From: a virus
Length of the DNA stretch: 64,000 bases
Reading direction: 5' to 3' (one strand)
Virus record (IMG/VR): IMGVR_UViG_3300042868_010462
Location: 83,875-147,874 of that record
Shown: positions 1 through 64,000 of the stretch, one piece after another
How positions within the stretch are numbered: position 1 is the stretch's first letter
Layout: every line of letters starts with the position of its first letter
The notes under the pieces: generated by a model
What the model was told of the DNA's origin: nothing
The model's database searches: none
Seen by the model: only the letters and a program-made list of their open reading frames with translations
Program-made: the position numbers and the translations under genes

Positions 1-136
1 TAACCCAAGTATTCAACATCCTTATCTTCAAAGTAGGGTGGTAATCCCATATACTCATCCAAGAGTTGTTTGACCTTTTCAACTGTCGTTGCAGTTAGTA
101 CTGGGATTTTATCTTCCCTATCTACTATAAGATATA

Positions 137-517
137 TTAGTGCCATTGTTGTAAACTTTTATTTATATTAATTTTTGTCAATTTTTTTTTTCTTTTTTTT
201 TTATTTTTTTCTTTTCCTTTTTTTTCTTTTATTTTTTTTTCTTTTGTTTTTACGACTTCCACCAAATCCATTTCTGGGTCAGATAATTCTTGATAACCAA
301 ACATTGAAAAGTCAGAAATATAAGACCACCACTTTCCATCAAAAACATATCTTTCATGGTCTATTTTTGGTTTTTTATTGTCAATGCTTTTACCAAAATA
401 AATTCCATCCCATCCATCTCTTTTCCCTTCTATTGGTGGATTACCCTTGATAATTTTTACTAATCTACCATCTCTACTCTTGTAAGTTTTACCTACTTCT
501 AAAATTATATTTTCCAT
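137..517 (-). CDS. hypothetical protein with Lys-rich C-terminus
   Basis: ORF 137..685 trimmed to MENIILEVGKTY start, because the longer version overlaps the tRNA-like element. Confidence 0.6.
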   Translation of the reverse strand: MENIILEVGKTYKSRDGRLVKIIKGNPPIEGKRDGWDGIYFGKSIDNKKPKIDHERYVFDGKWWSYISDFSMFGYQELSDPEMDLVEVVKTKEKKIKEKKGKEKNKKKRKKKLTKININKSLQQWH

Positions 518-549
518 ATTTATAATTTTTATTTTTTTAAATAAGTTAG

Positions 550-630
550 TAGTCAGGACAGGATTCGAACTTGTGACGATAAACGCAGATGTGTACCTCA
601 TCTTGGCAGCTCCAATTCTGCCACCTGACT
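550..630 (-). pseudogene. degenerate tRNA-like element (anticodon position GTA)
   Basis: Acceptor stem AGTCAGG/CCTGACT, D-arm and GTTCGAATC T-loop present; anticodon loop AGGTACA is non-canonical and the T-stem has a mismatch. Confidence 0.6.
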
Positions 631-730
631 TTGTTTGTTTAAACTTTTCGGTTTTCCTATTCAAAACCTTAACGTCAGGCAACAATCTAAGTGTCAGCCA
701 CTACTTGTGAATTATTAGGTGTCACAACCA

Positions 731-961
731 TTAGAAATATTTTCTTGTAAGATATTCATCAGTTCCTAAACTTGGTGCGTTGTTATTTTCATCTAAATGA
801 AGAAACATAAATCCTTTGTAAGCGTTGGCTTCTAATAGAATCTTTTCAATCATTGTGATGATTCCAAGTTTTTCTTCCATCATAATGTTTGGATGGGCTA
901 ATTGTTCGTTAGCGAAGTTTTTAATCATCTCAACTTGGATTGTTTTTTTCTCTTTAGCCAT
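731..961 (-). CDS. hypothetical protein
   Basis: 76-aa ORF preceded by TATATTTG at 984-991. Confidence 0.7.
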   Translation of the reverse strand: MAKEKKTIQVEMIKNFANEQLAHPNIMMEEKLGIITMIEKILLEANAYKGFMFLHLDENNNAPSLGTDEYLTRKYF

Positions 962-1046
962 TGTGTTATTGTTTAAGTGTTCACAAATATAGAAATAGAT
1001 TTTTAATTACACAACCTTTGATGAATAATTTTGAGAAAAATATTTG

Positions 1047-1117
1047 AGCGGATAGTTGGTACTGCCCCAACTTATCTAGTTTGGAAGACTAGAACATTAC
1101 TTTTATGCTATGCCCGC
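1047..1117 (-). tRNA. tRNA-Gly(TCC), atypical T-loop
   Basis: Anticodon arm CTAGT-CTTCCAA-ACTAG; T-arm GTTGG-GGCAGTA-CCAAC. Confidence 0.8.
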
Positions 1118-1121
1118 TAAT

Positions 1122-1352
1122 TTACCTGAGATTCCAAATACCACCAGCAAAACACTTGAAGTCATTGTAACTTGTAACTCTTATAGGATTTTCTTCATAT
1201 TTCCACCTATTACAAGTTATATAGATTTCTCCTGTCCATTTATCCTTCTTGAGAAAGGTATAAATACCATTACGAGATTTGATATGGATTTTATCCCCAT
1301 TTTTGAGGTTCTTAAACTGAGACAATCTTATTTGTTCCATAAGTGATTCCAT
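1122..1352 (-). CDS. hypothetical protein
   Basis: 76-aa ORF between tRNAs, same strand. Confidence 0.6.
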   Translation of the reverse strand: MESLMEQIRLSQFKNLKNGDKIHIKSRNGIYTFLKKDKWTGEIYITCNRWKYEENPIRVTSYNDFKCFAGGIWNLR

Positions 1353-1369
1353 AGTATTTGAATAAAAAG

Positions 1370-1444
1370 TGGAGCCGGTATGAGGAATCGAACCCCATTA
1401 TCTTGATTACAAGTCAAGCACATCACCACTTATGCTTTACCGGC
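1370..1444 (-). tRNA. tRNA-Thr(TGT)
   Basis: Cloverleaf; CTTGA-CTTGTAA-TCAAG; encoded CCA. Confidence 0.92.
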
Positions 1445-1451
1445 ATTTATA

Positions 1452-1724
1452 TTATCTTCTTTTATAAACATAAGTTATTGTATCACCAATCTTATAAACA
1501 TCATTTCTCTTGGTTATAACAAACTCGTCACAATCAGTTGAATAATGATATCTTTTCCCATATTCAATGGTGGATGGTGATTCTGTAACATAAAATGTAT
1601 CTATTACACATCTTTTAACAATATCCCCATCTTCAATTTCATTATAGTTTGTTCTATTTAGAATTGAAGCTAATAAAACAAATGAAACAAAAAATAAAAA
1701 CAAACAAGGAATTAAATATTTCAT
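1452..1724 (-). CDS. hypothetical protein with N-terminal hydrophobic segment
   Basis: ORF track. Confidence 0.6.
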   Translation of the reverse strand: MKYLIPCLFLFFVSFVLLASILNRTNYNEIEDGDIVKRCVIDTFYVTESPSTIEYGKRYHYSTDCDEFVITKRNDVYKIGDTITYVYKRR

Positions 1725-1726
1725 CT

Positions 1727-1975
1727 TTAAACTTTTAACAAATAAATTAATAATGAACCCAAAGTATAACCAATACTGGAAGCCAAGGCCATCTTGATTC
1801 TTTCATTCCAATTCTTTGATTCAACCATATAACCAACAAATGGTAATCCCAAAAATGGCCCGATACAAGCCCAAAAAATCATCATAAAATCTCTATCAGC
1901 AACCGTTGCAATATACATAGTTGCGGCCAACTCAATAACAAATGATGCGATACCAATTATAATATATTTTTTCAT
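1727..1975 (-). CDS. small membrane protein
   Basis: Three hydrophobic segments. Confidence 0.65.
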   Translation of the reverse strand: MKKYIIIGIASFVIELAATMYIATVADRDFMMIFWACIGPFLGLPFVGYMVESKNWNERIKMALASSIGYTLGSLLIYLLKV

Positions 1976-2568
1976 AAATGTTTAATTACCCAATCCGCAA
2001 ACTTCTTTTGTCCTGATAAACTTACATGAACCCCATCACCAGCATCTTTGAATGTTACAGATGTATCCTTTGGAATTATAAGACAATTTTTCAAACCTGT
2101 CTTTGGGTCAACCATCAATTTTTGAAATTCAACATACCTTGCTCTACATCTATCAGTGGTCTCAGTACCATATACAGTTCTAACCATAACTTTGATGGGG
2201 TCATATCCAACAATAACAATCGGTTTAATCCCCCTCCTATTACAAGAATCAACCATCATCTGTATATTATTAACGGCACCCTGTAAGTTCACATAAGAAA
2301 AAGCATCATTACAACCCCCATAAATAAACACACTGGTAAACATTGAATCTCTCTTCAAATGGTCGTTAAGTGTTAATCTCATCCAATCCGTTCTCTTTCC
2401 ACCACTTGATTTATTTAAACTCTGATAACCGAATTCCTTGGCTACCATATCTTGCCAACCACCAGTATAACAAGTCAAACTATCACCGATGAATAATACC
2501 CTCAAAGGTGGGGTTGAAAAGGAAGTTAATAAAATAACACATAACAATAATAAACTAATTTTCTTCAT
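1972..2568 (-). CDS. SGNH/GDSL hydrolase with signal peptide
   Basis: FIGDSLT block I, GGCND block III, DGVH block V. Confidence 0.88.
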   Translation of the reverse strand: MKKISLLLLCVILLTSFSTPPLRVLFIGDSLTCYTGGWQDMVAKEFGYQSLNKSSGGKRTDWMRLTLNDHLKRDSMFTSVFIYGGCNDAFSYVNLQGAVNNIQMMVDSCNRRGIKPIVIVGYDPIKVMVRTVYGTETTDRCRARYVEFQKLMVDPKTGLKNCLIIPKDTSVTFKDAGDGVHVSLSGQKKFADWVIKHL

Positions 2569-2581
2569 AAAACAATTTTTT

Positions 2582-2659
2582 TGGTGGAGACAGTGAGAAT
2601 CAAACTCACCTCACAGATATTGCAAATATCCATCGCCAAGTCTTGGTACATGTGCCCCC
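2582..2659 (-). tRNA. tRNA-Ala(TGC)
   Basis: G3:U70 pair, TTTGCAA loop, CCA. Confidence 0.88.
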
Positions 2660-2667
2660 ATTTTTAT

Positions 2668-3189
2668 TTATAACCCAATTTCCTCCAAAGGTAAAACCTC
2701 AAAGAAATATTTACAACCAACATCTGTTATATATTCAAAAACATCCTTATAACAATCTTTATTGAAAAAATTACTTAAGACATAATAGTACTCAACTTGG
2801 ATACCGATTGGACTAAACAATTTTTTATATTGTCTTTTTTTGAAATTACAAGTTTGTAATTTCTCATCAACAGAACCGGCACCATTTTGGTATTTCTTTT
2901 CAATTATGTAGATGGTATTCCCCACTAATATTGCAGCATCAGGTAAAAGTTTTTTACTGATAATCGTATTGTGGTCAATATTATATCTACTTAACAATTT
3001 TTTGTACAGACCATATTTCTCAAAATATTCACCGACAATTATACCATTTTTTACAATTTGGTCTTGATTATCCATCACATAATCACTTTGTTCCACTAAC
3101 AATTTTTTTAGGTGTGTTGTAGCTTCAAAATGTAATCCGTTAACATTTGTGTTTGCACCCCCACCACTTTTGTTTGGCGTTCTATTCAT
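2668..3189 (-). CDS. PD-(D/E)XK nuclease-like protein
   Basis: LLPD...IIEKKYQ...GSVDEKLQ motif. Confidence 0.65.
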   Translation of the reverse strand: MNRTPNKSGGGANTNVNGLHFEATTHLKKLLVEQSDYVMDNQDQIVKNGIIVGEYFEKYGLYKKLLSRYNIDHNTIISKKLLPDAAILVGNTIYIIEKKYQNGAGSVDEKLQTCNFKKRQYKKLFSPIGIQVEYYYVLSNFFNKDCYKDVFEYITDVGCKYFFEVLPLEEIGL

Positions 3190-3205
3190 AGTTTTTCTTT
3201 TTTTG

Positions 3206-3290
3206 TGGTGGGAATGGAGGGATTCGAACCCCCTCAGCTAATACAAATGATTTACAGTCATCCCCGACTCTCCAGCTTCGGCGCACTCCC
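3206..3290 (-). tRNA. tRNA-Tyr(GTA)
   Basis: CTGTAAA loop, long variable arm, CCA. Confidence 0.92.
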
Positions 3291-3301
3291 ATTATAAATT
3301 G

Positions 3302-3376
3302 ATGCAGGAACGGGAGTCGAACCCGTATGGTACGGCTTATGAGACCGAGCTGGAACCACTTCCAGTCCATCCTGCA
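3302..3376 (-). tRNA. tRNA-Met(CAT)
   Basis: CTCATAA loop, GGTTCGACTCC T-arm. Confidence 0.85.
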
Positions 3377-3385
3377 TTGTGTTTG

Positions 3386-3457
3386 ACGCAAAGAAAGGAA
3401 TCGAACCTTTTACCTTTGGGTTATGAGCCCAATGTGCAACCACTACACTTCTTTGCA
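3386..3457 (-). tRNA. tRNA-Met(CAT), initiator-like
   Basis: TTGGG-CTCATAA-CCCAA anticodon stem with 3 G-C pairs. Confidence 0.85.
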
Positions 3458-3465
3458 TATATTTG

Positions 3466-3537
3466 TAGCCCGTAGGGGAGTCGAACCCCTCTTGCAAGAA
3501 TGAAAATCTTGAGTCCTAGCCGATAGACGAACGGGCC
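3466..3537 (-). tRNA. tRNA-Glu(TTC)
   Basis: Cloverleaf, TTTTCAT loop. Confidence 0.92.
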
Positions 3538-3548
3538 ATATTTGTTTG

Positions 3549-3622
3549 CGAGCTATAGGGGATTCGAACCCCTGGTCTTCAGCGTGACAAGCTGAAATGT
3601 TAAACCCCTACACCAATAGCTC
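3549..3622 (-). tRNA. tRNA-Asp(GTC)
   Basis: Cloverleaf, TTGTCAC loop. Confidence 0.92.
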
Positions 3623-3644
3623 TTTTGTATTAATTCTTCCCTCT

Positions 3645-3668
3645 ATGTCAATGAACTTTACAAAGTTA
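3645..3668 (-). promoter_or_regulatory. Bacteroidota-type -7 promoter (TAACTTTG) followed by boxA-like GTTCATTGACAT
   Basis: Directly upstream of tRNA-Asp; identical 12-mer at 9480-9491. Confidence 0.65.
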
Positions 3669-3675
3669 AACAATC

Positions 3676-4155
3676 TTATCCAATTTTCCAAGCACCATAG
3701 ATAACTTTTTTTCTCTGTAGTGCATCTTCTGTGTTTCCAATTACAACTCCATCTTTGATTGTGAAAGCATGACCCTTGATTGTAACAATGTAAGTTCCTT
3801 TTGAATACTTTTCCAAGAACTTAGCTGTTGTCATATTTCTCAAAACATTTCTTCCTTTCACCTCAACCCAATATGCCATTTGAATATCTTCTCTAATTGG
3901 TGTAACACCTTTACGATTGAACTTTATCTGTTTTGACGCAAGTGTATTCATAGTTAAACCAAAGAGTGCAGTCCCTTGTCTATTTTTTCTACCAAAAACC
4001 TCTGCCACTTTTTTGTGAGCATAGTCGTAAGTAACTCCAAACGCTGAAGCAAAGGCTCTGACGACACAATCGTCTTTCTCACTTTGAGCTAACTTCGATT
4101 CTGCAATCCCTTTGATGGCGACTGATGATGATATGTATGGTGTTTTCGTTTTCAT
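3676..4155 (-). CDS. hypothetical protein (DCVVRA...H motif, possibly papain-like fold)
   Basis: 159-aa ORF; TAACTTTG at 4160-4167, only 4 nt before ATG. Confidence 0.7.
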   Translation of the reverse strand: MKTKTPYISSSVAIKGIAESKLAQSEKDDCVVRAFASAFGVTYDYAHKKVAEVFGRKNRQGTALFGLTMNTLASKQIKFNRKGVTPIREDIQMAYWVEVKGRNVLRNMTTAKFLEKYSKGTYIVTIKGHAFTIKDGVVIGNTEDALQRKKVIYGAWKIG

Positions 4156-4199
4156 ATTACAAAGTTACAAAACCATTTTTAATTTCCAAACTTTGTGAT

Positions 4200-4235
4200 A
4201 AAAAAAAATCCATCTTTTTTTACGAAGATGGATTT
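4200..4235 (-). terminator. intrinsic terminator of putative attenuator 2
   Basis: AAATCCATCTT/AAGATGGATTT stem plus T-run. Confidence 0.8.
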
Positions 4236-4262
4236 GACATTATTAACACTCAAAACTTAAGT

Positions 4263-4334
4263 TCATACCATCTCCATCCGAGGATTTCTACCCTCAGCTC
4301 CAGTCGTTAAGTCCATATAGAGATTGCGTTTCAT
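4263..4334 (-). CDS. putative leader peptide MKRNLYMDLTTGAEGRNPRMEMV
   Basis: 23-aa ORF just upstream of the terminator; its 3' end is complementary to the terminator arm. Confidence 0.7.
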   Translation of the reverse strand: MKRNLYMDLTTGAEGRNPRMEMV

Positions 4335-4393
4335 TGAATTTCTTACTATTTTTTTATTAAATATAATGATATAACGGAAAAGTGTCAAGTATG

Positions 4394-4705
4394 TTACAAA
4401 AAAGATGAAATAATTTGTGCTACTTTATATCCTGTGAAGGCTCCCAATGCCGCAGAACCTGGTAAAACAAAGAACTTACCGAATAAACTTTCATATTTTG
4501 ACCTATTAACGATGTATGAAATTAGGATATAATAAAGAAAGAAGTTAATCAGTACAGCAATATCGATTTCCTTGGCCATAAAGACAACAATCGAGTTTCC
4601 AAAGAACCCCCAACTGAAGTTTATTAATGTCTCCCTGATTAATTCCCAAACTGATGTATTGGCATCAGCAACCTTAATTTCCCTTGTAAATAAATTATTT
4701 TTCAT
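4394..4705 (-). CDS. membrane protein
   Basis: Hydrophobic ORF. Confidence 0.65.
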   Translation of the reverse strand: MKNNLFTREIKVADANTSVWELIRETLINFSWGFFGNSIVVFMAKEIDIAVLINFFLYYILISYIVNRSKYESLFGKFFVLPGSAALGAFTGYKVAQIISSFL

Positions 4706-5211
4706 CCTATAAAATCGTCAAATCCGTTGTTACTTAAAAAATCGTTATCTTCATCTATTTCTCTTATCTCGAACTCAAAACTTGATACATTACAAACTAC
4801 ATCTTTAGTGAATGTTTCGTGTATATAATCAAAGTCATCTGGAGATATTTGAACTTGTTCATCTTTAAATAATTTGAAAAGTTCCTTTGTATTTCTGTAA
4901 AGATTTGGGTATTGATAAGTTTTCAAAATACCATCCATTTCGAATACTTCAAATCTTTTGTAAAAATTATCGTTGTACATTAGAATATGTTCCTGAGCCC
5001 ACTCATTAACAACTTGAAGAATGAATGTCTTTAAACCCTGCATACAAGCTACCCTATAGTCCTCATATTGTTGTTCAACAGTTAAACTACCAATCTCAAC
5101 ATCATCAACCTCTTCTTCATATTTGGCAATTGTATCCAAGGCCAACATCTGTAATTCATCCCAATTTGTTTGATGTATTTTATAAAAGTTTACAACTACC
5201 ATTTCTTTCAT
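4702..5211 (-). CDS. hypothetical acidic protein
   Basis: ORF track, overlapping stop/start. Confidence 0.7.
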   Translation of the reverse strand: MKEMVVVNFYKIHQTNWDELQMLALDTIAKYEEEVDDVEIGSLTVEQQYEDYRVACMQGLKTFILQVVNEWAQEHILMYNDNFYKRFEVFEMDGILKTYQYPNLYRNTKELFKLFKDEQVQISPDDFDYIHETFTKDVVCNVSSFEFEIREIDEDNDFLSNNGFDDFIG

Positions 5212-5231
5212 TATTAAAGTGTTATTTAATT

Positions 5232-5873
5232 TTATTCCTTCGAATCTGTATCGTAAAACATTAAGTCAGAGTCTTCGGTTGCCCATTTATTATGTCCTTC
5301 ACAATTATAATAATCTAAATTAACTAGATAATCAGGTTTCTCAGGAAAATCTTTTGTGACAAAAGAAGGTTCATTCCATCTTATTCTATTGTTGGGTTGT
5401 AAGGCAATTTGTCCATTATCTAATAAGATGATGTGATGACACTTGTGTTCCATAGGGTCTTCTGACAATGTTAAATCAGTATTCATATCACTTGAACCCC
5501 AGTTAATTGTGCCAAAATAATTTCCATCATACCATTTCTTATCTTTCATAAAAACTGAAACCCGCATCCCATATACAAAACTAAGTTGAATGAGGGAAAA
5601 GTTATATGAAAAACAATTCCATAATTGCAGAAAATGAAAAGACAAATCAGGATTTGGTGTCTCAGGTTTTGTCAATAGTGCATGAGATGGTAATTTGTCT
5701 CTCATTACACCATTGTTCAATAAAACCTGAAACAAAACCGCCTGGTTTGGCATACACCGAATCGAAGTAACAATTCCTTCTGTAAACTCACCAAATCCTT
5801 TTTGGTGCTGATACATATATTCATTTCGAACATAAACTTTAAGTGGGAAAAAATTACTTTCGATATAAGCCAT
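5232..5873 (-). CDS. hypothetical phage protein
   Basis: 213-aa ORF in operon. Confidence 0.75.
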   Translation of the reverse strand: MAYIESNFFPLKVYVRNEYMYQHQKGFGEFTEGIVTSIRCMPNQAVLFQVLLNNGVMRDKLPSHALLTKPETPNPDLSFHFLQLWNCFSYNFSLIQLSFVYGMRVSVFMKDKKWYDGNYFGTINWGSSDMNTDLTLSEDPMEHKCHHIILLDNGQIALQPNNRIRWNEPSFVTKDFPEKPDYLVNLDYYNCEGHNKWATEDSDLMFYDTDSKE

Positions 5874-5875
5874 AA

Positions 5876-6196
5876 TTAACTTGTTGGTATGTCATTTGAG
5901 CCATACTCTCTTATTAAATAGTCGGTAAAATCTTCTACACTTTCAACATTGAACTCAACTTCTTCGTGCCAGATTTTTTTATCAACATCATCATATAACC
6001 ACCAGCCAACTAAGTCCTGAATCCATCCGAATTGTTCGTCTTGTTTTTTTCTGAGGAGGGTCGGAATACTTTTTTCAAGTTGAGGAGTGGTGTTGTTAAG
6101 CTCAAGTAAATCAACTCCCAAACCATAGAGCCTATGTATCTTTTCATCGTATTCTTTAATTTTTAACAAAGTTTCGATTATGTATTCTCGTACCAT
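5876..6196 (-). CDS. hypothetical protein
   Basis: ORF track. Confidence 0.65.
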   Translation of the reverse strand: MVREYIIETLLKIKEYDEKIHRLYGLGVDLLELNNTTPQLEKSIPTLLRKKQDEQFGWIQDLVGWWLYDDVDKKIWHEEVEFNVESVEDFTDYLIREYGSNDIPTS

Positions 6197-6422
6197 TATA
6201 AGTATTATTTAAGTTGTTTGAAATATTTTGGAATTATTATCATACTACTGATGTAAAATGCAATAAACATTACACCATAAACTAATCCCTCGTTGAAATA
6301 GATACCCAAAACATATTTACTAATCAATAGCTGGGGTATCATAATCAAAAAGAAAACTAAAAAAGAAAAGAACACAGTTACAAATGTTTTCATCTCATTT
6401 TATTTTGTGGTTAAATAATTTG

Positions 6423-6495
6423 CAGGTCCCCAAGGATTCGAACCCTGACCGGATAGGTTGGAGCTATCAATGCTAAGCCATTACACTAGAGACCC
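6423..6495 (-). tRNA. tRNA-Trp(CCA)
   Basis: GATAG-CTCCAAC-CTATC; TATCTTTG promoter at 6515-6522. Confidence 0.92.
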
Positions 6496-6530
6496 ATATA
6501 TTTGCTTACTATTACAAAGATAAGAAAAAA

Positions 6531-7265
6531 TTAAAACTTTTTATATTTTTTATCCCAATTTTCAATCCTTTTTAAAAGTTCTTCCATTGTTATTGACGAA
6601 TTATCCTTTTTTATTGAATTATCTGAGAATAATAATAGATTACAATTCGCAGGATGGGATATAATCTTTGGGTTAATCTTATTTCGAAAACCATCCATCA
6701 CAGAATACATATGGTCTTTACTTACCCCTTTCAAATTATTCCGTTTGTTTGTTGGTGAATACCATCCATATTGTTCAACTAAAGATAAATCAAATTCATC
6801 TTTAAAATCTTGGATGTCAAACTTAAAAAAACAAGATGGTCTATAATACTCGTAATATGTTAATTTACAATCATTACATATTATTTTCAACTTTTCAGTT
6901 ACCTCATTAATTGAACAAATCTTACAAATCTTTTTAGTTTTAATCTTTTCCTTTCTGGGCTTGTTTTTTAAGGTCTCTGAAATCTTTTTTTTAGTTTCTT
7001 CAGTCAGTTTTCTATTTCTATTATTATACTGTATAGCACAAGAAGATGAACAAAAGGTATTAGGTTTACTAAAATATTTTTCAAATTCCTTTTTACAATT
7101 TTTACAAACTTGATTTTCCTTGTATATAACTTTTAAATTCAATCTACCCATTTTACAATTGATAGATTTGTAAGTCGTTCCCATAATTTCAGCAATATCA
7201 CCAGGTCTATAACCCTTCTCGACAAGTGAAACTAATTGTTTTATATTTTCATCATTCCATTTCAT
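6531..7265 (-). CDS. putative homing endonuclease (HTH, CxxC pairs, HNH-like C-terminus)
   Basis: SKDH...HPANC...N..K motif; NUMOD3-like TEETKKKISETLK; free-standing in the tRNA array. Confidence 0.65.
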   Translation of the reverse strand: MKWNDENIKQLVSLVEKGYRPGDIAEIMGTTYKSINCKMGRLNLKVIYKENQVCKNCKKEFEKYFSKPNTFCSSSCAIQYNNRNRKLTEETKKKISETLKNKPRKEKIKTKKICKICSINEVTEKLKIICNDCKLTYYEYYRPSCFFKFDIQDFKDEFDLSLVEQYGWYSPTNKRNNLKGVSKDHMYSVMDGFRNKINPKIISHPANCNLLLFSDNSIKKDNSSITMEELLKRIENWDKKYKKF

Positions 7266-7317
7266 ATATATAAATATCTAAGAAATGAGGAAAAGTAAAG
7301 AATCGAACTTTTTTTTG

Positions 7318-7391
7318 AGGTCGGGGAGGGAATCGAACCCCCCTAAAAATGATTTTGCAGGTCATTGCCTAAACCACTCGGCCACCCGACC
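7318..7391 (-). tRNA. tRNA-Cys(GCA)
   Basis: CTGCAAA loop, cloverleaf. Confidence 0.92.
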
Positions 7392-7543
7392 TTAATATTT
7401 CTTTTTTATCCCCCAACTTCACCCCACTCGTCAGTGGGGGAGTGGTTAGGTTGAGTCCGAACTTATACCTTGGGCTATTCGTTGGACAAAAAGACCACAG
7501 CAAGTGAGCAGTTCTAATGGGATGCTTCGTGGTACATTGAATG

Positions 7544-7618
7544 TGACCCTGGTGAGACTCGAACTCACGCTCCCTAAATTAAAAGTTTAGTGCTTTAAAC
7601 CAACTAAGCCACAGGGTC
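7544..7618 (-). tRNA. tRNA-Lys(TTT)
   Basis: CTAAA-CTTTTAA-TTTAG. Confidence 0.92.
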
Positions 7619-8176
7619 ATTAATCAAATTTTCTATTAGGATTCATTCCTCTCTTATAGTTCACACACAATCTATCTTTATCATCAAAGAAAGTATTGAC
7701 CATTGGTGTGCCCAATTTTATACCACAACCATCAGGTGCGAAACTACATAAACTTCTTGCACGACCATCCAAGTTTACATCTTCCAATAATCTCCACTCA
7801 ATTCCTGTCTCCACATCATAAACATAATCACCATCTCTCAATACATAAAGTTGGTTGTATCTGTTTCTCATTGATTCATAAAACTTCGCTGACATAGTGT
7901 TCATTAAAATTAAAACTTTCAACATAATTCGGTTGATTGAATGGTTAACTAATCCTGTCTAATTACATTCCCAAATCTACACAAAAGATTCATATATTTT
8001 ACTGTTTCCATCAAATAATTTTGATTTTTATCCATTAAAATAACAACCTCCATATCAATAATTGCTCTTACCTGAACCTCCTTGTTGTTGGGATTGTCAT
8101 CACCAAAATCAATAATTAAGTTGTCACCAACTTTAAACTCACCAATTTTTACCTTTTCCATAATAAATATTTTTTG

Positions 8177-8251
8177 TTGTTCCGGTGAGGCTCGAACTCA
8201 CGACTTCTACGGTATCAGCATAGTACTCTAAACCAACTGAGTTACGGAACA
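8177..8251 (-). tRNA. tRNA-Ile(GAT)
   Basis: CTGATAC loop. Confidence 0.9.
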
Positions 8252-8258
8252 ATGTTTG

Positions 8259-8332
8259 TGGTTCCATCAGGATTTGAACCTGAAACCCCTCCGTTATGAG
8301 CGGAAAGCTCTAACCACTTGAGCTATAGAACC
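8259..8332 (-). tRNA. tRNA(CAT), probably Ile2 (lysidine type)
   Basis: CTCATAA loop; body resembles Ile2 tRNAs; Met not excluded. Confidence 0.75.
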
Positions 8333-8346
8333 TTAAAAAAAATTTG

Positions 8347-8418
8347 TATGGGTGACCGGATTTGAACCGATGACCACTAATTCCCAAAATTAGCATTCTA
8401 CCTCTGAACTACACCCAT
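8347..8418 (-). tRNA. tRNA-Pro(TGG)
   Basis: CTAAT-TTTGGGA-ATTAG. Confidence 0.9.
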
Positions 8419-8588
8419 ATATTAAACAATTAAACCATATATAATTCCACATAGAAGAACAATTAGAAAAATAAGTCCTACTAAGAATAGGTCTGAGTTT
8501 CGTTTGAAGTGAGACAAAACTAAGAATAATATTCCAATTATCAAAAACAAAAGACCAATTAATAATAACATAATTTAATTTTTTTTTG

Positions 8589-8682
8589 CGGAGAACAGAG
8601 GTCTCGAACCCACACACCAGCTCATCACCGATGACATCTGATTTTCAAGACCAGGCCGATACCAATTTCGGTTGACTTTTCC
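8589..8682 (-). tRNA. tRNA-Ser(TGA)
   Basis: CTTGAAA loop, long variable arm, G73. Confidence 0.88.
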
Positions 8683-8690
8683 GTATTGTT

Positions 8691-8767
8691 TGGTGGTATG
8701 ATGGGACTCGAACCCACACATACATCATCCACAATGATGTCCCTCTACCAATTGGGGTACATACCAC
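8691..8767 (-). tRNA. tRNA-His(GTG)
   Basis: TTGTGGA loop. Confidence 0.9.
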
Positions 8768-8775
8768 ATATAGTT

Positions 8776-8851
8776 TGGTGGTGATGATTGGAATCGAACC
8801 AATATTAAACGATTTTCAGTCGTTCGCCTTGACCAACTTGGCAACATCACC
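8776..8851 (-). tRNA. tRNA-Phe(GAA)
   Basis: CTGAAAA loop, CCA. Confidence 0.92.
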
Positions 8852-8861
8852 ATAAAGTTTT

Positions 8862-8925
8862 GAGTAAGTATCCACCACGTTTAAGGCTGGCTGTGGACAG
8901 TGCTACCTACGACCTTTCCTTACTC
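8862..8925 (-). ncRNA. candidate small structured RNA
   Basis: GAGTAAG/CTTACTC closing stem, right after the TAACTTTG promoter (8931-8938) and before tRNA-Phe. Confidence 0.45.
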
Positions 8926-9390
8926 TTCTACAAAGTTACCATTTTTTTTTAATTTCCAAATATCTTTGTAAGTTTTTTTTAAAGTGGTCAAAATCCACCA
9001 CTTTAAGTTATTACTACACAATCCATAAAATGGTAAAAACCAATTAATGTAAAACTTGAACAATAAATTATTTTAAAAAAAATTTTGAATTTTACTTGGA
9101 TGTATGGTATTTGTTTTGTTTCTTTGTTAAACATTATTTCACTACTAAAAATTTAAAATTATGAACACACAATTGAGCACAACTTCAAAAATTATTGTTG
9201 GAATTATTTCTGTTGTATTATTATACAACGCTACTTACCTACTAGGAATTGTTGTAGGTTTTTTACAAGGTATTTTGGGTTAAAATTATTCTTTTAAAAG
9301 TAGAATTCGGATTTTATTTAAAAGTTCGAATTCTACTTTTATTATCTCTATTTCATTATACCAGGTAATAAAATCCCTCACTTTAGAATG

Positions 9391-9463
9391 TTCCCCCTGA
9401 TGGAATCGAACCACCATCCTCAGAATCAAAATCTGATGTAATCAACCATTATACCAAGAGGGA
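9391..9463 (-). tRNA. tRNA-Gln(TTG)
   Basis: TCAGA-TTTTGAT-TCTGA. Confidence 0.92.
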
Positions 9464-9479
9464 GTATTATTTTACCACG

Positions 9480-9491
9480 ATGTCAATGAAC
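9480..9491 (-). promoter_or_regulatory. boxA-like GTTCATTGACAT
   Basis: Exact copy of 3645-3656; lies between the terminator and the first tRNA. Confidence 0.55.
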
Positions 9492-9523
9492 AAAAAAAAC
9501 CCTGAACTTTATGGTTCAGGGTT
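9492..9523 (-). terminator. intrinsic terminator of putative attenuator 1
   Basis: AACCCTGAAC/GTTCAGGGTT stem plus T-run. Confidence 0.85.
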
Positions 9524-9547
9524 CTACTATCAAAAAATTATTAACAA

Positions 9548-9655
9548 TTATAATTCTATAGAATTTCCCCAACCATTACAAACACTCGGCTTTGACCAAC
9601 AATTGCTAAATTGTGGCTGAACCGATATGTTAATATGTTTGAAGAAATTTTTCAT
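9548..9655 (-). CDS. putative leader peptide MKNFFKHINISVQPQFSNCWSKPSVCNGWGNSIEL
   Basis: 35-aa ORF upstream of the terminator; its 3' end is complementary to the terminator arm. Confidence 0.72.
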   Translation of the reverse strand: MKNFFKHINISVQPQFSNCWSKPSVCNGWGNSIEL

Positions 9656-9703
9656 TTTTTTAGTTTGTTTATAAGTATTGCGAAATTAATAAAAAGTTTG
9701 GCT

Positions 9704-10014
9704 CAGAATGATTTTTTTCCAAAGTTGCAATTTTGTTTAGTTTGCTGAACTCATTCTTTATAACCTAAATTGACAGGATAGTGTTTGGTCAAATTTACAA
9801 GTTTTGATGTTTAAAGATTGCTGAATCTATCCCTCGTTCTATATAACGTAAATATAATTAAAAAGTTTCAAAAAGAAAAGAAAATTGGAAAAATTGGTTT
9901 CAGTATGGGTTTTTTGTTGAAGTTTATTTCCGTGCGATTGGAAAAATGAGTCAACAACTCAGCCTTGTGTTCGAATGATTCAATATTTGTATCTTAGTTT
10001 GCTGGAATCATACT
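9704..10014 (-). repeat. three stem-closed CAGCAA...CTG elements (candidate ncRNAs)
   Basis: Units at 9704-9757, 9774-9833 and 9901-10014 with different but complementary closing stems. Confidence 0.7.
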
Positions 10015-10039
10015 TTATAAACCAATTTTTCCTTTTCTC

Positions 10040-11437
10040 TTAGATTTCGATGATTGAGTATCTCTCTGAATTGATTGTCTCATTCATAATAGATACTGGT
10101 GTCATCTGTTTTCCACCCAATACTGACTTTACAATACTTGGTGAAAGACCTGAGATTAATGCAGTCCCCGATTCATCACATCTAACAGGAAAGTTTTTAT
10201 TCCTTGATTGAATATTCCAAAATATGATTTGTGGTAATGAATAGCCACTTTCATCATACATTCTTCTTATCATCTGAATCGCACTTTCAGAGTGACGTGA
10301 AGCTTGGTTAAATTCCATATCAGACATAATCAATATCTTAGAAGGCATATCTTCAGGTGATACACTATGTTTGATAGCTTGATTAAGAATAAGTTCGAAT
10401 ACTTTTTCTAAGTTAGTACTCATACCCCAATCCGCAACTAACATTTGGTCGTAGCGTTCTTTAAGTGTCCCCGAAACCTTTTCAAGTTGGGGCTTTTCAG
10501 AGAAAGTAATGAAAGAATCTTTGAAAACTCCTTCATTTCTTTCTGAGATATATAAACCTAAAGAAACTGCTACATCCAAACAACTAATACTACCAGAAAC
10601 TATTGAACTCATTGAACCTGACACATCAACTACAGGTAAAATTCTTTCAGTTGTACCTTCCATAAAGTTTGGTAAAGCTTTCCATTGCTCGTTTGCCAAT
10701 TCCCAACTACCTTGTTTCATTGTTTGAACAATGTTATAAGGATATATAGCACCAGCATTCACTTTGGTTTCACCTTTCTTTAGTTTTTCTAAATACTCAG
10801 TGAATCCAGTTGTGTCGTGTTTAGCAAAAGCCTTTGTGTATCTACCCATAGCCAAAGATGGAGTTTTTGAGTACTCAATCTCAGTCCATTGGTTTGCACA
10901 CATCTTTTGTTCGACAGTGTTGGAAACTCCTACCAATAATTTACGGAGGTTTTTAGGGGTGGTATTCAATGCTTTTCTAATTGCGTTGAAAATAACACCC
11001 TTTCTTGGTATCCACTTTGCACATAGTCCATTTTCTACAATAAGACCACTTACAAACATTCTGGTCGCCTCAGCTTCCAACTCGGTACCAAAAAGAACTG
11101 AAAGGTCATCCCATCTACCAAAGTATGGTATTGCTTGGATGTTCTTTTGAACAACATTTGGATGATTCTCCACAAGATACTTGATGATATCTCGGAAGAT
11201 TTGTCTTTCACCTGCTCCACCTCTTACATCTCTAACCCAAAATAGGATTTTCAATGCTGACAACGGATTCTCATTGAAAGCTTTTGAGAATGTTGAGATA
11301 AGTCTTTCCTTATCTTGTTTTCTCATAGCACCAATAGTAAAGAATAGGTTTACACATTCGTTCAAAGTTGAAGAATTAGTTACCATTCCATTTTCCGTGT
11401 AAGTGTCCTCTGATTGTAAGGCATCAATGAAGTTCAT
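10040..11437 (-). CDS. DUF2828-type TROVE/Ro60-like protein with C-terminal vWA domain
   Basis: TENG, RDVRGGAGER, GRWDDL, AKWIPR; vWA MIDAS VDVSGSM; SDMEF; IIFWN. Confidence 0.85.
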   Translation of the reverse strand: MNFIDALQSEDTYTENGMVTNSSTLNECVNLFFTIGAMRKQDKERLISTFSKAFNENPLSALKILFWVRDVRGGAGERQIFRDIIKYLVENHPNVVQKNIQAIPYFGRWDDLSVLFGTELEAEATRMFVSGLIVENGLCAKWIPRKGVIFNAIRKALNTTPKNLRKLLVGVSNTVEQKMCANQWTEIEYSKTPSLAMGRYTKAFAKHDTTGFTEYLEKLKKGETKVNAGAIYPYNIVQTMKQGSWELANEQWKALPNFMEGTTERILPVVDVSGSMSSIVSGSISCLDVAVSLGLYISERNEGVFKDSFITFSEKPQLEKVSGTLKERYDQMLVADWGMSTNLEKVFELILNQAIKHSVSPEDMPSKILIMSDMEFNQASRHSESAIQMIRRMYDESGYSLPQIIFWNIQSRNKNFPVRCDESGTALISGLSPSIVKSVLGGKQMTPVSIMNETINSERYSIIEI

Positions 11438-11676
11438 ATCGTTTCGTTTAATTGTGTTTTAAAACTTAAGTAATCGTTTTTGATTTGTCAAGGACTTTTA
11501 AATCTTTTTTACTTCGTATTTGTAACCTGAGTCGGAATTAGTTTCGAAAAGATTCTTCATATTTTCAGCCTCCTCAATAGTTTCAAATTCTAATACTTCA
11601 CATTGTGTATCAACTAATACAACAGGTAAAGTCGTATTGTGGTCTGTTTTGATGTGTTTTACAATAATATACATAA

Positions 11677-11949
11677 TTAAAATCGTTTTGCAATATTCTC
11701 AATTATATCAATTTCCTCATCTGTTAGAGTTAACCGATTACTTCTAATTTTTTCTATGGTTTCGTACCATAAGGTGTCATTAAGTGATAAATTTTGTGTT
11801 TGGGTATAAGTAGTAAGTGTTTTTGGTAAACTACCATCTTCAACCAAATAACGAATTAGTTTTTCGATTTCTCTACCTGAACATGAGTCAACAAATTCTT
11901 CAACATCAATATCTACTTCAGCTTCTACATCTTGATAAAAGGTTGGCAT
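11677..11949 (-). CDS. hypothetical protein
   Basis: ORF track. Confidence 0.65.
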   Translation of the reverse strand: MPTFYQDVEAEVDIDVEEFVDSCSGREIEKLIRYLVEDGSLPKTLTTYTQTQNLSLNDTLWYETIEKIRSNRLTLTDEEIDIIENIAKRF

Positions 11950-11953
11950 AATT

Positions 11954-12331
11954 TTAATTTTTTAAATCTTGTATTTGAATTAATTTTTCTGTCACTTGTT
12001 CAGGTGTGAGGTAACCTATGACATCATCAGTTATTGGTGTAGTATAGGTTAATTCACCATTTTTGTCAAGTACAGCCATTTCATATAAACCCATCTTTCC
12101 ACCATAGGACATTGGATGGGAAACCACTGAAGCACCATAACCATTTTCGAACATAGTTACACTTCTTACACCACTCATAGGATGGGGTGTGAATTGGATA
12201 TCTTCAAATTTTTTGTACTTCAAGTCAAGTTCATCAATTAATCGTTGATAGGATAAACCTGTTACTTTGGATGTTTCTACTATACCATTTTCAGTATAGA
12301 ATTGTTTCATTTTTTCTTTTGGATTACTCAT
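11954..12331 (-). CDS. hypothetical phage protein
   Basis: FENGYGASVV...GLYEMAVL motif. Confidence 0.7.
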   Translation of the reverse strand: MSNPKEKMKQFYTENGIVETSKVTGLSYQRLIDELDLKYKKFEDIQFTPHPMSGVRSVTMFENGYGASVVSHPMSYGGKMGLYEMAVLDKNGELTYTTPITDDVIGYLTPEQVTEKLIQIQDLKN

Positions 12332-12965
12332 ATATGTTCAAAGTGTTTTTACATTTTTTACAAAAAAGACCAGTATCATAATCATCATTATTTATAGCCA
12401 TTACACAAGATAAATCGTCACAATGTTTCAAACCAAGAATGTGACCTAACTCGTGTACCATAGTTTCTTTTATAAACCCATTACCCACTCTTACCGATAT
12501 ATTAAAACCTGTGGAATATCCTCTAACATAATCTCTTATATTACTATCAAACAATCTTTTATCTGTCAAGAAAACAACTGAGGTATATTCTGAATATGTT
12601 TGTAATAACTTTTGATTATCCATAATTTCAGTCAAATTACCAAAATCATCTGTAATCATAAATTCACTGATTGATTCTATTTGTGAGTGATATTCAAAAT
12701 CAACTTTAATACCTTGGGAACTAAAAATATTGATAACCTCATTTATTGTATCTTGTAACTCATCAATATTTACATCACCCAAACAAATTATCTTGAATGA
12801 CCGATTTATTTTAATATTATCGAATACCCTTACATTATGTGATGAAGAATCAAATTGTGTAGGATTTGGTTGTTCGGTAACATCCTTAGCTAAATTATCA
12901 AAGTTAACATCCTTCAAAATGTAGATGAAAAATACAACAACAGCAAGATTCAATAATGTTTTCAT
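12324..12965 (-). CDS. archaemetzincin-like (M54) Zn metalloprotease
   Basis: HELGHILGLKHC..CVM...FCKKC. Confidence 0.8.
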   Translation of the reverse strand: MKTLLNLAVVVFFIYILKDVNFDNLAKDVTEQPNPTQFDSSSHNVRVFDNIKINRSFKIICLGDVNIDELQDTINEVINIFSSQGIKVDFEYHSQIESISEFMITDDFGNLTEIMDNQKLLQTYSEYTSVVFLTDKRLFDSNIRDYVRGYSTGFNISVRVGNGFIKETMVHELGHILGLKHCDDLSCVMAINNDDYDTGLFCKKCKNTLNIYE

Positions 12966-13067
12966 ATGATTTATTTCTTTTGATTATACAAATGTAGTAA
13001 AAGTTTTTGATAACTAGTTATTCTTTCAAAAAAAAATATTTATAATTGAAAGAAAAAAAATATTCAT

Positions 13068-13559
13068 ATGGAAAAGGTACTAGTATTGAATGCGGATTTT
13101 ACACCTATTAATGTAACTAGTGTTTATAAAGGATTTACTTTAGTAAGTAAAGGAAAAGCTGAAGTGTTAAAAGCGAGTGACAAACCCTTATTATCAGGTA
13201 TGGGTGAATTTATACGTCCATTAATTATCAGATTATTAAACTTTGTCAAGTTCAGAGTTCATAAATTGAAAATCAATAGACATAGATTATATAAACGTGA
13301 TGGTCACGAATGTACTTATTGTGGAAGTAAAAGAAACCTTACAATAGACCATATTATACCAAAATCTAAAGGTGGACAAAATACTTGGATGAACTTAGTA
13401 ACTTGTTGTTCATCTTGTAATAGATTGAAGGGTGATAGAACACCAGACGAGGCAAATATGAAAATGAATATTAAACCTTATGAACCAACTATATTTTCAG
13501 ATATAATCAATTCATCAGTTGGGGATATTTGGGAAGAATTCAAAACAACATTCTATTAA
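13068..13559 (+). CDS. HNH endonuclease
   Basis: RD..CTYCG...TIDHIIPKSKGG...NLVTCC..CN..K. Confidence 0.9.
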   Translation: MEKVLVLNADFTPINVTSVYKGFTLVSKGKAEVLKASDKPLLSGMGEFIRPLIIRLLNFVKFRVHKLKINRHRLYKRDGHECTYCGSKRNLTIDHIIPKSKGGQNTWMNLVTCCSSCNRLKGDRTPDEANMKMNIKPYEPTIFSDIINSSVGDIWEEFKTTFY

Positions 13560-13662
13560 ACACAAAAGGACGTGTAAACGTCCTTTTGGTAGATGTTGGA
13601 TACCTCCCTTTCTTTAGTCGAGTTTATCCCATGTGAGTCCTACCTCACAGGTTTCTTTAAAA

Positions 13663-15378
13663 TTATTTTTTTCCAAAAATACTTGATAAAACATTTCCAC
13701 CTTTACCTTCTAGGTATGGACAAACAATTTTATCACCAATAAAGTTCTTAATTGATTGGAATATTTCACTTTCTTCACCTAATTCGAATAGAGTGTTTTC
13801 GATAAAACTTCCAACCATAGTTTTTCCACCAATACTTTTTGTCGCTTCAGCCGCAATAGTTTCCATTACACTTTTTGTGATTAAACCTGAAACAAATCTA
13901 CAATCACTTAATTTAGGGAAGTCAGCTGGTGTTAGGTTTGTAATTGTTTTTAAAATTAAAGTACCCAAAGTTCCTTTAGGGTCGATACCCATTGTTTTTA
14001 GGATACCACCTGCTATAGTTTCAATAACGGTTGACATTAAACCTCCACCTGCAGCACCCTTTAGACCTGATAAAAAGTCACCACCTTTTCCACTTGTAAA
14101 AAAATTAGTGAGGTTTGATAATAAACCCATCTGTTCACTGATTATCATTTCATCAAACCCCTCGTTTCTCAATCTTACCATTTCACCCAATAAACAATCA
14201 GCTAATAGTTCAATATCCTTTCTATTCTTTACCTCAATACTTTCGAAAATGAATTCAATTCTTTTTCTTACTTCTCTTCCTTCAGTAATAAACTTCTTTG
14301 TTTTTTGAATTTTCAATCTTGTTAAACTTTCTGATACTAGTGTAGAAAGTTCATCATTCTTTGATTCTTTAAGGCTATAATTTAATATATTACCTTGTCC
14401 ACCTCTAATTTTTATTCGTTGCATATATTGTATTTTATCTTTAAGACCAGGAAAATTTATTGCAGTTGAACAATTTCTTACAATTGGTTTTATTTTGTCA
14501 ATAGTGTTTTGGTTAATTGGAATTTCTTTTTGAATCAATTCGTAATAGGACAAAATTAGGTTTCTACAATCTTTTTTGTTAGCCCCTTTACCTAGTTTTT
14601 CTACCAATGATAAGGTTTTACTATAAATCTGTTTAGGGGAAAAATCAGACATAGGCTTACAAAGTTTAGTACCTTTTTCAAAGTAATCAGGATACTTAAT
14701 GTCGATGTCGATAATGTCGTCAGGTCCCTTTTCAGGTTCAGGTACTGAACAAATCTCGTACCCCGAAAACTCAGGAAGTGCTAAAATTCTTATTTGTTCA
14801 TCTTCCATTTTTTTAATTCCAACCCCCTTCTTTTTAGTTTTCCACATATAGAATGGTCTATTAGAACTAACTAAATCATCCATATATTGTTGTAATCCTT
14901 TTACAACATTATAATACATACCACCAGGTTTTAAGTCTGGGTCTTTCGCAACATCAGTTATATCATAATTTAATATGCCATTACCTTGTACACTTGCAAA
15001 TTGTTTCCAACCTAAACTATTTTCTAAAGCTGATAACAATTCTTGTTGAACTTTTGATGTCTCAGGATTTGTTCGTTCTAACAAAGCATAACAACTCCAT
15101 TTTGAAGTTCTAGCTACTTTACCTGTTTTATCATTTGTTGTACGATATTCTAAAGTGTAATCTGGTTTGTAATAAACAAACTTGTTGTTCGCGTTTTCAG
15201 GTTTTTTACTCAAAGCCGAAATAACTAATTCATTTGTTTCTGGATGTTGAGTAATTACATATCCTTCAGGGAAACAATTCGCCGCGGCAGCTGCTCTCAA
15301 AACTGGGTTTTCTATAGCTTTGAACTTTTCTAAAGGTTCATCTTGTTTATATTGTTCGAAAATTTTATACTTATTCAT
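13663..15378 (-). CDS. large hypothetical protein, Gly-rich hydrophobic C-terminal region
   Basis: 571-aa ORF; TATTTATA upstream. Confidence 0.8.
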   Translation of the reverse strand: MNKYKIFEQYKQDEPLEKFKAIENPVLRAAAAANCFPEGYVITQHPETNELVISALSKKPENANNKFVYYKPDYTLEYRTTNDKTGKVARTSKWSCYALLERTNPETSKVQQELLSALENSLGWKQFASVQGNGILNYDITDVAKDPDLKPGGMYYNVVKGLQQYMDDLVSSNRPFYMWKTKKKGVGIKKMEDEQIRILALPEFSGYEICSVPEPEKGPDDIIDIDIKYPDYFEKGTKLCKPMSDFSPKQIYSKTLSLVEKLGKGANKKDCRNLILSYYELIQKEIPINQNTIDKIKPIVRNCSTAINFPGLKDKIQYMQRIKIRGGQGNILNYSLKESKNDELSTLVSESLTRLKIQKTKKFITEGREVRKRIEFIFESIEVKNRKDIELLADCLLGEMVRLRNEGFDEMIISEQMGLLSNLTNFFTSGKGGDFLSGLKGAAGGGLMSTVIETIAGGILKTMGIDPKGTLGTLILKTITNLTPADFPKLSDCRFVSGLITKSVMETIAAEATKSIGGKTMVGSFIENTLFELGEESEIFQSIKNFIGDKIVCPYLEGKGGNVLSSIFGKK

Positions 15379-15399
15379 ATCCTAATTTAACTATAAATA

Positions 15400-16938
15400 T
15401 TATATGTCTTTTGCAAATCCTGCTGTAGGTAATGCAGAACCTTCAGGTGCAGCACCACAATCTTTCATAATTTTATCATATACTGATGTTGTAAGGATTT
15501 CACCATAACCCTTTTCCACCATTTTTTCTTTTAATGTTGGTGTAAACTTACCATCAATTGTGACTTCCAAACAACTTTGGACTCTCTTTATTTTATCATT
15601 AATACAACCAACTTCAAATGGGAAATCATCACATTTATTATACATAATTTGTTTTTTCAGTCCATCAGGTCCTAACAGAGCACCAAATAAACCTAATGAT
15701 TTTTTTTCAGATTCACCAGATTTAACTTTTCCATCTGGTGTACAAGAATATGATGAAACCTCCTCAGTTTTGGGGTCAATTTTTTTACCATTATCAAACC
15801 ACACAAAACCACCACCTTCATAAACTATAGTACCATCACTTGTTTTCTTTTGTTTTACATTCTTAGACAACGCAACACAAGGATATTTTTTCCAACTTTC
15901 AGGCACGTCTTTAAGTAATTCAGTAGCTGACTTAGATTTTTCAGATTTCTTAGTTTCTTTATTAGCGGCCTTTTGTCCCGCTGAAATATCTGAACTTATT
16001 TTAGTAAGACCATTATACGCATATTTTGCCATATCACCTAACCATTTTATACCTAACTTACTTGAAAAGTAAGCTACACTTTCACCAATATAAGTTGCTA
16101 ATTTTCCAATACCTTTAGAAATTGTTTGGATTACTTTTCCAAATGTGCCCTTCCCGGCCAACGTTCCTAATCCATAAAAGTTAGTCAAACCTTTTGTATA
16201 TGCTCCTAAACCTTTAGCTAAAGCTGGTGCCAATAATGATACAATATCAACTATGATATCTGAAATACTCCATTTTTTTCCAGACATCATTTTATAGATA
16301 TCATAAATTAATAACGCTCCAAAAATTATTACGTTAGGGATTGTTCCTATTACAGGGATGAATGATACACCAGTCAAAACAGCTACCCCCAAAAATGAGG
16401 TTGCGATTGTTCTTAAACCTTCCATAAAACAATCAATATATCCACTACCTTTAGCACAAGTAAATGCTTTTGAAATCGTAGATTTTATATTATCCCAACC
16501 CCATTGTAACCAAGTTCTTTCTAATATTAGTGAGTCAATCAACCTTTCAGCATATAAAGTATTTAAACCTTTCCAACTATTTTCAAAAACTTTTCTTAAA
16601 TCAGTTCTATCTGAACTTTCATTGATAAACAAAAGATTTTTTCCATATTTATTTTCCCACTCATTAATCACAGAAATTTGATTTTTGATACTCCCAATAT
16701 TCATTGATTCATATAGGAACTTTCTTGCGGAATAAATATAATCATTCTCATTTATCAATCCCATATCAAATTTAACTTGGAGATTTTCCTTTAAAATATC
16801 GAGACCTAATTTTAGATTCTGAGAGTTATATTCGAGGATATTTTCATTTTCATCTAATGAAATTTTTACAATACCTTTATCAGTGAAAAAATATTGTAAA
16901 TCATATGTTATACTTTGTATTTTTAATTCCGTATTCAT
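15400..16938 (-). CDS. hypothetical protein with hydrophobic hairpin and PG-binding-like C-terminus
   Basis: 512 aa; IKRVQSCLEVTIDGKF resembles PG_binding_1. Confidence 0.75.
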   Translation of the reverse strand: MNTELKIQSITYDLQYFFTDKGIVKISLDENENILEYNSQNLKLGLDILKENLQVKFDMGLINENDYIYSARKFLYESMNIGSIKNQISVINEWENKYGKNLLFINESSDRTDLRKVFENSWKGLNTLYAERLIDSLILERTWLQWGWDNIKSTISKAFTCAKGSGYIDCFMEGLRTIATSFLGVAVLTGVSFIPVIGTIPNVIIFGALLIYDIYKMMSGKKWSISDIIVDIVSLLAPALAKGLGAYTKGLTNFYGLGTLAGKGTFGKVIQTISKGIGKLATYIGESVAYFSSKLGIKWLGDMAKYAYNGLTKISSDISAGQKAANKETKKSEKSKSATELLKDVPESWKKYPCVALSKNVKQKKTSDGTIVYEGGGFVWFDNGKKIDPKTEEVSSYSCTPDGKVKSGESEKKSLGLFGALLGPDGLKKQIMYNKCDDFPFEVGCINDKIKRVQSCLEVTIDGKFTPTLKEKMVEKGYGEILTTSVYDKIMKDCGAAPEGSALPTAGFAKDI

Positions 16939-16941
16939 TGT

Positions 16942-17187
16942 CTAAAGTAGTGTATTTGCTTTACCTCTCGTTATTTTATAGACATCTCTCCATTTAGTTA
17001 AACCAATGGGATTTGCTAAACCCCTTGTTGCGCCTGATTCCCACTTAGTAACGGTTGGGTATTTTGTACCTCCACCAGTACCACCTCCACCTGCTGGTGC
17101 GTCTTGTTCATCAATTTCACCATCATTTTTTTTGGTTGTGTATCTTTTCATCAAAGAAATAAGAGTATCTATTTCGTATTGTCCCAT
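16942..17187 (-). CDS. hypothetical protein
   Basis: WESGATRG.ANP repeat-like C-terminus. Confidence 0.65.
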   Translation of the reverse strand: MGQYEIDTLISLMKRYTTKKNDGEIDEQDAPAGGGGTGGGTKYPTVTKWESGATRGLANPIGLTKWRDVYKITRGKANTLL

Positions 17188-17495
17188 TAAAAAATTTCAG
17201 GTTTAGGTAATTTATCTATAAATAGAACGAAATATTCATTTAGGAATGAAAGGATTTCATTTTCATCAACAAATAAGTCATCATCCTCAAAATCTTCATA
17301 ATATTCATCATTATCTTCTTCAAATAATTCATCAGGTATATCATTATGAAATTTATAACCAAAATCAGAAATGTCGATAAATGGTATTTTTGTCTCTCTA
17401 CACATTTCTTCAGAATCAGTGTTAGTTCTAAAAGTAACTTCTAATACTTCTTCCAAATTATTCAGATGAAATGTTATTACTTCTACAATTTCCAT
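17187..17495 (-). CDS. acidic hypothetical protein
   Basis: ORF track. Confidence 0.7.
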   Translation of the reverse strand: MEIVEVITFHLNNLEEVLEVTFRTNTDSEEMCRETKIPFIDISDFGYKFHNDIPDELFEEDNDEYYEDFEDDDLFVDENEILSFLNEYFVLFIDKLPKPEIF

Positions 17496-17496
17496 T

Positions 17497-18033
17497 TTAG
17501 TAATTTTTAAATTTTTTAAACATTTCTAATGTTTTGTTGACTTGCTCTTGTAATGGTTCAACCATCTCCTCATCTAAATTTTCGTCAAAACCCAATACTG
17601 AAATTTTACTGAATGATGGTTCATCATCTTCATCATCAAAATGTAATTCATATGTAACCTCGTCATCTTCATCATCAAATGTTCCGTGTTCCATATCAGA
17701 ACTACTATCACCAATCATATCTCTACCATCAAAACCAACATATTCTGACTCAAATTCATCATCAGGGCCACCAAAATCAAATGAAATATCAGGTAAGTAT
17801 TTTGCACCTGTCATTGCATCAGATTCGTTGATATTCATATTTGTATATGTTTTGACAACACCCTTGTTACTTACAGTAAGACCTTGTTTGTCATTTGCAA
17901 AATCTTGGACATATAATGGTTGTTGATTTATTTGTTGTCCATATGTGGTCACGAAACCATCATAAACCTTTCTGTGTTGGTCTAAAATATCATTTCGTTC
18001 TGCTTGGTTCATTTTGAAAAAATAAGCGTTCAT
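17497..18033 (-). CDS. acidic hypothetical protein
   Basis: ORF track. Confidence 0.7.
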   Translation of the reverse strand: MNAYFFKMNQAERNDILDQHRKVYDGFVTTYGQQINQQPLYVQDFANDKQGLTVSNKGVVKTYTNMNINESDAMTGAKYLPDISFDFGGPDDEFESEYVGFDGRDMIGDSSSDMEHGTFDDEDDEVTYELHFDDEDDEPSFSKISVLGFDENLDEEMVEPLQEQVNKTLEMFKKFKNY

Positions 18034-18036
18034 ATT

Positions 18037-19503
18037 TTAAATTTTATTAAGTTGATTTTGTATTTCCTGAGAATTAGGAATATTTTTTGTTTTTAGTAAT
18101 TCAGCTATTTTTTTCGCTGTCAATCTATCCATTTTACCAATTGAGGTTGTTAATCCATTATCTGTTTGGAATTTTTTTAATTGTTCTTGTGTTTCAGCAC
18201 CAAATTTTCCATCCGCACCAAATCTAGCTAACTTATATCCTAACAATTGTAACCCATCTTGGAATGTTTTTACATTCCCTTGAATAGTGTAAGCACCAGT
18301 ATCACCTTCAAATTCAGCAACCTCTTCACCCATAAATGCTAATGATTCTGCAGATGTTTGGTCAGGGTTAGCATCAGGTATACTATTTAGTATATCATAA
18401 TTTATATCACTACCATCACTATTTAACAAATCAGCAGTTCTTTTGACAAAAAATGGAACTGCAACAGAATACCCTCTTCTACTCCAAGGTGCTCCAATGG
18501 CATCTTTCGTAAATTTCTCGATAGACATTTCTGCGGGTATTTTTTCACCATTTTTTGAAATATAAGTAACAAGTACTTTAGAATCGGTGACATTATCAAT
18601 CATTATTTTGTCCGTTTTGAAGGCAGCACCTTTTAAACGATAAGTTTTACCAGGAACAAACCCCAACTTCCTCAAAAAAAGAGGACCACTTTTTATTTTT
18701 GGTAATTTTTTAAAGAAGTTTTGCAACCTAACTTTAAGTTGTTTACTTAATGTTAGTTGTCCTAGTTCTTTTGCTGTTGTTTTCAACAAACCAGGTTTTT
18801 TAACAACATCATCGGCAGTGGCTTTAACTCCAGGTGTTTTTGTACCTTTAGCTTTTGCCAAAACACCATCAAAAATAGTTTTTACTCTATCGTAAAATTT
18901 TTGAATATACTTGGATATATTATCTCCATGTTTACCTAAAATATTTCTAGCTAACTTTGATTGTAATGCTTTTTGAAGTAAATTTTTTATACCACCAAGA
19001 ATTGTTCCTAAATTTTTTCCAATAATTTCTAACGCGCCCAAAACAGCCTTTGAAGCAAATCCTCTACCTGTTTTTATTGCATTTTTTAAAACTGGGGCAA
19101 CAGCTTGTAGTGGACCGGGTAATATTACAAAAGCAAAAGTTATTGCTGCCATAGTGTATAGTGAATCTCTCTCCTCAGCAGGTTTAAATTGAGCTTCTAT
19201 AATGTAACTGAGGGCATTCAAAGCATCTACGATAGCTCCTGAACCGGGAATTACGAAGTCCATTCCAGCAGACAATAAATCAGCCCCTGTATGAAGAATA
19301 TCACTGATACTCCAACCTTCCATAATTGGAACTTCTTCACCTGTTTGACAAGAATATATTTTGTTTTCATACATAATATATTTTCCATCAGGTGTGTACT
19401 TACACTCTAACAATTTTTGTAAAGGTCTTACCTCATCCTTTACGATACCATATAAATTTAAAATATGACTTCTATCTGATTCAGAAATTATAAACTTTTG
19501 CAT
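18037..19503 (-). CDS. protein with hydrophobic hairpin and C-terminal peptidoglycan-binding domain
   Basis: VKTFQDGLQLLGY...GADGKFGAETQEQLKKFQ. Confidence 0.8.
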   Translation of the reverse strand: MQKFIISESDRSHILNLYGIVKDEVRPLQKLLECKYTPDGKYIMYENKIYSCQTGEEVPIMEGWSISDILHTGADLLSAGMDFVIPGSGAIVDALNALSYIIEAQFKPAEERDSLYTMAAITFAFVILPGPLQAVAPVLKNAIKTGRGFASKAVLGALEIIGKNLGTILGGIKNLLQKALQSKLARNILGKHGDNISKYIQKFYDRVKTIFDGVLAKAKGTKTPGVKATADDVVKKPGLLKTTAKELGQLTLSKQLKVRLQNFFKKLPKIKSGPLFLRKLGFVPGKTYRLKGAAFKTDKIMIDNVTDSKVLVTYISKNGEKIPAEMSIEKFTKDAIGAPWSRRGYSVAVPFFVKRTADLLNSDGSDINYDILNSIPDANPDQTSAESLAFMGEEVAEFEGDTGAYTIQGNVKTFQDGLQLLGYKLARFGADGKFGAETQEQLKKFQTDNGLTTSIGKMDRLTAKKIAELLKTKNIPNSQEIQNQLNKI

Positions 19504-19544
19504 ATTGTTTTTTTTTAATAAATACTATAAACTATTTTGTTTAA

Positions 19545-19841
19545 TCAAATGTTATCCAATAATTGTTTTTTTGTTATGGTATAACTTTCTTCTATTTTTT
19601 TCTTTTTCTTTTTTTTGTTAAAATCTTTTTCATACATCCACTTATCAGCATCTTCTAATAAATTATAAGTTCTGCCATTATCCCATTTGACATTATATTG
19701 TTTGTGTCCAAACACAACTACATATGGATTATTAAACTTATCTATAGGAACAACAACACCTCCTTCGTAAGTCATATTTGGTTCACCTTCCATAGTTAGT
19801 AGAATAACTCTATCACCAACCTTTAATTCTGGATTAATCAT
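19545..19841 (-). CDS. hypothetical protein
   Basis: ORF track. Confidence 0.65.
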   Translation of the reverse strand: MINPELKVGDRVILLTMEGEPNMTYEGGVVVPIDKFNNPYVVVFGHKQYNVKWDNGRTYNLLEDADKWMYEKDFNKKKKKKKIEESYTITKKQLLDNI

Positions 19842-19884
19842 AATTTTAGTTTTGTATATAAATATTTATACAATATTTATTATT

Positions 19885-20508
19885 ATGAAAATTATAATCA
19901 CCGAACAACAAAAAAGAATAATTATCACTGAAAGTACTGGTGAGGAACTTGGTAATTTAATCAAACAAAATACTGAAAGGGTAAAAAAAATTGTAAATGA
20001 AGCTCAAGACCAAATTGGTATGAACTTACAATTTTTATTAACTTGGGGTGCTGGTATTGGTGGTTTTATGGGTCCTGTTGAAGATTTCGTAAGAGGAAAA
20101 TATCCTGAGATTGATGAGAACGAGTTAGTTTTAATTTTGATTGGTATAATTGCAACATATTTTATAGACAACAAAAAAATTGTTACAAAAATCTATACAA
20201 AAATACAAGAGGATGGTTTGAGTGGGATTTTTGATAGAATATTGAAAAAAACTGATACATTCACAAATACATTTATCAATTTTATTGATAGCTTGGGTTT
20301 AACTTTCCACAAAATAACAAATATGTTAAGCTATACTTTTATTATCCCAATATTACCTATGATATATCAAATGGTTGAAGATGGAAGTACTGAAAATGTG
20401 GATTTGAAACAATTAGCTATCAGAATTATTAGTTTTACAGGTTTAACACTTTCAGGTATCATCTTCAAAGAATTATTATCCAAATTAGTTAAAAGATTCA
20501 AATCATAA
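19885..20508 (+). CDS. membrane protein with MKIIITEQQ leader
   Basis: Start adjusted to the shared leader motif. Confidence 0.75.
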   Translation: MKIIITEQQKRIIITESTGEELGNLIKQNTERVKKIVNEAQDQIGMNLQFLLTWGAGIGGFMGPVEDFVRGKYPEIDENELVLILIGIIATYFIDNKKIVTKIYTKIQEDGLSGIFDRILKKTDTFTNTFINFIDSLGLTFHKITNMLSYTFIIPILPMIYQMVEDGSTENVDLKQLAIRIISFTGLTLSGIIFKELLSKLVKRFKS

Positions 20509-20560
20509 TATTTGAGTTTTCAAGATTTATATTTTATCCTTAAATCAAAAAGGATAAATT

Positions 20561-21586
20561 ATGCAAAAATTCGACTTTAAGGACATTACACTAGTTCCTG
20601 AAACAATTTCCACAATATCATCAAGAAGTGAAATTAATATTTTCACACCAGAGGGGTCTCTCCCAATCATAGTTAGTCCAATGGACACTGTAGTTAACAA
20701 AGAAAATTACGAAATATTCCTAGATGAAAACCTTGAGGTATGTTTACCTAGAGGTGAAAGGCCATACTACGACAATACATTTTGGTCAATTTCTTTATCA
20801 GACTTTGAATTAATGATACATAAACATAAAACTTATGGTACTATGGTTCATCAAAAAAGGATATTGGTTGATATTGCAAATGGTCATATGTCAAAACTAT
20901 ATGACTTGTGTAAGTATTTCACTGAAAATATGAAAAGTACAAACCAATTAATGATTGGAAATATTGCAAATCCTAATACATACGAGTTATTTGCCGAACT
21001 TGGTGTCGATTATATTAGAGTTGGTATTGGTGGTGGTTCAGGATGTTTAACTTCAGCAAATACTGGTGTGCATTATCCAATGGCTTCTTTAATATCAGAG
21101 TGTTATAACATCAAAAAGAAAAGAGGTTATACAACAAATATTGTTGCTGATGGTGGATTTAGAAACTATGATGATATTATCAAAGCATTAGCCCTTGGTG
21201 CCGATTATGTGATGTTAGGTGGAGTATTAAACAAAACATTGGAATCTTGTTCTCCTGTTTATTTAGGTAAACTCATTCCATTAAATGAAAATACCTCCAA
21301 ATATGTTTGGAATAATTTCAAATTCCTTAGAAAGTTTATGTATAAGAAATTTAGAGGAATGAGTACAAAAGAAGTACAAAGAAAGTGGGGTAAAAATAAG
21401 TTGATTACATCTGAGGGTATTACGAAATACAATAAGGTAGAATATACATTAGATAAATGGATTGAAAATCTTGTAGACTATCTAAAATCAGCAATGTCTT
21501 ATACTAATTCAAAAACACTTGAGGAGCTCAAAGAAACCGAATATGTGTTTATAACAGAAAATGCTTTGAAAAGATTTAATAAGTAA
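20561..21586 (+). CDS. IMP dehydrogenase / GMP reductase family enzyme
   Basis: SPMDTV, DIANGH, RVGIGGGSGCLT, ADGG, KALALGADYVMLG, FRGMS. Confidence 0.9.
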   Translation: MQKFDFKDITLVPETISTISSRSEINIFTPEGSLPIIVSPMDTVVNKENYEIFLDENLEVCLPRGERPYYDNTFWSISLSDFELMIHKHKTYGTMVHQKRILVDIANGHMSKLYDLCKYFTENMKSTNQLMIGNIANPNTYELFAELGVDYIRVGIGGGSGCLTSANTGVHYPMASLISECYNIKKKRGYTTNIVADGGFRNYDDIIKALALGADYVMLGGVLNKTLESCSPVYLGKLIPLNENTSKYVWNNFKFLRKFMYKKFRGMSTKEVQRKWGKNKLITSEGITKYNKVEYTLDKWIENLVDYLKSAMSYTNSKTLEELKETEYVFITENALKRFNK

Positions 21587-21588
21587 TA

Positions 21589-21864
21589 TCAAACAAAGGT
21601 AATCAGGACTTTTAATTCTTGATTACCTTTTATTACTCTATGATATACACCTTCAGGTATATAATACTTTTCACCAATAACTAATTTTTTAGGGAATTCG
21701 TTGTCCATTTGTAAAAACCAATCATCCCCATCCAATATTTCAACTAATCTATTTTCCCTATCACGATGCCATTTTAATTCCTCATCGTCAACATCAGGTG
21801 AAAATGTTCTTAATCGTTTATTACCAATTATTTCTTGTTCGAAAGGTAGTTTTTCCATTACCAA
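21589..21864 (-). CDS. cupin-like protein
   Basis: WHRD..R...IPEGVYHRV. Confidence 0.7.
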   Translation of the reverse strand: MVMEKLPFEQEIIGNKRLRTFSPDVDDEELKWHRDRENRLVEILDGDDWFLQMDNEFPKKLVIGEKYYIPEGVYHRVIKGNQELKVLITFV

Positions 21865-22484
21865 CTAGCACTTGACTTTAAACCCAATTTTTTTGCGTGT
21901 CGACCAACATTACAACTCCAATAACCAGCAGTTGTTCTATCTTTCTTTTGGTCACACTTATGTCTTGCTCTAAATGATTTTGCTGCTTTTGGATTTCTAT
22001 TTCTCACCTTTAGGTTGGGGTCACCAAATGTTACTTTCTTGATTGTTCCTTTTGGTGTTTTAACATATACCGCAAACTTTTTAGGTCCTCCTGGTGTTCT
22101 AAATGGTGAATTAAGTTTAACATTTTTTCCGTGATGTTTTGCTTCAAACAATAATTCTTCAACTTCCTCTTCATACATTGGAGCATCTAACCATACCTCA
22201 TCCCCATTTTCTAATAAAACTTTTTTACCTAAATCTGACTCAACCAACCAAGTGTCCTCTTCATTCAATTCTATTTTACCATCATAATATAAGTTTCTTA
22301 CCTCATTAATTAACTTAAAATATTTCTCAGAGTATATTCTAAAAATATTTTCATTCAATGGAATCTTATTTTCCAAATGATATTTTAAATCCTCAGAAAT
22401 CATACAATGTTCAGTCAATTTCATTACCGGATTTAGTGATTCTCTTAGAACTTTCTTTATTAAGTTATCTAACTTGGTACTCAT
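21858..22484 (-). CDS. hypothetical phage protein with basic C-terminal domain
   Basis: KKFAVYV...FGDP...SFRARHKC...YWSC. Confidence 0.75.
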   Translation of the reverse strand: MSTKLDNLIKKVLRESLNPVMKLTEHCMISEDLKYHLENKIPLNENIFRIYSEKYFKLINEVRNLYYDGKIELNEEDTWLVESDLGKKVLLENGDEVWLDAPMYEEEVEELLFEAKHHGKNVKLNSPFRTPGGPKKFAVYVKTPKGTIKKVTFGDPNLKVRNRNPKAAKSFRARHKCDQKKDRTTAGYWSCNVGRHAKKLGLKSSASW

Positions 22485-22829
22485 ATATTTTGTTTTTAAA
22501 ATAAATATCCTTATATTAGTAATGATATTTTATAATCACAATTAATAAATGACTATGTTACTAATTTTATTTTTAATCGTTCATACCTTTATAAGAATAT
22601 ACATTTTTGCTAAAGTATTTTATCTAATGTGTATGACTTATTATTATCCCGAAACATATCCTATTTCATTATTAACTTGGTGGATTTATTTTTTAATTTT
22701 TGATATATGGATTGACCATTTATTGAATAACAAAAAAATAGAAAAAGTAATAGAAAAAAAAGATGAGTCCATCGATTGAGGGATTTTTTTATTTTGTTAA
22801 TCTTGTTATATTTATAAAGAAAAAAGTTT

Positions 22830-23357
22830 ATGAAAGGTTACAATATAAAAGAATCTAATATACGTAAAGTTATCCGACAAAAATTAATGGAACAAATGGA
22901 AACGTCTGAACCAAAGGAAGAAAAAAAAGTTAGATGTGTTCCTGAAAATATTATGCCATTGGAGGAAATTGTAGGAAATGCTGGAGAGTATGTAACATAC
23001 GCACCTGGTGTTACAAAAAGAAAAATGGGAGTTAATTCTATGGTAGATACTTTAGGTATTTTGAATAATTTAAGATTATTCAAAGACATCAAAGATGGTG
23101 GTTCTCACTTAGCTTACGATATGATGCACCATTTAAATAAGTTCAGAAACAAAAATTATTACGATGAAACAACAGGTGGTTGTAATAAAGCTATGGACAA
23201 AATTATTGAATTATACAAAGAAAACGAACACGGAACTGAACTTGTTAAAGATATTGAGAGAGTTTTAAATCTTCAAACTAAAGATGATGAATTAACTCCA
23301 TCACCAAGAGCGAAAGAATACCTGAAAAGAGCTTTGGCTTTAGTTAAAGGTGAATAA
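22830..23357 (+). CDS. hypothetical protein
   Basis: TATTTATA at 22809-22816. Confidence 0.75.
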   Translation: MKGYNIKESNIRKVIRQKLMEQMETSEPKEEKKVRCVPENIMPLEEIVGNAGEYVTYAPGVTKRKMGVNSMVDTLGILNNLRLFKDIKDGGSHLAYDMMHHLNKFRNKNYYDETTGGCNKAMDKIIELYKENEHGTELVKDIERVLNLQTKDDELTPSPRAKEYLKRALALVKGE

Positions 23358-23468
23358 TCTAACCTCTTAGGAGGACTATTAGGACCGTTTGCTGTTACGG
23401 CAACAAAAAAAGAGGACATCGCTACGTCCTCTTTTTCTTTTATATCCTATTTATTAAGAAAATTTACT

Positions 23469-23765
23469 ATGAAAAACAAACTATTTTTCGGATGGGAAAA
23501 TATTAAATGGTTAATTAGAGAAGTTACTAATATGTATTCATCTAAAGAATCATTTTTTTCCAAAAAAAGGATTGAGTCCGGAATCGCTTTCATCATTGCA
23601 CAATGGGGAATGATTTTCTTTTTATTAGAAAAACATTCAGTTCTAACAATGACTGATTTGATTATGTGGGCAGGTGTTGAGTTTGCAATCTCAGGTTATA
23701 TTATTCACCAAATCCAAAAAGAAAAGAAAACTGAAGAACAAAAAGAAGAAACCCCCAACGAATAG
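23469..23765 (+). CDS. small 2-TM membrane protein (holin-like)
   Basis: Two hydrophobic helices, charged tail. Confidence 0.55.
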   Translation: MKNKLFFGWENIKWLIREVTNMYSSKESFFSKKRIESGIAFIIAQWGMIFFLLEKHSVLTMTDLIMWAGVEFAISGYIIHQIQKEKKTEEQKEETPNE

Positions 23766-23781
23766 TCAGGGGTTTTTTGTT

Positions 23782-25647
23782 TTACTTTACTTCTTCAAAC
23801 TCTACATCTGAACCTGTAAAACCATCAGTGTTTTCAGTTTGTTCACTCACATTACTATAAAGTTCTTGGGTAATTTTTTGCATAATTGAATTAACATTAT
23901 CTAACGCAGGGTCAATTTTTTCAATTTCACCAGTGTTTTTAGCCTCTTTTAATTCCTCCAAACCTTTTTTAACTTCTTCTTTGTGTTCATCAGAGATTTT
24001 TTCATCCAAATCCTTCAAAGTTTTCTCAATATTAAAGATTGTACTATCAGCCTCATTGATTTTTTCAGCTTTTTCTTTAGCTAATTTATCACTTTCAGCA
24101 TTTTCCTCAGCTTCTCTCTTCATTCTGTCGATTTCTTCTTGTGAAAGTCCAGATGATGACTCAATTCTAATCGTTTGTTGTTTGTTTGTTCCCTTGTCTA
24201 AGGCCGAAACATTGATAATACCATTTGCATCGATGTCAAAAGTAACTTCGATTTGAGGAATACCTCTCATTGATGGTGGAATACCATCTAAATGGAATCT
24301 ACCAATAGTTCTGTTGTCTTTTGCCATTGGTCTTTCACCTTGTATTACGTGAATTTCAACAGAAGGTTGATTATCTACCGCAGTTGAGAAGATTTGTGAC
24401 TTTTTGGTTGGAATTGTTGTATTTGCTTCGATTAATCTTGTCATTACACCACCCATTGTCTCAATTCCTAATGAAAGTGGGGTAACATCCAATAAAAGAA
24501 CATCTTTTACATCACCAGCTAATACACCACCTTGAATCGCAGCACCCAAAGCAACAACTTCGTCAGGATTTACACCTTTTGACGCTTCTTTTCCGAAAAA
24601 CTTCTTAACTGCTTCTTGAATTGCAGGGATTCTAGTAGAACCACCAACCAAAATAACCTCATCAATGTCATTAATTGTCAATCCAGCGTTTTTAAGAGCT
24701 GATTTACAAGGTGCAATCGTTCTTTCAACCAATTTATCAATAATTTGTTCAAACTTTGCTCTTGTAAGTGTTTTTACAAGGTGTTTTGGTTGATTATCAA
24801 TTACCATAAAGTAAGGTAAGTTAATTTCAGTACTTTGAGATGAAGATAATTCAATTTTTGCCTTCTCAGCTGCCTCTCTTAACCTTTGGATTGCCATAGA
24901 ATCATCATTCCAAGCACCATTGTTCTCATTTTTGAACTCGTTTTTTAACCAATCAGAAATAGCATTGTCAAAGTCATCACCACCTAAGTGTGTATCACCA
25001 TCGGTTGATAATACTTCAAATACACCACCACCTAATTCTAGTACAGATACATCGTGTGTACCCCCACCACAGTCAAAAACAACGATTTTAGAGTCCTTGT
25101 TTTTCTTATCAAGACCATAAGCAAGAGCAGCTGCAGTTGGTTCATTGATAATTCTCTTAACTTTCAGACCCGCAATCTCACCAGCTTCTTTTGTTGCTTG
25201 TCTTTGAGCATCATTGAAGTAAGCAGGAACTGTGATAACGGCTTCAGTTACTTCTTGACCCAAATAATCTTCAGCAGTTTGTTTCATTTTCTGTAACACC
25301 ATTGCTGAGATTTCTTGAGGTGAGAATTGTTTATCATCAATCTCTACTCTTGGGGTGTTGTTTTTCCCTTTTACGACCTTATAAGGAACTCTCTTAACCT
25401 CTGACTTGGTTTCGTCATAATTTGAGCCCATAAAGCGTTTGATTGAATAAATTGTTTTGTCAGGATTGGTTACAGCTTGTCTTTTTGCTGGGTCTCCAAT
25501 CTTTCTTTCACCATTGTCAACAAATCCAATGATTGAAGGGGTTGTTCTTTTACCTTCATTGTTTGTTATTACAATTGGTTCTCCATTTTCCATTACGGCT
25601 ACACACGAGTTTGTAGTCCCTAAATCGATTCCAATAATTTTACTCAT
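23782..25647 (-). CDS. dnaK: molecular chaperone DnaK (Hsp70)
   Basis: [47 protein letters not shown]. Confidence 0.98.
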
Positions 25648-25852
25648 ATTTTGTTCGTTTTTGTTTGAATTATATTGTTTATTTTTTATGTAGTCAATTC
25701 TACTCACAAACATTTGTTATAAAAAATTAATCCAAACCTTTTTAACCTGACAAATTGTCAGTTTTAATGACAAAACATAATTTTTTTTATTATTTTTATA
25801 AAAAAATTGATTTTTCTAAAATCTTATCGTATTTATTCCTAAAAGAAAAAAA

Positions 25853-25923
25853 ATGGACATCAATCTAAACAACATATACAATTTTTAATTCATAACCCCC
25901 TTATTATTAGGGGGCTTTTTTTT
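25853..25923 (+). promoter_or_regulatory. Asn-rich leader peptide (MDINLNNIYNF) plus terminator: putative attenuator
   Basis: ORF 25853-25888; CCCCCT/AGGGGG hairpin 25896-25914 followed by T-run. Confidence 0.65.
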
Positions 25924-25953
25924 ATAAACCAATAAACAAAATTAATAACAAAA

Positions 25954-26787
25954 ATGAAAAACACACAAATCTACAACGAGTTAGTACAAAAGATGAGAAA
26001 CTTTTTCCAAGCCAAAGGTTTCTTGGAGGTTCCAACACAATCTAGACTTTCAATCCTTGCCGCTTGTGAAAATCCACATAGCATCACAAAATTTGAATAT
26101 TCAGGTGAAATTTGGCCTTTACCACAAACAGGTCAAATGTGGTTGGAATATGAATTACTTCTAAATCCTGAATTTCCTGGTGTATATTGTATCTCCACAT
26201 CATACAGACAAGAAGCAAACCCAATCCCTGGTCGTCACGACTTAATCTTCCCTATGTTCGAAGTTGAAACAAAAGGAACTAAAGAAGATATGGTTAAACT
26301 TCAAGCGGAAATGTTAGAATATTTGGGATTTGATATTCCAATAGTTGTAGATTATAATGAACTTTGTGAAAAATACGGAACTGAAATCCTTGAAGCTGAA
26401 CACGAAACAAAAATGTGGAATGAAATCGGTGATTCTATCTCACTTCAAAACTTCCCATTGAGAACAAATCCTTTTTGGAATATGCAAAAGGGTGAAGGTG
26501 ACAAATTCCAAAAGGTTGATGTTATCCTTTTCGGTCAAGAAACAATCGGTTCTGCTGAAAGAAGTTGTGATAAAGAAAGTATGAAAGAAATGTTCTACAC
26601 AATCGAAGGTGGGAACTACTCAGCAAAACTTTTTGAATTATTTGGTAAGGAAAGAGTAGAAAAAGAATTGGAACATTTCTTATCTTTGGATTTCTTCCCA
26701 AGATTTGGATGGGGTTGTGGCCTTACAAGATTGGCAAGAGCTTATGAATTGAATCTTACAAAAAAACTTACTGAAGCAATCATTTAA
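25954..26787 (+). CDS. class IIb aaRS catalytic-core paralog lacking anticodon-binding domain (candidate asparagine synthetase)
   Basis: Motif 1 FFQAKGFLEVPT, motif 2 YRQE...RH...F.MFE.E, motif 3 GWGCGLTRL; 277 aa only. Confidence 0.8.
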   Translation: MKNTQIYNELVQKMRNFFQAKGFLEVPTQSRLSILAACENPHSITKFEYSGEIWPLPQTGQMWLEYELLLNPEFPGVYCISTSYRQEANPIPGRHDLIFPMFEVETKGTKEDMVKLQAEMLEYLGFDIPIVVDYNELCEKYGTEILEAEHETKMWNEIGDSISLQNFPLRTNPFWNMQKGEGDKFQKVDVILFGQETIGSAERSCDKESMKEMFYTIEGGNYSAKLFELFGKERVEKELEHFLSLDFFPRFGWGCGLTRLARAYELNLTKKLTEAII

Positions 26788-26987
26788 TTATGGCGAAAAA
26801 ACTAAACCCTGAACCTCAAATGACACAAGATACCAAATCAGAAGTTGTTATAGACCACGGAGATATCATCCAAATATGGAAATATGACAAAAAATTGGGT
26901 AGAAATGCCTATGAAGTGGAAAATGTTTATAAAGGGGAAGCTAAGTTTAGTAAATTAAAAAAGGGGTCGAAATAGACCCCCTTTTTT

Positions 26988-27665
26988 TTATTCTTTTTCC
27001 TCTTTTCCTGAGTATTTAACCCCCATTATTGTACCGATTATACTAAATGCGTTAGTTAATAATATACCTAACATATTTGACCAAGTAGAACCAATCATTT
27101 GTGTATCTTTGTTTATTACTAAAGCCAAAATATACATAAATGTGGTTATAATACCGATAGATATAATAACACCTAATGCAATTCTCACGATGTTACCAAT
27201 TAATTCGGTTTGTTTTTTCTTTTGTAGAACATCCAAATCATTAACCGCTGCAGTTTTGGCTTCTTCTGCTTGGATTCTTGCTAATTCTGACTTGGCCATC
27301 TCTTGTTGAAGTTCCACACTCATTCTTTGGTTGTCTTGTTGCCAAGCAAGTAACTCTCTATTTTGAACTTCGAAAGTCATTTTTGCCTCCTCAACCTCTT
27401 TCAAAGAAACTTGGAGTTCATCCATTATTCTTTGATTTTCAGTATTGAGTTCAATTAGTTCTTTGTTCTTTTCCTGAACTTGTTTTGTTATTTCTAACCT
27501 TTTTTTTCTTGTTTCTTTATCTTTATCCTTACAATTCTCAACATATTTAGCAAAATCAGGGTCATCTGAAGAGTCAATAATCTTCAAAATATTACCTTCT
27601 AAACCAATATTTTTCTTTTCGAGTAATTCTATTAACTCTTGTTTTGTTTCCTTATTAAATTTCAT
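26988..27665 (-). CDS. coiled-coil protein with two C-terminal TM helices
   Basis: Coupled to the response regulator gene. Confidence 0.75.
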   Translation of the reverse strand: MKFNKETKQELIELLEKKNIGLEGNILKIIDSSDDPDFAKYVENCKDKDKETRKKRLEITKQVQEKNKELIELNTENQRIMDELQVSLKEVEEAKMTFEVQNRELLAWQQDNQRMSVELQQEMAKSELARIQAEEAKTAAVNDLDVLQKKKQTELIGNIVRIALGVIISIGIITTFMYILALVINKDTQMIGSTWSNMLGILLTNAFSIIGTIMGVKYSGKEEKE

Positions 27666-28099
27666 TATTTATACACCTTAAATGAGGCAGTTCTTTTTTT
27701 ATAGCCTTCATAATCTTTTTTGAATTCTTCTAATCTAGGTTCGATATCATCAGATTTTATAATCCAAAATTGTGCGCCAGCTTGAACAGCTTTAGCTTGT
27801 TCTTCAGGTTCATTAGATGAGGATATAATCCCTATAACCACATTATTACCATACTCAAAGTTAATCTTTCTAATCAATTCTATACCATCAAAGGAAGAAC
27901 CAATTATATTTAAATCAACAAATACACACTCAGGTCTATCTGAATAATCACCACCCAACCATTTTTGAAAAAGTTTAGCGGCTTCATCAGAACTATTCAA
28001 TGATTTTAGTGATAAACTAATATCTAATAAAGAACAAGCGTCTTCAAAAACTAAATGGAACAAGTCCTCATCATCTACCAACATTAACGAATCAATCAT
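27665..28099 (-). CDS. single-domain response regulator
   Basis: LVDDED, VFVDLNI, ISSS, GAQFWIIK. Confidence 0.9.
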   Translation of the reverse strand: MIDSLMLVDDEDLFHLVFEDACSLLDISLSLKSLNSSDEAAKLFQKWLGGDYSDRPECVFVDLNIIGSSFDGIELIRKINFEYGNNVVIGIISSSNEPEEQAKAVQAGAQFWIIKSDDIEPRLEEFKKDYEGYKKRTASFKVYK

Positions 28100-28113
28100 T
28101 TTTTGTTTTTTTT

Positions 28114-30237
28114 TTATTTTATGTTTATTTTCATTTTAGTACCAATATCATTTTTTTCACATGTAATTTCAAATCCGTGTTCTTCTAAAATTGCAACACA
28201 AATATTTAACCCTAATCCTGTACCACTCTCTTTTTGTCCTTCTTTTCTTGTATATGGTTTTGATAAATGGTCGAAATCTTGTTGAGTGATTCCTCTACCA
28301 TTATCTTGTATTATTAACAAATCCCCCTCCATAAATATTTTAACAAATTTCGTATCAGAATCGTTATATTTCAAACCATTTCTTATCAGATTATCAATTG
28401 ATGTACAAAACAATGACTCATTCACATCTTTAGTTATTAATTCCTCGATATGAACCTGACTTTTGTATGAGGTTGTTGTTAAGTAACTTTCTAAAATACT
28501 TTTTAGATTACATTCTGTTTTATTTAATACAACATCTTTTTTTACTAAGTTTGTAAATTCATAAACACCTTTATAAACTTTTTGAGCATGGCTCAACCCA
28601 TCTTTAATCATTTTAAATGGTGCTGTTATTTTTAACTCCTCTATTTGTTCAATAGTTAATCTTCGTTCTAATGAACTAACTCCCCTAGGTATGTATGTGT
28701 TAATACCTGAGTGCATATCGTGTCTTAGAATCTTTGCTGCGTGTTCTAAATAAGTGTTCTTTTTCTCAATTTCTATTGATTGTGTAATTCTATCAGTTAT
28801 ATCTGTTGCAATTTTCATTACTCTTTGTACTTTACCATCTATATCAAATACAGGATTATATGAAGCTTGAATCCAAACTTTGTTTTTATCTTTAGTAAAC
28901 CTTAAAAACTCATCAGTAACATATTCTCCACTTTTTAACAATTTCCAAAACTCTTTATATTCAGGAGATTTTGAATATTCCTTTGAAACAAAAATCTTAT
29001 GATGTTTACCTTTTAATTCTTTTTCTTCATAACCCATTTTTTCACAGAATAAACTATTAGCAAACATAATTTTACCATCCAAATCAAACTCAATAACCAT
29101 ATTCGATGTATTAATAGCATTCATCCTATTTTTTATATCAATTTCTTTTTTCTTGACTTCTGTTACATCATATCTGATTGACATATACCCCAAAAACTTA
29201 CCATTTTCATCAAAATCACCTTTTATATATGAATCAACCCAATATAAGTTACCATTTTTATCCCTATTTGTAACAATCTCATTCCAAATCTTTTTCTCAA
29301 CGACAACATCTTTGTACATATTAGCCCAAAACTCCTTGGGATGTTTACCCGAATTAACAATACTATGGTCTTTTCCTCTTACTTCATCTAAAGACCATCC
29401 AGATACTTCCTCAAACTTTTTATTTACATATGTTATTCTACCTTTATTGTCCGCTTTAGAAACCAAAACAGATGTATCAACAAACTTTTCGAACTCTTGT
29501 AAATTACCTCTCAAAATATTACTTTCTTTAACCGAATAAGCAAAAGAATATAGTGATGATAACATTTGAGCAAAGTTAACTTCTAATCCAATCCATTCCC
29601 TTAATGTTTTACTCTCAATACACACAACACCAATTACATCGCCTCTGTACATAATTGGAACATCCAACATAGATTTAATACCAAGGGGTTTCAAATACCC
29701 TTCAACAAAACAATATGTTGCGGTATGAGTTTCAGCATTGTTTGCAATAATAATCGGATTGATTTCTAAGTGTTCAAAATAGGCGATAAAATCTTTTTTA
29801 TACATTTCCGCCCCACTATACCATTCATCTTCTTTTTTAATATAAAGTTGTTGACAGATAATTGAGGTTTTATCTGAATTATATAACCAAATTGAACATC
29901 TATCAGCATCAATTGATTCTGTTACTTCCTTTGTTAAAGTTTTTGCCCCATCCTTTACATTTCCTTGATAAAATAATGAATTGTGTGATTGTGATATAAG
30001 AACTTTGTTAAGTTTTTTGGAGTATTGTGTTAATTTTATATTATGTTTTAATTTATTAGTATATTCTTTTACCAAGATTGAAAAGAATGGTAAAAAAACA
30101 ATAAAACAAGATAATTCAATTATTTTGATTAATTGTAGTGCGTCATTTATAAAAAATAATGAAATCATCTTCATTATAAAGAAAATTGACATAATTAAAA
30201 CTGAAAAGTAAATAGAAATTTTAACCTTGATTGACAT
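28114..30237 (-). CDS. membrane sensor histidine kinase (GAF-PAS-PAS-kinase)
   Basis: GAF SMLDVPI; two PAS/PAC; H-box LRHDM; N-box NLIRNGLKY; DNGRG; GTGLGL. Confidence 0.92.
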   Translation of the reverse strand: MSIKVKISIYFSVLIMSIFFIMKMISLFFINDALQLIKIIELSCFIVFLPFFSILVKEYTNKLKHNIKLTQYSKKLNKVLISQSHNSLFYQGNVKDGAKTLTKEVTESIDADRCSIWLYNSDKTSIICQQLYIKKEDEWYSGAEMYKKDFIAYFEHLEINPIIIANNAETHTATYCFVEGYLKPLGIKSMLDVPIMYRGDVIGVVCIESKTLREWIGLEVNFAQMLSSLYSFAYSVKESNILRGNLQEFEKFVDTSVLVSKADNKGRITYVNKKFEEVSGWSLDEVRGKDHSIVNSGKHPKEFWANMYKDVVVEKKIWNEIVTNRDKNGNLYWVDSYIKGDFDENGKFLGYMSIRYDVTEVKKKEIDIKNRMNAINTSNMVIEFDLDGKIMFANSLFCEKMGYEEKELKGKHHKIFVSKEYSKSPEYKEFWKLLKSGEYVTDEFLRFTKDKNKVWIQASYNPVFDIDGKVQRVMKIATDITDRITQSIEIEKKNTYLEHAAKILRHDMHSGINTYIPRGVSSLERRLTIEQIEELKITAPFKMIKDGLSHAQKVYKGVYEFTNLVKKDVVLNKTECNLKSILESYLTTTSYKSQVHIEELITKDVNESLFCTSIDNLIRNGLKYNDSDTKFVKIFMEGDLLIIQDNGRGITQQDFDHLSKPYTRKEGQKESGTGLGLNICVAILEEHGFEITCEKNDIGTKMKINIK

Positions 30238-30311
30238 AATTGATAACTTTTTTTTATATAAATACTAACTGAACCTAGTTAATTGGTATTTATAAAAAAA
30301 ACTATAAAACT

Positions 30312-31115
30312 ATGTTAAAAATCGGTTCACAAGGAGAATTAGTTAAACAACTCCAAACAAAATTAGGCGTTACTGCCGATGGTGCATTCGGTCCTGGTAC
30401 TGACAAAGCACTTAAAGAATGGCAAACTAAAAATGGTTTAGTTGCTGATGGTATTGCAGGTCCTGCAACACTTGAGAAAATGGGGGTATCTCTTCCAAAA
30501 GTCGAAAAAGAGACATTAAAATTGGACAAACTTAAAGGACAAATTCCTGATTCAGTAATCAATGAAATTAATGCCAATGGTGAAAAGTTCGGTATTATCA
30601 CGAATTTGAGATTGACACACTTTTTAGCACAATGTTCAACAGAATCAGGTAACTTCAAAGCTGTTAATGAGAATCTTAATTACTCAAAGGATGGTTTGAT
30701 GAAAATTTTTCCAAAGTATTTTCCTGGTAACTTAGCTGAATCTTACGCTTATAAACCTGAGAAAATTGCATCTCGTGTTTATGGAAGTAGATTGGGTAAT
30801 GGTGATGAAACAACTAAAGAAGGTTGGAAATATCGTGGAGCAGGTTTTATACAGTTGACAGGAAAAGACAACTTCAAAAAATTTGGTGAGTTTTTAGGTG
30901 AAGATTTAGTAACAAATCCAGACTTAGTTGCAACGAAATACCCTTTAACTTCCGCAGCATTCTTTTTCAATAGTAACAATCTTTGGTCTGTTTGCGACCG
31001 TGGTACTGGTGAAGATGTTGTAACAGAAGTAAGTAGAAGAGTAAATGGTGGATTCAATGGTTTAGACCACAGAAAACACGAGTTCAAAAGATTCGAAAAA
31101 TTACTTTTAGCTTAA
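30312..31115 (+). CDS. endolysin: PG-binding domain plus GH19
   Basis: ADGAFGPGT; HFLAQC..ES; YRGAGFIQLTGKDN; VNGGFNGL. Confidence 0.9.
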   Translation: MLKIGSQGELVKQLQTKLGVTADGAFGPGTDKALKEWQTKNGLVADGIAGPATLEKMGVSLPKVEKETLKLDKLKGQIPDSVINEINANGEKFGIITNLRLTHFLAQCSTESGNFKAVNENLNYSKDGLMKIFPKYFPGNLAESYAYKPEKIASRVYGSRLGNGDETTKEGWKYRGAGFIQLTGKDNFKKFGEFLGEDLVTNPDLVATKYPLTSAAFFFNSNNLWSVCDRGTGEDVVTEVSRRVNGGFNGLDHRKHEFKRFEKLLLA

Positions 31116-31151
31116 AAAAATTAAACCCCACTTTTTAGGTGGGGTTTTTTA

Positions 31152-31832
31152 TTATAAGAACTCAATTTCGTTTGTCTCAGGATTCCATTCGATTGTAAGT
31201 GGTTTGTGATGGTAATTATAACTTTCATTTAATACTGCGGCATTAATGTAGTGAGTGTCACCATCAAATGTGTAACCATATCCTGTGTGAATGTGTCCAC
31301 ACACATGAATCTTTGGTTTAATTTCTTTGATTCTATCAGTCAATAATTCACAACCAAGATTTTCAGGTCTACCAATTACTTTATCAACATAACCATAAGC
31401 AGGTCCGTGAGTAATTAATATGTCTGTATTATTTGGAATGTTACCCCACTTTTCTTTTAACTCATAACCATTCCTTGGAAGATTGAATGCCCAATTATAA
31501 AACTCAGGTTGCCAAGGACTACCATAAACACTTACAAGTTTTTCACCCACCAATACTTCATTATCTTCTATATATGTTATGTCACTATAGAAGTCCAAGA
31601 TTTCTTTTACTTTCTCAGTATTGATTTGGAATCCCCAATCGTGGTTACCCGCAATGAATACTTTGTGAGTGTAATTGTCCAAACTATTGTACCATTTACA
31701 GAACTCACGAATTTCGTGTTCATAACCCATAGAAGATATATCACCAGCATGGATTAACAAATCACCACCAGGTAAATCATCAGTAACAAACTTGTGTTTG
31801 TTGTGTGTGTCAGATATAAATGTTATTTTCAT
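31152..31832 (-). CDS. calcineurin-like metallophosphoesterase
   Basis: SDTH, HAGD, AGNHD, THGP, GHIH. Confidence 0.92.
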   Translation of the reverse strand: MKITFISDTHNKHKFVTDDLPGGDLLIHAGDISSMGYEHEIREFCKWYNSLDNYTHKVFIAGNHDWGFQINTEKVKEILDFYSDITYIEDNEVLVGEKLVSVYGSPWQPEFYNWAFNLPRNGYELKEKWGNIPNNTDILITHGPAYGYVDKVIGRPENLGCELLTDRIKEIKPKIHVCGHIHTGYGYTFDGDTHYINAAVLNESYNYHHKPLTIEWNPETNEIEFL

Positions 31833-31895
31833 AATTGTTGTATTGTCTTTATTTTAATACAAATATAAAGATATTTATGAATAAAAAATACAAAA

Positions 31896-32876
31896 ATGAA
31901 AACAATTATTAGATTAACAGAAAATGATTTATACAAAATTGTTAAGAGAGTAATCTCAGAACAAGTAAGTGATGAAAACAAAGCAGGAAATTACCTTAAA
32001 AATAGTGTCCCATATTCTTTCAAAGGTCTATTTCCAATAAGACCAGATGTACAAAGTGCAACAATAACCTTCGATAGAACCCTTGGTAACATACCATCAC
32101 CTCAAATTACCAAACAACCTATCAATGTTGCAGGTATTGAAAATGGTGTTCATTTTTTTATTAAAGATGAATCAGAAAGTCTGAAGTCTTATTTGAACTC
32201 CGTTTTGACTATGAACCTAAATAGTCTTGCAGGAAAACTAACAATAAATGGACAACCTTTAGACCAAGGGAGACCAGTTGACGAACCAAATGTAGGACCT
32301 ACTTTTTACACAATTAGTAATGAGTTTAATAAATTGATTGGTGACCTTTCTTCAGGATTAGGTTTGTCAGGAAATCTGAACCCAAACAACGTTATGACAT
32401 TTGTTAATTCAGTACCATCTATGACTAGAGATGAATTAAATAATATTATGAGAGCTGTAGAAAGTTTCAGAAAAGCATTCGGAAACTTCAAGACTGAGTT
32501 TGAAAAAAAGGGTGTTCAAGGACTTGATTTAGGTAAATTTTCTAACGTTGAAAAATATGGTCAAGCTTACTTTGGTGATAAAATGCAAGTGTATCTAACA
32601 TTACAAGTTGATGATACAGGTGATGACCAATTGGATTCTAAATATGAAACATTCCGTGATATGATTGGACAACAATATTTGGAATTTGTAAAAAATGGAA
32701 TAAAACAGAATAACATTTTTATACCTTCTTTAGAATCATTGTTTAAGGCGAGTCCAAGAATTAAAAACGAAATTGATAAAGGCGGTATTGGGGGAATGAA
32801 CAAACTAAATCCTAAAATAAGTAAACTTGTTGTTGTGGTTTATTCACCAAATCCTGGAGGTGTAGAACTTGCTTAA
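31896..32876 (+). CDS. hypothetical protein with MKTIIRLTENDL leader
   Basis: ORF track. Confidence 0.75.
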   Translation: MKTIIRLTENDLYKIVKRVISEQVSDENKAGNYLKNSVPYSFKGLFPIRPDVQSATITFDRTLGNIPSPQITKQPINVAGIENGVHFFIKDESESLKSYLNSVLTMNLNSLAGKLTINGQPLDQGRPVDEPNVGPTFYTISNEFNKLIGDLSSGLGLSGNLNPNNVMTFVNSVPSMTRDELNNIMRAVESFRKAFGNFKTEFEKKGVQGLDLGKFSNVEKYGQAYFGDKMQVYLTLQVDDTGDDQLDSKYETFRDMIGQQYLEFVKNGIKQNNIFIPSLESLFKASPRIKNEIDKGGIGGMNKLNPKISKLVVVVYSPNPGGVELA

Positions 32877-32909
32877 AATATAAAAACACTACTTACGTAG
32901 TGTTTTTTT

Positions 32910-33632
32910 TTACCATTCCTTGTCTTGGAAGTCTGTGTAGTAAACCTTATTAGTGTAGTTAAATGAAAACTTTTCATTCTTGATTAGAGTTTTACAATAG
33001 TCTTTGTTTGGAAGTGATTTAGATAAGTAACTCATAAATGTTCTATCAATCCAAGCGGCTAATACATCATCCTTGTCATTACTATTGATATTCATCTTTT
33101 CTTCTGAGGATAGTGAATTGAACCAAGTCATAGCTAATGTGTAACTTTTATCAGTTATTCTATCAAAGTGAACTTCAACAGACTCAACTAATCTACCATT
33201 GTAAATCAACTCCACTCTAAAATCATACTTTGTTTTGTACTCAACAATACTATCAACGTAGAAAATAGAAAAAGGAATGTAATTCAAAGAATAATTTACC
33301 TTTTGATTCAAGTCAATTTTTAATCTTGTGGTATTGAAAGAAATGAAACTAGGTTTTGAATGATTGTCAATTGAAAAAACAGAATTAACCTCAGTTACAT
33401 ATTTTTGGGCATCAACAAACATAATATCATCACCATCGAAGTAATGTTTGTTTTTATTAACATCATTACCTTCAGCAATGTACAATTTGTTAGTTCTTAT
33501 GATACCATTAGTAACATCAGAAATTGTGTCAATTGATTTAGATGGTAATGTTAAATCACCTACCATCATTGTAACTTGACAAAAAATAGATGTGGAAACC
33601 AAAAATGAAAGGAATAAAATACTTGTTCTCAT
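32910..33632 (-). CDS. hypothetical secreted protein
   Basis: Signal peptide ending in Q, Bacteroidota style. Confidence 0.7.
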   Translation of the reverse strand: MRTSILFLSFLVSTSIFCQVTMMVGDLTLPSKSIDTISDVTNGIIRTNKLYIAEGNDVNKNKHYFDGDDIMFVDAQKYVTEVNSVFSIDNHSKPSFISFNTTRLKIDLNQKVNYSLNYIPFSIFYVDSIVEYKTKYDFRVELIYNGRLVESVEVHFDRITDKSYTLAMTWFNSLSSEEKMNINSNDKDDVLAAWIDRTFMSYLSKSLPNKDYCKTLIKNEKFSFNYTNKVYYTDFQDKEW

Positions 33633-33710
33633 AATCTCATCGTTTTTTTTTACAAGATAAACATATTTATTATAAAATAATAGAAAATAAAAAAAATTAA
33701 AAAATAAATT

Positions 33711-34088
33711 ATGAGAAGAACTGTAAGATTAACTGAAAGTGATTTAGTTAAATTAGTAAAAAGAGTAATCAGTGAACAAGCAACAAGTTGTATGGAACCA
33801 TTACAATCTCATTTAGAGGGTATGATGAACTTAGGTCCTAATTTCAAAGAAGGCCAAAAGAAACCATATAGAGATTTGCTTATTCAAAATTGTAGTGCTC
33901 TTGAAAGTTACATAAAAAGTAACCCTAATGTACAATTTGGTACAGAAACATTAAAAGCAAATAAGACAGCATTTGCATGTGTAACTTCTGTTAATTTTGG
34001 CAACAAAGAAGAGGATAAAGATATGGCTGTTGCTTTAGCTAAAGTTGGGGCTTTTGTAAATTGTGTAAAAGGTTCTGGTGGTAAATAA
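33711..34088 (+). CDS. hypothetical protein with MRRTVRLTESDL leader
   Basis: ORF track. Confidence 0.75.
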   Translation: MRRTVRLTESDLVKLVKRVISEQATSCMEPLQSHLEGMMNLGPNFKEGQKKPYRDLLIQNCSALESYIKSNPNVQFGTETLKANKTAFACVTSVNFGNKEEDKDMAVALAKVGAFVNCVKGSGGK

Positions 34089-34146
34089 AAAAAAAGGATA
34101 ATTATTATAAAAAAAACGAACTTAAACTAAGTTCGTTTTTTTTTAT

Positions 34147-34635
34147 TTAATCGAAGTGTGTTACTAAATAATCATTCTTTTGACTATAATATATAGACAC
34201 AAAAAACATCTTTTTTTCTGATGAGTTCTTTGATTTATATTCTATTACGATTCTTTCACCTTTATCCGATAAAAAATGTCTTGAGCTATGATAAGGAGTT
34301 CCCTCTTCATACAAAAAGGTTAAAAATAAAAATTTTTTTTCGATATCAGAATTACTATTAAGCACCAATAGATTTTCATATTCATAAAAAGTAATTAAAT
34401 TATTTTGTTCCTCAATTATTCTATCATCATCGAGTGTACGTATTTGTTTTATGTTAGAATCCAAAGTGTCTATTCTACTATCAATTAAATCAGTTTTATT
34501 AAAATAAAAACCAATTTCTTTGAGTCCTTCTAATTCTAATGAATCCCATGTTGGTTCAGAATTAGGTATTCTTGATTGAGAATTAATATTTTGGGATGTA
34601 AAAACGAACAAGAAAAATAAAATTAAATTTTTCAT
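34147..34635 (-). CDS. hypothetical secreted protein
   Basis: Signal peptide. Confidence 0.65.
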   Translation of the reverse strand: MKNLILFFLFVFTSQNINSQSRIPNSEPTWDSLELEGLKEIGFYFNKTDLIDSRIDTLDSNIKQIRTLDDDRIIEEQNNLITFYEYENLLVLNSNSDIEKKFLFLTFLYEEGTPYHSSRHFLSDKGERIVIEYKSKNSSEKKMFFVSIYYSQKNDYLVTHFD

Positions 34636-34698
34636 ACTTACTAATATTATATGTTTATAAATAAATTATATATACTCAAAAAAAAAGTTTTAGAAAAT

Positions 34699-35256
34699 TT
34701 AATCCCACCAACCTCTCATACCAGAACCATCAAATTGGTCATCCCAATCTTTTTCCTTGTCGAACTTATCGTAGTCTTGTCCCTTCAATATTTCCCACAA
34801 TTCATTCCATTCTTCATTTTCAAGCTCAGTAACCCTATTGAAATATTTGTTGTTGAATTCTTTTTCTTCATCAGAATCATAGTCAACTAGTTCAAAATAA
34901 TCAGGTTTATCCTCACAAGGAACAAATTCGATTTTACTGGTATTGTAACCTCTACCCAATTCTTTTTCAACGATGTCAAAGTATCTGTCCTCACGGATAT
35001 TCTTTAGGATTTCAACAACTCTGTTCATTTTATCAACTTTCTTGAATCGTGGTTTTTCTACCTCATTTCCTTTCACCTTGAGGTTTTTAGCCATATGTTC
35101 AGTAGATATCTCAATGAACCTCAAAGTCCCATTATAATCCCACCAGTGATGATTCCATAGGGCTTTTCTAAATCTCCAAATGTTTTTTAAAAAGTTAGGT
35201 AAATCTTTGAATAGGAATATTCGCAATTCATCATACCAAGTATATCCGTAAGCCAT
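34699..35256 (-). CDS. hypothetical phage protein
   Basis: ORF ending GWWD. Confidence 0.75.
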   Translation of the reverse strand: MAYGYTWYDELRIFLFKDLPNFLKNIWRFRKALWNHHWWDYNGTLRFIEISTEHMAKNLKVKGNEVEKPRFKKVDKMNRVVEILKNIREDRYFDIVEKELGRGYNTSKIEFVPCEDKPDYFELVDYDSDEEKEFNNKYFNRVTELENEEWNELWEILKGQDYDKFDKEKDWDDQFDGSGMRGWWD

Positions 35257-36254
35257 AAATTTTTGTTTTGATTAAAATAAGAAAAATTGTGAAATGTTTG
35301 AAAGAAAGTTCCCTTTCTTTTTTCGTGTTTTAGAAAGTTTACCTTTTTTTTCTTTTTCGAAATTGGAACTAAGTTGCCCCATCTGTTTGTCAGTTAATTC
35401 TTTGTTCCATTTTTTGACATACAACTCGAACAATCTTTCAGTTGTTCTCACTTGTTCTTCGTTCTGACAAGAATCAAGAACTTTCATAACCCAAGTGTAT
35501 TGATTTAGTAACTCGTGCTTTGTCATTTCGATTTATTTTATTGGGTGAACAAATATTTCTCAGACAAAGATAAGTTTTATAATCTAATCCTCAAAATATT
35601 TTACATATTTTTTTATTGTTTGTCTTCTTTTTTTGTCGTCCACATCCGCAAATACATCAACAAGTAAATTATCAATTTTATCAATCAACTTTTTAAAGTT
35701 ACCTCTTACAGGAACTGACTTGTCATCAACTAAAATCCTATATTTACCAAAGTATTCCTGAAATTCTGTTGGAACTTCATTGACTGGAAAATTTCTCCTC
35801 AAATAAACTAAAACTTTATCGTCAGCTTCTGTGTATTTGGCAAGTATATCCTCTTTTTCTTCTTCTGTAAGTACTATTCTTTTCATATTTATATAAATAT
35901 TGATGATTATAACAAATTTACTTATTTTAATCAAATGAAGAAAGGATTATGGATTTTATTGAATAAAGTTTTCAAAAAGGATTTAGAGCTTCTTTATGGT
36001 ATAGGTAGTGATGTAGAAATAACTAACATTATATTCAGTACAAATAATAAAATTCACGTGATTAGTTGTAAGTTAAAAATCGGAGATGTTAAGTTGTATG
36101 AAGACATAGGTGAAACAGGTTTAAATTATCTATTTGAAGAATCTTGGAAGTATTTGGGATTTTATGATAAAAATTTTATGCTACAAATATCTTTTGATTT
36201 GACATTTTAAATTAATGTGATTATTATTCATTCAATAAAACATTACAATTTAAA

Positions 36255-36680
36255 ATGAAAAAAATTCAAGTAGGTGACACCGTTATAGTCAATTATACAG
36301 GAAGATTGGAAGATGGGACAATCTTTGATTCTTCACTTAATGAGGGACGTGAACCATTAACATCAACATTAGGTCAAGGTCAACTCATTTCAGGTTTTGA
36401 GGATGGTTTAATTGATATGGTAGTTGGTGAGACAAAAACAATCGAAATTGAACCTGAGAATGCCTATGGCAATTATCAATCAGAAATGATTACAATAGTA
36501 TCCAAGAGTCAAGTACCTGAAACAATACAAGTTGGTGAAACCCTCCAAGGAAACACACCTAATGGACCGATTATTGTAAAAGTAATTGAAGTGACTGATG
36601 ATTCAGTAACTTTGGATGCTAACCATCCTCTTGCAGGAAAAAAATTAATCTTTGATTTGGAAGTTATGGGTATTTCTTAG
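36255..36680 (+). CDS. slyD: FKBP-type peptidyl-prolyl isomerase (SlyD-like)
   Basis: YTGRLEDGTIFDSS, PENAYG, DANHPLAGKKL.F. Confidence 0.92.
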   Translation: MKKIQVGDTVIVNYTGRLEDGTIFDSSLNEGREPLTSTLGQGQLISGFEDGLIDMVVGETKTIEIEPENAYGNYQSEMITIVSKSQVPETIQVGETLQGNTPNGPIIVKVIEVTDDSVTLDANHPLAGKKLIFDLEVMGIS

Positions 36681-36694
36681 GAAATACCTTTTTT

Positions 36695-37081
36695 TTATTC
36701 ATACATATACTTTTCATCATTTGGGAACTCTTTCTCAAACAACTTTATTAATCTTGCTGAATATGCGTTAGCCTCATCCTCATTAATTCCACCAATGTCA
36801 GGTCCTCTTTCTCTTCCCAAAATTGTCATTTGATATTCATGAATCCATTCATGAGCTAATGTTCTCAATATATCTCGATTCATCCTACCTGATGTTAATA
36901 CTTTCAAGGTATGATTGGTGTTCCTAGACCCAGTAGTCATTACACCTTCCCTTTCACCAAGTAATTCAATAGTCAAGTCGTATTTTAAAGGGTAATTCTT
37001 TTGAATGAATTTAATAAACTCCAAATACAACTTATGTGTGGTCTTTTTTTTATCGTCTTTAAATACAATTTTGACTTTCAT
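36695..37081 (-). CDS. small zincin-like protein
   Basis: LRTLAHEWIHEYQ...EDEAN. Confidence 0.7.
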   Translation of the reverse strand: MKVKIVFKDDKKKTTHKLYLEFIKFIQKNYPLKYDLTIELLGEREGVMTTGSRNTNHTLKVLTSGRMNRDILRTLAHEWIHEYQMTILGRERGPDIGGINEDEANAYSARLIKLFEKEFPNDEKYMYE

Positions 37082-37149
37082 ATCTATAAATATCATTTAT
37101 TATAATTAAAATAAACAATGAATTATTGATATTTATTTAAAAAAGTGTT

Positions 37150-38445
37150 GTGAAAAAAATTGTCATTTCTGAAGAAGAAAAAAAACATATAAAAGGTCTA
37201 TACAAAATTAATGAACAAGGAAAATCTCCTTTAGACATTATTTTTAGTACAGCATTAGATAAATTAGAAAAATTTAGAAGAGGTGAAATTGACCCTGAAG
37301 ATATGACAACATCTGATTCAACATCCGATAGTAGTGAATATGATTCTTCATTAGTATCAAGTTTCGAACCTGGAGAATTTTTTGTACATCCAAATGCTGA
37401 ATCTTTTAAAATTACTTACGGACCATCAGCAATAAAATTAAATTCACCCTCTGAATTGTTACTTAAAAGTATTTTTGCTCAAGCAAATACATCAAATTTG
37501 AAAGTTACAAGTACTTTAAGAACGTATGAAGACCAAGCGAGAGTTAATAAACAAAATAGTAGGTCAAATATAGCATCTTGGTATGGACAAGATGTGGTAA
37601 ATGTTTGGGATAAATATATGTCAGGTGAATTAACACAAAAACAATATGCTGATTTTTTAGAAGATAGAGATAAAAAAAGAGGTAAAGTTTTAAGTAACCA
37701 TATACCTGGATTTGCTATCGATGTTGCACCATATAGTGAACAATTTGCAAGTGCCGCAGAAAAATTAATGAAAACCCCAAACTCTGGGATAAGAAAGGTT
37801 CTAAGAGAAAAGAATAATAACGCTGTTCACATAGAATTCAATTTTCCTGTGACAGATAAAGGTGGTATTGGCACGATTCCAAAAATGCCATCAAAAAAAG
37901 AAGAAAAAAGATTTGATAAACAAATGTCTAAGGGGGGTATCATTGTTGATAAAAATAATAATACATCAAATTATGCAATTGTTTTCGGTGGTTCACCAAG
38001 TAGTTCATATGGTGCTCAGTTTATGTTTGATAAAGGTTCAAAAATACTTTCAGACAAAAATGTAGTTTATAGTAATTTTGAAAATTCATTGGACAATGTT
38101 TTGAATCAGATTAAATTACAAGACCCTAAGGCTAAAATAACTTCAGTAAGTGGATTTTCAGCTGGTGGTAAAAATGCTTGGGAGGCAGCAACTAAAGGTT
38201 ATAAGGTGGGTTTAATTGACCCAGTTGTACCTGATTTTGCAACTCAATTTGTTGGTTCTAATTTTAATGGTGAATTACCCTCAAACATCAAAATGATATC
38301 AAGACAAGAAAATTGGTCGGGGCAATTTAGAAAACATGGTGAAAGATTAAAAAACTTAGAGTCGACTCAACCTGAGGTACGAAGAAATGTTAAACATGCC
38401 GATATGCCAAGTCAATTTTTTAGTGACTTTAAAAACTTTGTGTAA
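37150..38445 (+). CDS. leader-bearing protein: peptidase M15-like region plus alpha/beta-hydrolase-like region
   Basis: TSTLRT..DQ, SNH..GFAIDV, HIE; GFSAGG. Confidence 0.65.
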   Translation: MKKIVISEEEKKHIKGLYKINEQGKSPLDIIFSTALDKLEKFRRGEIDPEDMTTSDSTSDSSEYDSSLVSSFEPGEFFVHPNAESFKITYGPSAIKLNSPSELLLKSIFAQANTSNLKVTSTLRTYEDQARVNKQNSRSNIASWYGQDVVNVWDKYMSGELTQKQYADFLEDRDKKRGKVLSNHIPGFAIDVAPYSEQFASAAEKLMKTPNSGIRKVLREKNNNAVHIEFNFPVTDKGGIGTIPKMPSKKEEKRFDKQMSKGGIIVDKNNNTSNYAIVFGGSPSSSYGAQFMFDKGSKILSDKNVVYSNFENSLDNVLNQIKLQDPKAKITSVSGFSAGGKNAWEAATKGYKVGLIDPVVPDFATQFVGSNFNGELPSNIKMISRQENWSGQFRKHGERLKNLESTQPEVRRNVKHADMPSQFFSDFKNFV

Positions 38446-38457
38446 AAATATTAAATT

Positions 38458-39294
38458 ATGTCAAGAAGAATGATAATCTCAGAAAATGAGAAAAATAGAA
38501 TCAAAAGTTTGTATAAAATAATTGAACAAGAAATAAATCCTTTAGATATTATTTTTAAAACCGCAATGAAAAAACTAGATGATTATAGAAGTGGTAAAAT
38601 TTCACCTGATGCCGATAATAAAGATACCGAATCAGATACTGAAATCGATGATAAAACTACTCCGTATAAATCAAGTGGTAAAGGCGATTTTTATGACATA
38701 ACAAAAAAGGTTATTGAAAATTTTGAAGGCGGTTATTGGAATCCTGAATGTGCTGGTTATCCAGGTTCAAAACATCCTCGTAAAACAGGAATGTATAGTA
38801 GGTCAGGTGAAACAATGTTCGGATTGGATAGAGAAGCAGGTAAGATTGAAGATATATCCTCAGATGGAAAAAAATTCTTTCAGTTGATTGATGACCAAAA
38901 AGAAAAGATGGGTATGGATAATTTTTGTAAAAAATGGACTTGGAATTATAGGGGTGGTGAAATTAAAAATCAATTACTTGATTTAGCAGTAAAAACTATG
39001 AAAAGTTTGTTTGATAAAAATTCAAAAAATTATTTATCTGAAAAAGCAAGAAATATTGTAAATAATAGTAATCCATTATTATTACACTTCTCATACGCCA
39101 CGTGGAATGGTCCTGGTTTCTTCAAAGATTTTGCAAAAAGTATTAATAAAGGTGTTGATGAAGGCAAATCAGAGAAGGAATTAGTCAAAATCGCTAAAAA
39201 CGATAGAGACAGAAGATTAGGTGGTGGTGCATGGGCTAAAGCAAACGAAAAGGTAAAAGCTCTCATTGATAAAGAAGCCTCAGGTATAGTATAA
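38458..39294 (+). CDS. leader-bearing putative lysozyme-like protein
   Basis: FEGGY.N...GET.FG resembles GH108; N-terminus paralogous to 37150. Confidence 0.55.
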   Translation: MSRRMIISENEKNRIKSLYKIIEQEINPLDIIFKTAMKKLDDYRSGKISPDADNKDTESDTEIDDKTTPYKSSGKGDFYDITKKVIENFEGGYWNPECAGYPGSKHPRKTGMYSRSGETMFGLDREAGKIEDISSDGKKFFQLIDDQKEKMGMDNFCKKWTWNYRGGEIKNQLLDLAVKTMKSLFDKNSKNYLSEKARNIVNNSNPLLLHFSYATWNGPGFFKDFAKSINKGVDEGKSEKELVKIAKNDRDRRLGGGAWAKANEKVKALIDKEASGIV

Positions 39295-39749
39295 AATTAT
39301 TCTTTTCGACAATAAGGTACTTTACCTGAAGGGTCTTGTAGTACAACTCCGAATTCTGTTTTAATTTCAGTAGGATTAGGTGGATTTTTAACACTCGAAC
39401 ATAACGATAAGTTCTCATATGTTTTTTTATCCAACTTTTTAGTGGTTGTTGTTGTTACAACACCTTGTTCCATTAATCTATTTTTTTCAATTAAAACATT
39501 TCTTTCTTGTATGAGTTTTGTTTTTCTGTATGACATATTGTTTTTAAATATAAATATATATCTAACTCAATAATCTTTTAACCTGTTCCATAATTTGTAC
39601 TTGTCTTCGTTCCAAATCATTAATTCTTTGTTTTTGTTGATTAGACAACTCCAAACTTTCACCTTTTATTCTATTTATTTCATTAAATAATTTGGTATGT
39701 TCATTTAGTAAACTACCATAAATTTGAGCTTTTTGTTCTTCAGTCATTT

Positions 39750-40250
39750 TTGTATTTTATGTTTTTTATCAAAAAATATGAGTTTTATATAAAACTTAGT
39801 GTTATTATACTATCAATAATACAACCATTTATTCTTTTGTCAATATGTGGTGAATTATGGTCTTTATCAAGTTATTGGAGAACACCACTTCAACCAATGT
39901 TCATAATAATAAACGCAGCCACAAGTTACTTCTTCTTTAGTACAGACAAATGGTTGGTACCTTCGATTCTGTTATTACTTCTGACTGCGTTTTCTTTAGA
40001 CCTATACCCAACAACACATAATATTATTGCAGGTCTTTTCTTTCTCTCTTGTTCCTATCCTCTTATGACATTAAAAAGATTCCAATTTTTTGGTATTCTT
40101 TATTATATGTCAATATTTGTATTGTTGTATTCAGGTATGTTGTGGTTCGAGATTTATTGTGTTTTAATACTGGGGTCATACCATCTTACAATACTTTTAT
40201 ATAAACATCATTTAGATAAATTAAGAGAAGAATCACATAACAAATCATAA
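39750..40250 (+). CDS. polytopic membrane protein
   Basis: Multiple hydrophobic segments. Confidence 0.65.
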   Translation: MYFMFFIKKYEFYIKLSVIILSIIQPFILLSICGELWSLSSYWRTPLQPMFIIINAATSYFFFSTDKWLVPSILLLLLTAFSLDLYPTTHNIIAGLFFLSCSYPLMTLKRFQFFGILYYMSIFVLLYSGMLWFEIYCVLILGSYHLTILLYKHHLDKLREESHNKS

Positions 40251-40840
40251 CTTTGATTAATTTGATGTTTAATAATCAATTCATCATAACGCCATAACTC
40301 GTATTTTTCTATAACCATACCAATGTGTTTCCAATATTCACCAAATCCATAACCTTTACAATGATTTGTCCAATATTTCCAATTTTTACCAACAGCGTGT
40401 TTGTAATATTTCTTAAGAAATAAAGCATGGTCTTCAAATGATTCAGAGAAACTTTCATACTTTCTCCATTTTGTTCCACCCAAAGATACATAATAATCAC
40501 CATCGTACAATTCTTTATAATACTTCATACCGAATAGATTATTTGCATTCTTTGCAATTGGTGAATACCCACCCCCACTTTCAGCTATCGCTTGTGCTAA
40601 TTGAACACTTGTAGGTATACCATGTTCTAAGTGATAGTACATTGCAATTTCGTGGTAATTATCACAAAATTTACTATACGGGTGTTTTCGATTTATTTTC
40701 ACCTTGTTTGATAATTGTATTGCTACAACATCATTGTGAACTTTCTTTTCAACCTCCGAAGAAACTGAAATTTTTTGTGGACTATTAGAATCCAAGGAAA
40801 CCAACAAGAACCACAAAATGATTGCAATTATCTTTTTCAT
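40208..40840 (-). CDS. GH73 glucosaminidase (FlgJ-like)
   Basis: AQAIAESGGG...ANNLFGMK...WRKY. Confidence 0.85.
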   Translation of the reverse strand: MKKIIAIILWFLLVSLDSNSPQKISVSSEVEKKVHNDVVAIQLSNKVKINRKHPYSKFCDNYHEIAMYYHLEHGIPTSVQLAQAIAESGGGYSPIAKNANNLFGMKYYKELYDGDYYVSLGGTKWRKYESFSESFEDHALFLKKYYKHAVGKNWKYWTNHCKGYGFGEYWKHIGMVIEKYELWRYDELIIKHQINQSYDLLCDSSLNLSK

Positions 40841-40926
40841 TTTGTTTTTTGTTTTTGTAAAACCACAATTCGTTTTACCCCATTACATTATAAATATAAT
40901 AGTTAAGTAAGTAAAGCCACAAAGTG

Positions 40927-41385
40927 TTAAACTGGATAAACTGCGTTGATTTGGAGTTGGTAAGTTTTTTCAAACCAAGCTTTCAACATTTTTTCGAAAA
41001 GTTCTTTACCAAAAGCACCTGAAACATTCTTAAGTTCCCAAGCATGATATTCTAAATTGTAATCGTCTGAATTGTCTACTGGTAATACTTTAAACACATA
41101 TTCATCGTCTTCCCAATCTATTTCAGGGTCAACATAATAAACATATGCTTGGTATATATCATAAGTCTTAAAATCTTCATACTCCCTCTGAACTTCAATT
41201 AGATTTTCATACTTCTCCATCATAGAATCAAACAAGTTTTTTAATCTTTCTTCCTTGTTTTCATTAACAAACTTTAACTTATTTGTAATTCTAAATTCAT
41301 TTTTATTAAGTTGATGATGAAGTTCCCAGTTATGAATTGAGTTATTGTATTCTTCCAATAATATTTTTTTAATTATCTTTTTCAT
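40927..41385 (-). CDS. hypothetical protein with MKKIIKKILLEE leader
   Basis: ORF track. Confidence 0.7.
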   Translation of the reverse strand: MKKIIKKILLEEYNNSIHNWELHHQLNKNEFRITNKLKFVNENKEERLKNLFDSMMEKYENLIEVQREYEDFKTYDIYQAYVYYVDPEIDWEDDEYVFKVLPVDNSDDYNLEYHAWELKNVSGAFGKELFEKMLKAWFEKTYQLQINAVYPV

Positions 41386-41388
41386 CTA

Positions 41389-42075
41389 TTAGGATATAAA
41401 TAAATTGTATTCTTGTTCTCTTCTATTTGCTAATCCCTCTGTTGTACCAATATAAAAAGTTTTCACAAGTTCAGCAGCTTTTTTTGTATTACCTTTTTTT
41501 AGTTCTTGTATAAATCTAGATTTTCTCATACTTGTACATCCAGCATTGAATGTCATTGAAACCATAGCATCAAATTGTCCTTGAGTTAATTTATAAGTTT
41601 TTAAATCATTTTTTTTCCATTCATCCATTATTCGTCTGATACAACCAATAGCATCGCCAGAATCTTGAACCAAAAAATCTTCAGCTTGTTTTTTGGTTAT
41701 TTTCATACCAACCCTAACACCATCGGTATGACCATATCCAATCGTTGGTATTCCCCTTGAGTCAAGATATCCTACCAACTTAGGTTGTTTTACCCCACCA
41801 ATTCTATTTGCTGCGTCACCCTCCCATTCTCTAACTATTTTTTTGTAATCATTTGTTATATTCATAACAGAACCATCCATCAATTGTTTCCCACTAATTT
41901 TCTGTGGTTCAGGATTGGCAATACCTTTTGGTTTTACCTTTTTTGTTGTTTCTATTTTTTTCTGAGAAGGTCTTTGAATCCCCACCATTTTATATGGGTC
42001 AGTTATATTTCCAATCGTTTTATTTACTTGTTGTAAAATATTATCGTATTGTTGTTCAGTAATTATAATTTTCAT
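41389..42075 (-). CDS. GH24 lysozyme with MKIIITEQQ leader
   Basis: EG...YLDSRGIPTIGYGH, QFDAMVSMTFNAG, GLANRREQE. Confidence 0.9.
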   Translation of the reverse strand: MKIIITEQQYDNILQQVNKTIGNITDPYKMVGIQRPSQKKIETTKKVKPKGIANPEPQKISGKQLMDGSVMNITNDYKKIVREWEGDAANRIGGVKQPKLVGYLDSRGIPTIGYGHTDGVRVGMKITKKQAEDFLVQDSGDAIGCIRRIMDEWKKNDLKTYKLTQGQFDAMVSMTFNAGCTSMRKSRFIQELKKGNTKKAAELVKTFYIGTTEGLANRREQEYNLFIS

Positions 42076-42160
42076 AAATGAATTTTACAATAAATATCAC
42101 AAATAAAAATCCCCACCTTATTGATGGGGATGTGTCTGATAAATAGTTTAAAATTTATAA

Positions 42161-43072
42161 TTATAAAAGTATTGATTTTCCGTTGAATCTTCTTGCTTCA
42201 AAAAGTATATCTAATGTTGTCTCACCTTCGAAACTGAAATACCTTTCAAACATTTCACTCATTAAACCACCCAAGAATCCAGTAACATTACCTGCAGCCT
42301 TAGAAATACCACTACCAATATCACTTGCGGTTTTCGAAATTTGTGAACCAACATTTTGGGCTGTTTTTTTTGCTGTCTGATAAGCACCTGAAGCTAAAGA
42401 TTTAGCTTGTTCCCAAGTTTTACCAACCTGTGCTTGAACTGTTGACCATTGTTGTTTAAGATAATCTCCGACCAAATTAGCAATTGTACCTATTTTAGAT
42501 GCTCCACTTAATACTGCAGCATAAATCTTGGAACCAAATTGTTTTGCTTGACCAATAATCCATTTACCTAAGGTTACTGATGAATCTTTAAGGTTAGAAA
42601 GTTGTTGTCCTACATATTGAGCACCCTTATCAATTAATATACCACCAGCTTTTAAAGTATCTACTGATTTCTTACCTAATTCAGTTGCCCCCCCAATAAC
42701 TAATTTACCTGTTGATGATAATAATTTTAATAAAGCATCGGATGTGGCTTTAGCTATTCTATAAACACCTTTACCAATCAACCAAATAACTGCAGCACCA
42801 TATATTACAATTGTAAAGGTAATGTTACCCAAAGTCACAATAGTTTGTTTACCAGCTTTCATTACTTGTTGTGCTCCACTAGATATAGCTTGACCGGCTA
42901 CCTGAGCACCTTGTTTTACCGCAGTTACCGCCTGACCTACAGCTTGTTTTGTTGCTTGAGCGGCCTTTTGACCTTGTTGTTGTCCTGCTTGATAAGATGT
43001 TGTTTGTTCGTCTATTATTTTTTTTATTAATCTTGTCAAATCAGATTCAGTTAGAGTTATAATCCTTTTCAT
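42161..43072 (-). CDS. Gln/Ala/Gly-rich helical protein with TM segment and RLTESDL-type leader
   Basis: Amphipathic low-complexity repeats. Confidence 0.75.
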   Translation of the reverse strand: MKRIITLTESDLTRLIKKIIDEQTTSYQAGQQQGQKAAQATKQAVGQAVTAVKQGAQVAGQAISSGAQQVMKAGKQTIVTLGNITFTIVIYGAAVIWLIGKGVYRIAKATSDALLKLLSSTGKLVIGGATELGKKSVDTLKAGGILIDKGAQYVGQQLSNLKDSSVTLGKWIIGQAKQFGSKIYAAVLSGASKIGTIANLVGDYLKQQWSTVQAQVGKTWEQAKSLASGAYQTAKKTAQNVGSQISKTASDIGSGISKAAGNVTGFLGGLMSEMFERYFSFEGETTLDILFEARRFNGKSILL

Positions 43073-43136
43073 TTTTATACTTTTTATAATTTTATTATTG
43101 TCTATAAATATATCATAAAAATAAAAAAATTACCCA

Positions 43137-43529
43137 TTATAAATTCAATATACCATCCTTGACTATTGTTTCATTTGGTAACCAAATCTTTATCTCAAAA
43201 TTTTCAACCAGTTCCAATTCACCAATTTTTATTTTATCCTTTAGGTTTGGTAAAGTTATAATCAATGTTTGATTATTAATCTGACTTTCAAAATTATATC
43301 GACCATTTTTTGCCAAAACATCCAAAATTTCATACCTAAGATTTGTTTTAACCATCAATTCCACCCTAACATATGTCTTGTCCCAAGTTAAAACAGATTT
43401 TTTACACTCCAAAGGGAATACAACCTCATTCACATTTACATTAAAAGACCTAATTAATGTTTTCTCGGATTGTCCAAAAGAGATATAACTACCAAGTAAA
43501 AAAACTAACAACAGAATTAAATTTTTCAT
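43137..43529 (-). CDS. hypothetical secreted protein
   Basis: Signal peptide; TATATTTG upstream. Confidence 0.7.
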   Translation of the reverse strand: MKNLILLLVFLLGSYISFGQSEKTLIRSFNVNVNEVVFPLECKKSVLTWDKTYVRVELMVKTNLRYEILDVLAKNGRYNFESQINNQTLIITLPNLKDKIKIGELELVENFEIKIWLPNETIVKDGILNL

Positions 43530-43655
43530 AATAAGATTTTTTTTAATCGTTTATAGTTCAAATATAACTATAAATATCAAAAAAACAAATAAAATTCTGT
43601 GGATTACTTCAAAAATTGTAATTAAAAACCCACTCTTACTCAGGTGGGGTTTAAT

Positions 43656-45158
43656 TTACCTATAATAAAATTTATTTTGTATGAATTGTTCAATTATATC
43701 CCAATTATCTGAGTAATAATCTTCGTTGGAAATATACGATGGCTCAAACTCATAATCATAATCTCTACCATCGTGAAATTCTTGCATACTTCCTGTCAAT
43801 TCAAACATTTCACCATTATCTAATTCCTTTGTGAATGTGACATCATCACCATCAAATTCAACATTACCATAAAACTTTTGTTCAAAATGAACTTGGATTG
43901 GGAAACTCTTACTGAAAATATTTTTTAATTCATTATGTAATTGAACTTTGATAGCATTTTCTCTTTTGAAACTTTCCTCACCAGGAAGAATAATCTCAAG
44001 CATCTTGCCTGTGAAGTAAACATCAACAATTTCATTCTTAAATGATTTCTTGACATATCTTATTACAGCATCTTCAAATTGACTTTCAGTTATTATAATT
44101 TTCATTCCCCACAATTTTTAATAAATGTATTTGTAATTAATTCACCATAATTTTTGATAAGATAATGTTCCATTTGATAAAATATATTTTCAAACTCCAT
44201 ATCTTCTTCATCAATATTATAATGAGAAGTAAAATTAAAATTATTATAACAAAACTCATTAATTGCCTCAGTTACGACAATAAGAAATTGACTTGGGGTT
44301 TCATAAAGGTCACACATACCAATTTTCTTATCGAAGTCATAAACTTTATGAAATTTATTTTCCATATAGAAATCAATTAAATCAGTAATTCTTTTATCCT
44401 CCAACTCGAAACCAAATCTATCAATAAATTGATTTGTATCCATACCCATCATTCTGGCCGTATTATAGATACCATCTTCCATAACCTTTTTGGATATGGT
44501 TTGTTTTAATTTCTCCAACTTACTTTCCGAAATAATAATTCTCATATACAATATATATTAACAATTTCCAACATAAGAACCGATGTGAAAATTAATACCT
44601 GAAAATATTGTTTTCAATTCCTCTTTTATTTCTTTTTTTAATCTAACAACATCAATCCAAAAATCATCAGTATTATTTTCATCCCTCCAATCTTGAGATA
44701 TTATAGCCATTATCCAAAACACATCATCCTCATCATAACCATCAACCTCAAAACGACATATCTTACCTGAATATCTATTTAATAATTTATCCAAATACTT
44801 TTGTAATACTCTATCAAATTGATTCTCGTTAATTCTAATCTTCATATATTATATCGTTGAAAAATAATTTTATATTTGGGAAATGTGTACCAATTAAATA
44901 TTGAATTGTTGCTCTAATATTATCAAAATCCTCTCTATTACCACTAACATAAAAATTAAGATAAACATTTAATCCTGTATATGGCACAATTCTATCAATC
45001 TCAATTCTCTTAACAGATTCCAACTCCTCCAATTCATCCATCTCACCCAATCCCCAATCCTGAGATTCTTCTCTCAAATTATCCAATTCACCATCAATCA
45101 AATTTTGAATGTGTTTTTTGAATTTCTCCAATTGTTTATCCGTGATTTCTACTTTCAT
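43656..45158 (-). other. operon of four small leader-bearing hypothetical proteins
   Basis: ORFs 43656-44105, 44102-44545, 44558-44845, 44835-45158 (starts MKIIITESQ, MRIIISESK, MKIRINENQ, MKVEITDKQ). Confidence 0.7.
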
Positions 45159-45397
45159 AATATATAAATATCTTAAATAAAAAACCCAACTTTTATTGTT
45201 GGGTTGTTAAACATTTTTTCAAAACCTCTTTATTCTCATTCATTCTTTTCAAGGTTTTCTTAAATGATTTTTTACTTTGTCTTTTGTTTCTTGGAACTCT
45301 TTTATTCTTTGCCATAATTTTTTAATATAAATATACTTCTATAAAAAAAAGGTTAGGGACTCAATACGAGTGAAACAAGGAAATCATCAGATAATAT

Positions 45398-46048
45398 TTA
45401 ATTATTTTGGTGTTTAAAAGAAAAAGGTCTTTTTATTATTTGACAACACTTTTTACACAACCATTTTTTTTCTTTATCTATTTGTTTGATAGTCCCTTTA
45501 GCATCATTCATCAAACATTCATTATCAAAATCACAATGTTCTAAACCTAAATTATGACCTATTTCATGTAAACATACTTTTTCAACCCTTTCTTTTATAA
45601 TTTCTTTAGATACATTTTTTTTCATTCTGAATGTTGATACAACACAAGTGTTTCCAGGTCTATATCCCAAACCAAGAATACCCCATTCATCAATCATACC
45701 CTTTTTCATTGTAATATCAATTTCAGTAATAATTAATAGATTTTGATTTGAGTCAAATTTTTTTAATATTGTACTTGCACAATATCTTTTTTTACTTTTG
45801 GAAAGTAAATCATCAGTTAATTCAACACGTGGTTTTATTTCACACTTATAATTGTAAAAGGACTCAACTGAATTTTTGATGATGTTTAAATATTCTGGTG
45901 AAACATCACCTAAAGGTAGGATATTAATTTTTGGTTTAATATCTGTTTTTTTAATATTTTTAGATATCTTTTCATTTGTTGGTTTACACGATAATAGAAA
46001 TATTGATGTCACCAAAATTGTTGTAAGTATTATAATTGTATTTTTCAT
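45398..46048 (-). CDS. archaemetzincin-like metalloprotease, probable lipoprotein
   Basis: LLSC lipobox; HEIGHNLGLEHC..CLM...LCKKC. Confidence 0.85.
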   Translation of the reverse strand: MKNTIIILTTILVTSIFLLSCKPTNEKISKNIKKTDIKPKINILPLGDVSPEYLNIIKNSVESFYNYKCEIKPRVELTDDLLSKSKKRYCASTILKKFDSNQNLLIITEIDITMKKGMIDEWGILGLGYRPGNTCVVSTFRMKKNVSKEIIKERVEKVCLHEIGHNLGLEHCDFDNECLMNDAKGTIKQIDKEKKWLCKKCCQIIKRPFSFKHQNN

Positions 46049-46100
46049 AATACAAAGATAATAAACAAAGACCTAACTACAAAAGATTTTCTTATTGTAA

Positions 46101-47171
46101 TTACACAAAATTACTAGTACCTTGAGCCCCAAGTGATTGAGGAGATGGGCATACCTCACTATTTAACATTTTATCGAAATAATTTTTAGAATTATCAACC
46201 AAATAGTTCTCATTGGATTCTGATAATACAAAAACTTTAGCTTTATCCCAATATTTTTGTAAAATATTCAAAAATTCTGTTGTTAAATTTATGCAACCAT
46301 ATGATAAATCTAAATTTAAACCACCAGTGGATACCGCATTTATAAATTCCTTTTTTGCCTCAGGGTTTTTAACATCTCCCAAAAACTTTTTTGCCTTTTG
46401 TAATACTAATGTTCGTGGTTGTTCTAGGTAATAACCATGAATTGCTTGTGTGTATTGTTTGTTATTTTGAACCAAATGTTTTATATTATTTATCTTTCCC
46501 GCATACGATGCGTCACTCGTAATCGTACCCATATCATAAACACCAGGAGAGGTAAACCTCTTGTTATTTCTATCTATCCAATCATACACATAATCATGAT
46601 TGTATTTTCTATTCTGACTTGTTTGGTCAACATATCCCTTACCATTAATCCATTTAAAACCCGCTTTGATAGCTGACTCATCCCAAGATAACATAGCATT
46701 TGCTATATCCGTAGGGTTAGTGGGTTGTTTGTTTTTTCCTGAAATAATTACATCTTTCGCAATAAAATTACCATTCGGGTCAAACAGATATATCAATTGA
46801 TTTAAAGTGTCAACTACAATCAAATTATAAGTTCTCATCAATGGTCTAATACAATTCAAAGCAATTTCACAAGAAATTCTATCATTCTTTATTGTTTTAT
46901 AATACATTTCAGCTCTTTTATTTATTAAATTATTAATATAATTCCAAATAGTTGTATCAACTGTAATCGATGGTAAATTAAGTTGTTTTTTGTAAAAATC
47001 GTAAATATTTTCAATATCAACAATTTGTTTAGAGTCCTTATTAATATAAGGACAAAATTGTTTTTGTCTCTCTGATGATTTTTTAATTTCAGGTTTTGAT
47101 TCTTGTTCACTCAAAATACCATACAATAATTTGATTAAAACCTTTTCCTCCTCCGTAATTCTAACTTTCAT
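46101..47171 (-). CDS. L,D-transpeptidase (YkuD)-like protein with leader
   Basis: VVD...IYLF...ISGK; AIHG...SYGCINL. Confidence 0.7.
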   Translation of the reverse strand: MKVRITEEEKVLIKLLYGILSEQESKPEIKKSSERQKQFCPYINKDSKQIVDIENIYDFYKKQLNLPSITVDTTIWNYINNLINKRAEMYYKTIKNDRISCEIALNCIRPLMRTYNLIVVDTLNQLIYLFDPNGNFIAKDVIISGKNKQPTNPTDIANAMLSWDESAIKAGFKWINGKGYVDQTSQNRKYNHDYVYDWIDRNNKRFTSPGVYDMGTITSDASYAGKINNIKHLVQNNKQYTQAIHGYYLEQPRTLVLQKAKKFLGDVKNPEAKKEFINAVSTGGLNLDLSYGCINLTTEFLNILQKYWDKAKVFVLSESNENYLVDNSKNYFDKMLNSEVCPSPQSLGAQGTSNFV

Positions 47172-47241
47172 AAATTTTTATTTATAAATATATCAGTCAA
47201 ATAATAATCCCCACCTATGTAAGAGTGGGGATTATTAAATT

Positions 47242-47859
47242 TTAAACCAACCTTCTAATTATTTCTCGTATCTTGGCTTCAGATATATTTGTACCTCCAC
47301 CATCCAACTTATCAGTAAAACCTTTCAACTTATCAAATGCTGGATGAGAAGATATTGGTTCTTTTTTTGCATCCTTCATAACATCCCAAGTTGATGGCTT
47401 AATCTTCATATGGTTTTTAACCAAATATTTTATTTCATCAACATCAGTTCCTTCATAAGATTCAACCCAATCTCTAAATTGTTCAACATATTTTTCTGAT
47501 TTATCTTCATGTCCATATGCGGTAGGTTCTCCTGTCTTAGGATTAATTCCATAGGTATCCATTTTACCCAAATCATGAAATAATGCGGTCATTATCATAT
47601 TGGGGTCATCAGGATAATGATGATACGCCCTCTTGATTACAACCAAAATATGTTTTAATGAATTACCCTCAGGATGCCATTTTGGATTCTGTTTTGCATC
47701 CCATTGTTTGAATAATAATTCTTTTAATTCTTGGGGTAAATCATCATATAATTCTCTATACGATTTTGGAAATTCTTTTTTGTTTTCTTCCATTTCATTT
47801 ATTGTTTGTTTAACCAAACTTAATAAATCTCTTTCAGTTAGTCTAATTATTTTTTTCAT
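47242..47859 (-). CDS. HD-domain protein with RLTE leader
   Basis: QNPKWHPEG...H...ALFHDLGK...GH...HM, as in the HD domain of CCA-adding enzymes. Confidence 0.85.
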   Translation of the reverse strand: MKKIIRLTERDLLSLVKQTINEMEENKKEFPKSYRELYDDLPQELKELLFKQWDAKQNPKWHPEGNSLKHILVVIKRAYHHYPDDPNMIMTALFHDLGKMDTYGINPKTGEPTAYGHEDKSEKYVEQFRDWVESYEGTDVDEIKYLVKNHMKIKPSTWDVMKDAKKEPISSHPAFDKLKGFTDKLDGGGTNISEAKIREIIRRLV

Positions 47860-47862
47860 ATT

Positions 47863-48911
47863 TTAGTTTTTATTTATAAAGTCATTATATACATTCTCAT
47901 CAAAGAAAAATCTACCCCCCAATTCCACAGAATTAACACCATAGTCATATCTATAATCATTATCAAGATATGCCTTGATTAAATCACCACCATCCACAGT
48001 TATGGTTACCAATGGAGAACCCTTTTTTTCATATGAAACATCATCATCCACCCTTTCCTCATTTCCCTCACCAATATATTCAAAGTCATCATTCATAAAA
48101 CCCAATAACATATCAACCTCTTGCTTTAATCTTTCAGGATTTATATAATCACCATAGTTAGAAAAGAAATCATCAATTTCATCCTTAAATTGTTCATAGG
48201 TAGGATATTCACTTGATTCATCATCATTTGTCATTTCAAATTCATCATCACCATCCATTTCCATTAATGGTTTTACATTTCCCAAACTTGATTTCAATAA
48301 TTTATTGAATTTTTGTGTTTCAACAATCAAGGAATTATTATATTGTTCCAAGATTCTATTTTTTTCTTCACCAGATAAATCGTTTAATAAATGTTTCATA
48401 ATTTTTTATTTATAAATATATTTTATTTCAAAAAAGGGGTTGGGGATTGAATACGACCGAAGGGAGAAAAATTATATTATAATAACCCCATTATCGATTT
48501 AATCTCCATCTTCAATTTATCAAAATCAGGCATCTTAAAATAACCCTGCCATACCAATGTCTTCCCATTCTCCATATTCATTGTCGTACCCACTCCATTA
48601 ATTAATTTCTTTGACAGTTCAACATTAGATGTGGGACTAGTAACAAACAAACGATATGTACTCTCATCATCAACAATCTTAGGTCCAACCTTCAACTCTA
48701 ATTCCCCACCATTCTTACCCTTATAATATAATTGATTGTTGACAAAAACCATCCCCAATTCCTTACCAATCTTTTCCATATCAATCTTACCTTGAAAGGT
48801 GGGAACACCAGGAGGAGCTTGGTCAATATACAAATCAACATTCTGCTCAGAAATTATTCTATTTACCAATTTAATTAATTCACCCTCTGTTAATCTTATA
48901 ATTCTTTTCAT
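47863..48911 (-). other. two leader-bearing hypothetical proteins
   Basis: ORFs 47863-48399 and 48477-48911, each with TATTTATA upstream. Confidence 0.7.
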
Positions 48912-49019
48912 AAATCAATTTTAATATAAATATACAAAATTAAAAAGGGGCTGGGGATTTGAATACGAGTGAAACGAGAAAATATAAAACCCCACTCTAT
49001 AATGAATGGGGAAACTAAT

Positions 49020-49562
49020 TTACCTAATAATAAGATTAGGATTTATCTTTATGTTTTCAAATATAGTGTCAAAATTATAAATGATGATATTTCTACTTTC
49101 ATAATCAGTAATATCCTTTATGTAATAACCAGTAGTTGCCGACAAACTATTATGTTCCATCTTGGTTACTGTCACCGTAACATTGTACTTATATAAAAAA
49201 TCAGTAAACTCCTCAATCGTCATATCAGGGTTTTGTTGAAGATATTCCAATAACAACACAACAATAACAACCCTATTAACAACATGCTCCTTAACTATCT
49301 TAAACTCATCCTTTTTAAGTTCACTAATCATCCCATTCTTTTTCATTTCCTTTATCACTTTCTCCAATTCAATTACACCAACAGATTTTAATCCAGTATC
49401 AAAAAAAGAAACATCAAATATCTGACTCCTTAATGAACTAACCAAAGCATCGTATAATATAATATCATTATTCCTAGCTTCAATACAATCTTTTAAACAT
49501 CCTTTGATAAGAATATAACAAGCTTTAATTCTTACTTGCTGACTTGGACTTAATTTTTTCAT
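49020..49562 (-). CDS. hypothetical protein
   Basis: ORF; TATCTTTG upstream. Confidence 0.65.
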   Translation of the reverse strand: MKKLSPSQQVRIKACYILIKGCLKDCIEARNNDIILYDALVSSLRSQIFDVSFFDTGLKSVGVIELEKVIKEMKKNGMISELKKDEFKIVKEHVVNRVVIVVLLLEYLQQNPDMTIEEFTDFLYKYNVTVTVTKMEHNSLSATTGYYIKDITDYESRNIIIYNFDTIFENIKINPNLIIR

Positions 49563-49727
49563 TTTAGTATTTTTTTTTGTTAGTAATCTCAACAAAGATA
49601 TTACTATTTCACAATTTCTAAAATTTTTCCAAAAATATTTTTTTTACAATTTCACTTATATTTGTACACATCAGATTTTTTCCCAAAAAATGGGTTGGGG
49701 ATTTGAATACGAGTGATAACGAGAAAA

Positions 49728-50477
49728 TTATAATTCCGCAATTTGTTGCTCAATTAATTCTTTATATAACGGATGTTCTTTATACTCTTTCAATAGGCTA
49801 AAATAAAAATTAATCTTTTCATCTATCCTTTGTCCCGCAGGTTGTGATGTATCCCATAACTCCAAATTCTCAATTCTATTGTCAGTCCTTATCCCATTTA
49901 TATGATGTATGTTTTGGTGGGGTAATAATTTGATTCCGTAGTGTTGTTCATATATAACCCTATGTTCTCGCATCCCTCTGAATTCACCATGTCTATATTC
50001 AAGATATCCCTTCCCATTAACTATTGGTTCACCCCCCTTCCAATTATAATGATTAGACCCCGACATTCTTTCACTAACAATATCTTTAACCAAACATCCA
50101 CAAGACCTTGTTGGATTTTGTTTTTTTGTCAAATCCTTTCTGAAAACATCCACCTCATTACCACAATCACATTGACATTTCCATTTAACACCATAGTTCT
50201 TTACCGACTCAACAAATTCAGTAACAACTAATCTACCTACCCTCATACCTATTATATTGTCAATTCCTTTTTCCTTTTTTACATAGGTTTTTTTGTGACG
50301 TTCTTTTCGCTTGAGCAATATTGATTCTTTGTTTTTTTCATATTCATTTTTCTTTCTAATACTAGTACAAGGTTTACAATAACTAGCCTTACCATATGTC
50401 CCCTTTTTGTCATTGAAAAAATCATCCAGTACCTTCCCAATTTTACAAGAACTACACACTTTTTTTACTCCACACAT
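49728..50477 (-). CDS. HNH homing endonuclease
   Basis: CSSC/CKPC; WKCQCDCG..SCGC; EHRVI...IHHINGIRTDNRIENL. Confidence 0.88.
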   Translation of the reverse strand: MCGVKKVCSSCKIGKVLDDFFNDKKGTYGKASYCKPCTSIRKKNEYEKNKESILLKRKERHKKTYVKKEKGIDNIIGMRVGRLVVTEFVESVKNYGVKWKCQCDCGNEVDVFRKDLTKKQNPTRSCGCLVKDIVSERMSGSNHYNWKGGEPIVNGKGYLEYRHGEFRGMREHRVIYEQHYGIKLLPHQNIHHINGIRTDNRIENLELWDTSQPAGQRIDEKINFYFSLLKEYKEHPLYKELIEQQIAEL

Positions 50478-50539
50478 ATTATTCGATTTTTTTAAAGATA
50501 GGAGTAATTTTCCAATTTCCCAAAATTTTTTTTTCAATA

Positions 50540-53000
50540 TAGGGACATTTTTCCAATTTTCAGAATTTTTTCCATAAATATTTTTTCACCCATATACTTT
50601 GTTTAGGGGATTGTCCCCCCTTTTTACGAAAAATACGACAAATATAGGGAGGGGGGATACGGAGGAGGGGGGTATATACCCATACCACCCCCCATATAGG
50701 CCACCAACCCCACCCATACCATTTCAAACAATCAAATAAAATAGATAGCCCCTCCTATGTCAAATGAAACCCTATGACAATATGACATAGGTAATGCTCT
50801 CGTATATGATGGGGATATGAACATAGTTATCCACTGACAAGATGACAATGTGGATAACAATAATAAAATAAAGATGGGGGAATGTTTGGTAATGCCGGCA
50901 CCATATATTACCTTTGTTGTTCACACTTAAATCAAGAACCAATATGAAGAAGACATTATTATTAATGTTGGTTGGGGGTTCATTGTATTCTCAGGGAATA
51001 GATTGTTCGAGTATGTTCAACCCCACCAATAAGACCATTCAATTAATTGACTCACTTAATATGAGTGAGATGACCTATCGTGTACAGGTTGTATCATCAT
51101 CCTATGTAGACAGGAATAAGTTTGGTAAGTATTTGAGGACGCATAGATGTGAGGTGGACTATTGTTTATTACCGAGTGGTAGGGAAGTATATAGATATAC
51201 CATATCCCCAACCATTGTTAATAGTTATACTGAGGCATTGAAGTTGATGGAGGTATTGAATAGGACTTATGATAATCCGTTTGTGGTAATGTATCGCAAG
51301 GGGAAAAGAATTAATTAGAAATGTTTTGTAGTGTGGGGATGGTTTATTATCTTTGTTGTATCACAAACACCACCACTATGATTGAAAACATTGTAAAGAA
51401 ACTTATGAAGGGAAAGACATTTACTTGTCAGGGATATGGATTGACCATTACTTACAAGGTGAATGTTAATGTGAAGATTGATAGTAGACATTGGAAGGGA
51501 GAGTATAAGTATATTGATTTGAACATCAAGGTGATTGAATGTGTTAGAAGTGGTTATGGTCGTAATATTACCTTATTTAAGAATGGTAGGGGTAATAGGA
51601 GTGACTATAGAGATGTACAGGATATTGTTAGACAAGATATGAATAAGTGGGTGTCCCCAATCTTCTCTACACATTTTTATAGAAACTATTACACATTAAT
51701 TACGCATCTTACTGAGATTAGAATAAACCGTTATACATATAGTTAATATGATTTACTTAATAGTAATACCGACCATCCTCGTTTTAATATGGTGGTTTAT
51801 CTTTTATCTTGGGGAGAAAGTTTCCAAGAGATATCCCACCTCTTTGTTTGCCAAGTTTTGGAATAACTACATTTGTATGGGTATTCCTGATAACGAGGAT
51901 ATGTAATCTTTTAGTTTGGCAAGAGAATCAGTTCTTATCTCCATTTGGAGCTTGGTTAAATCCCCCTCGTTGAGTGGGGATTTTTCATTTATATAATCTA
52001 TGATTTCGAACATATATACTTGTGTCAGCAGATAGACAGGTTCAGTTTGGTATTTGGACCTTTGTTCCCATTCTTTATAATTACATCCCCCTACTATTGT
52101 CATTGTATCTTCTTGTATTGTGTATATAACATGATACTCCTTGTCTACTTGTTCTATTATGGTGGGGATATTGGATAGATAATTGTTCATAACTTTGTTT
52201 ATAAAATGTACCTGACGCTATGTCAGTGGATAAGTTTATGTGTTAAAATTGTTAAAAAATTTGAAAATGTCATTATGTCAGGTGGAGGGGACAATCCCTT
52301 TGAAGGGTTTTATGGTAATTAATTCCCACCTTTTCCCACAACTTACCACTGATAAATACATTCCAGCGTATTAAAAACCCACTTTTTTGTGTCTGGCGGT
52401 ATCTGTAGAGGTATTTTTTTTACTATATACATTTCCCAGATAAAAATGTTAGTTATATATTTGAGTCGGGTGGGACATGTAATGTCTTAGGAATAGTATT
52501 AATATATGTTATAAAATGAATACTTCAACCCCCATCTTTGATGGAATTAATCGTATCTTTAAGTATCAAATCGTATCATATTTTGATGGATTACCATAAC
52601 AATCCTTTCATAAACCCCTTATATAATTTACCAATATATTTCCTGGAATGATATGGAATATCTATTATGAAATACCATAGTAAATTACTATCTTAGAGGA
52701 CATTTCCCCACTTACCATATGTAGAGTCGAAGACATATAGAAAAGTGTTGTATGGGGGAATTGTGTGGGTTATATAATGGATTACCATAATGGTGGGGAT
52801 TATATGTAAATGAATATAGTATTGGTAAAATATGGTCTTTTAGATGGGGGATTATATGTGAATGAATATAATGTAGTATTAATATATGAACGAGGGGAAT
52901 GACATTCATAACGGAGTGGTTTGACCCCGACCGTAGGGATGGGGGAAAAATGAATGGAAATGGAGGTGAGTGAGTATATTAATATTACATTATGGTATTT
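50540..53000. other. candidate replication origin / divergence region
   Basis: Gene-strand and G/C skew switch, long non-coding tracts, DnaA-box-like 9-mers. Confidence 0.5.
50944..51746 (+). other. two hypothetical genes each with a TAnnTTTG promoter
   Basis: ORFs 50944-51318 and 51378-51746; promoters 50909-50916 and 51348-51355. Confidence 0.65.
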
Positions 53001-53022
53001 ATGTAGATAATATAATTTGAAT

Positions 53023-53475
53023 ATGAAACTAATAATAACTGAAGAACAATATAGATTACTGATTGAGAATGAAGATGGTAAGAATCTTATTGATTTAACA
53101 TCATTTGAGAATTTGAAACCATCAGCTTTGGATGATATGTTTTTACATATTAATAAAAAGAAGGGTGGGAAGTATGATGGATATTATATTGATGGGGATT
53201 TGGATTTATATGAAAGAGAGGCCGATGTTACCACTTTGGATTATTTGGTTAAGGTTGGTGGTAATCTTTATTTGGCAAATACAAAAATAGAATCTTTACC
53301 AAGATTGACTGAGGTTGGTGGTTTTTTGAATATAACAAAAACCAAAATAAAATCATTACCAAAGTTATCATCGGTTGGGGGTTATTTGGCTTTACTTTTT
53401 ACTCCCCTCTCTAAGAAGATTAGTAAAGAAGAATTGGAGAAACAAATAAATGTTGGAAGAGAAATATATCTATGA
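53023..53475 (+). CDS. LRR-like repeat protein with MKLIITEEQ leader
   Basis: L..VGG.L.L..T.I.SLP repeats. Confidence 0.8.
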   Translation: MKLIITEEQYRLLIENEDGKNLIDLTSFENLKPSALDDMFLHINKKKGGKYDGYYIDGDLDLYEREADVTTLDYLVKVGGNLYLANTKIESLPRLTEVGGFLNITKTKIKSLPKLSSVGGYLALLFTPLSKKISKEELEKQINVGREIYL

Positions 53476-54065
53476 AACTAATAATAACTGAAGAACAATA
53501 TAGATTAATCATTGAGAATGAAAATGGTGGTAAGTTATTTACTATACCAACTGAATTAATAAAGGATGAAGAAGGTATTGATAAACTATTCACATTATAT
53601 CATAAAACTAAATCTAAAAAAGGTTGGGTTGGTATAAAGATTTTGGGTGACTTGAACTTGAGAATAATGAACTTTGACGATACTTTTCACTTATTTAGTT
53701 TATTACCTGAAATTGTTTATGTTAAGGGAAATATTTTATTACCTGAATATGATTTTGATTTCGATTTTAATAAATTGGAATATGTTGGTGGTAGTTTTAG
53801 AGGTCATTTGACAGGTGAAGTGTTATTACCAAAATTAAAAAAGGTTATGGGGTTTTTATCGTTATCTGTTAGTAATCTTACATCATTACCCGAACTAGAA
53901 TATGTTGGAGGTGGTTTGAATTTGAGGCAAACACAGATAAGTGAATTACCAAAATTAAAATATGTTGGTGAGGCAATGAGCTTGATGGGGACACCCTTTG
54001 CTAAGAAAACAAATAGAGAGGAACTAAGAAATAAAATACAAGTAGGAGGAAATATATTATTATGA
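53472..54065 (+). CDS. LRR-like repeat protein (paralog)
   Basis: Same leader and repeat. Confidence 0.8.
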   Translation: MKLIITEEQYRLIIENENGGKLFTIPTELIKDEEGIDKLFTLYHKTKSKKGWVGIKILGDLNLRIMNFDDTFHLFSLLPEIVYVKGNILLPEYDFDFDFNKLEYVGGSFRGHLTGEVLLPKLKKVMGFLSLSVSNLTSLPELEYVGGGLNLRQTQISELPKLKYVGEAMSLMGTPFAKKTNREELRNKIQVGGNILL

Positions 54066-54712
54066 AACTAATAATAACTGAAGAACAATTAAGATTGATT
54101 ATTGAAAGTGAGGGTGATGGTAAATTATTTAATGTGCCTAATGCTTTTTTACAAACAATAGGTGGTGTAACTAAGACCTTAAATCTTTATAACAAATTAA
54201 AAGATGTTAAAGGATTTGATGGAATTAAGGTTATTGGTAAATTGGATTATTATGAGATTGACGCTGATGATAATGATGACTTGGATAATTTCACCAATGA
54301 GGTTGTTTATATTGATGGAACTTTAATTTTGGCTGAAGAAAATCCTGATAATAATTTCGGTAAATTGAAAGTTATTGATGGTAATTTGAGAGGTTCTGAG
54401 GTTGATAATATTTCATTCCCCAATTTGGAATATGTAACTGGTGATGTTAGTTTGGAAGATAGTGGTATTAGTGAATTACCGAAACTGAAAGAGGTTGATG
54501 GTTGTTTATATTTACAAAGAACAGGTATTCATTCATTACCAGAATTGAAATCTGTTGGATTACATTTGAATCTTTATAACACAATTATTAAGGATTTACC
54601 TAAGTTAGAAATTGTTCAGGGTGTATTGACATTGAGACATACACCTTTAGCTGATAAAAAAAATGAAGAGAAACTAAGAAAAATACAAGTAGGAGGACAT
54701 CTTAATTTATGA
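54062..54712 (+). CDS. LRR-like repeat protein (paralog)
   Basis: Same leader and repeat. Confidence 0.8.
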   Translation: MKLIITEEQLRLIIESEGDGKLFNVPNAFLQTIGGVTKTLNLYNKLKDVKGFDGIKVIGKLDYYEIDADDNDDLDNFTNEVVYIDGTLILAEENPDNNFGKLKVIDGNLRGSEVDNISFPNLEYVTGDVSLEDSGISELPKLKEVDGCLYLQRTGIHSLPELKSVGLHLNLYNTIIKDLPKLEIVQGVLTLRHTPLADKKNEEKLRKIQVGGHLNL

Positions 54713-55281
54713 AAATAATAATAACAGAAGAACAATATAGATTATTGATTGAGGGTGAGGGTAGATTACTTCCTGTACCTGAAGATATGTGGAATCAAGA
54801 TGGTGGTATTACAAAGATTTATAGTTTATTTGACAAGACCAAGGACACTAAGAATTGGGTTGGTATAAAGGTAATTGGTGATTTGAGTTTAACATATGAG
54901 GATGACGAACATCTTAAAGATTTCTGTGAATACTTAGTTGAGGTTACAGGTGATTTTGAAATGTCAAACAGAAAAAGATTTGAATTTCCTTTATTAATTA
55001 AAGTTGATGGTGATGTTAATATTGCGAACTCGGATATTGATTTTCCAAAATTGAGATATGTTGGGGGTGATTTTAGAGGAAGAGGAAGTGATACTGAGGA
55101 ACTACCTGAATTGGAATATGTTGGTGGGTCATTATCATTAAGAGAAACTTTTATTCAGGATTTGCCAAAATTGAAATATGTTGGTGATGTATTGAATATT
55201 ATGGATTCATCCCTCTCTAAGAAAACTACTGAGAAAGAATTAAGAAGTAAAATAAATGTTGAAGGAAACATATGGTTATGA
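54709..55281 (+). CDS. LRR-like repeat protein (paralog)
   Basis: Same leader and repeat. Confidence 0.8.
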   Translation: MKIIITEEQYRLLIEGEGRLLPVPEDMWNQDGGITKIYSLFDKTKDTKNWVGIKVIGDLSLTYEDDEHLKDFCEYLVEVTGDFEMSNRKRFEFPLLIKVDGDVNIANSDIDFPKLRYVGGDFRGRGSDTEELPELEYVGGSLSLRETFIQDLPKLKYVGDVLNIMDSSLSKKTTEKELRSKINVEGNIWL

Positions 55282-56004
55282 AGTTAATAATTACAGAATC
55301 TCAATATAAGGAACTTAATAAGATTGATGATATCTATGATGGTTTAGACCCATATTATCGTAGGAGGATTGATTATATTGATATAAAGGACGATATTGAT
55401 ATGAGGATTGGATTTAGGCAAGTTTTTCCTTCTCAAAGGGAAGCTTTGCACGGGCGTATGAATGTTCTTAAGAAAAGTCCTCGTGGTATTGATGGACATA
55501 TCGATGATATAATTCATAATGTTGTTTGGAGTACAATACCTGATGAGTGGGGTGGAAGTGAAGATGAAAGATTATTTGATTATGTTAATGAAATGACAGA
55601 TAGAGTTAAAAAGAAATATCGTGGTTATATAATGGGTAAATTACTTAAAATGCTTGAAGATGAGGATAATAATTAATGAATCTCAATATGACGAACTAAA
55701 TAAGATTGATGATGTCTATGATGGATTGAAACCTTATTTTAGGAGGAGAATTAAATATATTAATATTCCTGAGGCAATTGATAGGGTAATTAAAAATATT
55801 GACAGATTTTATGATAAGACCGCGACATTTCATTATTTAGTTACAAGGGTTATTAGTAATGTCGTATGGGAAACTATACCTGATGAAATGGGTGCAAATA
55901 CTAATATGGAATTATTTGAATATCACGATACAATGGCCGCCAACATAATGGACAAGTATGGTGAATACATTAAAAGATTGGTTAGAAAAAGAATGGATAA
56001 ATGA
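55278..56004 (+). other. tandem paralog pair of leader-bearing proteins
   Basis: 55278-55676 and 55660-56004 share ELNKIDD.YDGL.PY.RRRI and NVVW.TIPDE. Confidence 0.75.
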
Positions 56005-56576
56005 AGGTAATAATAACTGAAGAACAATTTGATAAGTTCACAACTAAGATTAGACAACTAATTGACAACCAAGGTTTTATTGAGGCGAGTGAAATGATGG
56101 GTATCAATAAATTGAAGCTTGCTGAAATGAGTAATCTTCCTATAAAAGGTGATATCAGAGATTCAAGATTTACTGATGATAATGAAATTGTTGCAAGTGA
56201 TTTGTTGTCTGATTTGGTAAAGAAAGATGACAAATATAAAACTTGTAATCTTGAATATTTTATTGATGGAGTATTATTGTGGGAATGTAGATTTAAGGAT
56301 GAGGAAAATTATTATTATGTTGGTGTTGATGCAACACCATATTGGGCGGGTTATGAGAAAACACAAGTATCTATAACAAATATTCATATAGCACCAATTG
56401 ATTCACCTGAGGACAAAGAAGAATATGTAATAAACATATATGATGAAGAGTTTGATTGTCCTAAATCATTTGAAAATGTGAGTGAATTTGTTGATTGGTT
56501 TGAGAATGAATATAAACCAAAAACATATAATTACATTAAAACTTTACTTGATAGATTTAAAAAAGAACAATTATGA
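56001..56576 (+). CDS. leader-bearing hypothetical protein (paralog of 57346)
   Basis: Shared NKLKLAE.S.LPIKGD, ATPYW.G, FDCPKSFEN. Confidence 0.8.
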   Translation: MKVIITEEQFDKFTTKIRQLIDNQGFIEASEMMGINKLKLAEMSNLPIKGDIRDSRFTDDNEIVASDLLSDLVKKDDKYKTCNLEYFIDGVLLWECRFKDEENYYYVGVDATPYWAGYEKTQVSITNIHIAPIDSPEDKEEYVINIYDEEFDCPKSFENVSEFVDWFENEYKPKTYNYIKTLLDRFKKEQL

Positions 56577-57346
56577 AAATAATAATAACTGAAGAACAAC
56601 ATAGATTGATTAAAGAATCAAAAGGAAAATTGGCCAAGATTAGTTTGAAATCTTTACCTGGTGATTCTAATGAAGAGAGATATCTTAACTTTATGAAACT
56701 ATATAAGAAGGCCAAGGAAGCTAAAGGTTTCACTGGTATTCATATCATTGATGATTTGAACTTGAGCACGGCATTTATTAAATCATTGGGTGAGATTAAG
56801 AAAATTGATGGTGATTTATATTTAAGATTTTCATTTGTTGAAGACCTTGGTGATTTGGAATATGTTGGTGGTAATGTGTATTTGAAAGGGTCTGACCATT
56901 TAAAATCTCTTGGTAATCTTAGAGAAGTTGGTGGTGAATTGTCTATTGAAGATTGTGTTGAATTGGAAGATTTGGGTCAATTGGAAACTGTTAAAACCAT
57001 TAAAGGATTGGAGACCACAAAGGTTACAAGTTTGGGTAATCTTAAAGAAATTGGTTATCTTTGGGGAGGTAATGATGTAGATATTACCGAAAATATTAAA
57101 TCATTGGGTGAGTTGAGAAAGGTTGAAAAGTATCTTGATTTAAGTAAAAGTAAAATTGAAACTTTGGGTAACTTGGAATATGTTGGTGATTGGTTAGATT
57201 TAACCGATTCTCGAGTAGAAGATTTGGGTAATTTGAAGTTTGTTGGTTCTAGTATGAGTATATGGAGAACTCCATTATCTAATAAATATGACCCCAATGA
57301 AATCGAAGAAATGGTTGATATTCAAGGGGTATTAAATTACGACTAA
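56573..57346 (+). CDS. LRR-like repeat protein
   Basis: LG.LEYVGG.L.L repeats; MKIIITEEQ leader. Confidence 0.8.
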   Translation: MKIIITEEQHRLIKESKGKLAKISLKSLPGDSNEERYLNFMKLYKKAKEAKGFTGIHIIDDLNLSTAFIKSLGEIKKIDGDLYLRFSFVEDLGDLEYVGGNVYLKGSDHLKSLGNLREVGGELSIEDCVELEDLGQLETVKTIKGLETTKVTSLGNLKEIGYLWGGNDVDITENIKSLGELRKVEKYLDLSKSKIETLGNLEYVGDWLDLTDSRVEDLGNLKFVGSSMSIWRTPLSNKYDPNEIEEMVDIQGVLNYD

Positions 57347-57912
57347 TGAAAATAGTAATTACAGAAAATCAAATGGATAAGTTTGCCCAAAAATTAAGAA
57401 TGGGTATTGAAAAACATGGGTTCACTGATACTGCCAGAATGACAGGTATGAATAAGTTGAAATTAGCTGAACTTAGTGGATTACCAATCAAAGGAGATAC
57501 ATTCCATAGTGAAAACGAAATTGTTGTTGGTGATTTACTTAGAGATTTGGTTAATCAAAATAGAGAATACAAAACTTGTGAATTACATTATTCTGGATTA
57601 GAGGGTATAGTTGAATGGAATTGTAGGTTTAAGGATGATGAAAACTATTATAGATTAACTATTGCTGCTACACCATATTGGGATGGTAATAATACACCTA
57701 TTGATATGTTTAATGTTGAAGTAACTCCAATTTACTCACCTGAGGATAAAAAAGAGTTTGAAACTATTAATGATTATTTACACGAATTCGATTGTCCTAA
57801 ATCATTTGAAAATGCTAATGAATTGATGGATTGGTTTAGGGAAATCTATATTCCAAAAACATATGATATTATTGTAAAAAGTTTAGAGGATTTTAAGGAG
57901 AGGGAATTGTAA
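57346..57912 (+). CDS. leader-bearing hypothetical protein (paralog of 56001)
   Basis: See 56001. Confidence 0.8.
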   Translation: MKIVITENQMDKFAQKLRMGIEKHGFTDTARMTGMNKLKLAELSGLPIKGDTFHSENEIVVGDLLRDLVNQNREYKTCELHYSGLEGIVEWNCRFKDDENYYRLTIAATPYWDGNNTPIDMFNVEVTPIYSPEDKKEFETINDYLHEFDCPKSFENANELMDWFREIYIPKTYDIIVKSLEDFKEREL

Positions 57913-58404
57913 CTATCTCAAATTATGATTTATATCTAAATCTATTTTCATTGGTGTAAATGGTACAACAATATCATAAATAATATCATCTATTTCACTT
58001 TGTATTTCCCACCAAAAATCTTTTTCCCACAAATCAGAGTCCCATAAGTCATATGTTTCACCATCAATTAAAATTAGTGTAACTTCACCCTTTAATATTT
58101 TTACATATACAGCCCAAGTATCATTCATTCCCCAATCAATATCTGTAATCATAAAATTAAAATCATATCCACCAGTTTTAATTTCAAAATCTTTTATTGA
58201 GAACTCTTTATCAATGAAGAAATCTTTGGCCAAATCAATTGGTGTGGTGTCAAGTGTTTTGGCAACATTATTAACACCAAATAATTTGATAGATTCGATT
58301 AATCCTTTTTTTTCAATTAGATTAATCATTTTATCTTTGGGTGATATTGATTCATTTACCCCCATCATTTCTTGTATTCTATTTAATTGTTCTTGTAGGT
58401 TCAT
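57913..58404 (-). CDS. hypothetical protein with MNLQEQLNRIQEMMG leader
   Basis: ORF track. Confidence 0.75.
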   Translation of the reverse strand: MNLQEQLNRIQEMMGVNESISPKDKMINLIEKKGLIESIKLFGVNNVAKTLDTTPIDLAKDFFIDKEFSIKDFEIKTGGYDFNFMITDIDWGMNDTWAVYVKILKGEVTLILIDGETYDLWDSDLWEKDFWWEIQSEIDDIIYDIVVPFTPMKIDLDINHNLR

Positions 58405-58778
58405 TTTACAATTGCAGGTATTTTATCAACATTTAACAAATTTAATAGGTTTGCTCTATGATTTCCATCTTTTAAATGATAAGTATCATCAGGTAATTTA
58501 ATTAATAATACTGGGTCAGATTTAACATATTTGTATATTGATTCAATAATTTCTGGCATTTCTCTTAATTTGAGTATCAAATCTTTAAATGAATTAAAAT
58601 TGGGTAAGTCAAAATTTTCTTCATTTGATATATGCTTTAATAAACTAACCATTGATTCAGGAGTAAATCCTTGTGTCCCTACTGAACCATTTGGTCTTCT
58701 GAGTTCATCAGTTGGAATTAATTTATAATCAATCCCCATCATTTCTTGTATTCTATTTAATTGTTCTTGTAAGTTCAT
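58401..58778 (-). CDS. ParB/Srx-like domain protein with MNLQEQLNRIQEMMG leader
   Basis: PVLL...YHLKDGNHRA. Confidence 0.7.
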   Translation of the reverse strand: MNLQEQLNRIQEMMGIDYKLIPTDELRRPNGSVGTQGFTPESMVSLLKHISNEENFDLPNFNSFKDLILKLREMPEIIESIYKYVKSDPVLLIKLPDDTYHLKDGNHRANLLNLLNVDKIPAIVK

Positions 58779-58779
58779 A

Positions 58780-59727
58780 TTACCATTGTCTATTATGTAT
58801 GTTGATTGAGTCAATAACATCTATTTTAACATTACCATATTTTTTCAATTCGTGTTTCAGCTCATATATAAATTGATTTTCGTCAATATATCTAAGATAT
58901 GAGTATTTTATTACAATTTGAATTGTGTTGTCACTCGTAATATCTACAACTTTTGCTTCTACTAATGCTTCTAAAAAATCACAAGTATCTATGGATATGT
59001 TCCTATCATCTATACTATCTAATTCACAGTCCTTTTTCATACCATCTATAGATTTATCAATTAGTTTTTGGAATGCTAATAGTTTTCTGTTTGAATCTTC
59101 TTTTAATGATTTCACGCCTTCGCCATCATCTGACCACATTTCTTTCTTTCCAAGTATTTCTATTGATTTGAAATCTTTACAAGCAATATTAATCAATCCT
59201 TCTTCGTGTGTTACAAAACCATTAAAACCTTTTGACTCTATGAAATCTAAAAACTTATCTGTTTCCAAGATTGCCCAAGAATCATTGAACTTGGTTAAAA
59301 AATAATATAATAATCCCACCATATCATCTTCATCTCCACCAGCATCAATATAATATTCCATTACTTCATTTATGCTATCCACACCAGTTTTTTCCCATTC
59401 ATTTAGAAAGTAACTTAGGTTGTCTTCAAACAATTCTAATACTTCATCTTTATAATCTTCCAAGGTATATTTTATACCATAATCATTAATATGTTTGAAG
59501 GTGTTGAATATTTTGTTGGGGTCAAATTGTAATTTAACTTTATATGTATATTTCCTGTCGATAAATGTGTTTGGTTCATTACTGAAGAAAAGATAGTTAG
59601 TTCTCTTGTCTTTATTGATTTGGGTGTTAAATGAATTGATATCATAATCTGAGTTGTGATAAAAAATACCACCACCTGATTCAGTTTGTTCCCTCAATAT
59701 TCTTCTTATTGTTTGTTTTAGGTTCAT
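58780..59727 (-). CDS. leader-bearing protein, possible ADP-ribosyltransferase-like N-domain
   Basis: FYH.S...F...LFFS...Y.YKVKL; GFNG...E. Confidence 0.5.
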   Translation of the reverse strand: MNLKQTIRRILREQTESGGGIFYHNSDYDINSFNTQINKDKRTNYLFFSNEPNTFIDRKYTYKVKLQFDPNKIFNTFKHINDYGIKYTLEDYKDEVLELFEDNLSYFLNEWEKTGVDSINEVMEYYIDAGGDEDDMVGLLYYFLTKFNDSWAILETDKFLDFIESKGFNGFVTHEEGLINIACKDFKSIEILGKKEMWSDDGEGVKSLKEDSNRKLLAFQKLIDKSIDGMKKDCELDSIDDRNISIDTCDFLEALVEAKVVDITSDNTIQIVIKYSYLRYIDENQFIYELKHELKKYGNVKIDVIDSINIHNRQW

Positions 59728-60417
59728 TTCTTTGTCTTTTTTGATTCATAATACCAAGAAGTATCGTTATAAGAATCTAAGGTAGAAACACCCATAGATA
59801 TACCACCTTTGAAAAAATCTTGTACTAAATCTCTAATTGTTTTTTGTATTTCTCTTCTTTTATTATGGACTTCATCAGCTTCATTCTCAGTAAAAGGTCT
59901 TTTGAATAAAACTGAAATCCTACAAACTTTTCCATAATCAGTGTCATAAATATCAACAACAACACCATAATAATTGTCGTTTTTGATTGTTTCAGGTAAA
60001 TCTGTTTCCACTTGTTTTGATATATACCTTTCCATTTTGGTTCTTTCACCAATATCAGTATATTCTTCCCTCAATATTCTTTTTATGGTTTGTTGTATAT
60101 TATTCATTACAGGTTCTTACATATTTTGATTTCATAACTATTGTTTGGTTGGTAAAATCGTAAACCAAATCCCAAGCTTCGTTCATTATTGAATCGTGTT
60201 TTTCTTTGGCATAAAACGATACTTTACCTCTATGAACGATGAATGTAAATGTTACTTCATAACTTTCTCCATCAACAGATTGTACAACCTCAACACCACA
60301 TAAAATATCTTTATTATGTTTAACTAATAGTTTATTTAACAGATTTTCAAGGATTGGTGATAAATCCTTTTGAGTTTCTTCCCTCAATATTCTTCTTATG
60401 GTTTGTTCTAATTTCAT
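59724..60417 (-). other. two small proteins with QTI.RILREE leader
   Basis: ORFs 59724-60107 and 60100-60417. Confidence 0.7.
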
Positions 60418-61817
60418 TTCTTTGTCTTTTTAACGCAATTAGGATATCTTTTACCAAACATTGTTTTCATTCCTTTTTGAGTATAATCAGGCCAACATTT
60501 TTCTGTTAATTCACCCTCTCTGATTTCCCCTTGTTTTCCCATATGACTGAATACTTTTCTAATATTTTTAGGAAGTGAATTGATTGGTATTATCTTTGCT
60601 TTGATTGTTTCTAACCCTTTTCTTATTGCTTTTTGTGCTCTGTGGTGACCATCTATGATTGATATAAATGAACCATCGTCTTCAACAAATATTAGTATTG
60701 GATATTGTAAATCGGCCTTATCTATTTTTTTTATTTCATCTTCATCACCATCCCATGATAATAGTTTTGACTTTAACTTTTCTACTGGTATCTTTTTAAT
60801 TGGAATATCTTTAGTCGCGTCTAATAAATCAATAAGAGTAATTCTATCACCTTCATCATTTTCCCAAAATGTATCGTGTAAACCTTCTTTTTGTAATCTT
60901 ATTGTCTTTTGTTTTGATTTTTCTTTTTGTGTTTCGATATAATCATAAGCTCTTTTCAATCTTTTCTTTGTCTCAGGGTCTTTGGCATTTTGATAAGCAG
61001 CTCTCACCCTTTGATGAATAAGATTAATGATTTGAGATTGTCTTTTGTGAGGTTTTGATTTGAAACTTTCTTTGTTCAAGGTATCAACAATATCCTCTTT
61101 GGTTCTAAACTTAACTGAAACTGTATCTTTTGGATTTTCGTCAGTATATAACCTTCTACTAGAACCTTCAGGTTTTTTACCAGTACCAACTTTGGGGTCA
61201 GCTTCATCAATTTCTTCTCTATTATAGGGTCTAAATCGATTGGGGTTAGCTTTGATTGCTGACTTTGGAAATCTTAGACCTGCACCTTGTTGTCTTGCAT
61301 TTTTCAAGGTTCTTGCATACTCAGACATTTCTTCATCCAATTTTTCTGTATTTGTTCTGTATTGTTTATACAAGTTTTTGAAGAAACTATTGTTTTTTAA
61401 CAAATCTCCAAATTTCAAATACAATAATTTTGGTGTATCAGGTATTATCCATTCTGTTGTTTCAAAATTAACTAATTTGGAATGGAAATCATCAATTGTA
61501 ACATCAATAATAAATTCAATAACATTATCCATTGGATTATTTTTCAATCTAGGATAAAATGTACCAGGTCTTTCTCTCATCCAAGACATTGTGTCAAATA
61601 ACGAATTTTCGAATTCTTCATCAGTAAAAATTGTTTCGAAAGGATTATATTTTTCTAATAATTCTTTTTCTGTCATATGTAACATATTAGACAATCTATT
61701 GATATCATTACCAAACATTTTTAATGTGGTAACTAATCCATACTTGTCCAAAGTTTTTTGAACTTTTTCTGCATGGGATTCTTTGAGTATTCTTTTTATT
61801 ATATTTCTTATCTCCAT
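60414..61817 (-). CDS. multi-module protein with ParB-like domain
   Basis: ADLQYPILI...IIDGHHRAQKA; RRLYTDENPKDTV module; KCWPDY..KGMK...PNCVK tail. Confidence 0.75.
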   Translation of the reverse strand: MEIRNIIKRILKESHAEKVQKTLDKYGLVTTLKMFGNDINRLSNMLHMTEKELLEKYNPFETIFTDEEFENSLFDTMSWMRERPGTFYPRLKNNPMDNVIEFIIDVTIDDFHSKLVNFETTEWIIPDTPKLLYLKFGDLLKNNSFFKNLYKQYRTNTEKLDEEMSEYARTLKNARQQGAGLRFPKSAIKANPNRFRPYNREEIDEADPKVGTGKKPEGSSRRLYTDENPKDTVSVKFRTKEDIVDTLNKESFKSKPHKRQSQIINLIHQRVRAAYQNAKDPETKKRLKRAYDYIETQKEKSKQKTIRLQKEGLHDTFWENDEGDRITLIDLLDATKDIPIKKIPVEKLKSKLLSWDGDEDEIKKIDKADLQYPILIFVEDDGSFISIIDGHHRAQKAIRKGLETIKAKIIPINSLPKNIRKVFSHMGKQGEIREGELTEKCWPDYTQKGMKTMFGKRYPNCVKKTKK

Positions 61818-63721
61818 TTTGCTTGTGGTAATAATTTCTTTCCGTGTTTAATCAATTCTTTTTTCACATATTCTTTTTCCTCAATTGAACTGAATAATTC
61901 TTCTCTTTCATCCGCCCATTCATCGATAATATCATCCATTTTCATTTTCCTTGTTTTTGCCTGAGTATAAAAACCTTGTAAATAAGCATCCTTTTCTTTT
62001 GGTGTTAATACTTCTTCGGCAAATGTATCGGTGGGTATTTCTTCGACCTTTTTATATGGATTCTCAGATTGATATAAATGTTCTATTTCGTGTCTTAATA
62101 CATCTTTTAACTCAGCAAACAATTTATTGAGATTCTCCATCTTGAAATTCGTATCAATATAAATCTGTAAATTAACAACATCTATGCTATCTTCATCGTC
62201 CCACTTTTGTTCAGCATGAATATCATATGGTGTGCGTATATCTTCAGTTATAGCTGTAAGCCTCACAGTAAAAGTAGTTGTTGAATACTGTTCTTCCTCC
62301 TCTTCGTCATCATATTCTTCATCATCCATAAAATCTTCATAGTCGAATTCTTCTTGGAAATATTCTTCCTCCCATTCAAGTTCTGTTGATTCTTCATCCC
62401 TGATGAAATCCATTAACTCTCTTTTTATATCTCTCCAAATCTGTAATATGGTTTGACTATATCTTCCTTCAGTCAAAACATCCTTGGATATTCCCATCAT
62501 TTCGTGTATTCTATTTATTTGTTCGTTCAAATTTGAATTCTTCAAATTTTTGGATGTCCTAACAAATTCATAAACATCATCACAAATTTTAATATTTTTT
62601 AAATTTTTGATTGGATAGAGGTCTCTTTTATTTTCAAAGGTTGTGAAATATTCAATATAATTTTCAACATCATAATATGAAATACAACCTAATTCCATTC
62701 TTTTCAATAACCAACTCAATTTTTCATAATTTGGATACAATTTTACCATTTTTTCAAACAATCCGTAATCCACTATTGAGGGAGCATAAATACTTTCTAA
62801 TTCATCTATTTTTGCTTGTGTTATGTTTTCAGTCCAAGCCAATCTTTCCTCCTCTTCTTTTTTTCTTTCCTCCTCTTCTTTTTTTCTTTTTTCCAATTCT
62901 TTTTCCTCTTCTTTTTTCGATAACTTTTCAAGAAAATTATTTTGAGCTTTTGGTGCTAAATCTCTTGCTATTTTCATTAGTTGTTCACAAGTATCTGAAA
63001 ATTCATCGAATTTATTATTTTTGTTTTTACACTCTGAGTCATAAAAGGGGCTAATTTGTATGGGAGTTTCAGGATTATTTTTTTGATGGAAAACAACAAG
63101 ATAATCTTTATTTATGTAGTCTACAAATTTTCGTTTATTTGTTAATGTACAAAATCTAACATAATTATTCCTATTACGATTTTCACAATCCCCCAATATA
63201 TTCTTGTATGCTTTGTACATAGGTTCATACATGTATTCGTACTCAAGATTATAGTCAAGATGAGGAATTACAAAAACTTGATATCCACTATGGACACCCA
63301 TATATTCAATAAAATTTTCATTTAGTTTTTTGATATCAGAAAAATTTATAAAATGTTCATCTTCAAATGAAATTTTATCAATTAATTCATTTGATATTGA
63401 AATAAAATTTTTGACATCTGAACAAGTTTTTATCTGACCTAAATCTTTTATTGGAAAATTTTTTTTATGTTTATCGAAAATTTTGAAATATTCCACAAAA
63501 TCAGGTATTTTATTATACGAAATACAATTTGATTCTAATTTTTTCAAAATCCATATGAATTGTTGGTATTCCTTGAATGTATTTTTCAATTCGTCAAATT
63601 TTTCTGACGTAACTATTTTTTTTTCATCGACATATTTGTACCGAACCTCATTAGGATTATATACTTCAGTAAGAAGTCCCATCATTTCGTGTATTCTATT
63701 TATTTGTTCTTGTAGTTTCAT
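61808..63721 (-). CDS. multi-module protein with internal duplication, second internal leader and zincin motif
   Basis: EQINRIHEMMG twice; duplicated W.LK..E..CISY domain; LRHEIEHLYQ...EKDAY. Confidence 0.8.
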   Translation of the reverse strand: MKLQEQINRIHEMMGLLTEVYNPNEVRYKYVDEKKIVTSEKFDELKNTFKEYQQFIWILKKLESNCISYNKIPDFVEYFKIFDKHKKNFPIKDLGQIKTCSDVKNFISISNELIDKISFEDEHFINFSDIKKLNENFIEYMGVHSGYQVFVIPHLDYNLEYEYMYEPMYKAYKNILGDCENRNRNNYVRFCTLTNKRKFVDYINKDYLVVFHQKNNPETPIQISPFYDSECKNKNNKFDEFSDTCEQLMKIARDLAPKAQNNFLEKLSKKEEEKELEKRKKEEEERKKEEEERLAWTENITQAKIDELESIYAPSIVDYGLFEKMVKLYPNYEKLSWLLKRMELGCISYYDVENYIEYFTTFENKRDLYPIKNLKNIKICDDVYEFVRTSKNLKNSNLNEQINRIHEMMGISKDVLTEGRYSQTILQIWRDIKRELMDFIRDEESTELEWEEEYFQEEFDYEDFMDDEEYDDEEEEEQYSTTTFTVRLTAITEDIRTPYDIHAEQKWDDEDSIDVVNLQIYIDTNFKMENLNKLFAELKDVLRHEIEHLYQSENPYKKVEEIPTDTFAEEVLTPKEKDAYLQGFYTQAKTRKMKMDDIIDEWADEREELFSSIEEKEYVKKELIKHGKKLLPQAKWR

Positions 63722-63724
63722 ATA

Positions 63725-64000
63725 TTACTTTAATGTTGATTCCAAATATTTTAAGTCCTTAATTTGTTGTTCTTCATCTCTGTTGAAAACTTCGAATGGG
63801 AAACTTTTAAGTCCTAAGTTGTATGCTGCTAATAATCTGTGTCTTCCATCACTTATACCAATTTTTGGTACATCATAATATTGTTTTTGACTATTCTTAT
63901 CATACTCAAAACTTTCAACATATAACATTGTTGGTTGGTATGCTTCGACATTTGGATTTTTCAGATATTCCATTGCCTTTTCTAATCTATCACCAATTCT
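63725..64000 (-). CDS. ParB-like domain protein (probably partial)
   Basis: ISDGRHRLLAA. Confidence 0.6.
   Translation of the reverse strand, partial: RIGDRLEKAMEYLKNPNVEAYQPTMLYVESFEYDKNSQKQYYDVPKIGISDGRHRLLAAYNLGLKSFPFEVFNRDEEQQIKDLKYLESTLK

Follow-up and report, generated by a model that had tools for sequence, protein, structure and literature searches.

Genes and signals of the tRNA region

The window (the whole stretch of 64,000 nucleotides analysed here, from a large uncultured phage) carries two tRNA clusters, each headed by a short ORF, leader 1 or leader 2, with a terminator behind it; all features given below lie on the minus strand. Cluster 1 begins after terminator 1 and a conserved 30-nt spacer with tRNA-Gln(ttg) (9390..9463). 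The remainder of the cluster (6422..8851), in which small ORFs are interspersed, comprises the tRNAs for Phe (8851-8776), His (8766-8692), Ser (8681-8588), Pro (8418-8346), Ile2(cat) (8332-8258), Ile (8251-8176), Lys (7618-7543), Cys (7391-7317) and Trp (6495-6422). The part of cluster 2 inside the window (549..3622) contains the tRNAs for Asp (3622-3548), Glu (3537-3465), Met (3457-3385 and 3376-3301), Tyr (3290-3206 and 630-549), Ala (2657-2582), Thr (1444-1370) and Gly (1117-1047). From the list given in an earlier sequence-only reading, Gln, Phe, His, Pro, Ile2(cat), Ile, Lys, Cys, Trp, Asp, Glu, both Met, Tyr and Thr stand and three entries are weaker: Gly is found by Rfam only (tRNA, 40.7 bits; missed by ARAGORN), Ala is doubtful, and Ser is detected solely at low threshold and looks hybrid, its last 32 nt being 97% identical to tRNA-Ser(gct) of a relative. 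To the left of the window, where tRNAs for Arg, Leu, Asn and Val had been predicted, Arg(tct), Leu(taa) and Leu(tag) are present; Asn and Val are absent.

Behind each ORF lies a strong terminator-like hairpin with a T-run (9525-9496 and 4235-4206), and no other convincing intrinsic terminator exists on the minus strand inside the 16-kb tRNA region. The intrinsic terminator expected of an attenuator between the leader ORF and the downstream genes is thus in place. Leader 2 does precede cluster 2 as proposed, without abutting it: terminator 2 is separated from tRNA-Asp by a promoter-like site (4190-4160) and a 159-aa ORF (3676..4155; phrog_3754, function unknown). Two relatives lack the 159-aa ORF, and there tRNA-Asp follows about 60 nt after terminator 2.

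The two leader modules

The coordinates and translations first given for the leader ORFs are correct, as are the residue counts (23 of 34 in leader 1 and 12 of 22 in leader 2 matching the downstream tRNAs) and the remarks on synonymous codons. Leader 1 (9548..9655) has 35 codons plus stop. Upstream of it is a promoter-like region (9668..9700; AACTTTTT ... TACTTATA, in relatives TATATTTA), which every version of the module retains, including those with different DNA further upstream; transcription start data are lacking. Among relatives in IMG/VR and metagenome contigs, leader 1 occurs in 19 nucleotide versions encoding 13 peptides, with length changes that stay in frame and synonymous third-position changes at the conserved codons 11, 12, 13, 14 and 21. 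Leader 2 (4263..4334; 23 codons plus stop) follows a promoter-like site of the form TTGACA-17-TATATT (4360..4388; 11/12 matches), which shows few changes and is conserved in all relatives. Seven nucleotide versions of leader 2 are found; the sequence is nearly invariant at the nucleotide level, and coding constraint is not separately shown. In relatives, a paralogue of its 3' half carries an in-frame stop. The ATG and the ORF are conserved in all versions of the leaders (no translation data exist), and the short ORFs and terminators are conserved as units even where the upstream DNA differs.

Match between leader codons and downstream tRNAs

Across eight related genomes, the tRNAs behind leader 1 are those for Gln, Phe, His, Ser, Asn, Arg, Pro, Ile, Lys, Val, Cys and Trp, and those behind leader 2 are for Asp, Glu, Met, Tyr, Gly, Ala, Thr, Arg and Leu; this split is identical in all eight. 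Codons 2-26 of leader 1 specify exclusively amino acids with tRNAs in the clade's cluster 1. Codons 5-16 of leader 2 (LYMDLTTGAEGR) specify all nine cluster-2 amino acids and none besides; its codons 2-4 hold the off-set residues Lys, Arg/His/Tyr and Asn. A matching tRNA exists in the clade's clusters for each of ATT and ATA, TCN and AGY, CTC and TTA, and AGA. The Asn and Val residues of leader 1, which the sequence-only reading had counted as mismatches, correspond to tRNA-Asn and tRNA-Val in cluster 1 of the relatives, so that the match is stronger than first described. The regulatory codons of an attenuator should fit the genes downstream, and they do so here in an unusual form: each amino acid has just one to five scattered codons, unlike the runs of classical leaders, and the sensitivity of such a sensor is therefore uncertain.

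A short ORF is commonplace in A+T-rich DNA, neither peptide has a family match and there are no expression data; the leaders might thus be no more than small phage genes or small RNAs, each with an ordinary terminator that insulates neighbouring units, their match to the tRNA content being coincidental. We regard this as very improbable. The real tRNA split is the unique best fit to both peptides among 75,582 11/8 splits (p = 1.3e-5, conditional on the peptide sequences), with 44 of the 53 residues of the window's two peptides matching. It is the best of 24,310 when the present genome's own tRNA sets are used, ranks first or second of 75,582 when only the sensing codons of relatives are considered, and gives p = 8e-5 to 3e-3 for the whole peptides of four relatives. 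The match, for which a test against chance had been suggested, therefore lies far beyond chance. Both peptide cores are also unique in the genome: the 24-mers of leader 1 are the only ones of their kind in a six-frame translation of the whole 147.9-kb record, and the 12-mer core of leader 2 is the only such window among 295,672 six-frame windows. Coincidence is further disfavoured by the conservation of split and leaders across lineages, and by the presence of a terminator and tRNA-Gln behind leader 1 in 19/19 versions.

Variation within leader 1 is largely confined to the same set of amino acids. Over the 19 versions, 39 of the 42 residue states at codons 2-21 fall within the cluster-1 set; for minority states the figure is 19/22, against an expected proportion of 0.55 (p = 0.002). 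The within-set exchanges include non-conservative ones (e.g. I/K/N/R/Q). Off-set residues occur in some lineages (Thr at codon 3 or 4, Leu at codon 13).

Alternative pairings in the leader RNAs

Terminator 1 (9489..9525) consists of a 5' arm (9525-9514) and a 3' arm (9507-9496) forming 12 pairs, followed by the T-run; all cells (100%) pair in the 19 versions, with one compensatory pair. Near the end of the ORF, segment 2 (9567..9577; codons 27-30, core ATGGTT) represents the 5' strand of a predicted antiterminator. In 13/13 distinct combinations it is the partner with which the 5' arm of terminator 1 makes its best duplex (dG -10.9 to -13.6), and in every case this partner falls within ORF nt 73-94, at the stop codon or shortly ahead of it. 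The pairing holds in 93% of cells, vs 14-59% in slid controls, with one compensatory pair. Column 141 of the terminator arm covaries both with the 3' arm and with segment 2; the covariation in leader 1 represents a single evolutionary event. Segment 1 (9632..9640; codons 6-8) is predicted to pair with segment 2 in the absence of a ribosome; this pairing holds in 92.5% of cells in the 19 versions vs 23-38% in slid controls, without covariation, and its CAT ATT codons are invariant. The fold of the leader 1 RNA has z = -5.6.

In leader 2 a hairpin lies within the ORF (4278..4297; codons 13-19), its sole variable position changing from G-U to G-C in one lineage. Segment 2 of this leader (ATGGAGATGG; 4268..4277), the 5' strand of the putative antiterminator, ends 2 nt before the stop codon, and with the 5' arm of terminator 2 (4198..4235; 5' arm 4235-4225, 3' arm 4216-4206, then the T-run; 11 pairs) it forms a 10-bp helix that is seen even in the full-length minimum-energy fold. 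The antiterminator appears in the minimum-energy fold of leader 2 and the terminator in the centroid. No Rfam cis-regulatory family matches either leader, and a T-box has no match at E <= 1 in positions 1-12000 (Rfam).

According to the pairing model, a ribosome that has reached the stop codon would cover segment 2 or separate it from the terminator arm, and a ribosome stalled earlier would leave the segment free. When ribosome masking is simulated, the antiterminator persists for A-site positions at codons 1-24 of leader 1 and 1-16 of leader 2; in the latter the helix is gone once the A site is at codon 18 or later. The antiterminator required of an attenuator is thus predicted for both leaders: it excludes the terminator and can be masked by a ribosome at the end of the ORF.

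Duplex energies alone give only a marginal advantage over shuffles (p = 0.04-0.3), and the codon match is silent on how the signal is read out. The codon-matched ORFs may therefore be translated and sense decoding, but by a route other than a terminator/antiterminator switch. Stalling could, for example, lead to cleavage or stabilisation of the tRNA precursor; Rho-type polarity, or a leader RNA or peptide acting in trans, are further possibilities. Promoter-like sites follow the terminators, so that the leader units could be self-contained transcripts of ~150 nt, and attenuator RNAs and leader peptides that act in trans have been described in Sinorhizobium (PMC6614838, PMC7298713). We nevertheless consider such a route unlikely. 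The antiterminator segment is fixed at the 3' end of the ORF in both leaders and keeps its position in 13 variants; in leader 1 the ATGGTT motif persists across three reading frames, and the segment covaries with the arm. Furthermore, the codon ranges that spare the antiterminator in the simulation coincide with the matched codons in both leaders.

Internal promoter-like sites

It had been cautioned that internal promoters could bypass the attenuators, and such sites are real and conserved: 11 promoter-like sites of the Bacteroidota type are found in the window vs 4.2 expected. Conserved sites lie between tRNA-Gln and tRNA-Phe (8931..8960, TTTG-N18-TAACTTTG, ahead of tRNA-Phe; 8/8 genomes), ahead of tRNA-Pro, and directly past terminator 2 (4160..4190). 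From these sites the tRNAs could be transcribed whatever the state of the attenuators. Concerning the leaders themselves, the expectation that their composition tracks tRNA content fails at fine scale in the present genome, in which tRNA-Asn, tRNA-Val and tRNA-Arg(acg) have been lost from cluster 1 without any accompanying change in leader 1, which retains five Asn and two Val codons. Both observations, the conservation of the internal sites in eight genomes included, would suit attenuators that work, or once worked, and are now of minor importance, the tRNAs being supplied from internal promoters; the leaders would then control nothing beyond tRNA-Gln and the 159-aa ORF, or be relics kept by linkage. 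This too seems doubtful, since each leader covers the amino acids of its whole cluster and not only of the first gene, and no terminator lies between the first gene and the remaining cluster. The substitutions in leader 1, moreover, remain within the set, which points to continuing selection.

Proposed regulation of the tRNA clusters

We propose, with a probability of roughly 0.68, that read-through into the two tRNA clusters is controlled by two ribosome-mediated (leader-peptide) transcription attenuators. The sequence-only reading had made the same central inference, and the conserved modules, the tRNA split and the antiterminator segments support it. The evidence observed here is computational alone, without expression data or experiment: the ORFs are conserved, their codons match the tRNAs, terminators are present, and the alternative pairing is both conserved and covarying. 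Translation of the ORFs, ribosome stalling and regulated read-through are inferred, for a host whose identity and coupling of transcription to translation are unknown.

Each unit would have a separate promoter-like site, a short ORF that is translated, and an intrinsic terminator behind it. The early codons demand the amino acids of the downstream tRNAs, and the last codons encode the RNA segment able to pair with the 5' arm of the terminator. When all codons are read fast, the ribosome would move onto this segment and the stop codon close by; this would let the terminator hairpin form, and transcription would end in a leader RNA of roughly 150 nt. When any cognate charged tRNA is scarce, the ribosome would stall upstream and the segment would pair with the terminator arm; RNA polymerase could then continue through the tRNA cluster, where it would meet no further terminator. 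The new tRNAs would relieve the stall, closing a negative feedback on tRNA supply. Because each leader uses the amino acids of its downstream tRNAs and is followed by a switchable transcription stop, the phage probably raises the output of a tRNA set when its codons are decoded slowly.

Comparison with known systems

Classical leader-peptide attenuators are trpL, hisL, pheL and leuL of enterobacteria, which control amino-acid operons (PMC3082878, PMC4046918). Their short ORF is translated, as is inferred for the phage leaders; further features in common are an intrinsic terminator behind the ORF, a segment close to the ORF end that can pair with either of two partners (an upstream segment and the terminator 5' arm), and a stop codon 45-55 nt ahead of the T-run. 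The differences are that the classical targets are enzyme genes whereas the genes downstream in the phage are tRNA genes, that the run of codons for a single amino acid gives way to 9-11 amino acids with one to five scattered codons apiece, and that the phage product, tRNA, would directly relieve the slow-decoding signal.

Multivalent attenuators (the ilvGMEDA leader, Ile/Leu/Val; the thr leader, Thr/Ile) sense several amino acids with one leader peptide, as is proposed here; those are two or three related amino acids, whereas each phage leader has nine to eleven unrelated ones and the two together cover all twenty. Aminoacyl-tRNA synthetase genes are also subject to leader-peptide attenuation, as in pheST/pheM. 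To our knowledge, all described members regulate amino-acid biosynthesis or synthetase genes; the present loci do not conform, the downstream genes being tRNA genes and small ORFs of unknown function, and, if the proposal is true, tRNA genes behind a leader-peptide attenuator depart from the described members. A His leader is found upstream of hisS paralogues in bacilli, and the same survey names no tRNA gene as an attenuated target (PMC2965389). The synthetase attenuators control a decoding component according to the supply of its cognate charged tRNA, as is proposed for the phage leaders; their target is a protein gene and a single amino acid is sensed. T-box riboswitches, like the proposed attenuators, let tRNA status set the choice between terminator and antiterminator ahead of translation-related genes, but they bind uncharged tRNA directly and need no ORF.

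A literature search found no paper describing leader-peptide control of tRNA genes, and no close cultured relative of the present phage was found. Codon compensation is one proposed role of phage tRNA clusters. Escape from anticodon nucleases has been proposed for the clusters of cultured phages (PMC10264068, in which the terms 'attenuat', 'leader', 'terminator' and 'promoter' have zero occurrences), and rescue from PARIS for phage tRNAs (PMC11464382). Cultured-phage clusters share with the present ones the arrangement of tRNA blocks interspersed with small ORFs and nuclease-like genes.

Architecture of the leader modules

The source IMG/VR record, of which the window covers bases 83875-147874, comprises 147,874 bp and is about 50% complete according to CheckV; its minus strand carries all the tRNA genes, at record positions 81,998 to 93,337. 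The two short minus-strand ORFs proposed in the sequence-only reading were both recovered by an ORF check of the window: leader 1 (9655-9548, 35 codons) and leader 2 (4334-4263, 23 codons). Each was said to be followed by a terminator, and a terminator scan gave two strong minus-strand sites in those places (terminator 1, 9525-9496; terminator 2, 4235-4206). When we scanned 20 kb surrounding the tRNA genes, we found no further convincing terminator between the two sites nor before record position 78,032. Cluster 1 and cluster 2 are the tRNA genes behind leader 1 and leader 2, respectively. The gene of a DUF2828/DUF7788 protein (10040-11437, 465 aa) lies upstream of leader 1 and the tRNA region. 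Neither leader peptide matched a PHROGs family, no Rfam cis-regulatory family was found at either leader, and a megablast search with window 1-12000 returned no similar GenBank phage DNA, the distant-mode matches being tRNA-sized only.

On the most far-reaching reading, the two leaders would be a check of decoding capacity that spans the full amino acid alphabet, each leader opening exactly the tRNA block that would repair the shortfall, so that the phage tRNA supply adjusts itself; we hold this somewhat more probable than its negation (about 0.55).

Distribution of the modules in related genomes

Starting from the DUF2828 protein, we reached five closely related contigs whose tRNA clusters are syntenic, and DNA patterns and whole-record searches gave further relatives. 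Seven contigs (L017, L018 and L021-L025) were excluded as unrelated; a first degenerate DNA pattern for leader 1 had matched them at approximately the rate of chance. Leader 1 is present in 19 nucleotide versions encoding 13 peptides, followed in every case by a terminator, a conserved spacer and tRNA-Gln, and its module is intact in one lineage despite unrelated upstream DNA. Leader 2 has seven versions, with variation confined to codon 3, codons 10-13, codon 17 (synonymous), the last codon and the stop (TGA or TAA). Behind terminator 2, two relatives lack a 159-aa ORF, and about 60 nt separate tRNA-Asp from the terminator there.

The 30-nt spacer between terminator 1 and tRNA-Gln (9464-9495, minus strand), kept in all lineages, holds TTGACA and TGGTAAAAT, which is extended -10-like; its role may be that of a promoter dedicated to tRNA-Gln, or of a processing signal.

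Concerning the nature of leader 2, we also considered a degenerate tRNA or tRNA-like RNA. A look-alike element of about 190 nt, not present in the window, is located between tRNA-Glu and tRNA-Met in two relatives (L003:19537-19727 and L002:21064-21256). It starts like the leader 2 hairpin and segment 2 (the RNA segment at the end of a leader ORF that pairs with the terminator 5' arm), with an in-frame stop, and it ends like the T-arm plus acceptor of a tRNA. This element has no Rfam match, and the codon evidence for leader 2 is independent of it; the tRNA-like explanation was rejected.

tRNA gene content

ARAGORN identified 16 tRNAs in the window, and Rfam added one at 1047-1117 that is 79% similar to the tRNA-Gly of relatives over 38 nt. 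Doubtful genes were judged by their similarity to the tRNAs of relatives, as ARAGORN at low threshold on short segments produced junk calls on the wrong strand. In the tRNA list of the sequence-only reading, 'Gly' (1047-1117) rests on this Rfam match, 'Ser' (8588-8681) is only weakly supported, and 'Ala' is doubtful. The 'Ser'(tga) gene (8588-8681, minus strand) is low-scoring and seen only at low threshold, and its final 32 nt share 97% identity with tRNA-Ser(gct) from a relative. The gene order in relatives is His, Ser(tga), Asn, Arg(acg), Ser(gct). Asn and Arg(acg) were most likely removed from the window's phage by a deletion that joined the two Ser genes, which fits the 3' end of the 'Ser' gene. 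The phage lacks tRNA-Asn, tRNA-Val and tRNA-Arg(acg). Arg, Leu, Asn and Val tRNAs had been named as candidates left of the window; Arg(tct), Leu(taa) and Leu(tag) are present there, Asn and Val are not.

A 107-nt Rfam tRNA match (39 bits) without an ARAGORN call is found at record 83648-83754 on the minus strand, 120-226 bases beyond the left edge of the window. At the 3' end it is 93% similar to the 3' ends of the tRNA-Leu and tRNA-Val of relatives, and it may represent a remnant or else a tRNA that carries an insertion.

Correspondence between leader codons and tRNA clusters

The division of the tRNAs is identical in eight related genomes, besides three stray extra genes: the stretch between the leaders holds Gln, Phe, His, Ser, Asn, Arg(acg), Pro, Ile, Lys, Val, Cys and Trp, and the stretch behind leader 2 holds Asp, Glu, Met, Tyr, Gly, Ala, Thr, Arg(tct) and Leu. 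In a partition test, every 11/8 split of 19 amino acids was scored against both peptides; Arg was left out because it is present in both clusters. With the window's peptides, the true split outscores every other among the 75,582 and matches 44 of the 53 residues. It is also the best of 24,310 when only the tRNAs of the window's own genome are used. The whole peptides of four relatives gave p = 8e-5 to 3e-3, and with the sensing codons alone the true split ranks first or second. An A+T-rich base composition cannot explain the match, since the test is conditional on the peptides; nor does the split track codon G+C content (Pro, Trp and Cys are grouped with Lys, Asn and Phe, and Tyr, Met and Leu with Gly and Ala). 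We therefore rejected composition as the cause.

In the six-frame translation of the whole record, a single 12-mer consists entirely of cluster-2 amino acids and includes every one of the nine; it corresponds to codons 5-16 of leader 2. Among 24-mers, only three overlapping windows are made up entirely of cluster-1 amino acids and include eleven of them, and we take these to lie in the 25-residue run of leader 1. All twenty amino acids occur in the two sensing regions combined, with separate sampling of isoacceptor families (ATT and ATA; TCN and AGY; CTC and TTA; AGA). Two points call for caution. A few leader residues are not in the set of their cluster. Leader 1 retains codons for the lost tRNA-Asn, tRNA-Val and tRNA-Arg(acg); recent losses are therefore not tracked by the leaders.

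Based on the alignment of leader 1, codons 11, 12, 13, 14 and 21 show synonymous variation with an unchanged residue. Many of the residue changes are non-conservative, such as I/K/N/R/Q at codon 10 and V/I/F at codon 12, and one lineage has the same three residues reordered at codons 16-18. The minority states belong to the cluster-1 set in 19 of 22 cases (0.55 expected from single-base neighbours; p = 0.002). Judged from these substitutions, selection looks as if it acts on which tRNAs leader 1 calls, not on the shape of the peptide. The nucleotide sequence of leader 2 is near-constant, and its coding and RNA constraints are inseparable.

Predicted terminator-antiterminator switch

The otherwise variable 3' part of the leader 1 ORF contains TGGTT as an invariant core; the base before it is nearly always A, and the core is read in three frames across lineages. 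The segment with this core, segment 2 of leader 1, is the best partner of the terminator 1 5' arm in all 13 distinct combinations (dG -10.9 to -13.6 kcal/mol) and always falls at ORF nt 73-94, on the stop codon or immediately ahead of it. In the 19-row leader 1 alignment, 93% of cells pair between segment 2 and the 5' arm, compared with 14-59% when the segment is slid. One lineage has a G to A change in the 5' arm, with a C to U counterpart both in segment 2 and in the 3' arm; this covariation represents one evolutionary event. Segment 1 (codons 6-8) pairs with segment 2 in 92.5% of cells, without covariation, and this pairing would keep terminator 1 on when leader 1 is untranslated. The whole leader 1 RNA folds far better than shuffled sequences (z = -5.6); the duplex energies are only marginally better than those of shuffles (p = 0.04-0.3).

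In leader 2 the last codons form a 10-bp helix with the terminator 2 arm, which is found in the minimum-energy fold, whereas the centroid structure is the terminator. When a ribosome was simulated by masking, the antiterminator was retained for A-site codons 1-16 in leader 2 and 1-24 in leader 1 and was lost beyond, and these ranges coincide with the codons matching the tRNA sets.

Promoter-like sites within the clusters

The sequence-only reading had cautioned that internal promoters could bypass the attenuators, and this reservation has gained weight. Bacteroidota-type promoter-like sites (TTTG, 18-21 nt, TAnnTTTG) number 11 in the window, against 4.2 expected, and no shuffle reaches 11. They recur inside the clusters of all eight genomes: about 10-15 nt past the T-run of terminator 2, between Gln and Phe, and before Pro. 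Because of this recurrence the attenuators may not be the sole control and may add to a basal tRNA supply. The same sites are the sole hint of a Bacteroidota host.

Relation to known attenuators and phage tRNAs

The reason for tRNA genes in phages has been under debate for decades and, to our knowledge, the regulation of these genes is largely unknown. In a full-text literature search, no description of tRNA genes under leader-peptide attenuation was found. An article about phage tRNAs and the anticodon nucleases of hosts is silent on attenuators, leaders, terminators and promoters (PMC10264068). A broad attenuator survey reports leader peptides ahead of a gene for histidyl-tRNA synthetase but mentions no gene for a tRNA (PMC2965389). 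The class of mechanism is classical; the tRNA-gene target and the checklist of many amino acids are new.

If the proposed system is real, tRNA supply would respond to a mismatch with host codon usage, to the decay of host tRNAs in infection, or to tRNA-cleaving defences. A leader listing the amino acids of the downstream tRNAs would be direct sequence-level evidence that a phage gauges decoding speed and adjusts its own tRNAs, and it would reveal the codons that the phage treats as limiting. Leader-peptide attenuation would be widened from amino acid and synthetase genes to tRNA genes, with up to eleven amino acids sensed together, and the modules (about 200 nt) would supply a compact natural part for sensing tRNA availability.

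Other features of the window

Small ORFs are interspersed among the tRNA genes, mostly without a known family; a few resemble nucleases or a GDSL hydrolase. The ORFs at 6531-7265 and 2668-3189 (both minus strand) have weak NUMOD3 and PD-(D/E)XK nuclease matches below the Pfam cut-offs; they may belong to the homing-endonuclease-like genes that also occur in the tRNA regions of other phages. The 643-aa product of the ORF at 23782-25713 (minus strand) looks like an Hsp70/DnaK chaperone, by appearance only.

The 350-nt spacer directly downstream of the DUF2828/DUF7788 gene (9690-10040, minus strand) contains a 35-nt direct repeat (9737-9771 and 9994-10028, 83% identical) and a long stem closed by a 23-nt inverted repeat (9878-9900 with 10019-10041). 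It has no Y RNA match in Rfam, and its overall fold is not better than that of shuffles (z = -0.86); it may be a non-coding RNA partnering the Ro60-like (DUF2828/DUF7788) protein.

The stretch at approximately 25865-25953 (plus strand), upstream of a 277-aa ORF (25954-26787), contains an 11-codon ORF with four Asn codons. Only a few bases separate the end of the short ORF from a G+C-rich hairpin with a T-run, and the 277-aa ORF starts about 35 nt beyond. The region may be a third attenuator, specific to a single amino acid, in a phage that has lost tRNA-Asn.

Follow-up and report, generated by a model that had tools for sequence, protein, structure and literature searches.

The window, the whole stretch of DNA analyzed here, is the final 64 kb of a 147.9-kb IMG/VR virus record; its G+C content is 30.6%. 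A tRNA region on the minus strand occupies positions 1-9500. Two leaders belong to it, each consisting of a promoter-like motif, a short open reading frame (ORF) and an intrinsic terminator, and each followed by an array of tRNA genes. Leader 2, the subject of this report, lies between a gene for a 103-amino-acid protein and a gene for a 159-amino-acid protein, beyond which the tRNA array begins (Table 1). A Pfam search gave no match for either flanking protein.

Within leader 2 four RNA segments can be named by analogy with classical attenuators. Segment 2, the candidate antiterminator strand, is made of the last codons of the ORF, and in the window the stop codon follows 2 nt past its end. 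Segments 3 and 4 are the two arms of the terminator. Segment 1 lies early in the ORF and has a potential partner that overlaps segment 2. A second ORF that overlaps the stop codon of the first (ATGA, 4266-4263) encodes 7 amino acids and is not conserved; we rejected it as a gene.

Table 1. Leader 2 and the genes that follow it, in window coordinates
Feature	Position	Strand	Details
Leader promoter	4360..4388	minus	TTGACA (4388-4383), 17 nt, TATATT (4365-4360); A-rich 5' UTR next
Leader ORF	4263..4334	minus	23 codons and TGA, MKRNLYMDLTTGAEGRNPRMEMV; ATG 4334, TGA 4265-4263
Candidate segment 1 (anti-antiterminator)	4317..4324	minus	ATCTCTAT, codons 4-6; potential partner ATGGAGAT (4277-4270)
Hairpin P1	4278..4297	minus	CTGAGGGT-AGAA-ATCCTCGG, within the ORF, codons 13-19
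Segment 2 (antiterminator strand)	4268..4279	minus	GGATGGAGATGG, codons 19-23, CGG ATG GAG ATG GTA
ORF-to-terminator spacer		minus	27 nt
Intrinsic terminator	4200..4235	minus	11-bp stem, 8-nt loop (4224-4217), nine T (4208-4200)
Terminator 5' arm (segment 3)	4235-4225	minus	AAATCCATCTT
Terminator 3' arm (segment 4)	4216-4206	minus	
Bacteroidota sigmaA-type promoter motif	4160..4190	minus	TTTG (4190-4187), 19 nt, TAACTTTG (4167-4160)
159-aa gene, first downstream	3676..4155	minus	phrog_3754 match, 2e-23
Start of tRNA array A	3206..3622	minus	Asp(GTC), Glu(TTC), Met, Met, Tyr(GTA); later Ala, Thr, Gly, Arg and two Leu

Results

Pairing between the end of the ORF and the terminator

The original prediction placed the two strands of a transcriptional switch in the last codons of the ORF, GGATGGAGATGG at 4279-4268, and in the terminator 5' arm at 4235-4225, and both can be read directly on the minus strand. 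It further proposed that these codons carry two overlapping complements of TCCATCT in the arm. Two overlapping registers do exist, but neither is perfectly complementary, as each includes one G.U pair. The reverse complement of TCCATCT is AGATGGA; the sequence present, GGATGGA (4279-4273), pairs over 7 bp with one G.U. In the second register GGAGATGG (4275-4268) pairs with CCATCTTC (4231-4224) over 8 bp, also with one G.U; written as RNA, this is GGAGAUGG:CCAUCUUC.

The best duplex is predicted at -10.4 kcal/mol, compared with about -10.6 to -11.4 kcal/mol for the terminator hairpin, and the minimum-free-energy fold of the whole leader contains the antiterminator pairing. How often would such a duplex arise by chance? 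In 300 dinucleotide shuffles of the upstream RNA an equally good one appeared 24 times (z -1.7). The pairing in the window alone is within the chance range and proves nothing by itself; what gives the argument weight is therefore a set of 23 further variants, together with a control on terminators across the genome. For this control we took the 32 terminators predicted in the phage genome and compared the energy of the best upstream complement of each 5' arm with the energy of the hairpin. The leader-2 terminator comes second, its ratio being 1.04 where the median is near 0.5. The sole terminator above it sits in a glycine-repeat coding region.

Relatives of leader 2

A blastn search of positions 3600-4800 against 50,697 phage records gave no match in cultured-phage DNA. 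tblastn with the 159-aa protein returned only proteins of 25-33% identity from Pseudomonas and Vibrio phages, which are of no use for comparing leaders. IMG/VR relatives with the same module were reached through the upstream 103-aa gene, and far more diverged copies came from a scan of metagenome contigs with a pattern derived from the promoter alone, which is blind to the RNA part of the element. In total we collected 28 unique elements and aligned 24 of them (alignment A1). Matches to the promoter pattern that lacked a short ORF were unrelated sequences, and none of the matches joined a leader-like ORF to a different terminator. A second scan pattern, based on hairpin P1, added false positives only (L080-L082).

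The variants form three clades. Clade A contains those that resemble the window; clade B consists of L068, L087, L124, L128, L133 and L137, and clade C of L083, L084, L092, L106, L113, L122, L127, L134 and L139. Between clades the 5' halves of the ORF can hardly be aligned and the peptide sequence is poorly conserved. All 24 aligned variants have an ORF of 22-24 codons that starts with ATG and ends at the same place with an in-frame UGA, UAA or UAG. The 5' UTR (24-28 nt) and the spacer (21-27 nt) vary in length regardless of frame. Judging from the peptide sequences alone, we rejected a small membrane toxin or a RiPP precursor: the peptide is too short and poorly conserved, and it is not hydrophobic along its whole length.

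The antiterminator pairing across variants

In 24 of 24 variants, the best upstream partner of the terminator 5' arm is the last three to five codons of the ORF, ending 2-7 nt before the stop codon or, in L092, overlapping it. The predicted energies of these duplexes span -9 to -15 kcal/mol and those of the terminators -10 to -14; z scores of the duplexes run from -1.7 in the window down to -4 in clade C. Three registers are in use: GGAGAUGG:CCAUCU[UC]C, GGAUGGA:UCCAUCU and GGA-AUGGG:CCCAU(C)UCC. Clade A uses both overlapping registers and clade B the GGA-AUGGG:CCCAU(C)UCC register. Clade C forms a perfect 8-bp duplex, GGAGAUGG:CCAUCUCC, with z scores of -2.9 to -4.0 apart from the weakened L122 (-0.9). 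Because GGAGAUGG is common to clades A and C, the pairings in these two clades are not independent inventions.

Between clades A and B three strands change together: U becomes C in the terminator 5' arm, A becomes G in the 3' arm and A becomes G in the leader strand. Strict two-sided covariation of the antiterminator amounts to this one event. Where one register is damaged the other is left intact, L009 and L120 having lost one and L012 the other. The strands CCATCT and AGATGG are invariant, and the spacer that adjoins them is scrambled. A G in the third position of a codon (G88 in alignment A1) is likewise invariant although the codon may be GAG or GGG. Invariant strands and a fixed third position despite a codon change argue that the constraint acts on the RNA and not on the peptide.

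RNAalifold, applied to a MAFFT alignment, recovered the terminator stem, which is kept in 24 sequences with two compensatory pairs. It found the terminator only, because the registers of P1 and of the antiterminator differ in the three clades. Per-sequence duplexes and constrained folds therefore replaced column-based covariation counts in our analysis.

Hairpin P1, segment 1 and the competing folds

Most variants have P1, with compensatory changes CUGAAGAU/AUCUUCGG and CUGAAGCG/CGUUUUAG. It may serve as a pause hairpin, or it may be a helix nested inside the pairing of segments 1 and 2. That 1:2 pairing joins AUCUCUAU (codons 4-6) to AUGGAGAU in the window, over 8 bp in constrained folds, and 71 of 300 shuffles do as well (z -0.7). 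Its clade C equivalent, AUAUCAUAC:GGUAUGAUAU, has z scores of -3 to -4.4; in clade B the pairing is weak.

We folded 13 variants in states that a transcribing and translating complex might impose. When a ribosome footprint was masked at the stop codon, the terminator formed in all 13. When the nascent RNA was cut before the 3' arm, the antiterminator formed in most of them. Among the constrained folds, the one that combines the 1:2 pairing and P1 with the terminator was the most stable in 11 of the 13; in the window and in L133 the antiterminator fold had a slight advantage.

Leader peptides and the tRNA arrays

The tRNAs that follow leader 2 (array A) are specific for D, E, M, Y, A, T, G, R and L, and those between leaders 1 and 2 (array B) for Q, F, H, S, P, I, K, C and W. 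After the initial Met, the leader 2 peptide has 22 residues, 17 in the array-A set and 2 in the array-B set. The leader 1 peptide has the opposite composition: 4 of its 34 residues after Met are in the array-A set and 23 in the array-B set. Against the phage proteome (48% A, 39% B), the binomial P values for leader 2 are 0.005 for array A and 0.002 for array B; Fisher's exact test on the leader-by-array table gives 5e-7. The other two frames give A/B counts of 12/7 and 12/7 in leader 2 and of 13/13 and 15/16 in leader 1. Base composition does not explain a bias that appears in the reading frame only. G-rich stems do favor GNN codons (A, D, E and G), which inflates part of the match. Codons 5-14 of leader 2 (L Y M D L T T G A E) form a run of ten consecutive array-A residues.

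When clades are compared, the residues of the leader follow the tRNAs of its array. In clade C the leaders contain Ile-Ile and no Tyr, and one variant also has Phe; the arrays downstream have tRNA-Ile(TAT) and no tRNA-Tyr, which lies in the upstream array, and they include tRNA-Phe in that one variant. The L083 homolog of leader 1, MRTINKHMVIISKSQFRNCWYPRVQINGSDLCIG (minus orientation, about 1890-2060), gains R, Y, V and N, and behind it lie tRNAs for Arg, Tyr, Val and Asn that are missing from array B of the window. The match is statistical, not perfect. Leader 2 contains Asn, Lys, Pro and Val; its codons CGC and CGG are not read by the tRNA-Arg(TCT) of the array; and in some relatives a tRNA-Gln or tRNA-Val is found in the array with no matching change in the leader.

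Several observations concern the annotation of the arrays. ARAGORN missed a tRNA-Ala(TGC, G3:U70) and a tRNA-Gly(TCC) at about 2658-2582 and 1117-1047 on the minus strand of the window. The Gly gene matches the Rfam tRNA model with 40.7 bits; the Ala gene gives a weak clan-level match, and its anticodon loop was read by eye. Conversely, ARAGORN reported an 82-nt 'tRNA-Tyr' (630-549) and, with its threshold relaxed, a 'tRNA-Stop(tta)' that lies some 480 nt ahead of the window. The Rfam tRNA model matches neither. These two are probably tRNA-like RNAs and not working tRNAs. In several phages a conserved box, GTTC[AT]TTGA[CA]AT, precedes the first tRNA of both arrays (window 9490-9478; L083, L011, L133); it may be a precursor start or a processing signal.

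Leader 1 of the same phage

The original prediction held that the geometry of leader 2 matches that of leader 1 despite unrelated sequence, and this agrees with what we find. Leader 1 (9655-9496) has the same order of parts: a promoter-like motif comes first, then a short ORF whose last codons contain an antiterminator strand, then a terminator and finally a tRNA array. The composition of its peptide matches its own array. The best partner of its terminator arm lies at 9577-9559, 9 nt before the stop codon at 9550; 4 of 300 shuffles were as good (z -2.6). Leader 1 differs from leader 2 in having an unrelated sequence and an ORF of 35 codons. It also differs in what follows: tRNA-Gln begins 32 nt after the terminator, with no recognizable promoter between them.

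Two kinds of promoter and the likely host

The leader promoter is the best sigma70-type match in 12 kb, agreeing with the consensus at 11 of 12 positions. AACTTGACAC...TATATTTAATWAAAA is kept in all family members, whatever the upstream gene. Because AACTTGACAC persists where that gene differs, the promoter box belongs to the element. It is not of the host sigmaA type (TAnnTTTG), and the primary sigma factor of Bacteroidota would not be expected to use it. A search of the half-complete record for a phage sigma factor found only a weak Sigma70_r2-like ORF. This ORF, of 255 amino acids (C1:41969-42133, about 42 kb before the window start), scores 17 bits against Sigma70_r2, below the cut-off. 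By its sequence it might be a candidate phage sigma factor that reads the sigma70-like leader promoter.

A different promoter motif lies beyond the terminator. The primary sigma factor of Bacteroidota recognizes promoters of the type TTTG-N19-TAnnTTTG, with the -7 box at -12 to -5 (PMC9723704). In the window, TTTG-N19-TAACTTTG starts 9 nt past the T-run, and its -7 box ends 4 nt before the ATG at 4155. With the box in this position (4167-4160), the mRNA of the 159-aa gene would be leaderless; L060 and L137 keep the spacing. Such a motif follows the terminator in 25 of the 28 unique elements, and two of the other three are on contigs that end too soon; the distance from terminator to motif is 7-12 nt, or about 85 nt in L068-like variants. 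The genome contains 17 matches to TTTG-N19-TAnnTTTG, as against 5 in shuffles. Near-identical copies of the motif, TTTGGAAATTAAAAA...GTAACTTTG, are found at 4190-4160, at 8960-8930 (minus) and at about -4212, that is, 4.2 kb before the window start.

A Shine-Dalgarno-like motif precedes only 9 of 170 ORFs. Taken together with the Bacteroidota-type promoter motif, this scarcity suggests that the host of the phage is probably a member of the Bacteroidota. The position of the motif has a further consequence: with a predicted sigmaA-type promoter between terminator and array, the leader-2 switch cannot be the sole gate, and the downstream genes are not strictly dependent on read-through.

The 159-aa gene is absent in some relatives, where tRNA-Asp comes directly next. 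tRNAs lie downstream within reach in 24 of the 28 unique elements, and the array begins with tRNA-Asp in 22 of these 24 (Glu in L092, Met in L122). In PAK_P1-like Pseudomonas phages, too, homologs of the 159-aa protein (phrog_3754) are encoded next to tRNA genes and terminators (phiMK 38053-38382), and the function of this protein may be related to tRNA.

Across the genome about 35 start codons are preceded, at a distance of 10-25 nt, by a third motif, ATATTTATA, which often directly follows a terminator (for example at window 48419, 47191, 45171, 22808 and 15400). It is absent from the tRNA-array promoters and is probably the phage's own middle or late promoter class. A 643-aa DnaK/Hsp70-like gene (window 25713-23782, minus) is 62-68% identical to genes of uncultured huge phages of 630-735 kb (LR745206, LR756501).

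Discussion

A proposed ribosome-operated switch

The position of the pairing, the invariant strands, the geometry, the peptide composition and leader 1 together lend comparative support to the interpretation of leader 2 as a switch. With a confidence slightly above even, we favor a specific form of it: leader 2 would be a ribosome-operated attenuator of the trp/ilv type that feeds read-through into the tRNA-Asp/Glu/Met/Tyr array. Given the anatomy, conservation, alternative pairings and composition that we observed, we infer that the ORF is translated, that ribosome and polymerase are coupled and that transcription reads through, with the following physiological logic.

The conserved promoter would start a short RNA that encodes the 23-residue peptide. 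Pairing of segment 2 (GGAUGGAGAUGG) with segment 3 would exclude the terminator hairpin 3:4. A ribosome that translates smoothly to the stop codon would cover segment 2, allowing the terminator to form and ending the transcript at about 150 nt. If no ribosome loads, segment 2 would probably be held by the strand in codons 4-6, and termination would likewise follow. A ribosome stalled within codons 4-14 or so, all of them served by the downstream tRNAs, would leave segments 2 and 3 free to pair. Polymerase would then read through to the 159-aa gene and the tRNA-Asp/Glu/Met/Met/Tyr... array. The outcome would be a feedback loop in which slow decoding of the array's codons leads to more phage tRNA.

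How would such a switch work beside a second promoter? Read-through would add to array expression from the host-type promoter and may replace that promoter later in infection. Two routes are conceivable, an early one from the host-type promoter and a later one by attenuated read-through from the phage-specific promoter. As the leader promoter is close to the sigma70 consensus, the hypothesis could be tested in ordinary laboratory strains.

Other explanations of the locus

The chief competing explanation is that leader 2 is a stand-alone mini-gene, producing a 23-aa peptide or a small RNA of roughly 150 nt, whose terminator merely insulates the sigmaA-type promoter of the array against transcription from upstream. 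The complementarity between ORF end and terminator arm would then have no regulatory role, or would only shape the fold of the RNA. The compact run of promoter, ORF and terminator, with a separate promoter directly after it, is what one would expect of such a gene. So is the preference of 11 of the 13 folded variants for the state with the 1:2 pairing, P1 and terminator, and the antiterminator pairing of the window taken alone lies within the chance range. What a mini-gene leaves unexplained is why the terminator arm always has its best partner in the last codons, why an invariant shared strand sits beside a variable spacer, why this terminator is an outlier among the 32 in the genome, and why array amino acids are enriched in the reading frame only, with the opposite composition in leader 1. 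A functional peptide, moreover, is hard to square with poor peptide conservation between clades. We judge the mini-gene unlikely.

The pairing could also be fortuitous, a complementarity of the G-rich coding end with the terminator that has been passed on by common descent and has no switch function. The shuffles that equal the window's duplex (24 of 300) and the sharing of GGAGAUGG by clades A and C, which are not independent inventions, fit this idea. Yet clade B pairs in a different register with a matching base change, L009 and L120 on one side and L012 on the other each keep one register when the other is spoiled, and the strands stay invariant against a background of 30.6% G+C while the neighboring spacer is freely scrambled. 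With the rank of second among 32 in the terminator control, these observations lead us to give chance very little credence. A different kind of control would be a promoter-proximal terminator that RNA polymerase passes because it has been modified or is assisted by a phage antitermination factor, as at lambda PR'-tR' with Q, the ORF being incidental. A large phage of lytic type, a promoter followed within about 150 nt by a terminator with genes beyond, and a leader promoter that is not of the host type are all in keeping with such a factor. We identified no antiterminator gene and no recognizable loading site, however, and the ORF is conserved in length, frame and composition. Processive antitermination, furthermore, needs no conserved alternative RNA pairing. 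This explanation we regard as very improbable.

A possible sensor of the demand for tRNA

The reason for which phages possess tRNA genes has been a matter of debate for decades. Two roles that have been proposed are codon compensation and the evasion of host defenses that cleave tRNA (PMC10264068, PMC11464382). How the expression of phage tRNA genes is controlled is not addressed in the papers found by our full-text search. The same kind of search brought up no account of tRNA genes, in phages or in cells, being controlled by leader-peptide attenuation, which is no proof of novelty. A flavobacterial transcriptome study reports strong clues that such attenuation operates ahead of amino-acid biosynthesis operons (PMC9723704).

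If the attenuator reading of leader 2 is true, the demand for tRNA would be sensed directly, by a leader peptide that reports how the array's own codons are decoded. The phage would boost exactly those tRNAs at which ribosomes stall, for example after their depletion by host shut-off or by anticodon-nuclease defenses. A more general proposal can be held only tentatively, with a confidence just short of even: that large phages of the Bacteroidota type regulate their tRNA arrays homeostatically, each array being headed by a multivalent attenuator written in the codons that its tRNAs read. The arrangement gives a signature that can be searched for in other phage genomes, namely a short ORF whose last codons contain an antiterminator strand, followed by a terminator and a tRNA array.

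Comparison with known leaders

An Rfam search found only tRNAs at gathering score. The models Trp_leader, His_leader, Leu_leader, Thr_leader and T-box had no match up to an E value of 10, and a T-box or riboswitch, which we had considered, is without Rfam support. The best match of 4287-4200 is the PyrR binding site (RF00515), with 24.3 bits against a gathering score of 54 (E = 0.26), so leader 2 is not a member of that family. The PyrR site is likewise a terminator/antiterminator leader, but it is operated by a protein and has no leader ORF.

The closest parallels are the leader-peptide attenuators of enterobacterial amino-acid operons, trpL, hisL, thrL, leuL and, above all, the multivalent leaders of ilvGMEDA and thr. 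Leader 2 appears to share with the trp, ilv and thr leaders a short leader ORF, an intrinsic terminator, mutually exclusive 2:3 and 3:4 pairings and a candidate 1:2 helix. In the mechanism proposed here it would also share the favoring of termination by a ribosome at the stop codon, and sensing codons that are cognate to the controlled product, for several amino acids at once. It has no sequence relationship to the leaders of amino-acid operons and differs from them in four further ways. The genes downstream are phage tRNA genes and not genes for biosynthetic enzymes, so that what is sensed would be a molecule of the same kind as what is made. Segment 2 is part of the ORF, in its last codons, and does not come just past the stop. 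In place of runs of one codon, the ORF uses about ten different codons of the array. Finally, a separate promoter stands between the attenuator and the genes.

The pheM leader of pheST offers a parallel of another sort, a leader peptide that senses the supply of charged tRNA and controls genes of the decoding machinery. Leaders of the pheM type control an aminoacyl-tRNA synthetase through one amino acid, whereas leader 2 would control tRNA genes through many. If this is true, classical attenuation would extend from amino-acid supply to tRNA supply.

Follow-up and report, generated by a model that had tools for sequence, protein, structure and literature searches.

A candidate ribosome-mediated attenuator in front of a phage tRNA array

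The leader unit and its alternative folds

The window, by which we mean the whole 64,000-nt stretch of DNA that was analysed, covers the 3' portion of a 148-kb virus record in IMG/VR (IMGVR_UViG_3300042868_010462, positions 83,875 to 147,874) with approximately 30% G+C. On its minus strand, a short open reading frame (ORF), an intrinsic terminator and a boxA-like sequence follow one another between a gene of the DUF2828/DUF7788 family and the first gene of a tRNA array. The features of this leader unit are as follows.

11437-10040, minus strand: DUF2828/DUF7788 gene, the directly upstream neighbour of the leader unit
384 nt, minus strand: spacer between the DUF2828/DUF7788 gene and the leader ORF
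9655-9548, minus strand: leader ORF of 35 codons, with its ATG at 9655 and a TAA stop at 9550-9548
9649-9640, minus strand: region 1 (codons 3-6), which pairs with 9571-9562 in the full-length minimum-energy fold
9576-9559, minus strand: region 2 (codons 27-33), the predicted 5' strand of the antiterminator
9526-9511, minus strand: region 3, used by both the predicted antiterminator and the terminator; it consists of the terminator 5' arm (9525-9514) plus three adjoining loop bases
9525-9496, minus strand: intrinsic terminator, with a stem of 12 pairs, a loop of 6 nt and a U8 tract (9499-9492)
9507-9492, minus strand: region 4, formed by the terminator 3' arm (9507-9496) and the U8 tract (9499-9492), which overlap
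9491-9480, minus strand: boxA-like 12-mer GTTCATTGACAT, which starts immediately 3' of the U-tract
9463-9390, minus strand: tRNA-Gln (UUG), the first tRNA of the array, 28 nt past the U-tract

Beyond tRNA-Gln, the same strand carries tRNAs for Phe, His, Pro, Met, Ile, Lys, Cys, Trp and more. The upstream gene belongs to a family that is annotated as RNA-binding in many large tRNA-rich phages. The region upstream of the leader ORF is A-rich and holds no Shine-Dalgarno sequence, the absence of which is normal in Bacteroidota.

Conservation among relatives extends to the spacer that separates the DUF2828/DUF7788 gene from the leader (9700-10039, minus strand), for example around GAGTTCAGCAA at approximately 9752-9740, and this spacer could be the site of a leader promoter. 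Three relatives (L002, L005 and L006) carry an insertion of approximately 725 nt (at approximately 4740-5465) that lies some 25 nt 5' of the leader start codon. Thus, the leader's own promoter, if there is one, has to be very near the ORF, or else transcription has to cross the insert.

A preliminary description of this DNA had proposed that the last leader codons, at 9576-9559, can pair with 9526-9511, and all of the bases and coordinates that it gave for this pairing are exact on the minus strand. ATGGTT (9576-9571) pairs with AACCAT (9516-9511) over 6 bp, GGGG (9570-9567) pairs with CCCT (9521-9518) over 4 bp that include one G.U pair and leave G9517 bulged, and TTCTA (9563-9559) pairs with TAGAA (9526-9522) over 5 bp, with AAA (9566-9564) left unpaired. 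The downstream partner does include the terminator 5' arm, as had been claimed. When the transcript is made to end before the terminator 3' arm, the proposed helix is the exact minimum-energy structure calculated by RNAfold. The best duplex between the ORF and the terminator 5' arm is formed by a segment of region 2 and has an energy of -12.9 kcal/mol, as compared with -8.9 ± 1.9 kcal/mol for 500 dinucleotide shuffles (p = 0.042). The duplex in the window is on its own suggestive, being marginally beyond chance, and becomes convincing once relatives are added.

The full-length transcript has the terminator form as its minimum-energy fold, at -49.4 kcal/mol, and the antiterminated form reaches -35.8 kcal/mol, a gap of 13.6 kcal/mol. 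Since the terminator form is far more stable, any switch must be kinetic, as in classical attenuators such as trp. In the full-length fold, part of region 2 (9571-9562) pairs with codons 3-6 (9649-9640) alongside the terminator, and this helix between regions 1 and 2 may serve as an anti-antiterminator in the modelled structure. Its sequence is not conserved in relatives, where each class has an upstream partner of its own, and some relatives instead pair AACCATA with TATGGTT. We therefore keep the helix between regions 1 and 2 solely as a class-specific feature. The 181-nt region 9480-9660 as a whole folds with a z-score of -6.05 against shuffles.

Region 2 ends 8 nt before the stop codon, and the segment of it that was scored in the duplex calculation ends 15 nt upstream of the stop; a ribosome positioned at the stop codon would cover just the 3' half of region 2. 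A second match to the terminator arm that had been singled out, GGTTCAG in codons 11-13 (9623-9617), is present in the window but is lost among relatives, which have GGTTCAA, AGTTCAG, AGTACAG or AATTCAA in its place. We have rejected it as a conserved element, and the match is probably incidental.

Recurrence of the unit in related phages

A nucleotide search of the phage collection using 9300-10100 as the query gave no match, and relatives were reached instead through the neighbouring DUF2828 gene and through motif scans. The unit of ORF, terminator and tRNA-Gln is also present in the contigs identified through DUF2828. For the scans, viral and metagenome collections were searched for the terminator motif and for tRNA sequences, and matches were kept when a tRNA lay less than 150 nt after the terminator. 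This yielded 58 terminator matches in phage-like contigs, representing 41 distinct sequences, which fall into seven leader classes whose arrays begin with Gln, Thr, Pro (two classes), Lys/Asn/Trp and Met (two classes). An eighth class (L055), which heads an array beginning with His, was recognised after the hypothesis had been formed. The ninth class is a second leader of the genome under study, leader A (4331-4263), whose terminator at 4235-4206 is of unrelated sequence. Eight of the nine classes came from one terminator-motif scan, and they are related modules rather than fully independent samples. The relatives are freshwater phage contigs that share the layout of short ORF, arm-complementary segment, gap, terminator and first array tRNA. 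The features of leader A are as follows.

4388-4360, minus strand: leader A promoter, a near-consensus TTGACA-17-TATATT
4331-4263, minus strand: leader A ORF of 23 codons
4235-4206, minus strand: leader A terminator, whose 5' arm pairs with a 10-bp segment that ends 1 nt before the stop codon (p = 0.023)
4155-3676, minus strand: gene of 159 amino acids downstream of leader A
3656-3645, minus strand: identical boxA 12-mer, followed by tRNAs Asp, Glu, Met, Met and Tyr

The L055 leader, on the minus strand of its contig, contains three His, three Lys, three Phe and one Trp codon, and the array after it starts with His, Phe, Lys and Trp. Its first tRNA is located 153 nt past the scanned terminator motif.

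The ORF is intact in 39 of the 41 distinct homologous modules. In one of the two others the contig ends within the leader (L046), and the second has an unrelated high-GC terminator (L152). In all 39 modules with an ORF, the distance from the stop codon to the terminator arm is 25-43 nt, and it is mostly 25-31 nt. The leader ORFs range from 23 to 38 codons across classes and have little in common past the first two or three codons. Within the Gln class, differences at codon positions 1, 2 and 3 number 48, 85 and 124, respectively; the amino acids His7, Ser11, Pro14, Gln15, Cys19 and Trp20 are invariant, with synonymous codon variation at Ser11, Pro14 and Cys19. Invariant residues combined with third-position differences would be expected if the identity of the tRNA being read matters. 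The substitution pattern is of the coding type, and we treat the leader as a predicted ORF.

Complementarity to the terminator 5' arm recurs at a constant place in these leaders. In 24 of 24 sequences tested, the best partner of the arm lies no more than 23 nt upstream of the stop codon (in L004 it overlaps the stop), with p values of 0.002-0.098 for the individual duplexes, and Fisher's test on the duplexes over seven classes gives p = 6e-8. The duplex in the L055 leader has p = 0.030, alongside the value of 0.023 for leader A. The region 2 segment of the Lys class is an exact copy of the terminator 3' arm, and in the Met classes the arm CCCTGGGCA goes with TGCTCAGGG or TGTCCAGGG as region 2. 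Immediately beyond the stem, the loop bases also pair with the nucleotides that precede region 2, and four pair types occur (G:C, G:U, U:A and A:U); an example is CTGAACAC with GTGTTCAG versus CTGAACAT with ATGTTCAG. In most classes these first loop bases are outside the terminator stem, yet they co-vary with region 2.

In an alignment of the Gln class (A2, 13 sequences), 84.5% of the cells of a 10-pair helix between regions 2 and 3 are paired, as compared with 23-63% for slid controls, and the terminator is 100% paired in all 13 sequences. No double compensatory changes were found within these 13 sequences; all of the changes are one-sided and wobble-compatible. Shuffle controls for co-variation within the class carry no information because one side of each pair is nearly invariant. 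ATGGTT is invariant in 13 of 13 sequences, including L004, which reads it in another frame. At the middle codon of region 2, TCA, TTA, TTG, TCG and TGG all occur, encoding Ser, Leu or Trp, and the pairing of this codon is preserved throughout the class except in the window and in L155, where TGG places G opposite G. The retention of ATGGTT across frames, together with codon changes that preserve pairing, points to a constraint at the RNA level on the end of the ORF.

The preliminary description had also put its reading at stake on whether the alternative helix is competitive and whether it is conserved. The helix between regions 2 and 3 is the predicted nascent fold in the window and in five of the nine other representatives that were folded. 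In the remaining representatives, a hairpin with the upstream region 1 holds region 2, which is the four-region trp layout. As for conservation, the high level of pairing in the Gln class is accompanied by an arm-complementary segment near the end of the ORF in all nine classes. Comparison of these sequences thus supports the interpretation of the unit as a predicted attenuator.

Leader codons and the boxA-like element

The codon content of each leader was compared with the array behind it. The leader score is the fraction of residues for which a tRNA is encoded within 4 kb downstream, and the background is the composition of long ORFs in these contigs. The z-scores of leaders matched with their own arrays are positive in nine of nine classes (1.0-4.3) and sum to 22.1, as compared with 2.9 ± 4.8 when arrays are reassigned to leaders in all 362,880 ways (p = 5.5e-6 at the amino-acid level). 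With seven classes, the permutation gives p = 0.0014 at the amino-acid level and p = 0.0016 at the codon-anticodon level. In four classes, the coverage of the leader is unmatched by any window of equal length taken from long ORFs of the same locus. The first 19 residues of the Thr-class leader are all amino acids of its own array, and a leader with seven Ser and four Phe codons precedes an array of Met, Phe, Phe, Ser and Ser. In the L055 leader, found after the hypothesis was in place, 18 of 29 residues belong to the array set (z = 4.2).

The match of the leader in the window is moderate: 18 of 34 codons fit its own array (z = +2.3), and amino acids of the genome's other array are under-represented in it (z = -3.1). 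The match rises to 23 of 34 only when a weak tRNA-Ser-like sequence at 8682-8590 is counted. Each tRNA has just one to three codons in the leader, which makes sensitivity to depletion of a single tRNA uncertain.

The tRNA-Ser-like sequence (8682-8590, minus strand) is located between tRNA-His and tRNA-Pro and has a long variable arm and the anticodon loop CUUGAAA, with a Ser UGA anticodon. It is not called by ARAGORN, scores 22 bits against the Rfam tRNA-Sec model and has an imperfect acceptor stem; it may be a degenerate or unusual tRNA-Ser. At 1047-1117 (minus strand), Rfam likewise identifies a tRNA (40.7 bits) that is not called by ARAGORN.

The 12-mer that adjoins the U-tract in the window, GTTCATTGACAT, is GTTCTTTGACAT with one base changed (A for the central T), and relatives carry the exact GTTCTTTGACAT. 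When one genome per species was scanned for GTTCTTTGACAT with TGG directly behind it, 81 matches were obtained, mostly in Bacteroidota. At least 27 of the 81 lie in the 16S-23S spacer, downstream of tRNA-Ile and tRNA-Ala and at 56-193 nt from the 23S gene that follows, and 4 more are upstream of a 16S gene, so that the context is an rRNA operon in at least 31 of the 81. Bases that flank the rRNA-operon motif also match the phage units. The gamma-proteobacterial boxA consensus is GYTCTTTAANA (PMC5725501), and the GTTCTTTGACAT motif is one base away from it. The box is best read as a copy of a host-type rRNA-operon boxA. The occurrence of the motif in rRNA operons of Bacteroidota indicates that the host is probably a member of this phylum, with which the A-rich starts lacking a Shine-Dalgarno sequence are also consistent.

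The Gln, ProA, ProB and Lys classes all have the box behind their terminator, and in three classes its distance from the U-tract is 0-4 nt. The Thr and Met classes are boxless and have their first tRNA 8-16 nt past the end of the scanned terminator motif. In most classes, the boxA or the first tRNA is found 0-37 nt after the U-tract, a distance so short that it leaves no space for a separate promoter. Since the boxA adjoins the U-tract, a polymerase that transcribes the boxA must have come through the terminator. We also considered the box as a sigma-70 promoter element, either a TTGACA -35 or an extended -10, and rejected this because neither its spacing to any -10 nor that to the 5' end of the tRNA is correct, and both vary.

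Predicted mechanism, rival explanations and known systems

The unit has an upstream short ORF on the same strand, an intervening terminator, an antiterminator that a ribosome could mask, and cognate codons, as predicted for a member of the attenuator group. On these sequence grounds, we consider it probable that it is a ribosome-mediated attenuator of the trp/his type that heads a phage tRNA array and responds to tRNA supply. Transcription from an upstream promoter would enter the 35-codon leader, and the ORF would be translated with transcription and translation coupled. If translation runs smoothly to the stop codon, the ribosome would cover region 2, or would have just unwound it, while the polymerase makes regions 3 and 4. 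With region 2 masked, the terminator (9525-9496 and the U8 tract) would form and transcription would end before tRNA-Gln. An earlier stall would free region 2 to capture region 3 as it emerges, and the terminator would be pre-empted. The candidate stall sites are the codons read by tRNAs of the array, namely Gln, Phe, His, Pro, Ile, Lys, Cys and Trp. A polymerase that reads through would transcribe the boxA (9491-9480), onto which host NusB/NusE may be loaded, conferring resistance to Rho on the untranslated array and allowing the tRNAs to be made. The net effect would be a negative feedback in which the tRNA genes are transcribed when matching tRNAs are limiting. The geometry of stop codon and arm, the match between leader codons and tRNAs, and the position of the boxA against the U-tract fit the earlier proposal of read-through into tRNA-Gln. 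We hold as reasonably likely, with somewhat less assurance, the wider reading that a freshwater, probably Bacteroidota-infecting phage lineage gates whole tRNA arrays on demand through leaders made of array codons and a hijacked boxA. In this wider reading, a shortage of any one array tRNA, which could result from heavy late translation, from decay of host tRNA or from anticodon-nuclease defences of the host, would stall the ribosome, open the terminator and lead, by way of the boxA, to processive transcription of the array.

An unlikely alternative to the attenuator is that the ORF represents a small, ordinary phage gene that carries a terminator of its own, and that the tRNAs are produced by a fixed, unregulated leak-through or from another promoter. 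The complementarity of region 2 would in that case have arisen incidentally, from duplication of the terminator arm or from conservation of a Gly-x-Gly motif in the peptide. It is true that CCCTGAAC-type terminators are also found behind normal long genes in many low-GC contigs, that the peptide core is conserved at the amino-acid level, that the terminator is favoured thermodynamically and that the Gln class is without compensatory change. However, the leaders of the nine classes are nearly unrelated as peptides, and hence no protein is conserved among them, and in region 2 the middle codon swaps Ser, Leu and Trp while its pairing is kept outside the window and L155. Leak-through past an ordinary gene also leaves unexplained why leaders match the amino acids of their own arrays (p = 5.5e-6), why the complementary segment is constantly positioned just before the stop codon, and why bases beyond the terminator stem co-vary with region 2.

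Still less probable is a translation-independent RNA switch whose helices would be set by a bound factor, either an uncharged tRNA in the manner of a T-box or the DUF2828/DUF7788 protein. The strong structure of the leader RNA (z = -6.05), the annotation of the upstream gene (11437-10040) in an RNA-binding family and the missing Shine-Dalgarno sequence would suit such a switch, but the last of these is normal for Bacteroidota, and neither a T-box nor any other Rfam match is present. The ORF is intact and the spacing from stop codon to terminator is constant in all classes despite sequences that cannot be aligned, and the ORF shows third-position variation and synonymous changes, all of which argue against a switch that ignores translation. 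As for chance complementarity in AT-rich DNA combined with a spurious ORF, short ORFs are common in such sequence and the shuffle test of the single window gives just p = 0.042; nevertheless, the recurrence across nine classes, with the ORF intact in 39 of the 41 distinct sequences, together with the combined statistics, makes this explanation highly improbable and refutes it for practical purposes.

We compared the unit with known systems. Rfam searches of 8800-10100, at the gathering threshold and at E <= 10, returned no Trp, His, Thr or Leu leader family and no T-box. We discarded the sub-threshold matches (rli42, PyrR and similar) as noise from models of terminator-containing sRNAs, and the remaining matches are tRNAs. 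Thus, the unit would work like the amino-acid leader families of Rfam, yet it belongs to none of them.

In E. coli, trpL, hisL, thrL and ilvL are leader-peptide attenuators of amino-acid operons, and the thr and ilv leaders sense several amino acids. The phage unit shares with these four a short ORF, a terminator, a segment at the end of the ORF that pairs with the terminator 5' arm, a helix between regions 1 and 2, and codons linked to the product, and, like the thr and ilv leaders, it would sense several amino acids simultaneously. Unlike these leaders, it is phage-borne, is followed by a boxA and would control tRNAs rather than biosynthetic enzymes, and it uses one to three codons for each of 6-13 amino acids rather than a run of a single codon. 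The pheST attenuator of E. coli places phenylalanyl-tRNA synthetase under leader-peptide control by charged-tRNA supply. There, as predicted here, a component of the translation apparatus is controlled through the supply of charged tRNA, but pheST encodes a synthetase and its leader senses a single amino acid, whereas in the phage the tRNA genes themselves are downstream. T-box riboswitches resemble the proposed device in sensing the status of tRNA and in choosing between terminator and antiterminator; they bind the tRNA directly, lack an ORF and are marked by a specifier loop and a conserved T-box sequence, features of which the phage unit shows none. Like the boxA of rRNA operons and of lambda nut, the phage element heads a long untranslated transcription unit, and its 12-mer matches the boxA of the Bacteroidota 16S-23S spacer. 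Unlike the rRNA-operon boxA, it is phage-borne and located before tRNAs, directly behind a terminator that would be conditional, and it is a predicted NusB/NusE site.

A full-text search of literature outside subscription journals turned up no report in which tRNA genes, or the tRNA arrays of phages, are controlled by a leader peptide. If our interpretation is true, the unit would be a viral monitor of the tRNA pool and the first leader-peptide attenuator known for tRNA genes, extending classical attenuation from amino-acid supply to tRNA supply, and the phage would have borrowed an antitermination signal of host rRNA operons. To our knowledge, little has been established about when, and at what level, phages express their tRNA genes. 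The reasons for which phages carry tRNA sets are debated, with codon usage, decay of host tRNA and escape from anticodon nucleases among those put forward. A leader that mirrors its array predicts which shortages switch that array on, which makes the question of tRNA sets directly testable, and the nine classes are a ready comparative set for the design of experiments. The leaders could also provide compact natural sensors of the availability of multiple tRNAs for synthetic biology.

The preliminary description had extended read-through past tRNA-Gln and onward, and this part of its proposal is uncertain in the phage studied here because a hairpin-bearing insertion follows tRNA-Gln. The insertion (9161-9341), between tRNA-Gln and tRNA-Phe, is missing from the near-identical relative L155. 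It carries an ORF of 40 amino acids on the plus strand (9161-9283), which is hydrophobic, and a perfect 20-bp hairpin (9295-9341). Read on the minus strand, this hairpin (9341-9295) could be a two-way terminator that severs tRNA-Gln from the remaining array. A short minus-strand ORF before tRNA-Phe (9134-9003) was considered as a further leader and rejected; it has no U-tract terminator on the same strand and lies inside an insertion that is missing from relatives. Elsewhere in the window, an HNH endonuclease gene (13068-13559, plus strand) stands amid minus-strand genes and is probably a homing-type insertion.

Follow-up and report, generated by a model that had tools for sequence, protein, structure and literature searches.

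N-terminal leaders ending in [I/L]-x-E on unrelated proteins of an uncultured T4-like giant phage: probable capsid-targeting propeptides

Why should dozens of otherwise dissimilar phage proteins begin with one of a few short peptides? The window analysed here (the whole stretch of 64,000 nucleotides) comes from a 148-kb contig, which is half of the genome (roughly 300 kb) of an uncultured T4-like giant phage with Bacteroidota-type signals. An earlier note on this DNA had described five types of leader on more than 30 unrelated proteins and had read them as a tag for loading proteins into the head, to be removed by a protease. All-versus-all comparison of the first 27 residues of the 195 called ORFs gave 72 pairs scoring at least 40, compared with 2 in shuffled N-termini, and these pairs form a single connected component of about 43 genes. 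The HMM search proposed in that note identified a strict census of 31 leader genes on the contig (class-specific HMMs, E <= 0.01; A 6, B 13, C 6, D 3, E 3), of which 29 lie within 18037-63721, and found class A also in relatives; the looser N-terminal similarity network adds about 12 genes with diverged leaders (Table 1). All gene starts listed in the note bear the leader type given there. From residue 31 on, the 43 proteins fall into 37 BLAST-distinct cargo groups, so that the number of unrelated proteins had been estimated roughly right; only three paralogue families were found among the cargo, all of them small and located in the tandem class B series at 53023-57912. The tagged set thus comprises 31-43 of the 195 ORFs, about 9,300 residues.

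Table 1. Leader genes and an associated terminator, with the [I/L]-x-E sites given by the residue at which they end (HMM values are E-values; promoter motif, phage type)
Feature	Position	Strand	Assignment and upstream signals	Sites, cargo and relatives
Diverged C-like leader gene, 178 aa	17497..18033	-	N-terminal similarity component	Weak member, since no [I/L]-x-E in first 30 residues
Class C, 488 aa	18037..19503	-	HMM C 9e-9	I-S-E at 8; Asp at position of relatives' terminal Glu; hydrophobic segments and PG_binding_1 (Pfam 3e-9)
Class B, 207 aa, leader duplicated	19885..20508	+	HMM B 3e-5; promoter motif upstream	I-T-E at 7 and 16; cargo with hydrophobic segments
Diverged E-like, 208 aa, two modules	21858..22484	-	Similarity component, relatives	Internal leader remnant; internal module has homologues in relatives as separate genes with E or B leaders; top [I/L]-x-E excess of contig (z 4.7)
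Diverged leader gene, 175 aa	22830..23357	+	Similarity component; promoter motif upstream	I-K-E at 8, L-M-E at 21
Class A, 326 aa	31896..32876	+	HMM A 2e-14; promoter motif 25 nt upstream	L-T-E at 9, I-S-E at 22
Class A, 125 aa	33711..34088	+	HMM A 4e-13	Sites at 9, 22
Class C, 100 aa	35584..35886	-	HMM C 8e-4; promoter motif upstream	L-T-E at 8; true start 35886, within longer TTG-started ORF
Class C, 431 aa	37150..38445	+	HMM C 5e-9	Sites at 8, 22; M15/VanY-like and GxSxG hydrolase-like half (VanY, M15_4 sub-threshold, E 0.04-0.06)
Class C, 278 aa	38458..39294	+	HMM C 3e-9	Sites at 9, 23; muramidase-like by motif only; homologues in relatives
Diverged E-like, 152 aa	40927..41385	-	Similarity component	L-L-E at 11
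Class B, 228 aa	41389..42075	-	HMM B 8e-9; terminator then promoter motif upstream	Leader, about 90-aa linker, T4-type lysozyme (Pfam Phage_lysozyme 5e-26, residues 101-222)
Terminator-like hairpin at head of lysozyme leader gene cassette	42109..42131	-		
Class A, 303 aa	42161..43072	-	HMM A 2e-12	Sites at 9, 22; amphipathic repeats and hydrophobic segment
Class B, 149 aa	43656..44105	-	HMM B 2e-8	I-T-E at 7
Class B, 147 aa	44102..44545	-	HMM B 5e-3	I-S-E at 7
Diverged B-like, 95 aa	44558..44845	-	Similarity component	I-N-E at 7
Diverged B-like, 107 aa	44835..45158	-	Similarity component; terminator 45183-45205 then promoter motif upstream	
Class C, 356 aa	46101..47171	-	HMM C 6e-7	Sites at 7, 22; YkuD-like
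Class A, 205 aa	47242..47859	-	HMM A 1e-12	HD domain (Pfam 9e-5, above cut-off)
Diverged C-like, 178 aa	47863..48399	-	Similarity component; promoter motif 20 nt upstream	
Class A, 144 aa	48477..48911	-	HMM A 1e-12; terminator 48990-49011 and promoter motif upstream	
Tandem array, nine class B genes	53023..57912	+	HMM B 1e-5 to 3e-10	I-T-E at 7, second site at 15 in five genes; three paralogue families, one LRR-like
Array members 1-5	53023-53475, 53472-54065, 54062-54712, 54709-55281, 55278-55676	+		
Array members 6-9	55660-56004, 56001-56576, 56573-57346, 57346-57912	+		
Class D, 163 aa	57913..58404	-	HMM D 5e-12	Cargo homologous to inner portion of an L142 protein with two modules, L-N-E at joint
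Class D, 125 aa	58401..58778	-	HMM D 2e-11	
Class E, 315 aa, two modules	58780..59727	-	HMM E 2e-8	C-terminal module is stand-alone D-tagged gene in L147; internal joint L-K-E
Class E, 127 aa	59724..60107	-	HMM E 4e-7	
Class E, 105 aa	60100..60417	-	HMM E 5e-8	
E-like polyprotein, 467 aa, at least 4 modules	60414..61817	-	Homology to stand-alone genes	One module ParB-like by motif; one is stand-alone class A-tagged gene in L065, whose I-S-E leader end aligns with I-D-E joint; ends in shared C-terminal module
Class D polyprotein, 637 aa	61808..63721	-	HMM D 2e-12	Internal D leader copy near residues 398-418, before HExxH module; in relatives this module is on its own after a B or E leader, joint always [I/L]-x-E then G-R-Y-S

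Across the five classes the leaders are 13-30 residues long. They are charged amphipathic stretches with no hydrophobic run and do not resemble Sec or lipoprotein signal peptides, in which a basic N-terminus is followed by a hydrophobic core of about 10-15 residues; the true signal peptides in the window sit on other genes, which carry no leader. The Hsp70, IMPDH/GMP-reductase-type and FKBP/SlyD-type proteins, named in the earlier note as leaderless, were confirmed with Pfam and indeed have none.

The position at which the leaders end is well defined. In class A (119 non-redundant leaders from other contigs) the information content is about 3-4 bits per position through residue 20. It falls to 1.2 bits at residue 21, returns to 3.6 at Glu22 and drops again to 1.5 at residue 23, with values under 0.5 beginning at residue 24, and 134 of 135 class A leaders end in [ILVM]-x-E. 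A block ending at [I/L]-x-E was seen in all five classes and also at cargo junctions. Within the first 30 residues, 42 of the 43 leader proteins have at least one [I/L]-x-E and 25 have at least two, compared with 56 and 10 of the 152 other proteins; these counts are not independent since leaders of the same class are related, and the motif is common proteome-wide, with 37% of the non-leader proteins having one in this region. It might also be that the leaders are an N-terminal helical module serving another purpose (oligomerisation, docking outside the head or recognition by the phage Hsp70 or FKBP), with [I/L]-x-E as a by-product of an amphipathic helix rich in Ile, Leu and Glu. The leaders are predicted to be amphipathic helices, [I/L]-x-E is frequent in this AT-rich-encoded proteome, which is rich in I, K and E, the window encodes an Hsp70 and an FKBP-type protein, the related phage G021 has a protein with a DnaJ-like N-terminus, and the very large number of tagged genes is more in keeping with a tag for general sorting or folding than with the few internal proteins known from T4. 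We nevertheless consider a helical module unlikely, since in every class the conserved block stops exactly at the Glu and leaves the middle position free, joints in polyproteins bear the same motif where relatives have the leader end, and leader-type genes are located within the head module and share their promoter motif with structural genes.

Conservation of the leaders acts on the protein and not on the DNA. Synonymous codons vary freely (TTA, CTT and CTA for Leu; AGA, CGT and CGA for Arg), and at identical leader residues the identity of the third codon position is 0.64 compared with 0.95 for positions 1 and 2, while the 40 nucleotides upstream of leader genes reach only 0.42. These values make it very unlikely that leader genes owe their common 5' ends to mobile cassettes (DNA or RNA) of terminator, promoter and translation start, spread by recombination with the peptide as a passenger, an explanation largely refuted by the codon analysis; internal leader copies, which do not initiate translation, are conserved as well. 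Modular shuffling by promoter/stem-loop cassettes (PeSLs) is documented for the hyperplastic regions of T4-type phages (PMC2839356), and in our phage a terminator hairpin and a promoter motif often precede leader genes, with 17 terminator-like sites between 31 and 50 kb compared with 5.7 +/- 2.5 in shuffles. As with PeSLs, these cassettes flank ORFans of a variable region and may favour modular shuffling; unlike PeSLs, they carry a promoter motif of the phage structural-gene type instead of an early sigma-70 type, and the conserved element continues past the start codon, where it is a tag at the protein level. Cassettes may therefore aid shuffling but do not explain the peptide.

The phage promoter motif, ATATTTAT(A), is located about 20-25 nt before the ATG and also precedes the genes for the protease, TerL, the protein in scaffold position, tail-fibre-like proteins and an endolysin without leader. 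In our phage it was found upstream of 18 of the 43 leader genes, and in G021 upstream of 19 of 29; among the class A genes of relatives, 81 of 135 have it. The background is about 2% of random windows. The host-type motif TAnnTTTG, on the other hand, precedes one leader gene here, none in G021 and two of the relatives' class A genes. Taking our contig and G021 together, phage-type and host-type motifs stand at 37 to 1 for leader genes and at 80 to 38 for other genes; an equal frequency of leaders on early genes, which the earlier note had named as refuting its reading, is thus not apparent from the promoters. From this promoter association with structural genes, the leader genes would be classified as late.

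In related phages, the same cargo modules were found behind different leader classes, and the joint is always [I/L]-x-E. The HExxH module follows a B, an E or an internal D leader, the GTGKKPEGS module a class A leader or an internal I-D-E joint, and a zinc ribbon a D or an E leader; the cargo of 18037-19503 has a C leader here and an A leader in its G021 orthologue. Internal leader copies join the modules of polyproteins, both here and among the top profile matches. Homology to stand-alone genes identified 60414-61817, 61808-63721, 58780-59727 and 21858-22484 as multi-module proteins, and most domains of multi-module leader proteins carry no family assignment. A tag common to many unrelated proteins could also be there for a modifying enzyme to recognise, as with RiPP leaders or radical-SAM tags. 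This is extremely unlikely: the five leader classes replace one another on the same cargo, and no radical-SAM domain (PF04055) was detected in the contig or in four near-complete relatives, whereas the search was positive in 14 of 14 control genomes. All five classes of leader are real, they are selected at the protein level, they are interchangeable on the same cargo and they end at the protease motif.

A candidate for the cutting enzyme, the prohead protease for which the earlier note had advised a search, is encoded on the contig. It is of the S77 (gp21) type (Pfam PF03420, 1e-22; phrog_207, 4e-42) and aligns with T4 gp21 (PDB 5JBL, E 1.4e-14). Adjacent to its gene are those for the Gp23 major capsid protein (MCP; Pfam PF07068, 2e-73) and the T4-type portal (Pfam PF07230, 1e-77), and TerL belongs to the same T4-type head module. 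The N-terminal region of the MCP has retained an I-N-E|A site, the counterpart of the maturation site L-T-E|A of T4 gp23; the protein in scaffold position is not enriched in [I/L]-x-E. Leaders are present within the head cluster itself: C-like leader genes lie directly 3' of the MCP gene, a conserved 238-aa gene adjoining the portal gene begins with an E-like leader, and in G021 a class B gene is located between this conserved gene and the protease gene. The S77 protease was found in 9 of 10 near-complete class A contigs, a co-occurrence that is confounded by the shared ancestry of the contigs. The tenth lacks the protease and also a capsid gene, thus the head module is simply missing from that contig.

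The leaders stop at the motif that the phage's own head protease would cut. Most likely, therefore, they represent the T4 tag for loading and subsequent cutting on a much larger scale, and we regard them as probably being N-terminal propeptides that can be removed, like the capsid targeting sequence of T4. The tagged proteins would be made late, alongside the head proteins, and the amphipathic leader would draw them into the core of the assembling prohead. There the S77 protease would cut after the Glu of [I/L]-x-E at the leader end, often also at a second site within the leader, and at the internal leader copies or joints of polyproteins; the freed cargo would stay in the head and enter the next host cell with the DNA. 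Core binding, cleavage, presence in the virion and injection are the steps that we infer. The reading put forward in the earlier note is supported by the protease and head module, the [I/L]-x-E junction, the leader swapping, the promoters and the location in the head cluster, and all computational tests able to contradict it came out in its favour.

The T4 capsid targeting sequence (CTS) was reportedly described by Mullaney and Black in 1996. In T4, propeptides of 10-19 residues, which gp21 removes, direct unrelated internal as well as foreign proteins into the core; they occur on IPI, IPII, IPIII, Alt and gp24 (reviewed in PMC9026906, PMC3012670). In both systems, otherwise unrelated proteins begin with a short peptide whose end is [L/I]-x-Glu, the phage has a T4 head module with a protease of the gp21 family (S77), and the cargo set varies between related phages. 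However, the leaders found here have no sequence similarity to the T4 CTS, form five classes of 13-30 residues, often with two sites, and occur on 30-40 genes in half a genome, where T4 has only a handful. In addition, they have internal copies joining polyprotein modules, their cargo is not basic (median pI 6.5, the same as for the other proteins, unlike the basic internal proteins of T4) and their role is a predicted one.

Which proteins would be delivered in this way? Among the cargo labels suggested earlier, lysozyme and HD are solid in Pfam, as is PG_binding_1. The M15/VanY- and LRR-like labels have sub-threshold Pfam matches only, the YkuD-like label has the catalytic motif and an atlas lead to YkuD clusters at 0.88, the ParB- and zincin-like labels are at motif level, and ART-like cargo was not found. 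Several cargo proteins have hydrophobic, membrane-like segments, and most are non-enzymatic or belong to no recognised family. The cell-wall enzymes are the basis for another explanation, in which S77 or another protease removes the leaders as propeptides that are not addresses and that keep late proteins inactive or unassembled, most of them never entering the capsid. Several cargo proteins are predicted to act on peptidoglycan (lysozyme, PG-binding, M15- and YkuD-like) and have no export signal, like endolysins, and evidence for a cut site alone is no proof of targeting. But T4 gp21 works inside proheads on core-bound substrates (PMC9026906), most cargo, as said, is not enzymatic or lacks a recognised family, and a leaderless endolysin is already present under the same promoter motif, making propeptides without an address quite unlikely.

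Capsid-targeting propeptides can also be compared with two further systems. Ejection and inner-body propeptides of phiKZ, 201phi2-1 and SPN3US are cut at S/A/G-x-Glu by a gp21-related protease (PMC5694885, PMC10052503), and those of SPN3US contain extra sites (PMC5694885). These are likewise giant phages packaging many proteins, with a three-residue motif cut after Glu, extra sites within propeptides and identical N-termini on paralogues, but most of their propeptides reach a length of about 100 residues or more, and they have a small P3 residue and do not share a portable tag, and the head module of our phage is T4-like and not phiKZ-like. The polyvalent proteins of phages and conjugative elements (Iyer, Burroughs, Anand, de Souza and Aravind 2017, PMC5512222) would be similar in being multi-module and predicted to be packaged and injected, with overlapping domains (peptidoglycan-attacking, HD, ParB-like, HExxH peptidase-like). 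Here, in contrast, most cargo proteins consist of one module, a defined leader or cut-site peptide links modules to each other, and the putative processing enzyme is the head protease and not an embedded peptidase.

If the tag works as in T4, the proteins injected by a large group of uncultured Bacteroidota phages could be read from sequence alone. This would give a catalogue of thousands of mostly unknown proteins acting in the first seconds of infection, for example cell-wall enzymes, nucleases and likely counter-defence factors, and would show that loading in the manner of T4 can be extended to dozens of kinds of cargo and also to polyproteins that are cut apart; it would further enlarge the set of natural peptides with which proteins can be directed into phage capsids. 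How many proteins giant phages inject becomes a question that virion mass spectrometry can answer. A bolder and rather doubtful possibility is that the leaders mark an injectome of unprecedented size, with about 10-20% of the genes of the lineage packaged in the head and delivered to the host, as well as, counting only class A, roughly ten thousand families of proteins from public metagenomes, and that the five classes are perhaps distinct addresses for copy number, core position or order of release. In public data, the class A profile matches 8,926 protein clusters. The leaders are restricted to phages: the class A DNA pattern was found in more than 116 viral contigs, compared with only 5 contigs among 185,579 prokaryote genomes.

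Every start position at which the earlier note had placed one of five short N-terminal leader types (classes A to E, each ending in [I/L]-x-E) indeed carries that leader, and the claim that they sit on many unrelated proteins was borne out. A strict census with class HMMs gave 31 genes on the contig (A 6, B 13, C 6, D 3, E 3), 29 of them inside the span of the finding, and N-terminal similarity joined about 43 genes into one component (72 pairs scoring at least 40 versus 2 in shuffles). From residue 31 onward the cargo forms 37 BLAST-distinct groups, with small paralogue families in the tandem B array only. Leader genes concentrate in the contig's final 48 kb, and some also adjoin capsid, portal and tail genes. 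Most leaders have a second [I/L]-x-E site near residues 7-9, which recalls the extra sites in SPN3US propeptides, thought to give short pieces that are readily cleared (PMC5694885).

A degenerate DNA pattern covering class A residues 1-12 matches more than 116 viral contigs. Among the matches listed, 135 non-redundant class A proteins show ten more conserved residues beyond the pattern (consensus MKKIIRLTESDLxRIVKRVIxE), with 3-4 bits of information per position up to residue 20, 1.2 at residue 21, 3.6 at Glu22, 1.5 at residue 23 and less than 0.5 thereafter; in 134 of these 135 the leader ends in [ILVM]-x-E. Synonymous codons vary freely within it, thus the conserved thing is the peptide and not the DNA or RNA. 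This largely refutes the idea that the leaders are passengers of a DNA-level cassette, which we regard as very improbable. A class A profile found 8,926 representatives of 50%-identity clusters at E <= 0.001 (1,177 at E <= 1e-10), and in 185,579 prokaryote genomes the DNA pattern occurs on 5 contigs only, all metagenome bins and three labelled Bacteroid-. At the level of sequence, the leader is portable, conserved as a peptide and restricted to phages. A tblastn search of 50,697 cultured-phage records with a class A protein and a 30-residue leader found nothing even at E 10, and by this measure class A is not carried by any cultured phage in the set; a nucleotide search of the same records with window positions 13663-16938, which contain no leader gene, gave no match.

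The strongest new evidence is that leaders are interchangeable and joined to their cargo at the protease motif. The HExxH module of gene 61808-63721 sits behind an internal copy of a D leader, in relatives it is a stand-alone gene with a B or E leader, and in every case [I/L]-[T/N]-E precedes its conserved G-R-Y-S start. On another phage contig, L065, one module of 60414-61817 is a class A-tagged gene, and its I-S-E leader end aligns with the internal I-D-E joint of 60414-61817. A zinc ribbon module is found with either a D or an E leader, and the cargo that follows a C leader in 18037-19503 stands behind an A leader in the complete relative G021. Two-module joints read L-K-E in 58780-59727 and L-L-E in 21858-22484, and internal leader copies are present in 61808-63721, 60414-61817 and several top profile hits. 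An automatic test placed 9 of 24 internal homology boundaries beside [I/L]-x-E (5.2 expected, p ~0.05), a result that is noisy because repeat proteins occur and HSPs extend into the leader, and curated junctions were therefore relied on instead.

At the opposite end, a conserved module of about 28 residues (KCWxGYTQKGMKTMFGKRYPNC plus a basic tail) closes at least eight leader-bearing proteins that otherwise differ. The residues just before it always read E-L-T-E, which again makes an [I/L]-x-E site; in G021 the module lies inside a protein, with a further E leader after it. It may act as a propeptide at the C-terminus or as a tail that binds DNA.

In T4, propeptides of 10-19 residues let unrelated internal and foreign proteins bind to the scaffolding core and are removed by gp21 after (L/I)-x-Glu; the internal proteins are diverse and the targeting sequence alone is conserved (PMC9026906, PMC3012670). 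By analogy, we consider it rather probable that the leaders are a T4-type load-and-cut capsid tag: tagged proteins would enter the prohead core, lose their leaders by a cut at the leader end and be split at internal joints, and the cargo so freed would be delivered with the DNA. Counted against this reading were the very large tagged set, the cargo, which was tested and is not basic as in T4 internal proteins, the commonness of [I/L]-x-E in this proteome and a few members without a proper site.

The contig (147,874 bp, about 50% complete by the IMG/VR estimate, G+C about 30% in the window, its final 64 kb) carries a T4-type head module. T4 gp21 (PDB 5JBL) aligns with its S77 protease at E 1.4e-14, cyanophage gp21 is about 40% identical to that protease, and the N-terminal region of the capsid protein retains an I-N-E|A site, the counterpart of the T4 gp23 maturation cut L-T-E|A. 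Immediately downstream of the capsid gene come two C-like leader genes. An E-like leader with L-L-E at its end opens the conserved 238-aa gene beside the portal, and in G021 a class B gene occupies the slot between this 238-aa gene and the protease, where T4 has its core genes 67 and 68. The protease is present on 9 of 10 near-complete class A contigs, a link that is confounded by the contigs' shared ancestry and was counted against the tag reading for this reason; the tenth contig also lacks the capsid gene, so its head module is simply off the contig. A complex prediction of the class A leader alignment with the 238-aa protein and with the conserved C-terminal part of the scaffold-position protein returned no answer (score 0.00, in a run without controls). 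That the leader helix serves some other role is unlikely, and that the leaders are propeptides without an address function is quite unlikely. A recognition tag for a maturase is extremely improbable, since the radical-SAM partner enzyme was not found on the contig or in four near-complete relatives.

Coordinates of features of the contig and its relatives
Feature	Position	Strand	Evidence or remark
Major capsid protein, Gp23 family	genome 52857-54725		PF07068, 2e-73
Scaffold-position gene	genome 54762-56312	-	516 aa
S77 'prohead core protein serine protease'	genome 56719-57441		PF03420, 1e-22; phrog_207, 4e-42
T4-type portal	outside window, same contig		PF07230, 1e-77
Large terminase (TerL)	outside window, same contig		
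Portal ORF, G021	162873-165968	+	1,031 aa
Leaderless endolysin	window 30312-31115	+	phrog_181, 9e-63
Tagged peptidoglycan-related protein	41389-42075	-	
Tagged peptidoglycan-related protein	37150-39294 (two genes)	+	
Tagged peptidoglycan-related protein	46101-47171	-	
Tagged peptidoglycan-related protein	18037-19503	-	
Hsp70	window 23782-25713	-	PF00012, 5e-258
FKBP/SlyD-type isomerase	window 36255-36680	+	
Protein with DnaJ-like N-terminus, G021	35743-36678		by eye
C-terminal module	window 60417-60512	-	C-terminus of gene 60414-61817
C-terminal module, other contigs	L141, L142, L143, L147, L148, L150, L043, L130		
~35 bp repeat	window 47860-49011	-	5' of genes starting 48399 and 48911

The scaffold-position gene, an acidic ORF between the protease and capsid genes, occupies the place of T4 gene 22. 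Its product has a region of about 250 residues of Asp/Glu/Met-rich repeats, and its conserved N- and C-terminal helical parts recur in G021; the enrichment in [I/L]-x-E expected if this protein is chopped up was looked for, with nothing notable. The portal ORF is 595 aa on this contig, and its greater length in G021 suggests an insertion, possibly an intein.

The phage-type motif, ATATTTAT(A), is located about 20-25 nt 5' of the ATG. It stands upstream of the protease, TerL, the scaffold-position gene, tail-fibre-like genes and the leaderless endolysin, and in G021 also of the portal and of a 1,107-aa ORF without annotation whose N-terminus is tail-sheath-like by eye; from the genes behind it, we infer that this motif marks 'late' genes. 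Of the leader genes, 18 of 43 on this contig and 19 of 29 in G021 have it upstream, as do 81 of the 135 class A genes on other contigs among the matches listed; in random windows the rate is about 2%. The Bacteroidota host-type motif, TAnnTTTG, precedes signal-peptide and other genes, and was found before one leader gene here, none in G021 and two of the class A genes listed. For this contig and G021 together, leader genes have 37 phage-type versus 1 host-type motif and other genes 80 versus 38 (Fisher p 7e-5); the motifs thus do not show leaders to be equally common on early genes, an outcome that the earlier note had said would refute its proposal. Many leader genes without their own motif lie in tight tandem arrays and would therefore need no promoter of their own.

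The two motif classes divide the genes of both genomes, with structural, lysis and leader genes behind the phage type (for example 5' of window positions 30312, 31896, 42075 and 48911) and signal-peptide and other genes behind the host type. With one base added, the reverse complement of the T4 late -10 element gives the phage motif, a match that may be due to chance. A scan for E. coli-type sigma-70 promoters gave no excess (117 versus 116 expected). Leader genes often have a terminator hairpin upstream, followed by the promoter motif (between 31 and 50 kb, 17 terminator-like sites versus 5.7 +/- 2.5 expected), a layout like that of the shuffling cassettes in variable regions of T4-type phages (PMC2839356). 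Between hairpin and motif, at least two neighbouring leader genes share a repeat of about 35 bp that looks like part of such a terminator/promoter cassette.

The cargo assignments held up in part: lysozyme and HD domains, together with PG_binding_1, are solid, the proposed M15 and LRR domains stayed below threshold, and no ART-like protein was found. The YkuD-like assignment has a high-scoring atlas lead and a motif, and the ParB-like and HExxH (zincin-like) assignments have a motif basis. Five homologues of the HExxH module all keep that motif unchanged; Foldseek against PDB gave no match at E <= 0.001, and VIA-align reached only Z 4.4-4.6 to zinc aminopeptidase/HExxH domains with most of the model covered. 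The repertoire resembles the one predicted for packaged polyvalent proteins (PMC5512222), with peptidoglycan enzymes, HD, ParB-like, HExxH and membrane-active proteins. Over 56 class A proteins from the profile search, Pfam returned two stray families and nothing else. Housekeeping-type proteins (Hsp70, IMPDH-type, FKBP-type) carry no leaders, as had been described.

Five leader-tagged proteins have confirmed or suspected peptidoglycan-related domains, none of the five with an export signal. The chaperone set of the lineage might handle the folding or unfolding of packaged cargo.

The principle of loading proteins into the capsid and cutting them there has been known since the 1990s; our literature search, which included the leader strings, found no published description of this leader family or of a leader-tagged repertoire of comparable size.

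The types of signal peptide and promoter motif suggest a host in the Bacteroidota. The lineage has no cultured member; judged by the major capsid protein, the nearest cultured T4-like phage is Flavobacterium phage vB_FspM_immuto (NC_055915), whose 43% identity is confined to the C-terminal domain (query residues 377-615, 38% of the protein). This phage (immuto_2-6A, 100-150 kb of NC_055915) has shared leaders of its own in two types, MKKSQLRxIIKE and MEN, on nine or more genes within 50 kb, two of them in the head module adjoining the S77 protease, and is a possible experimental model for shared leaders.
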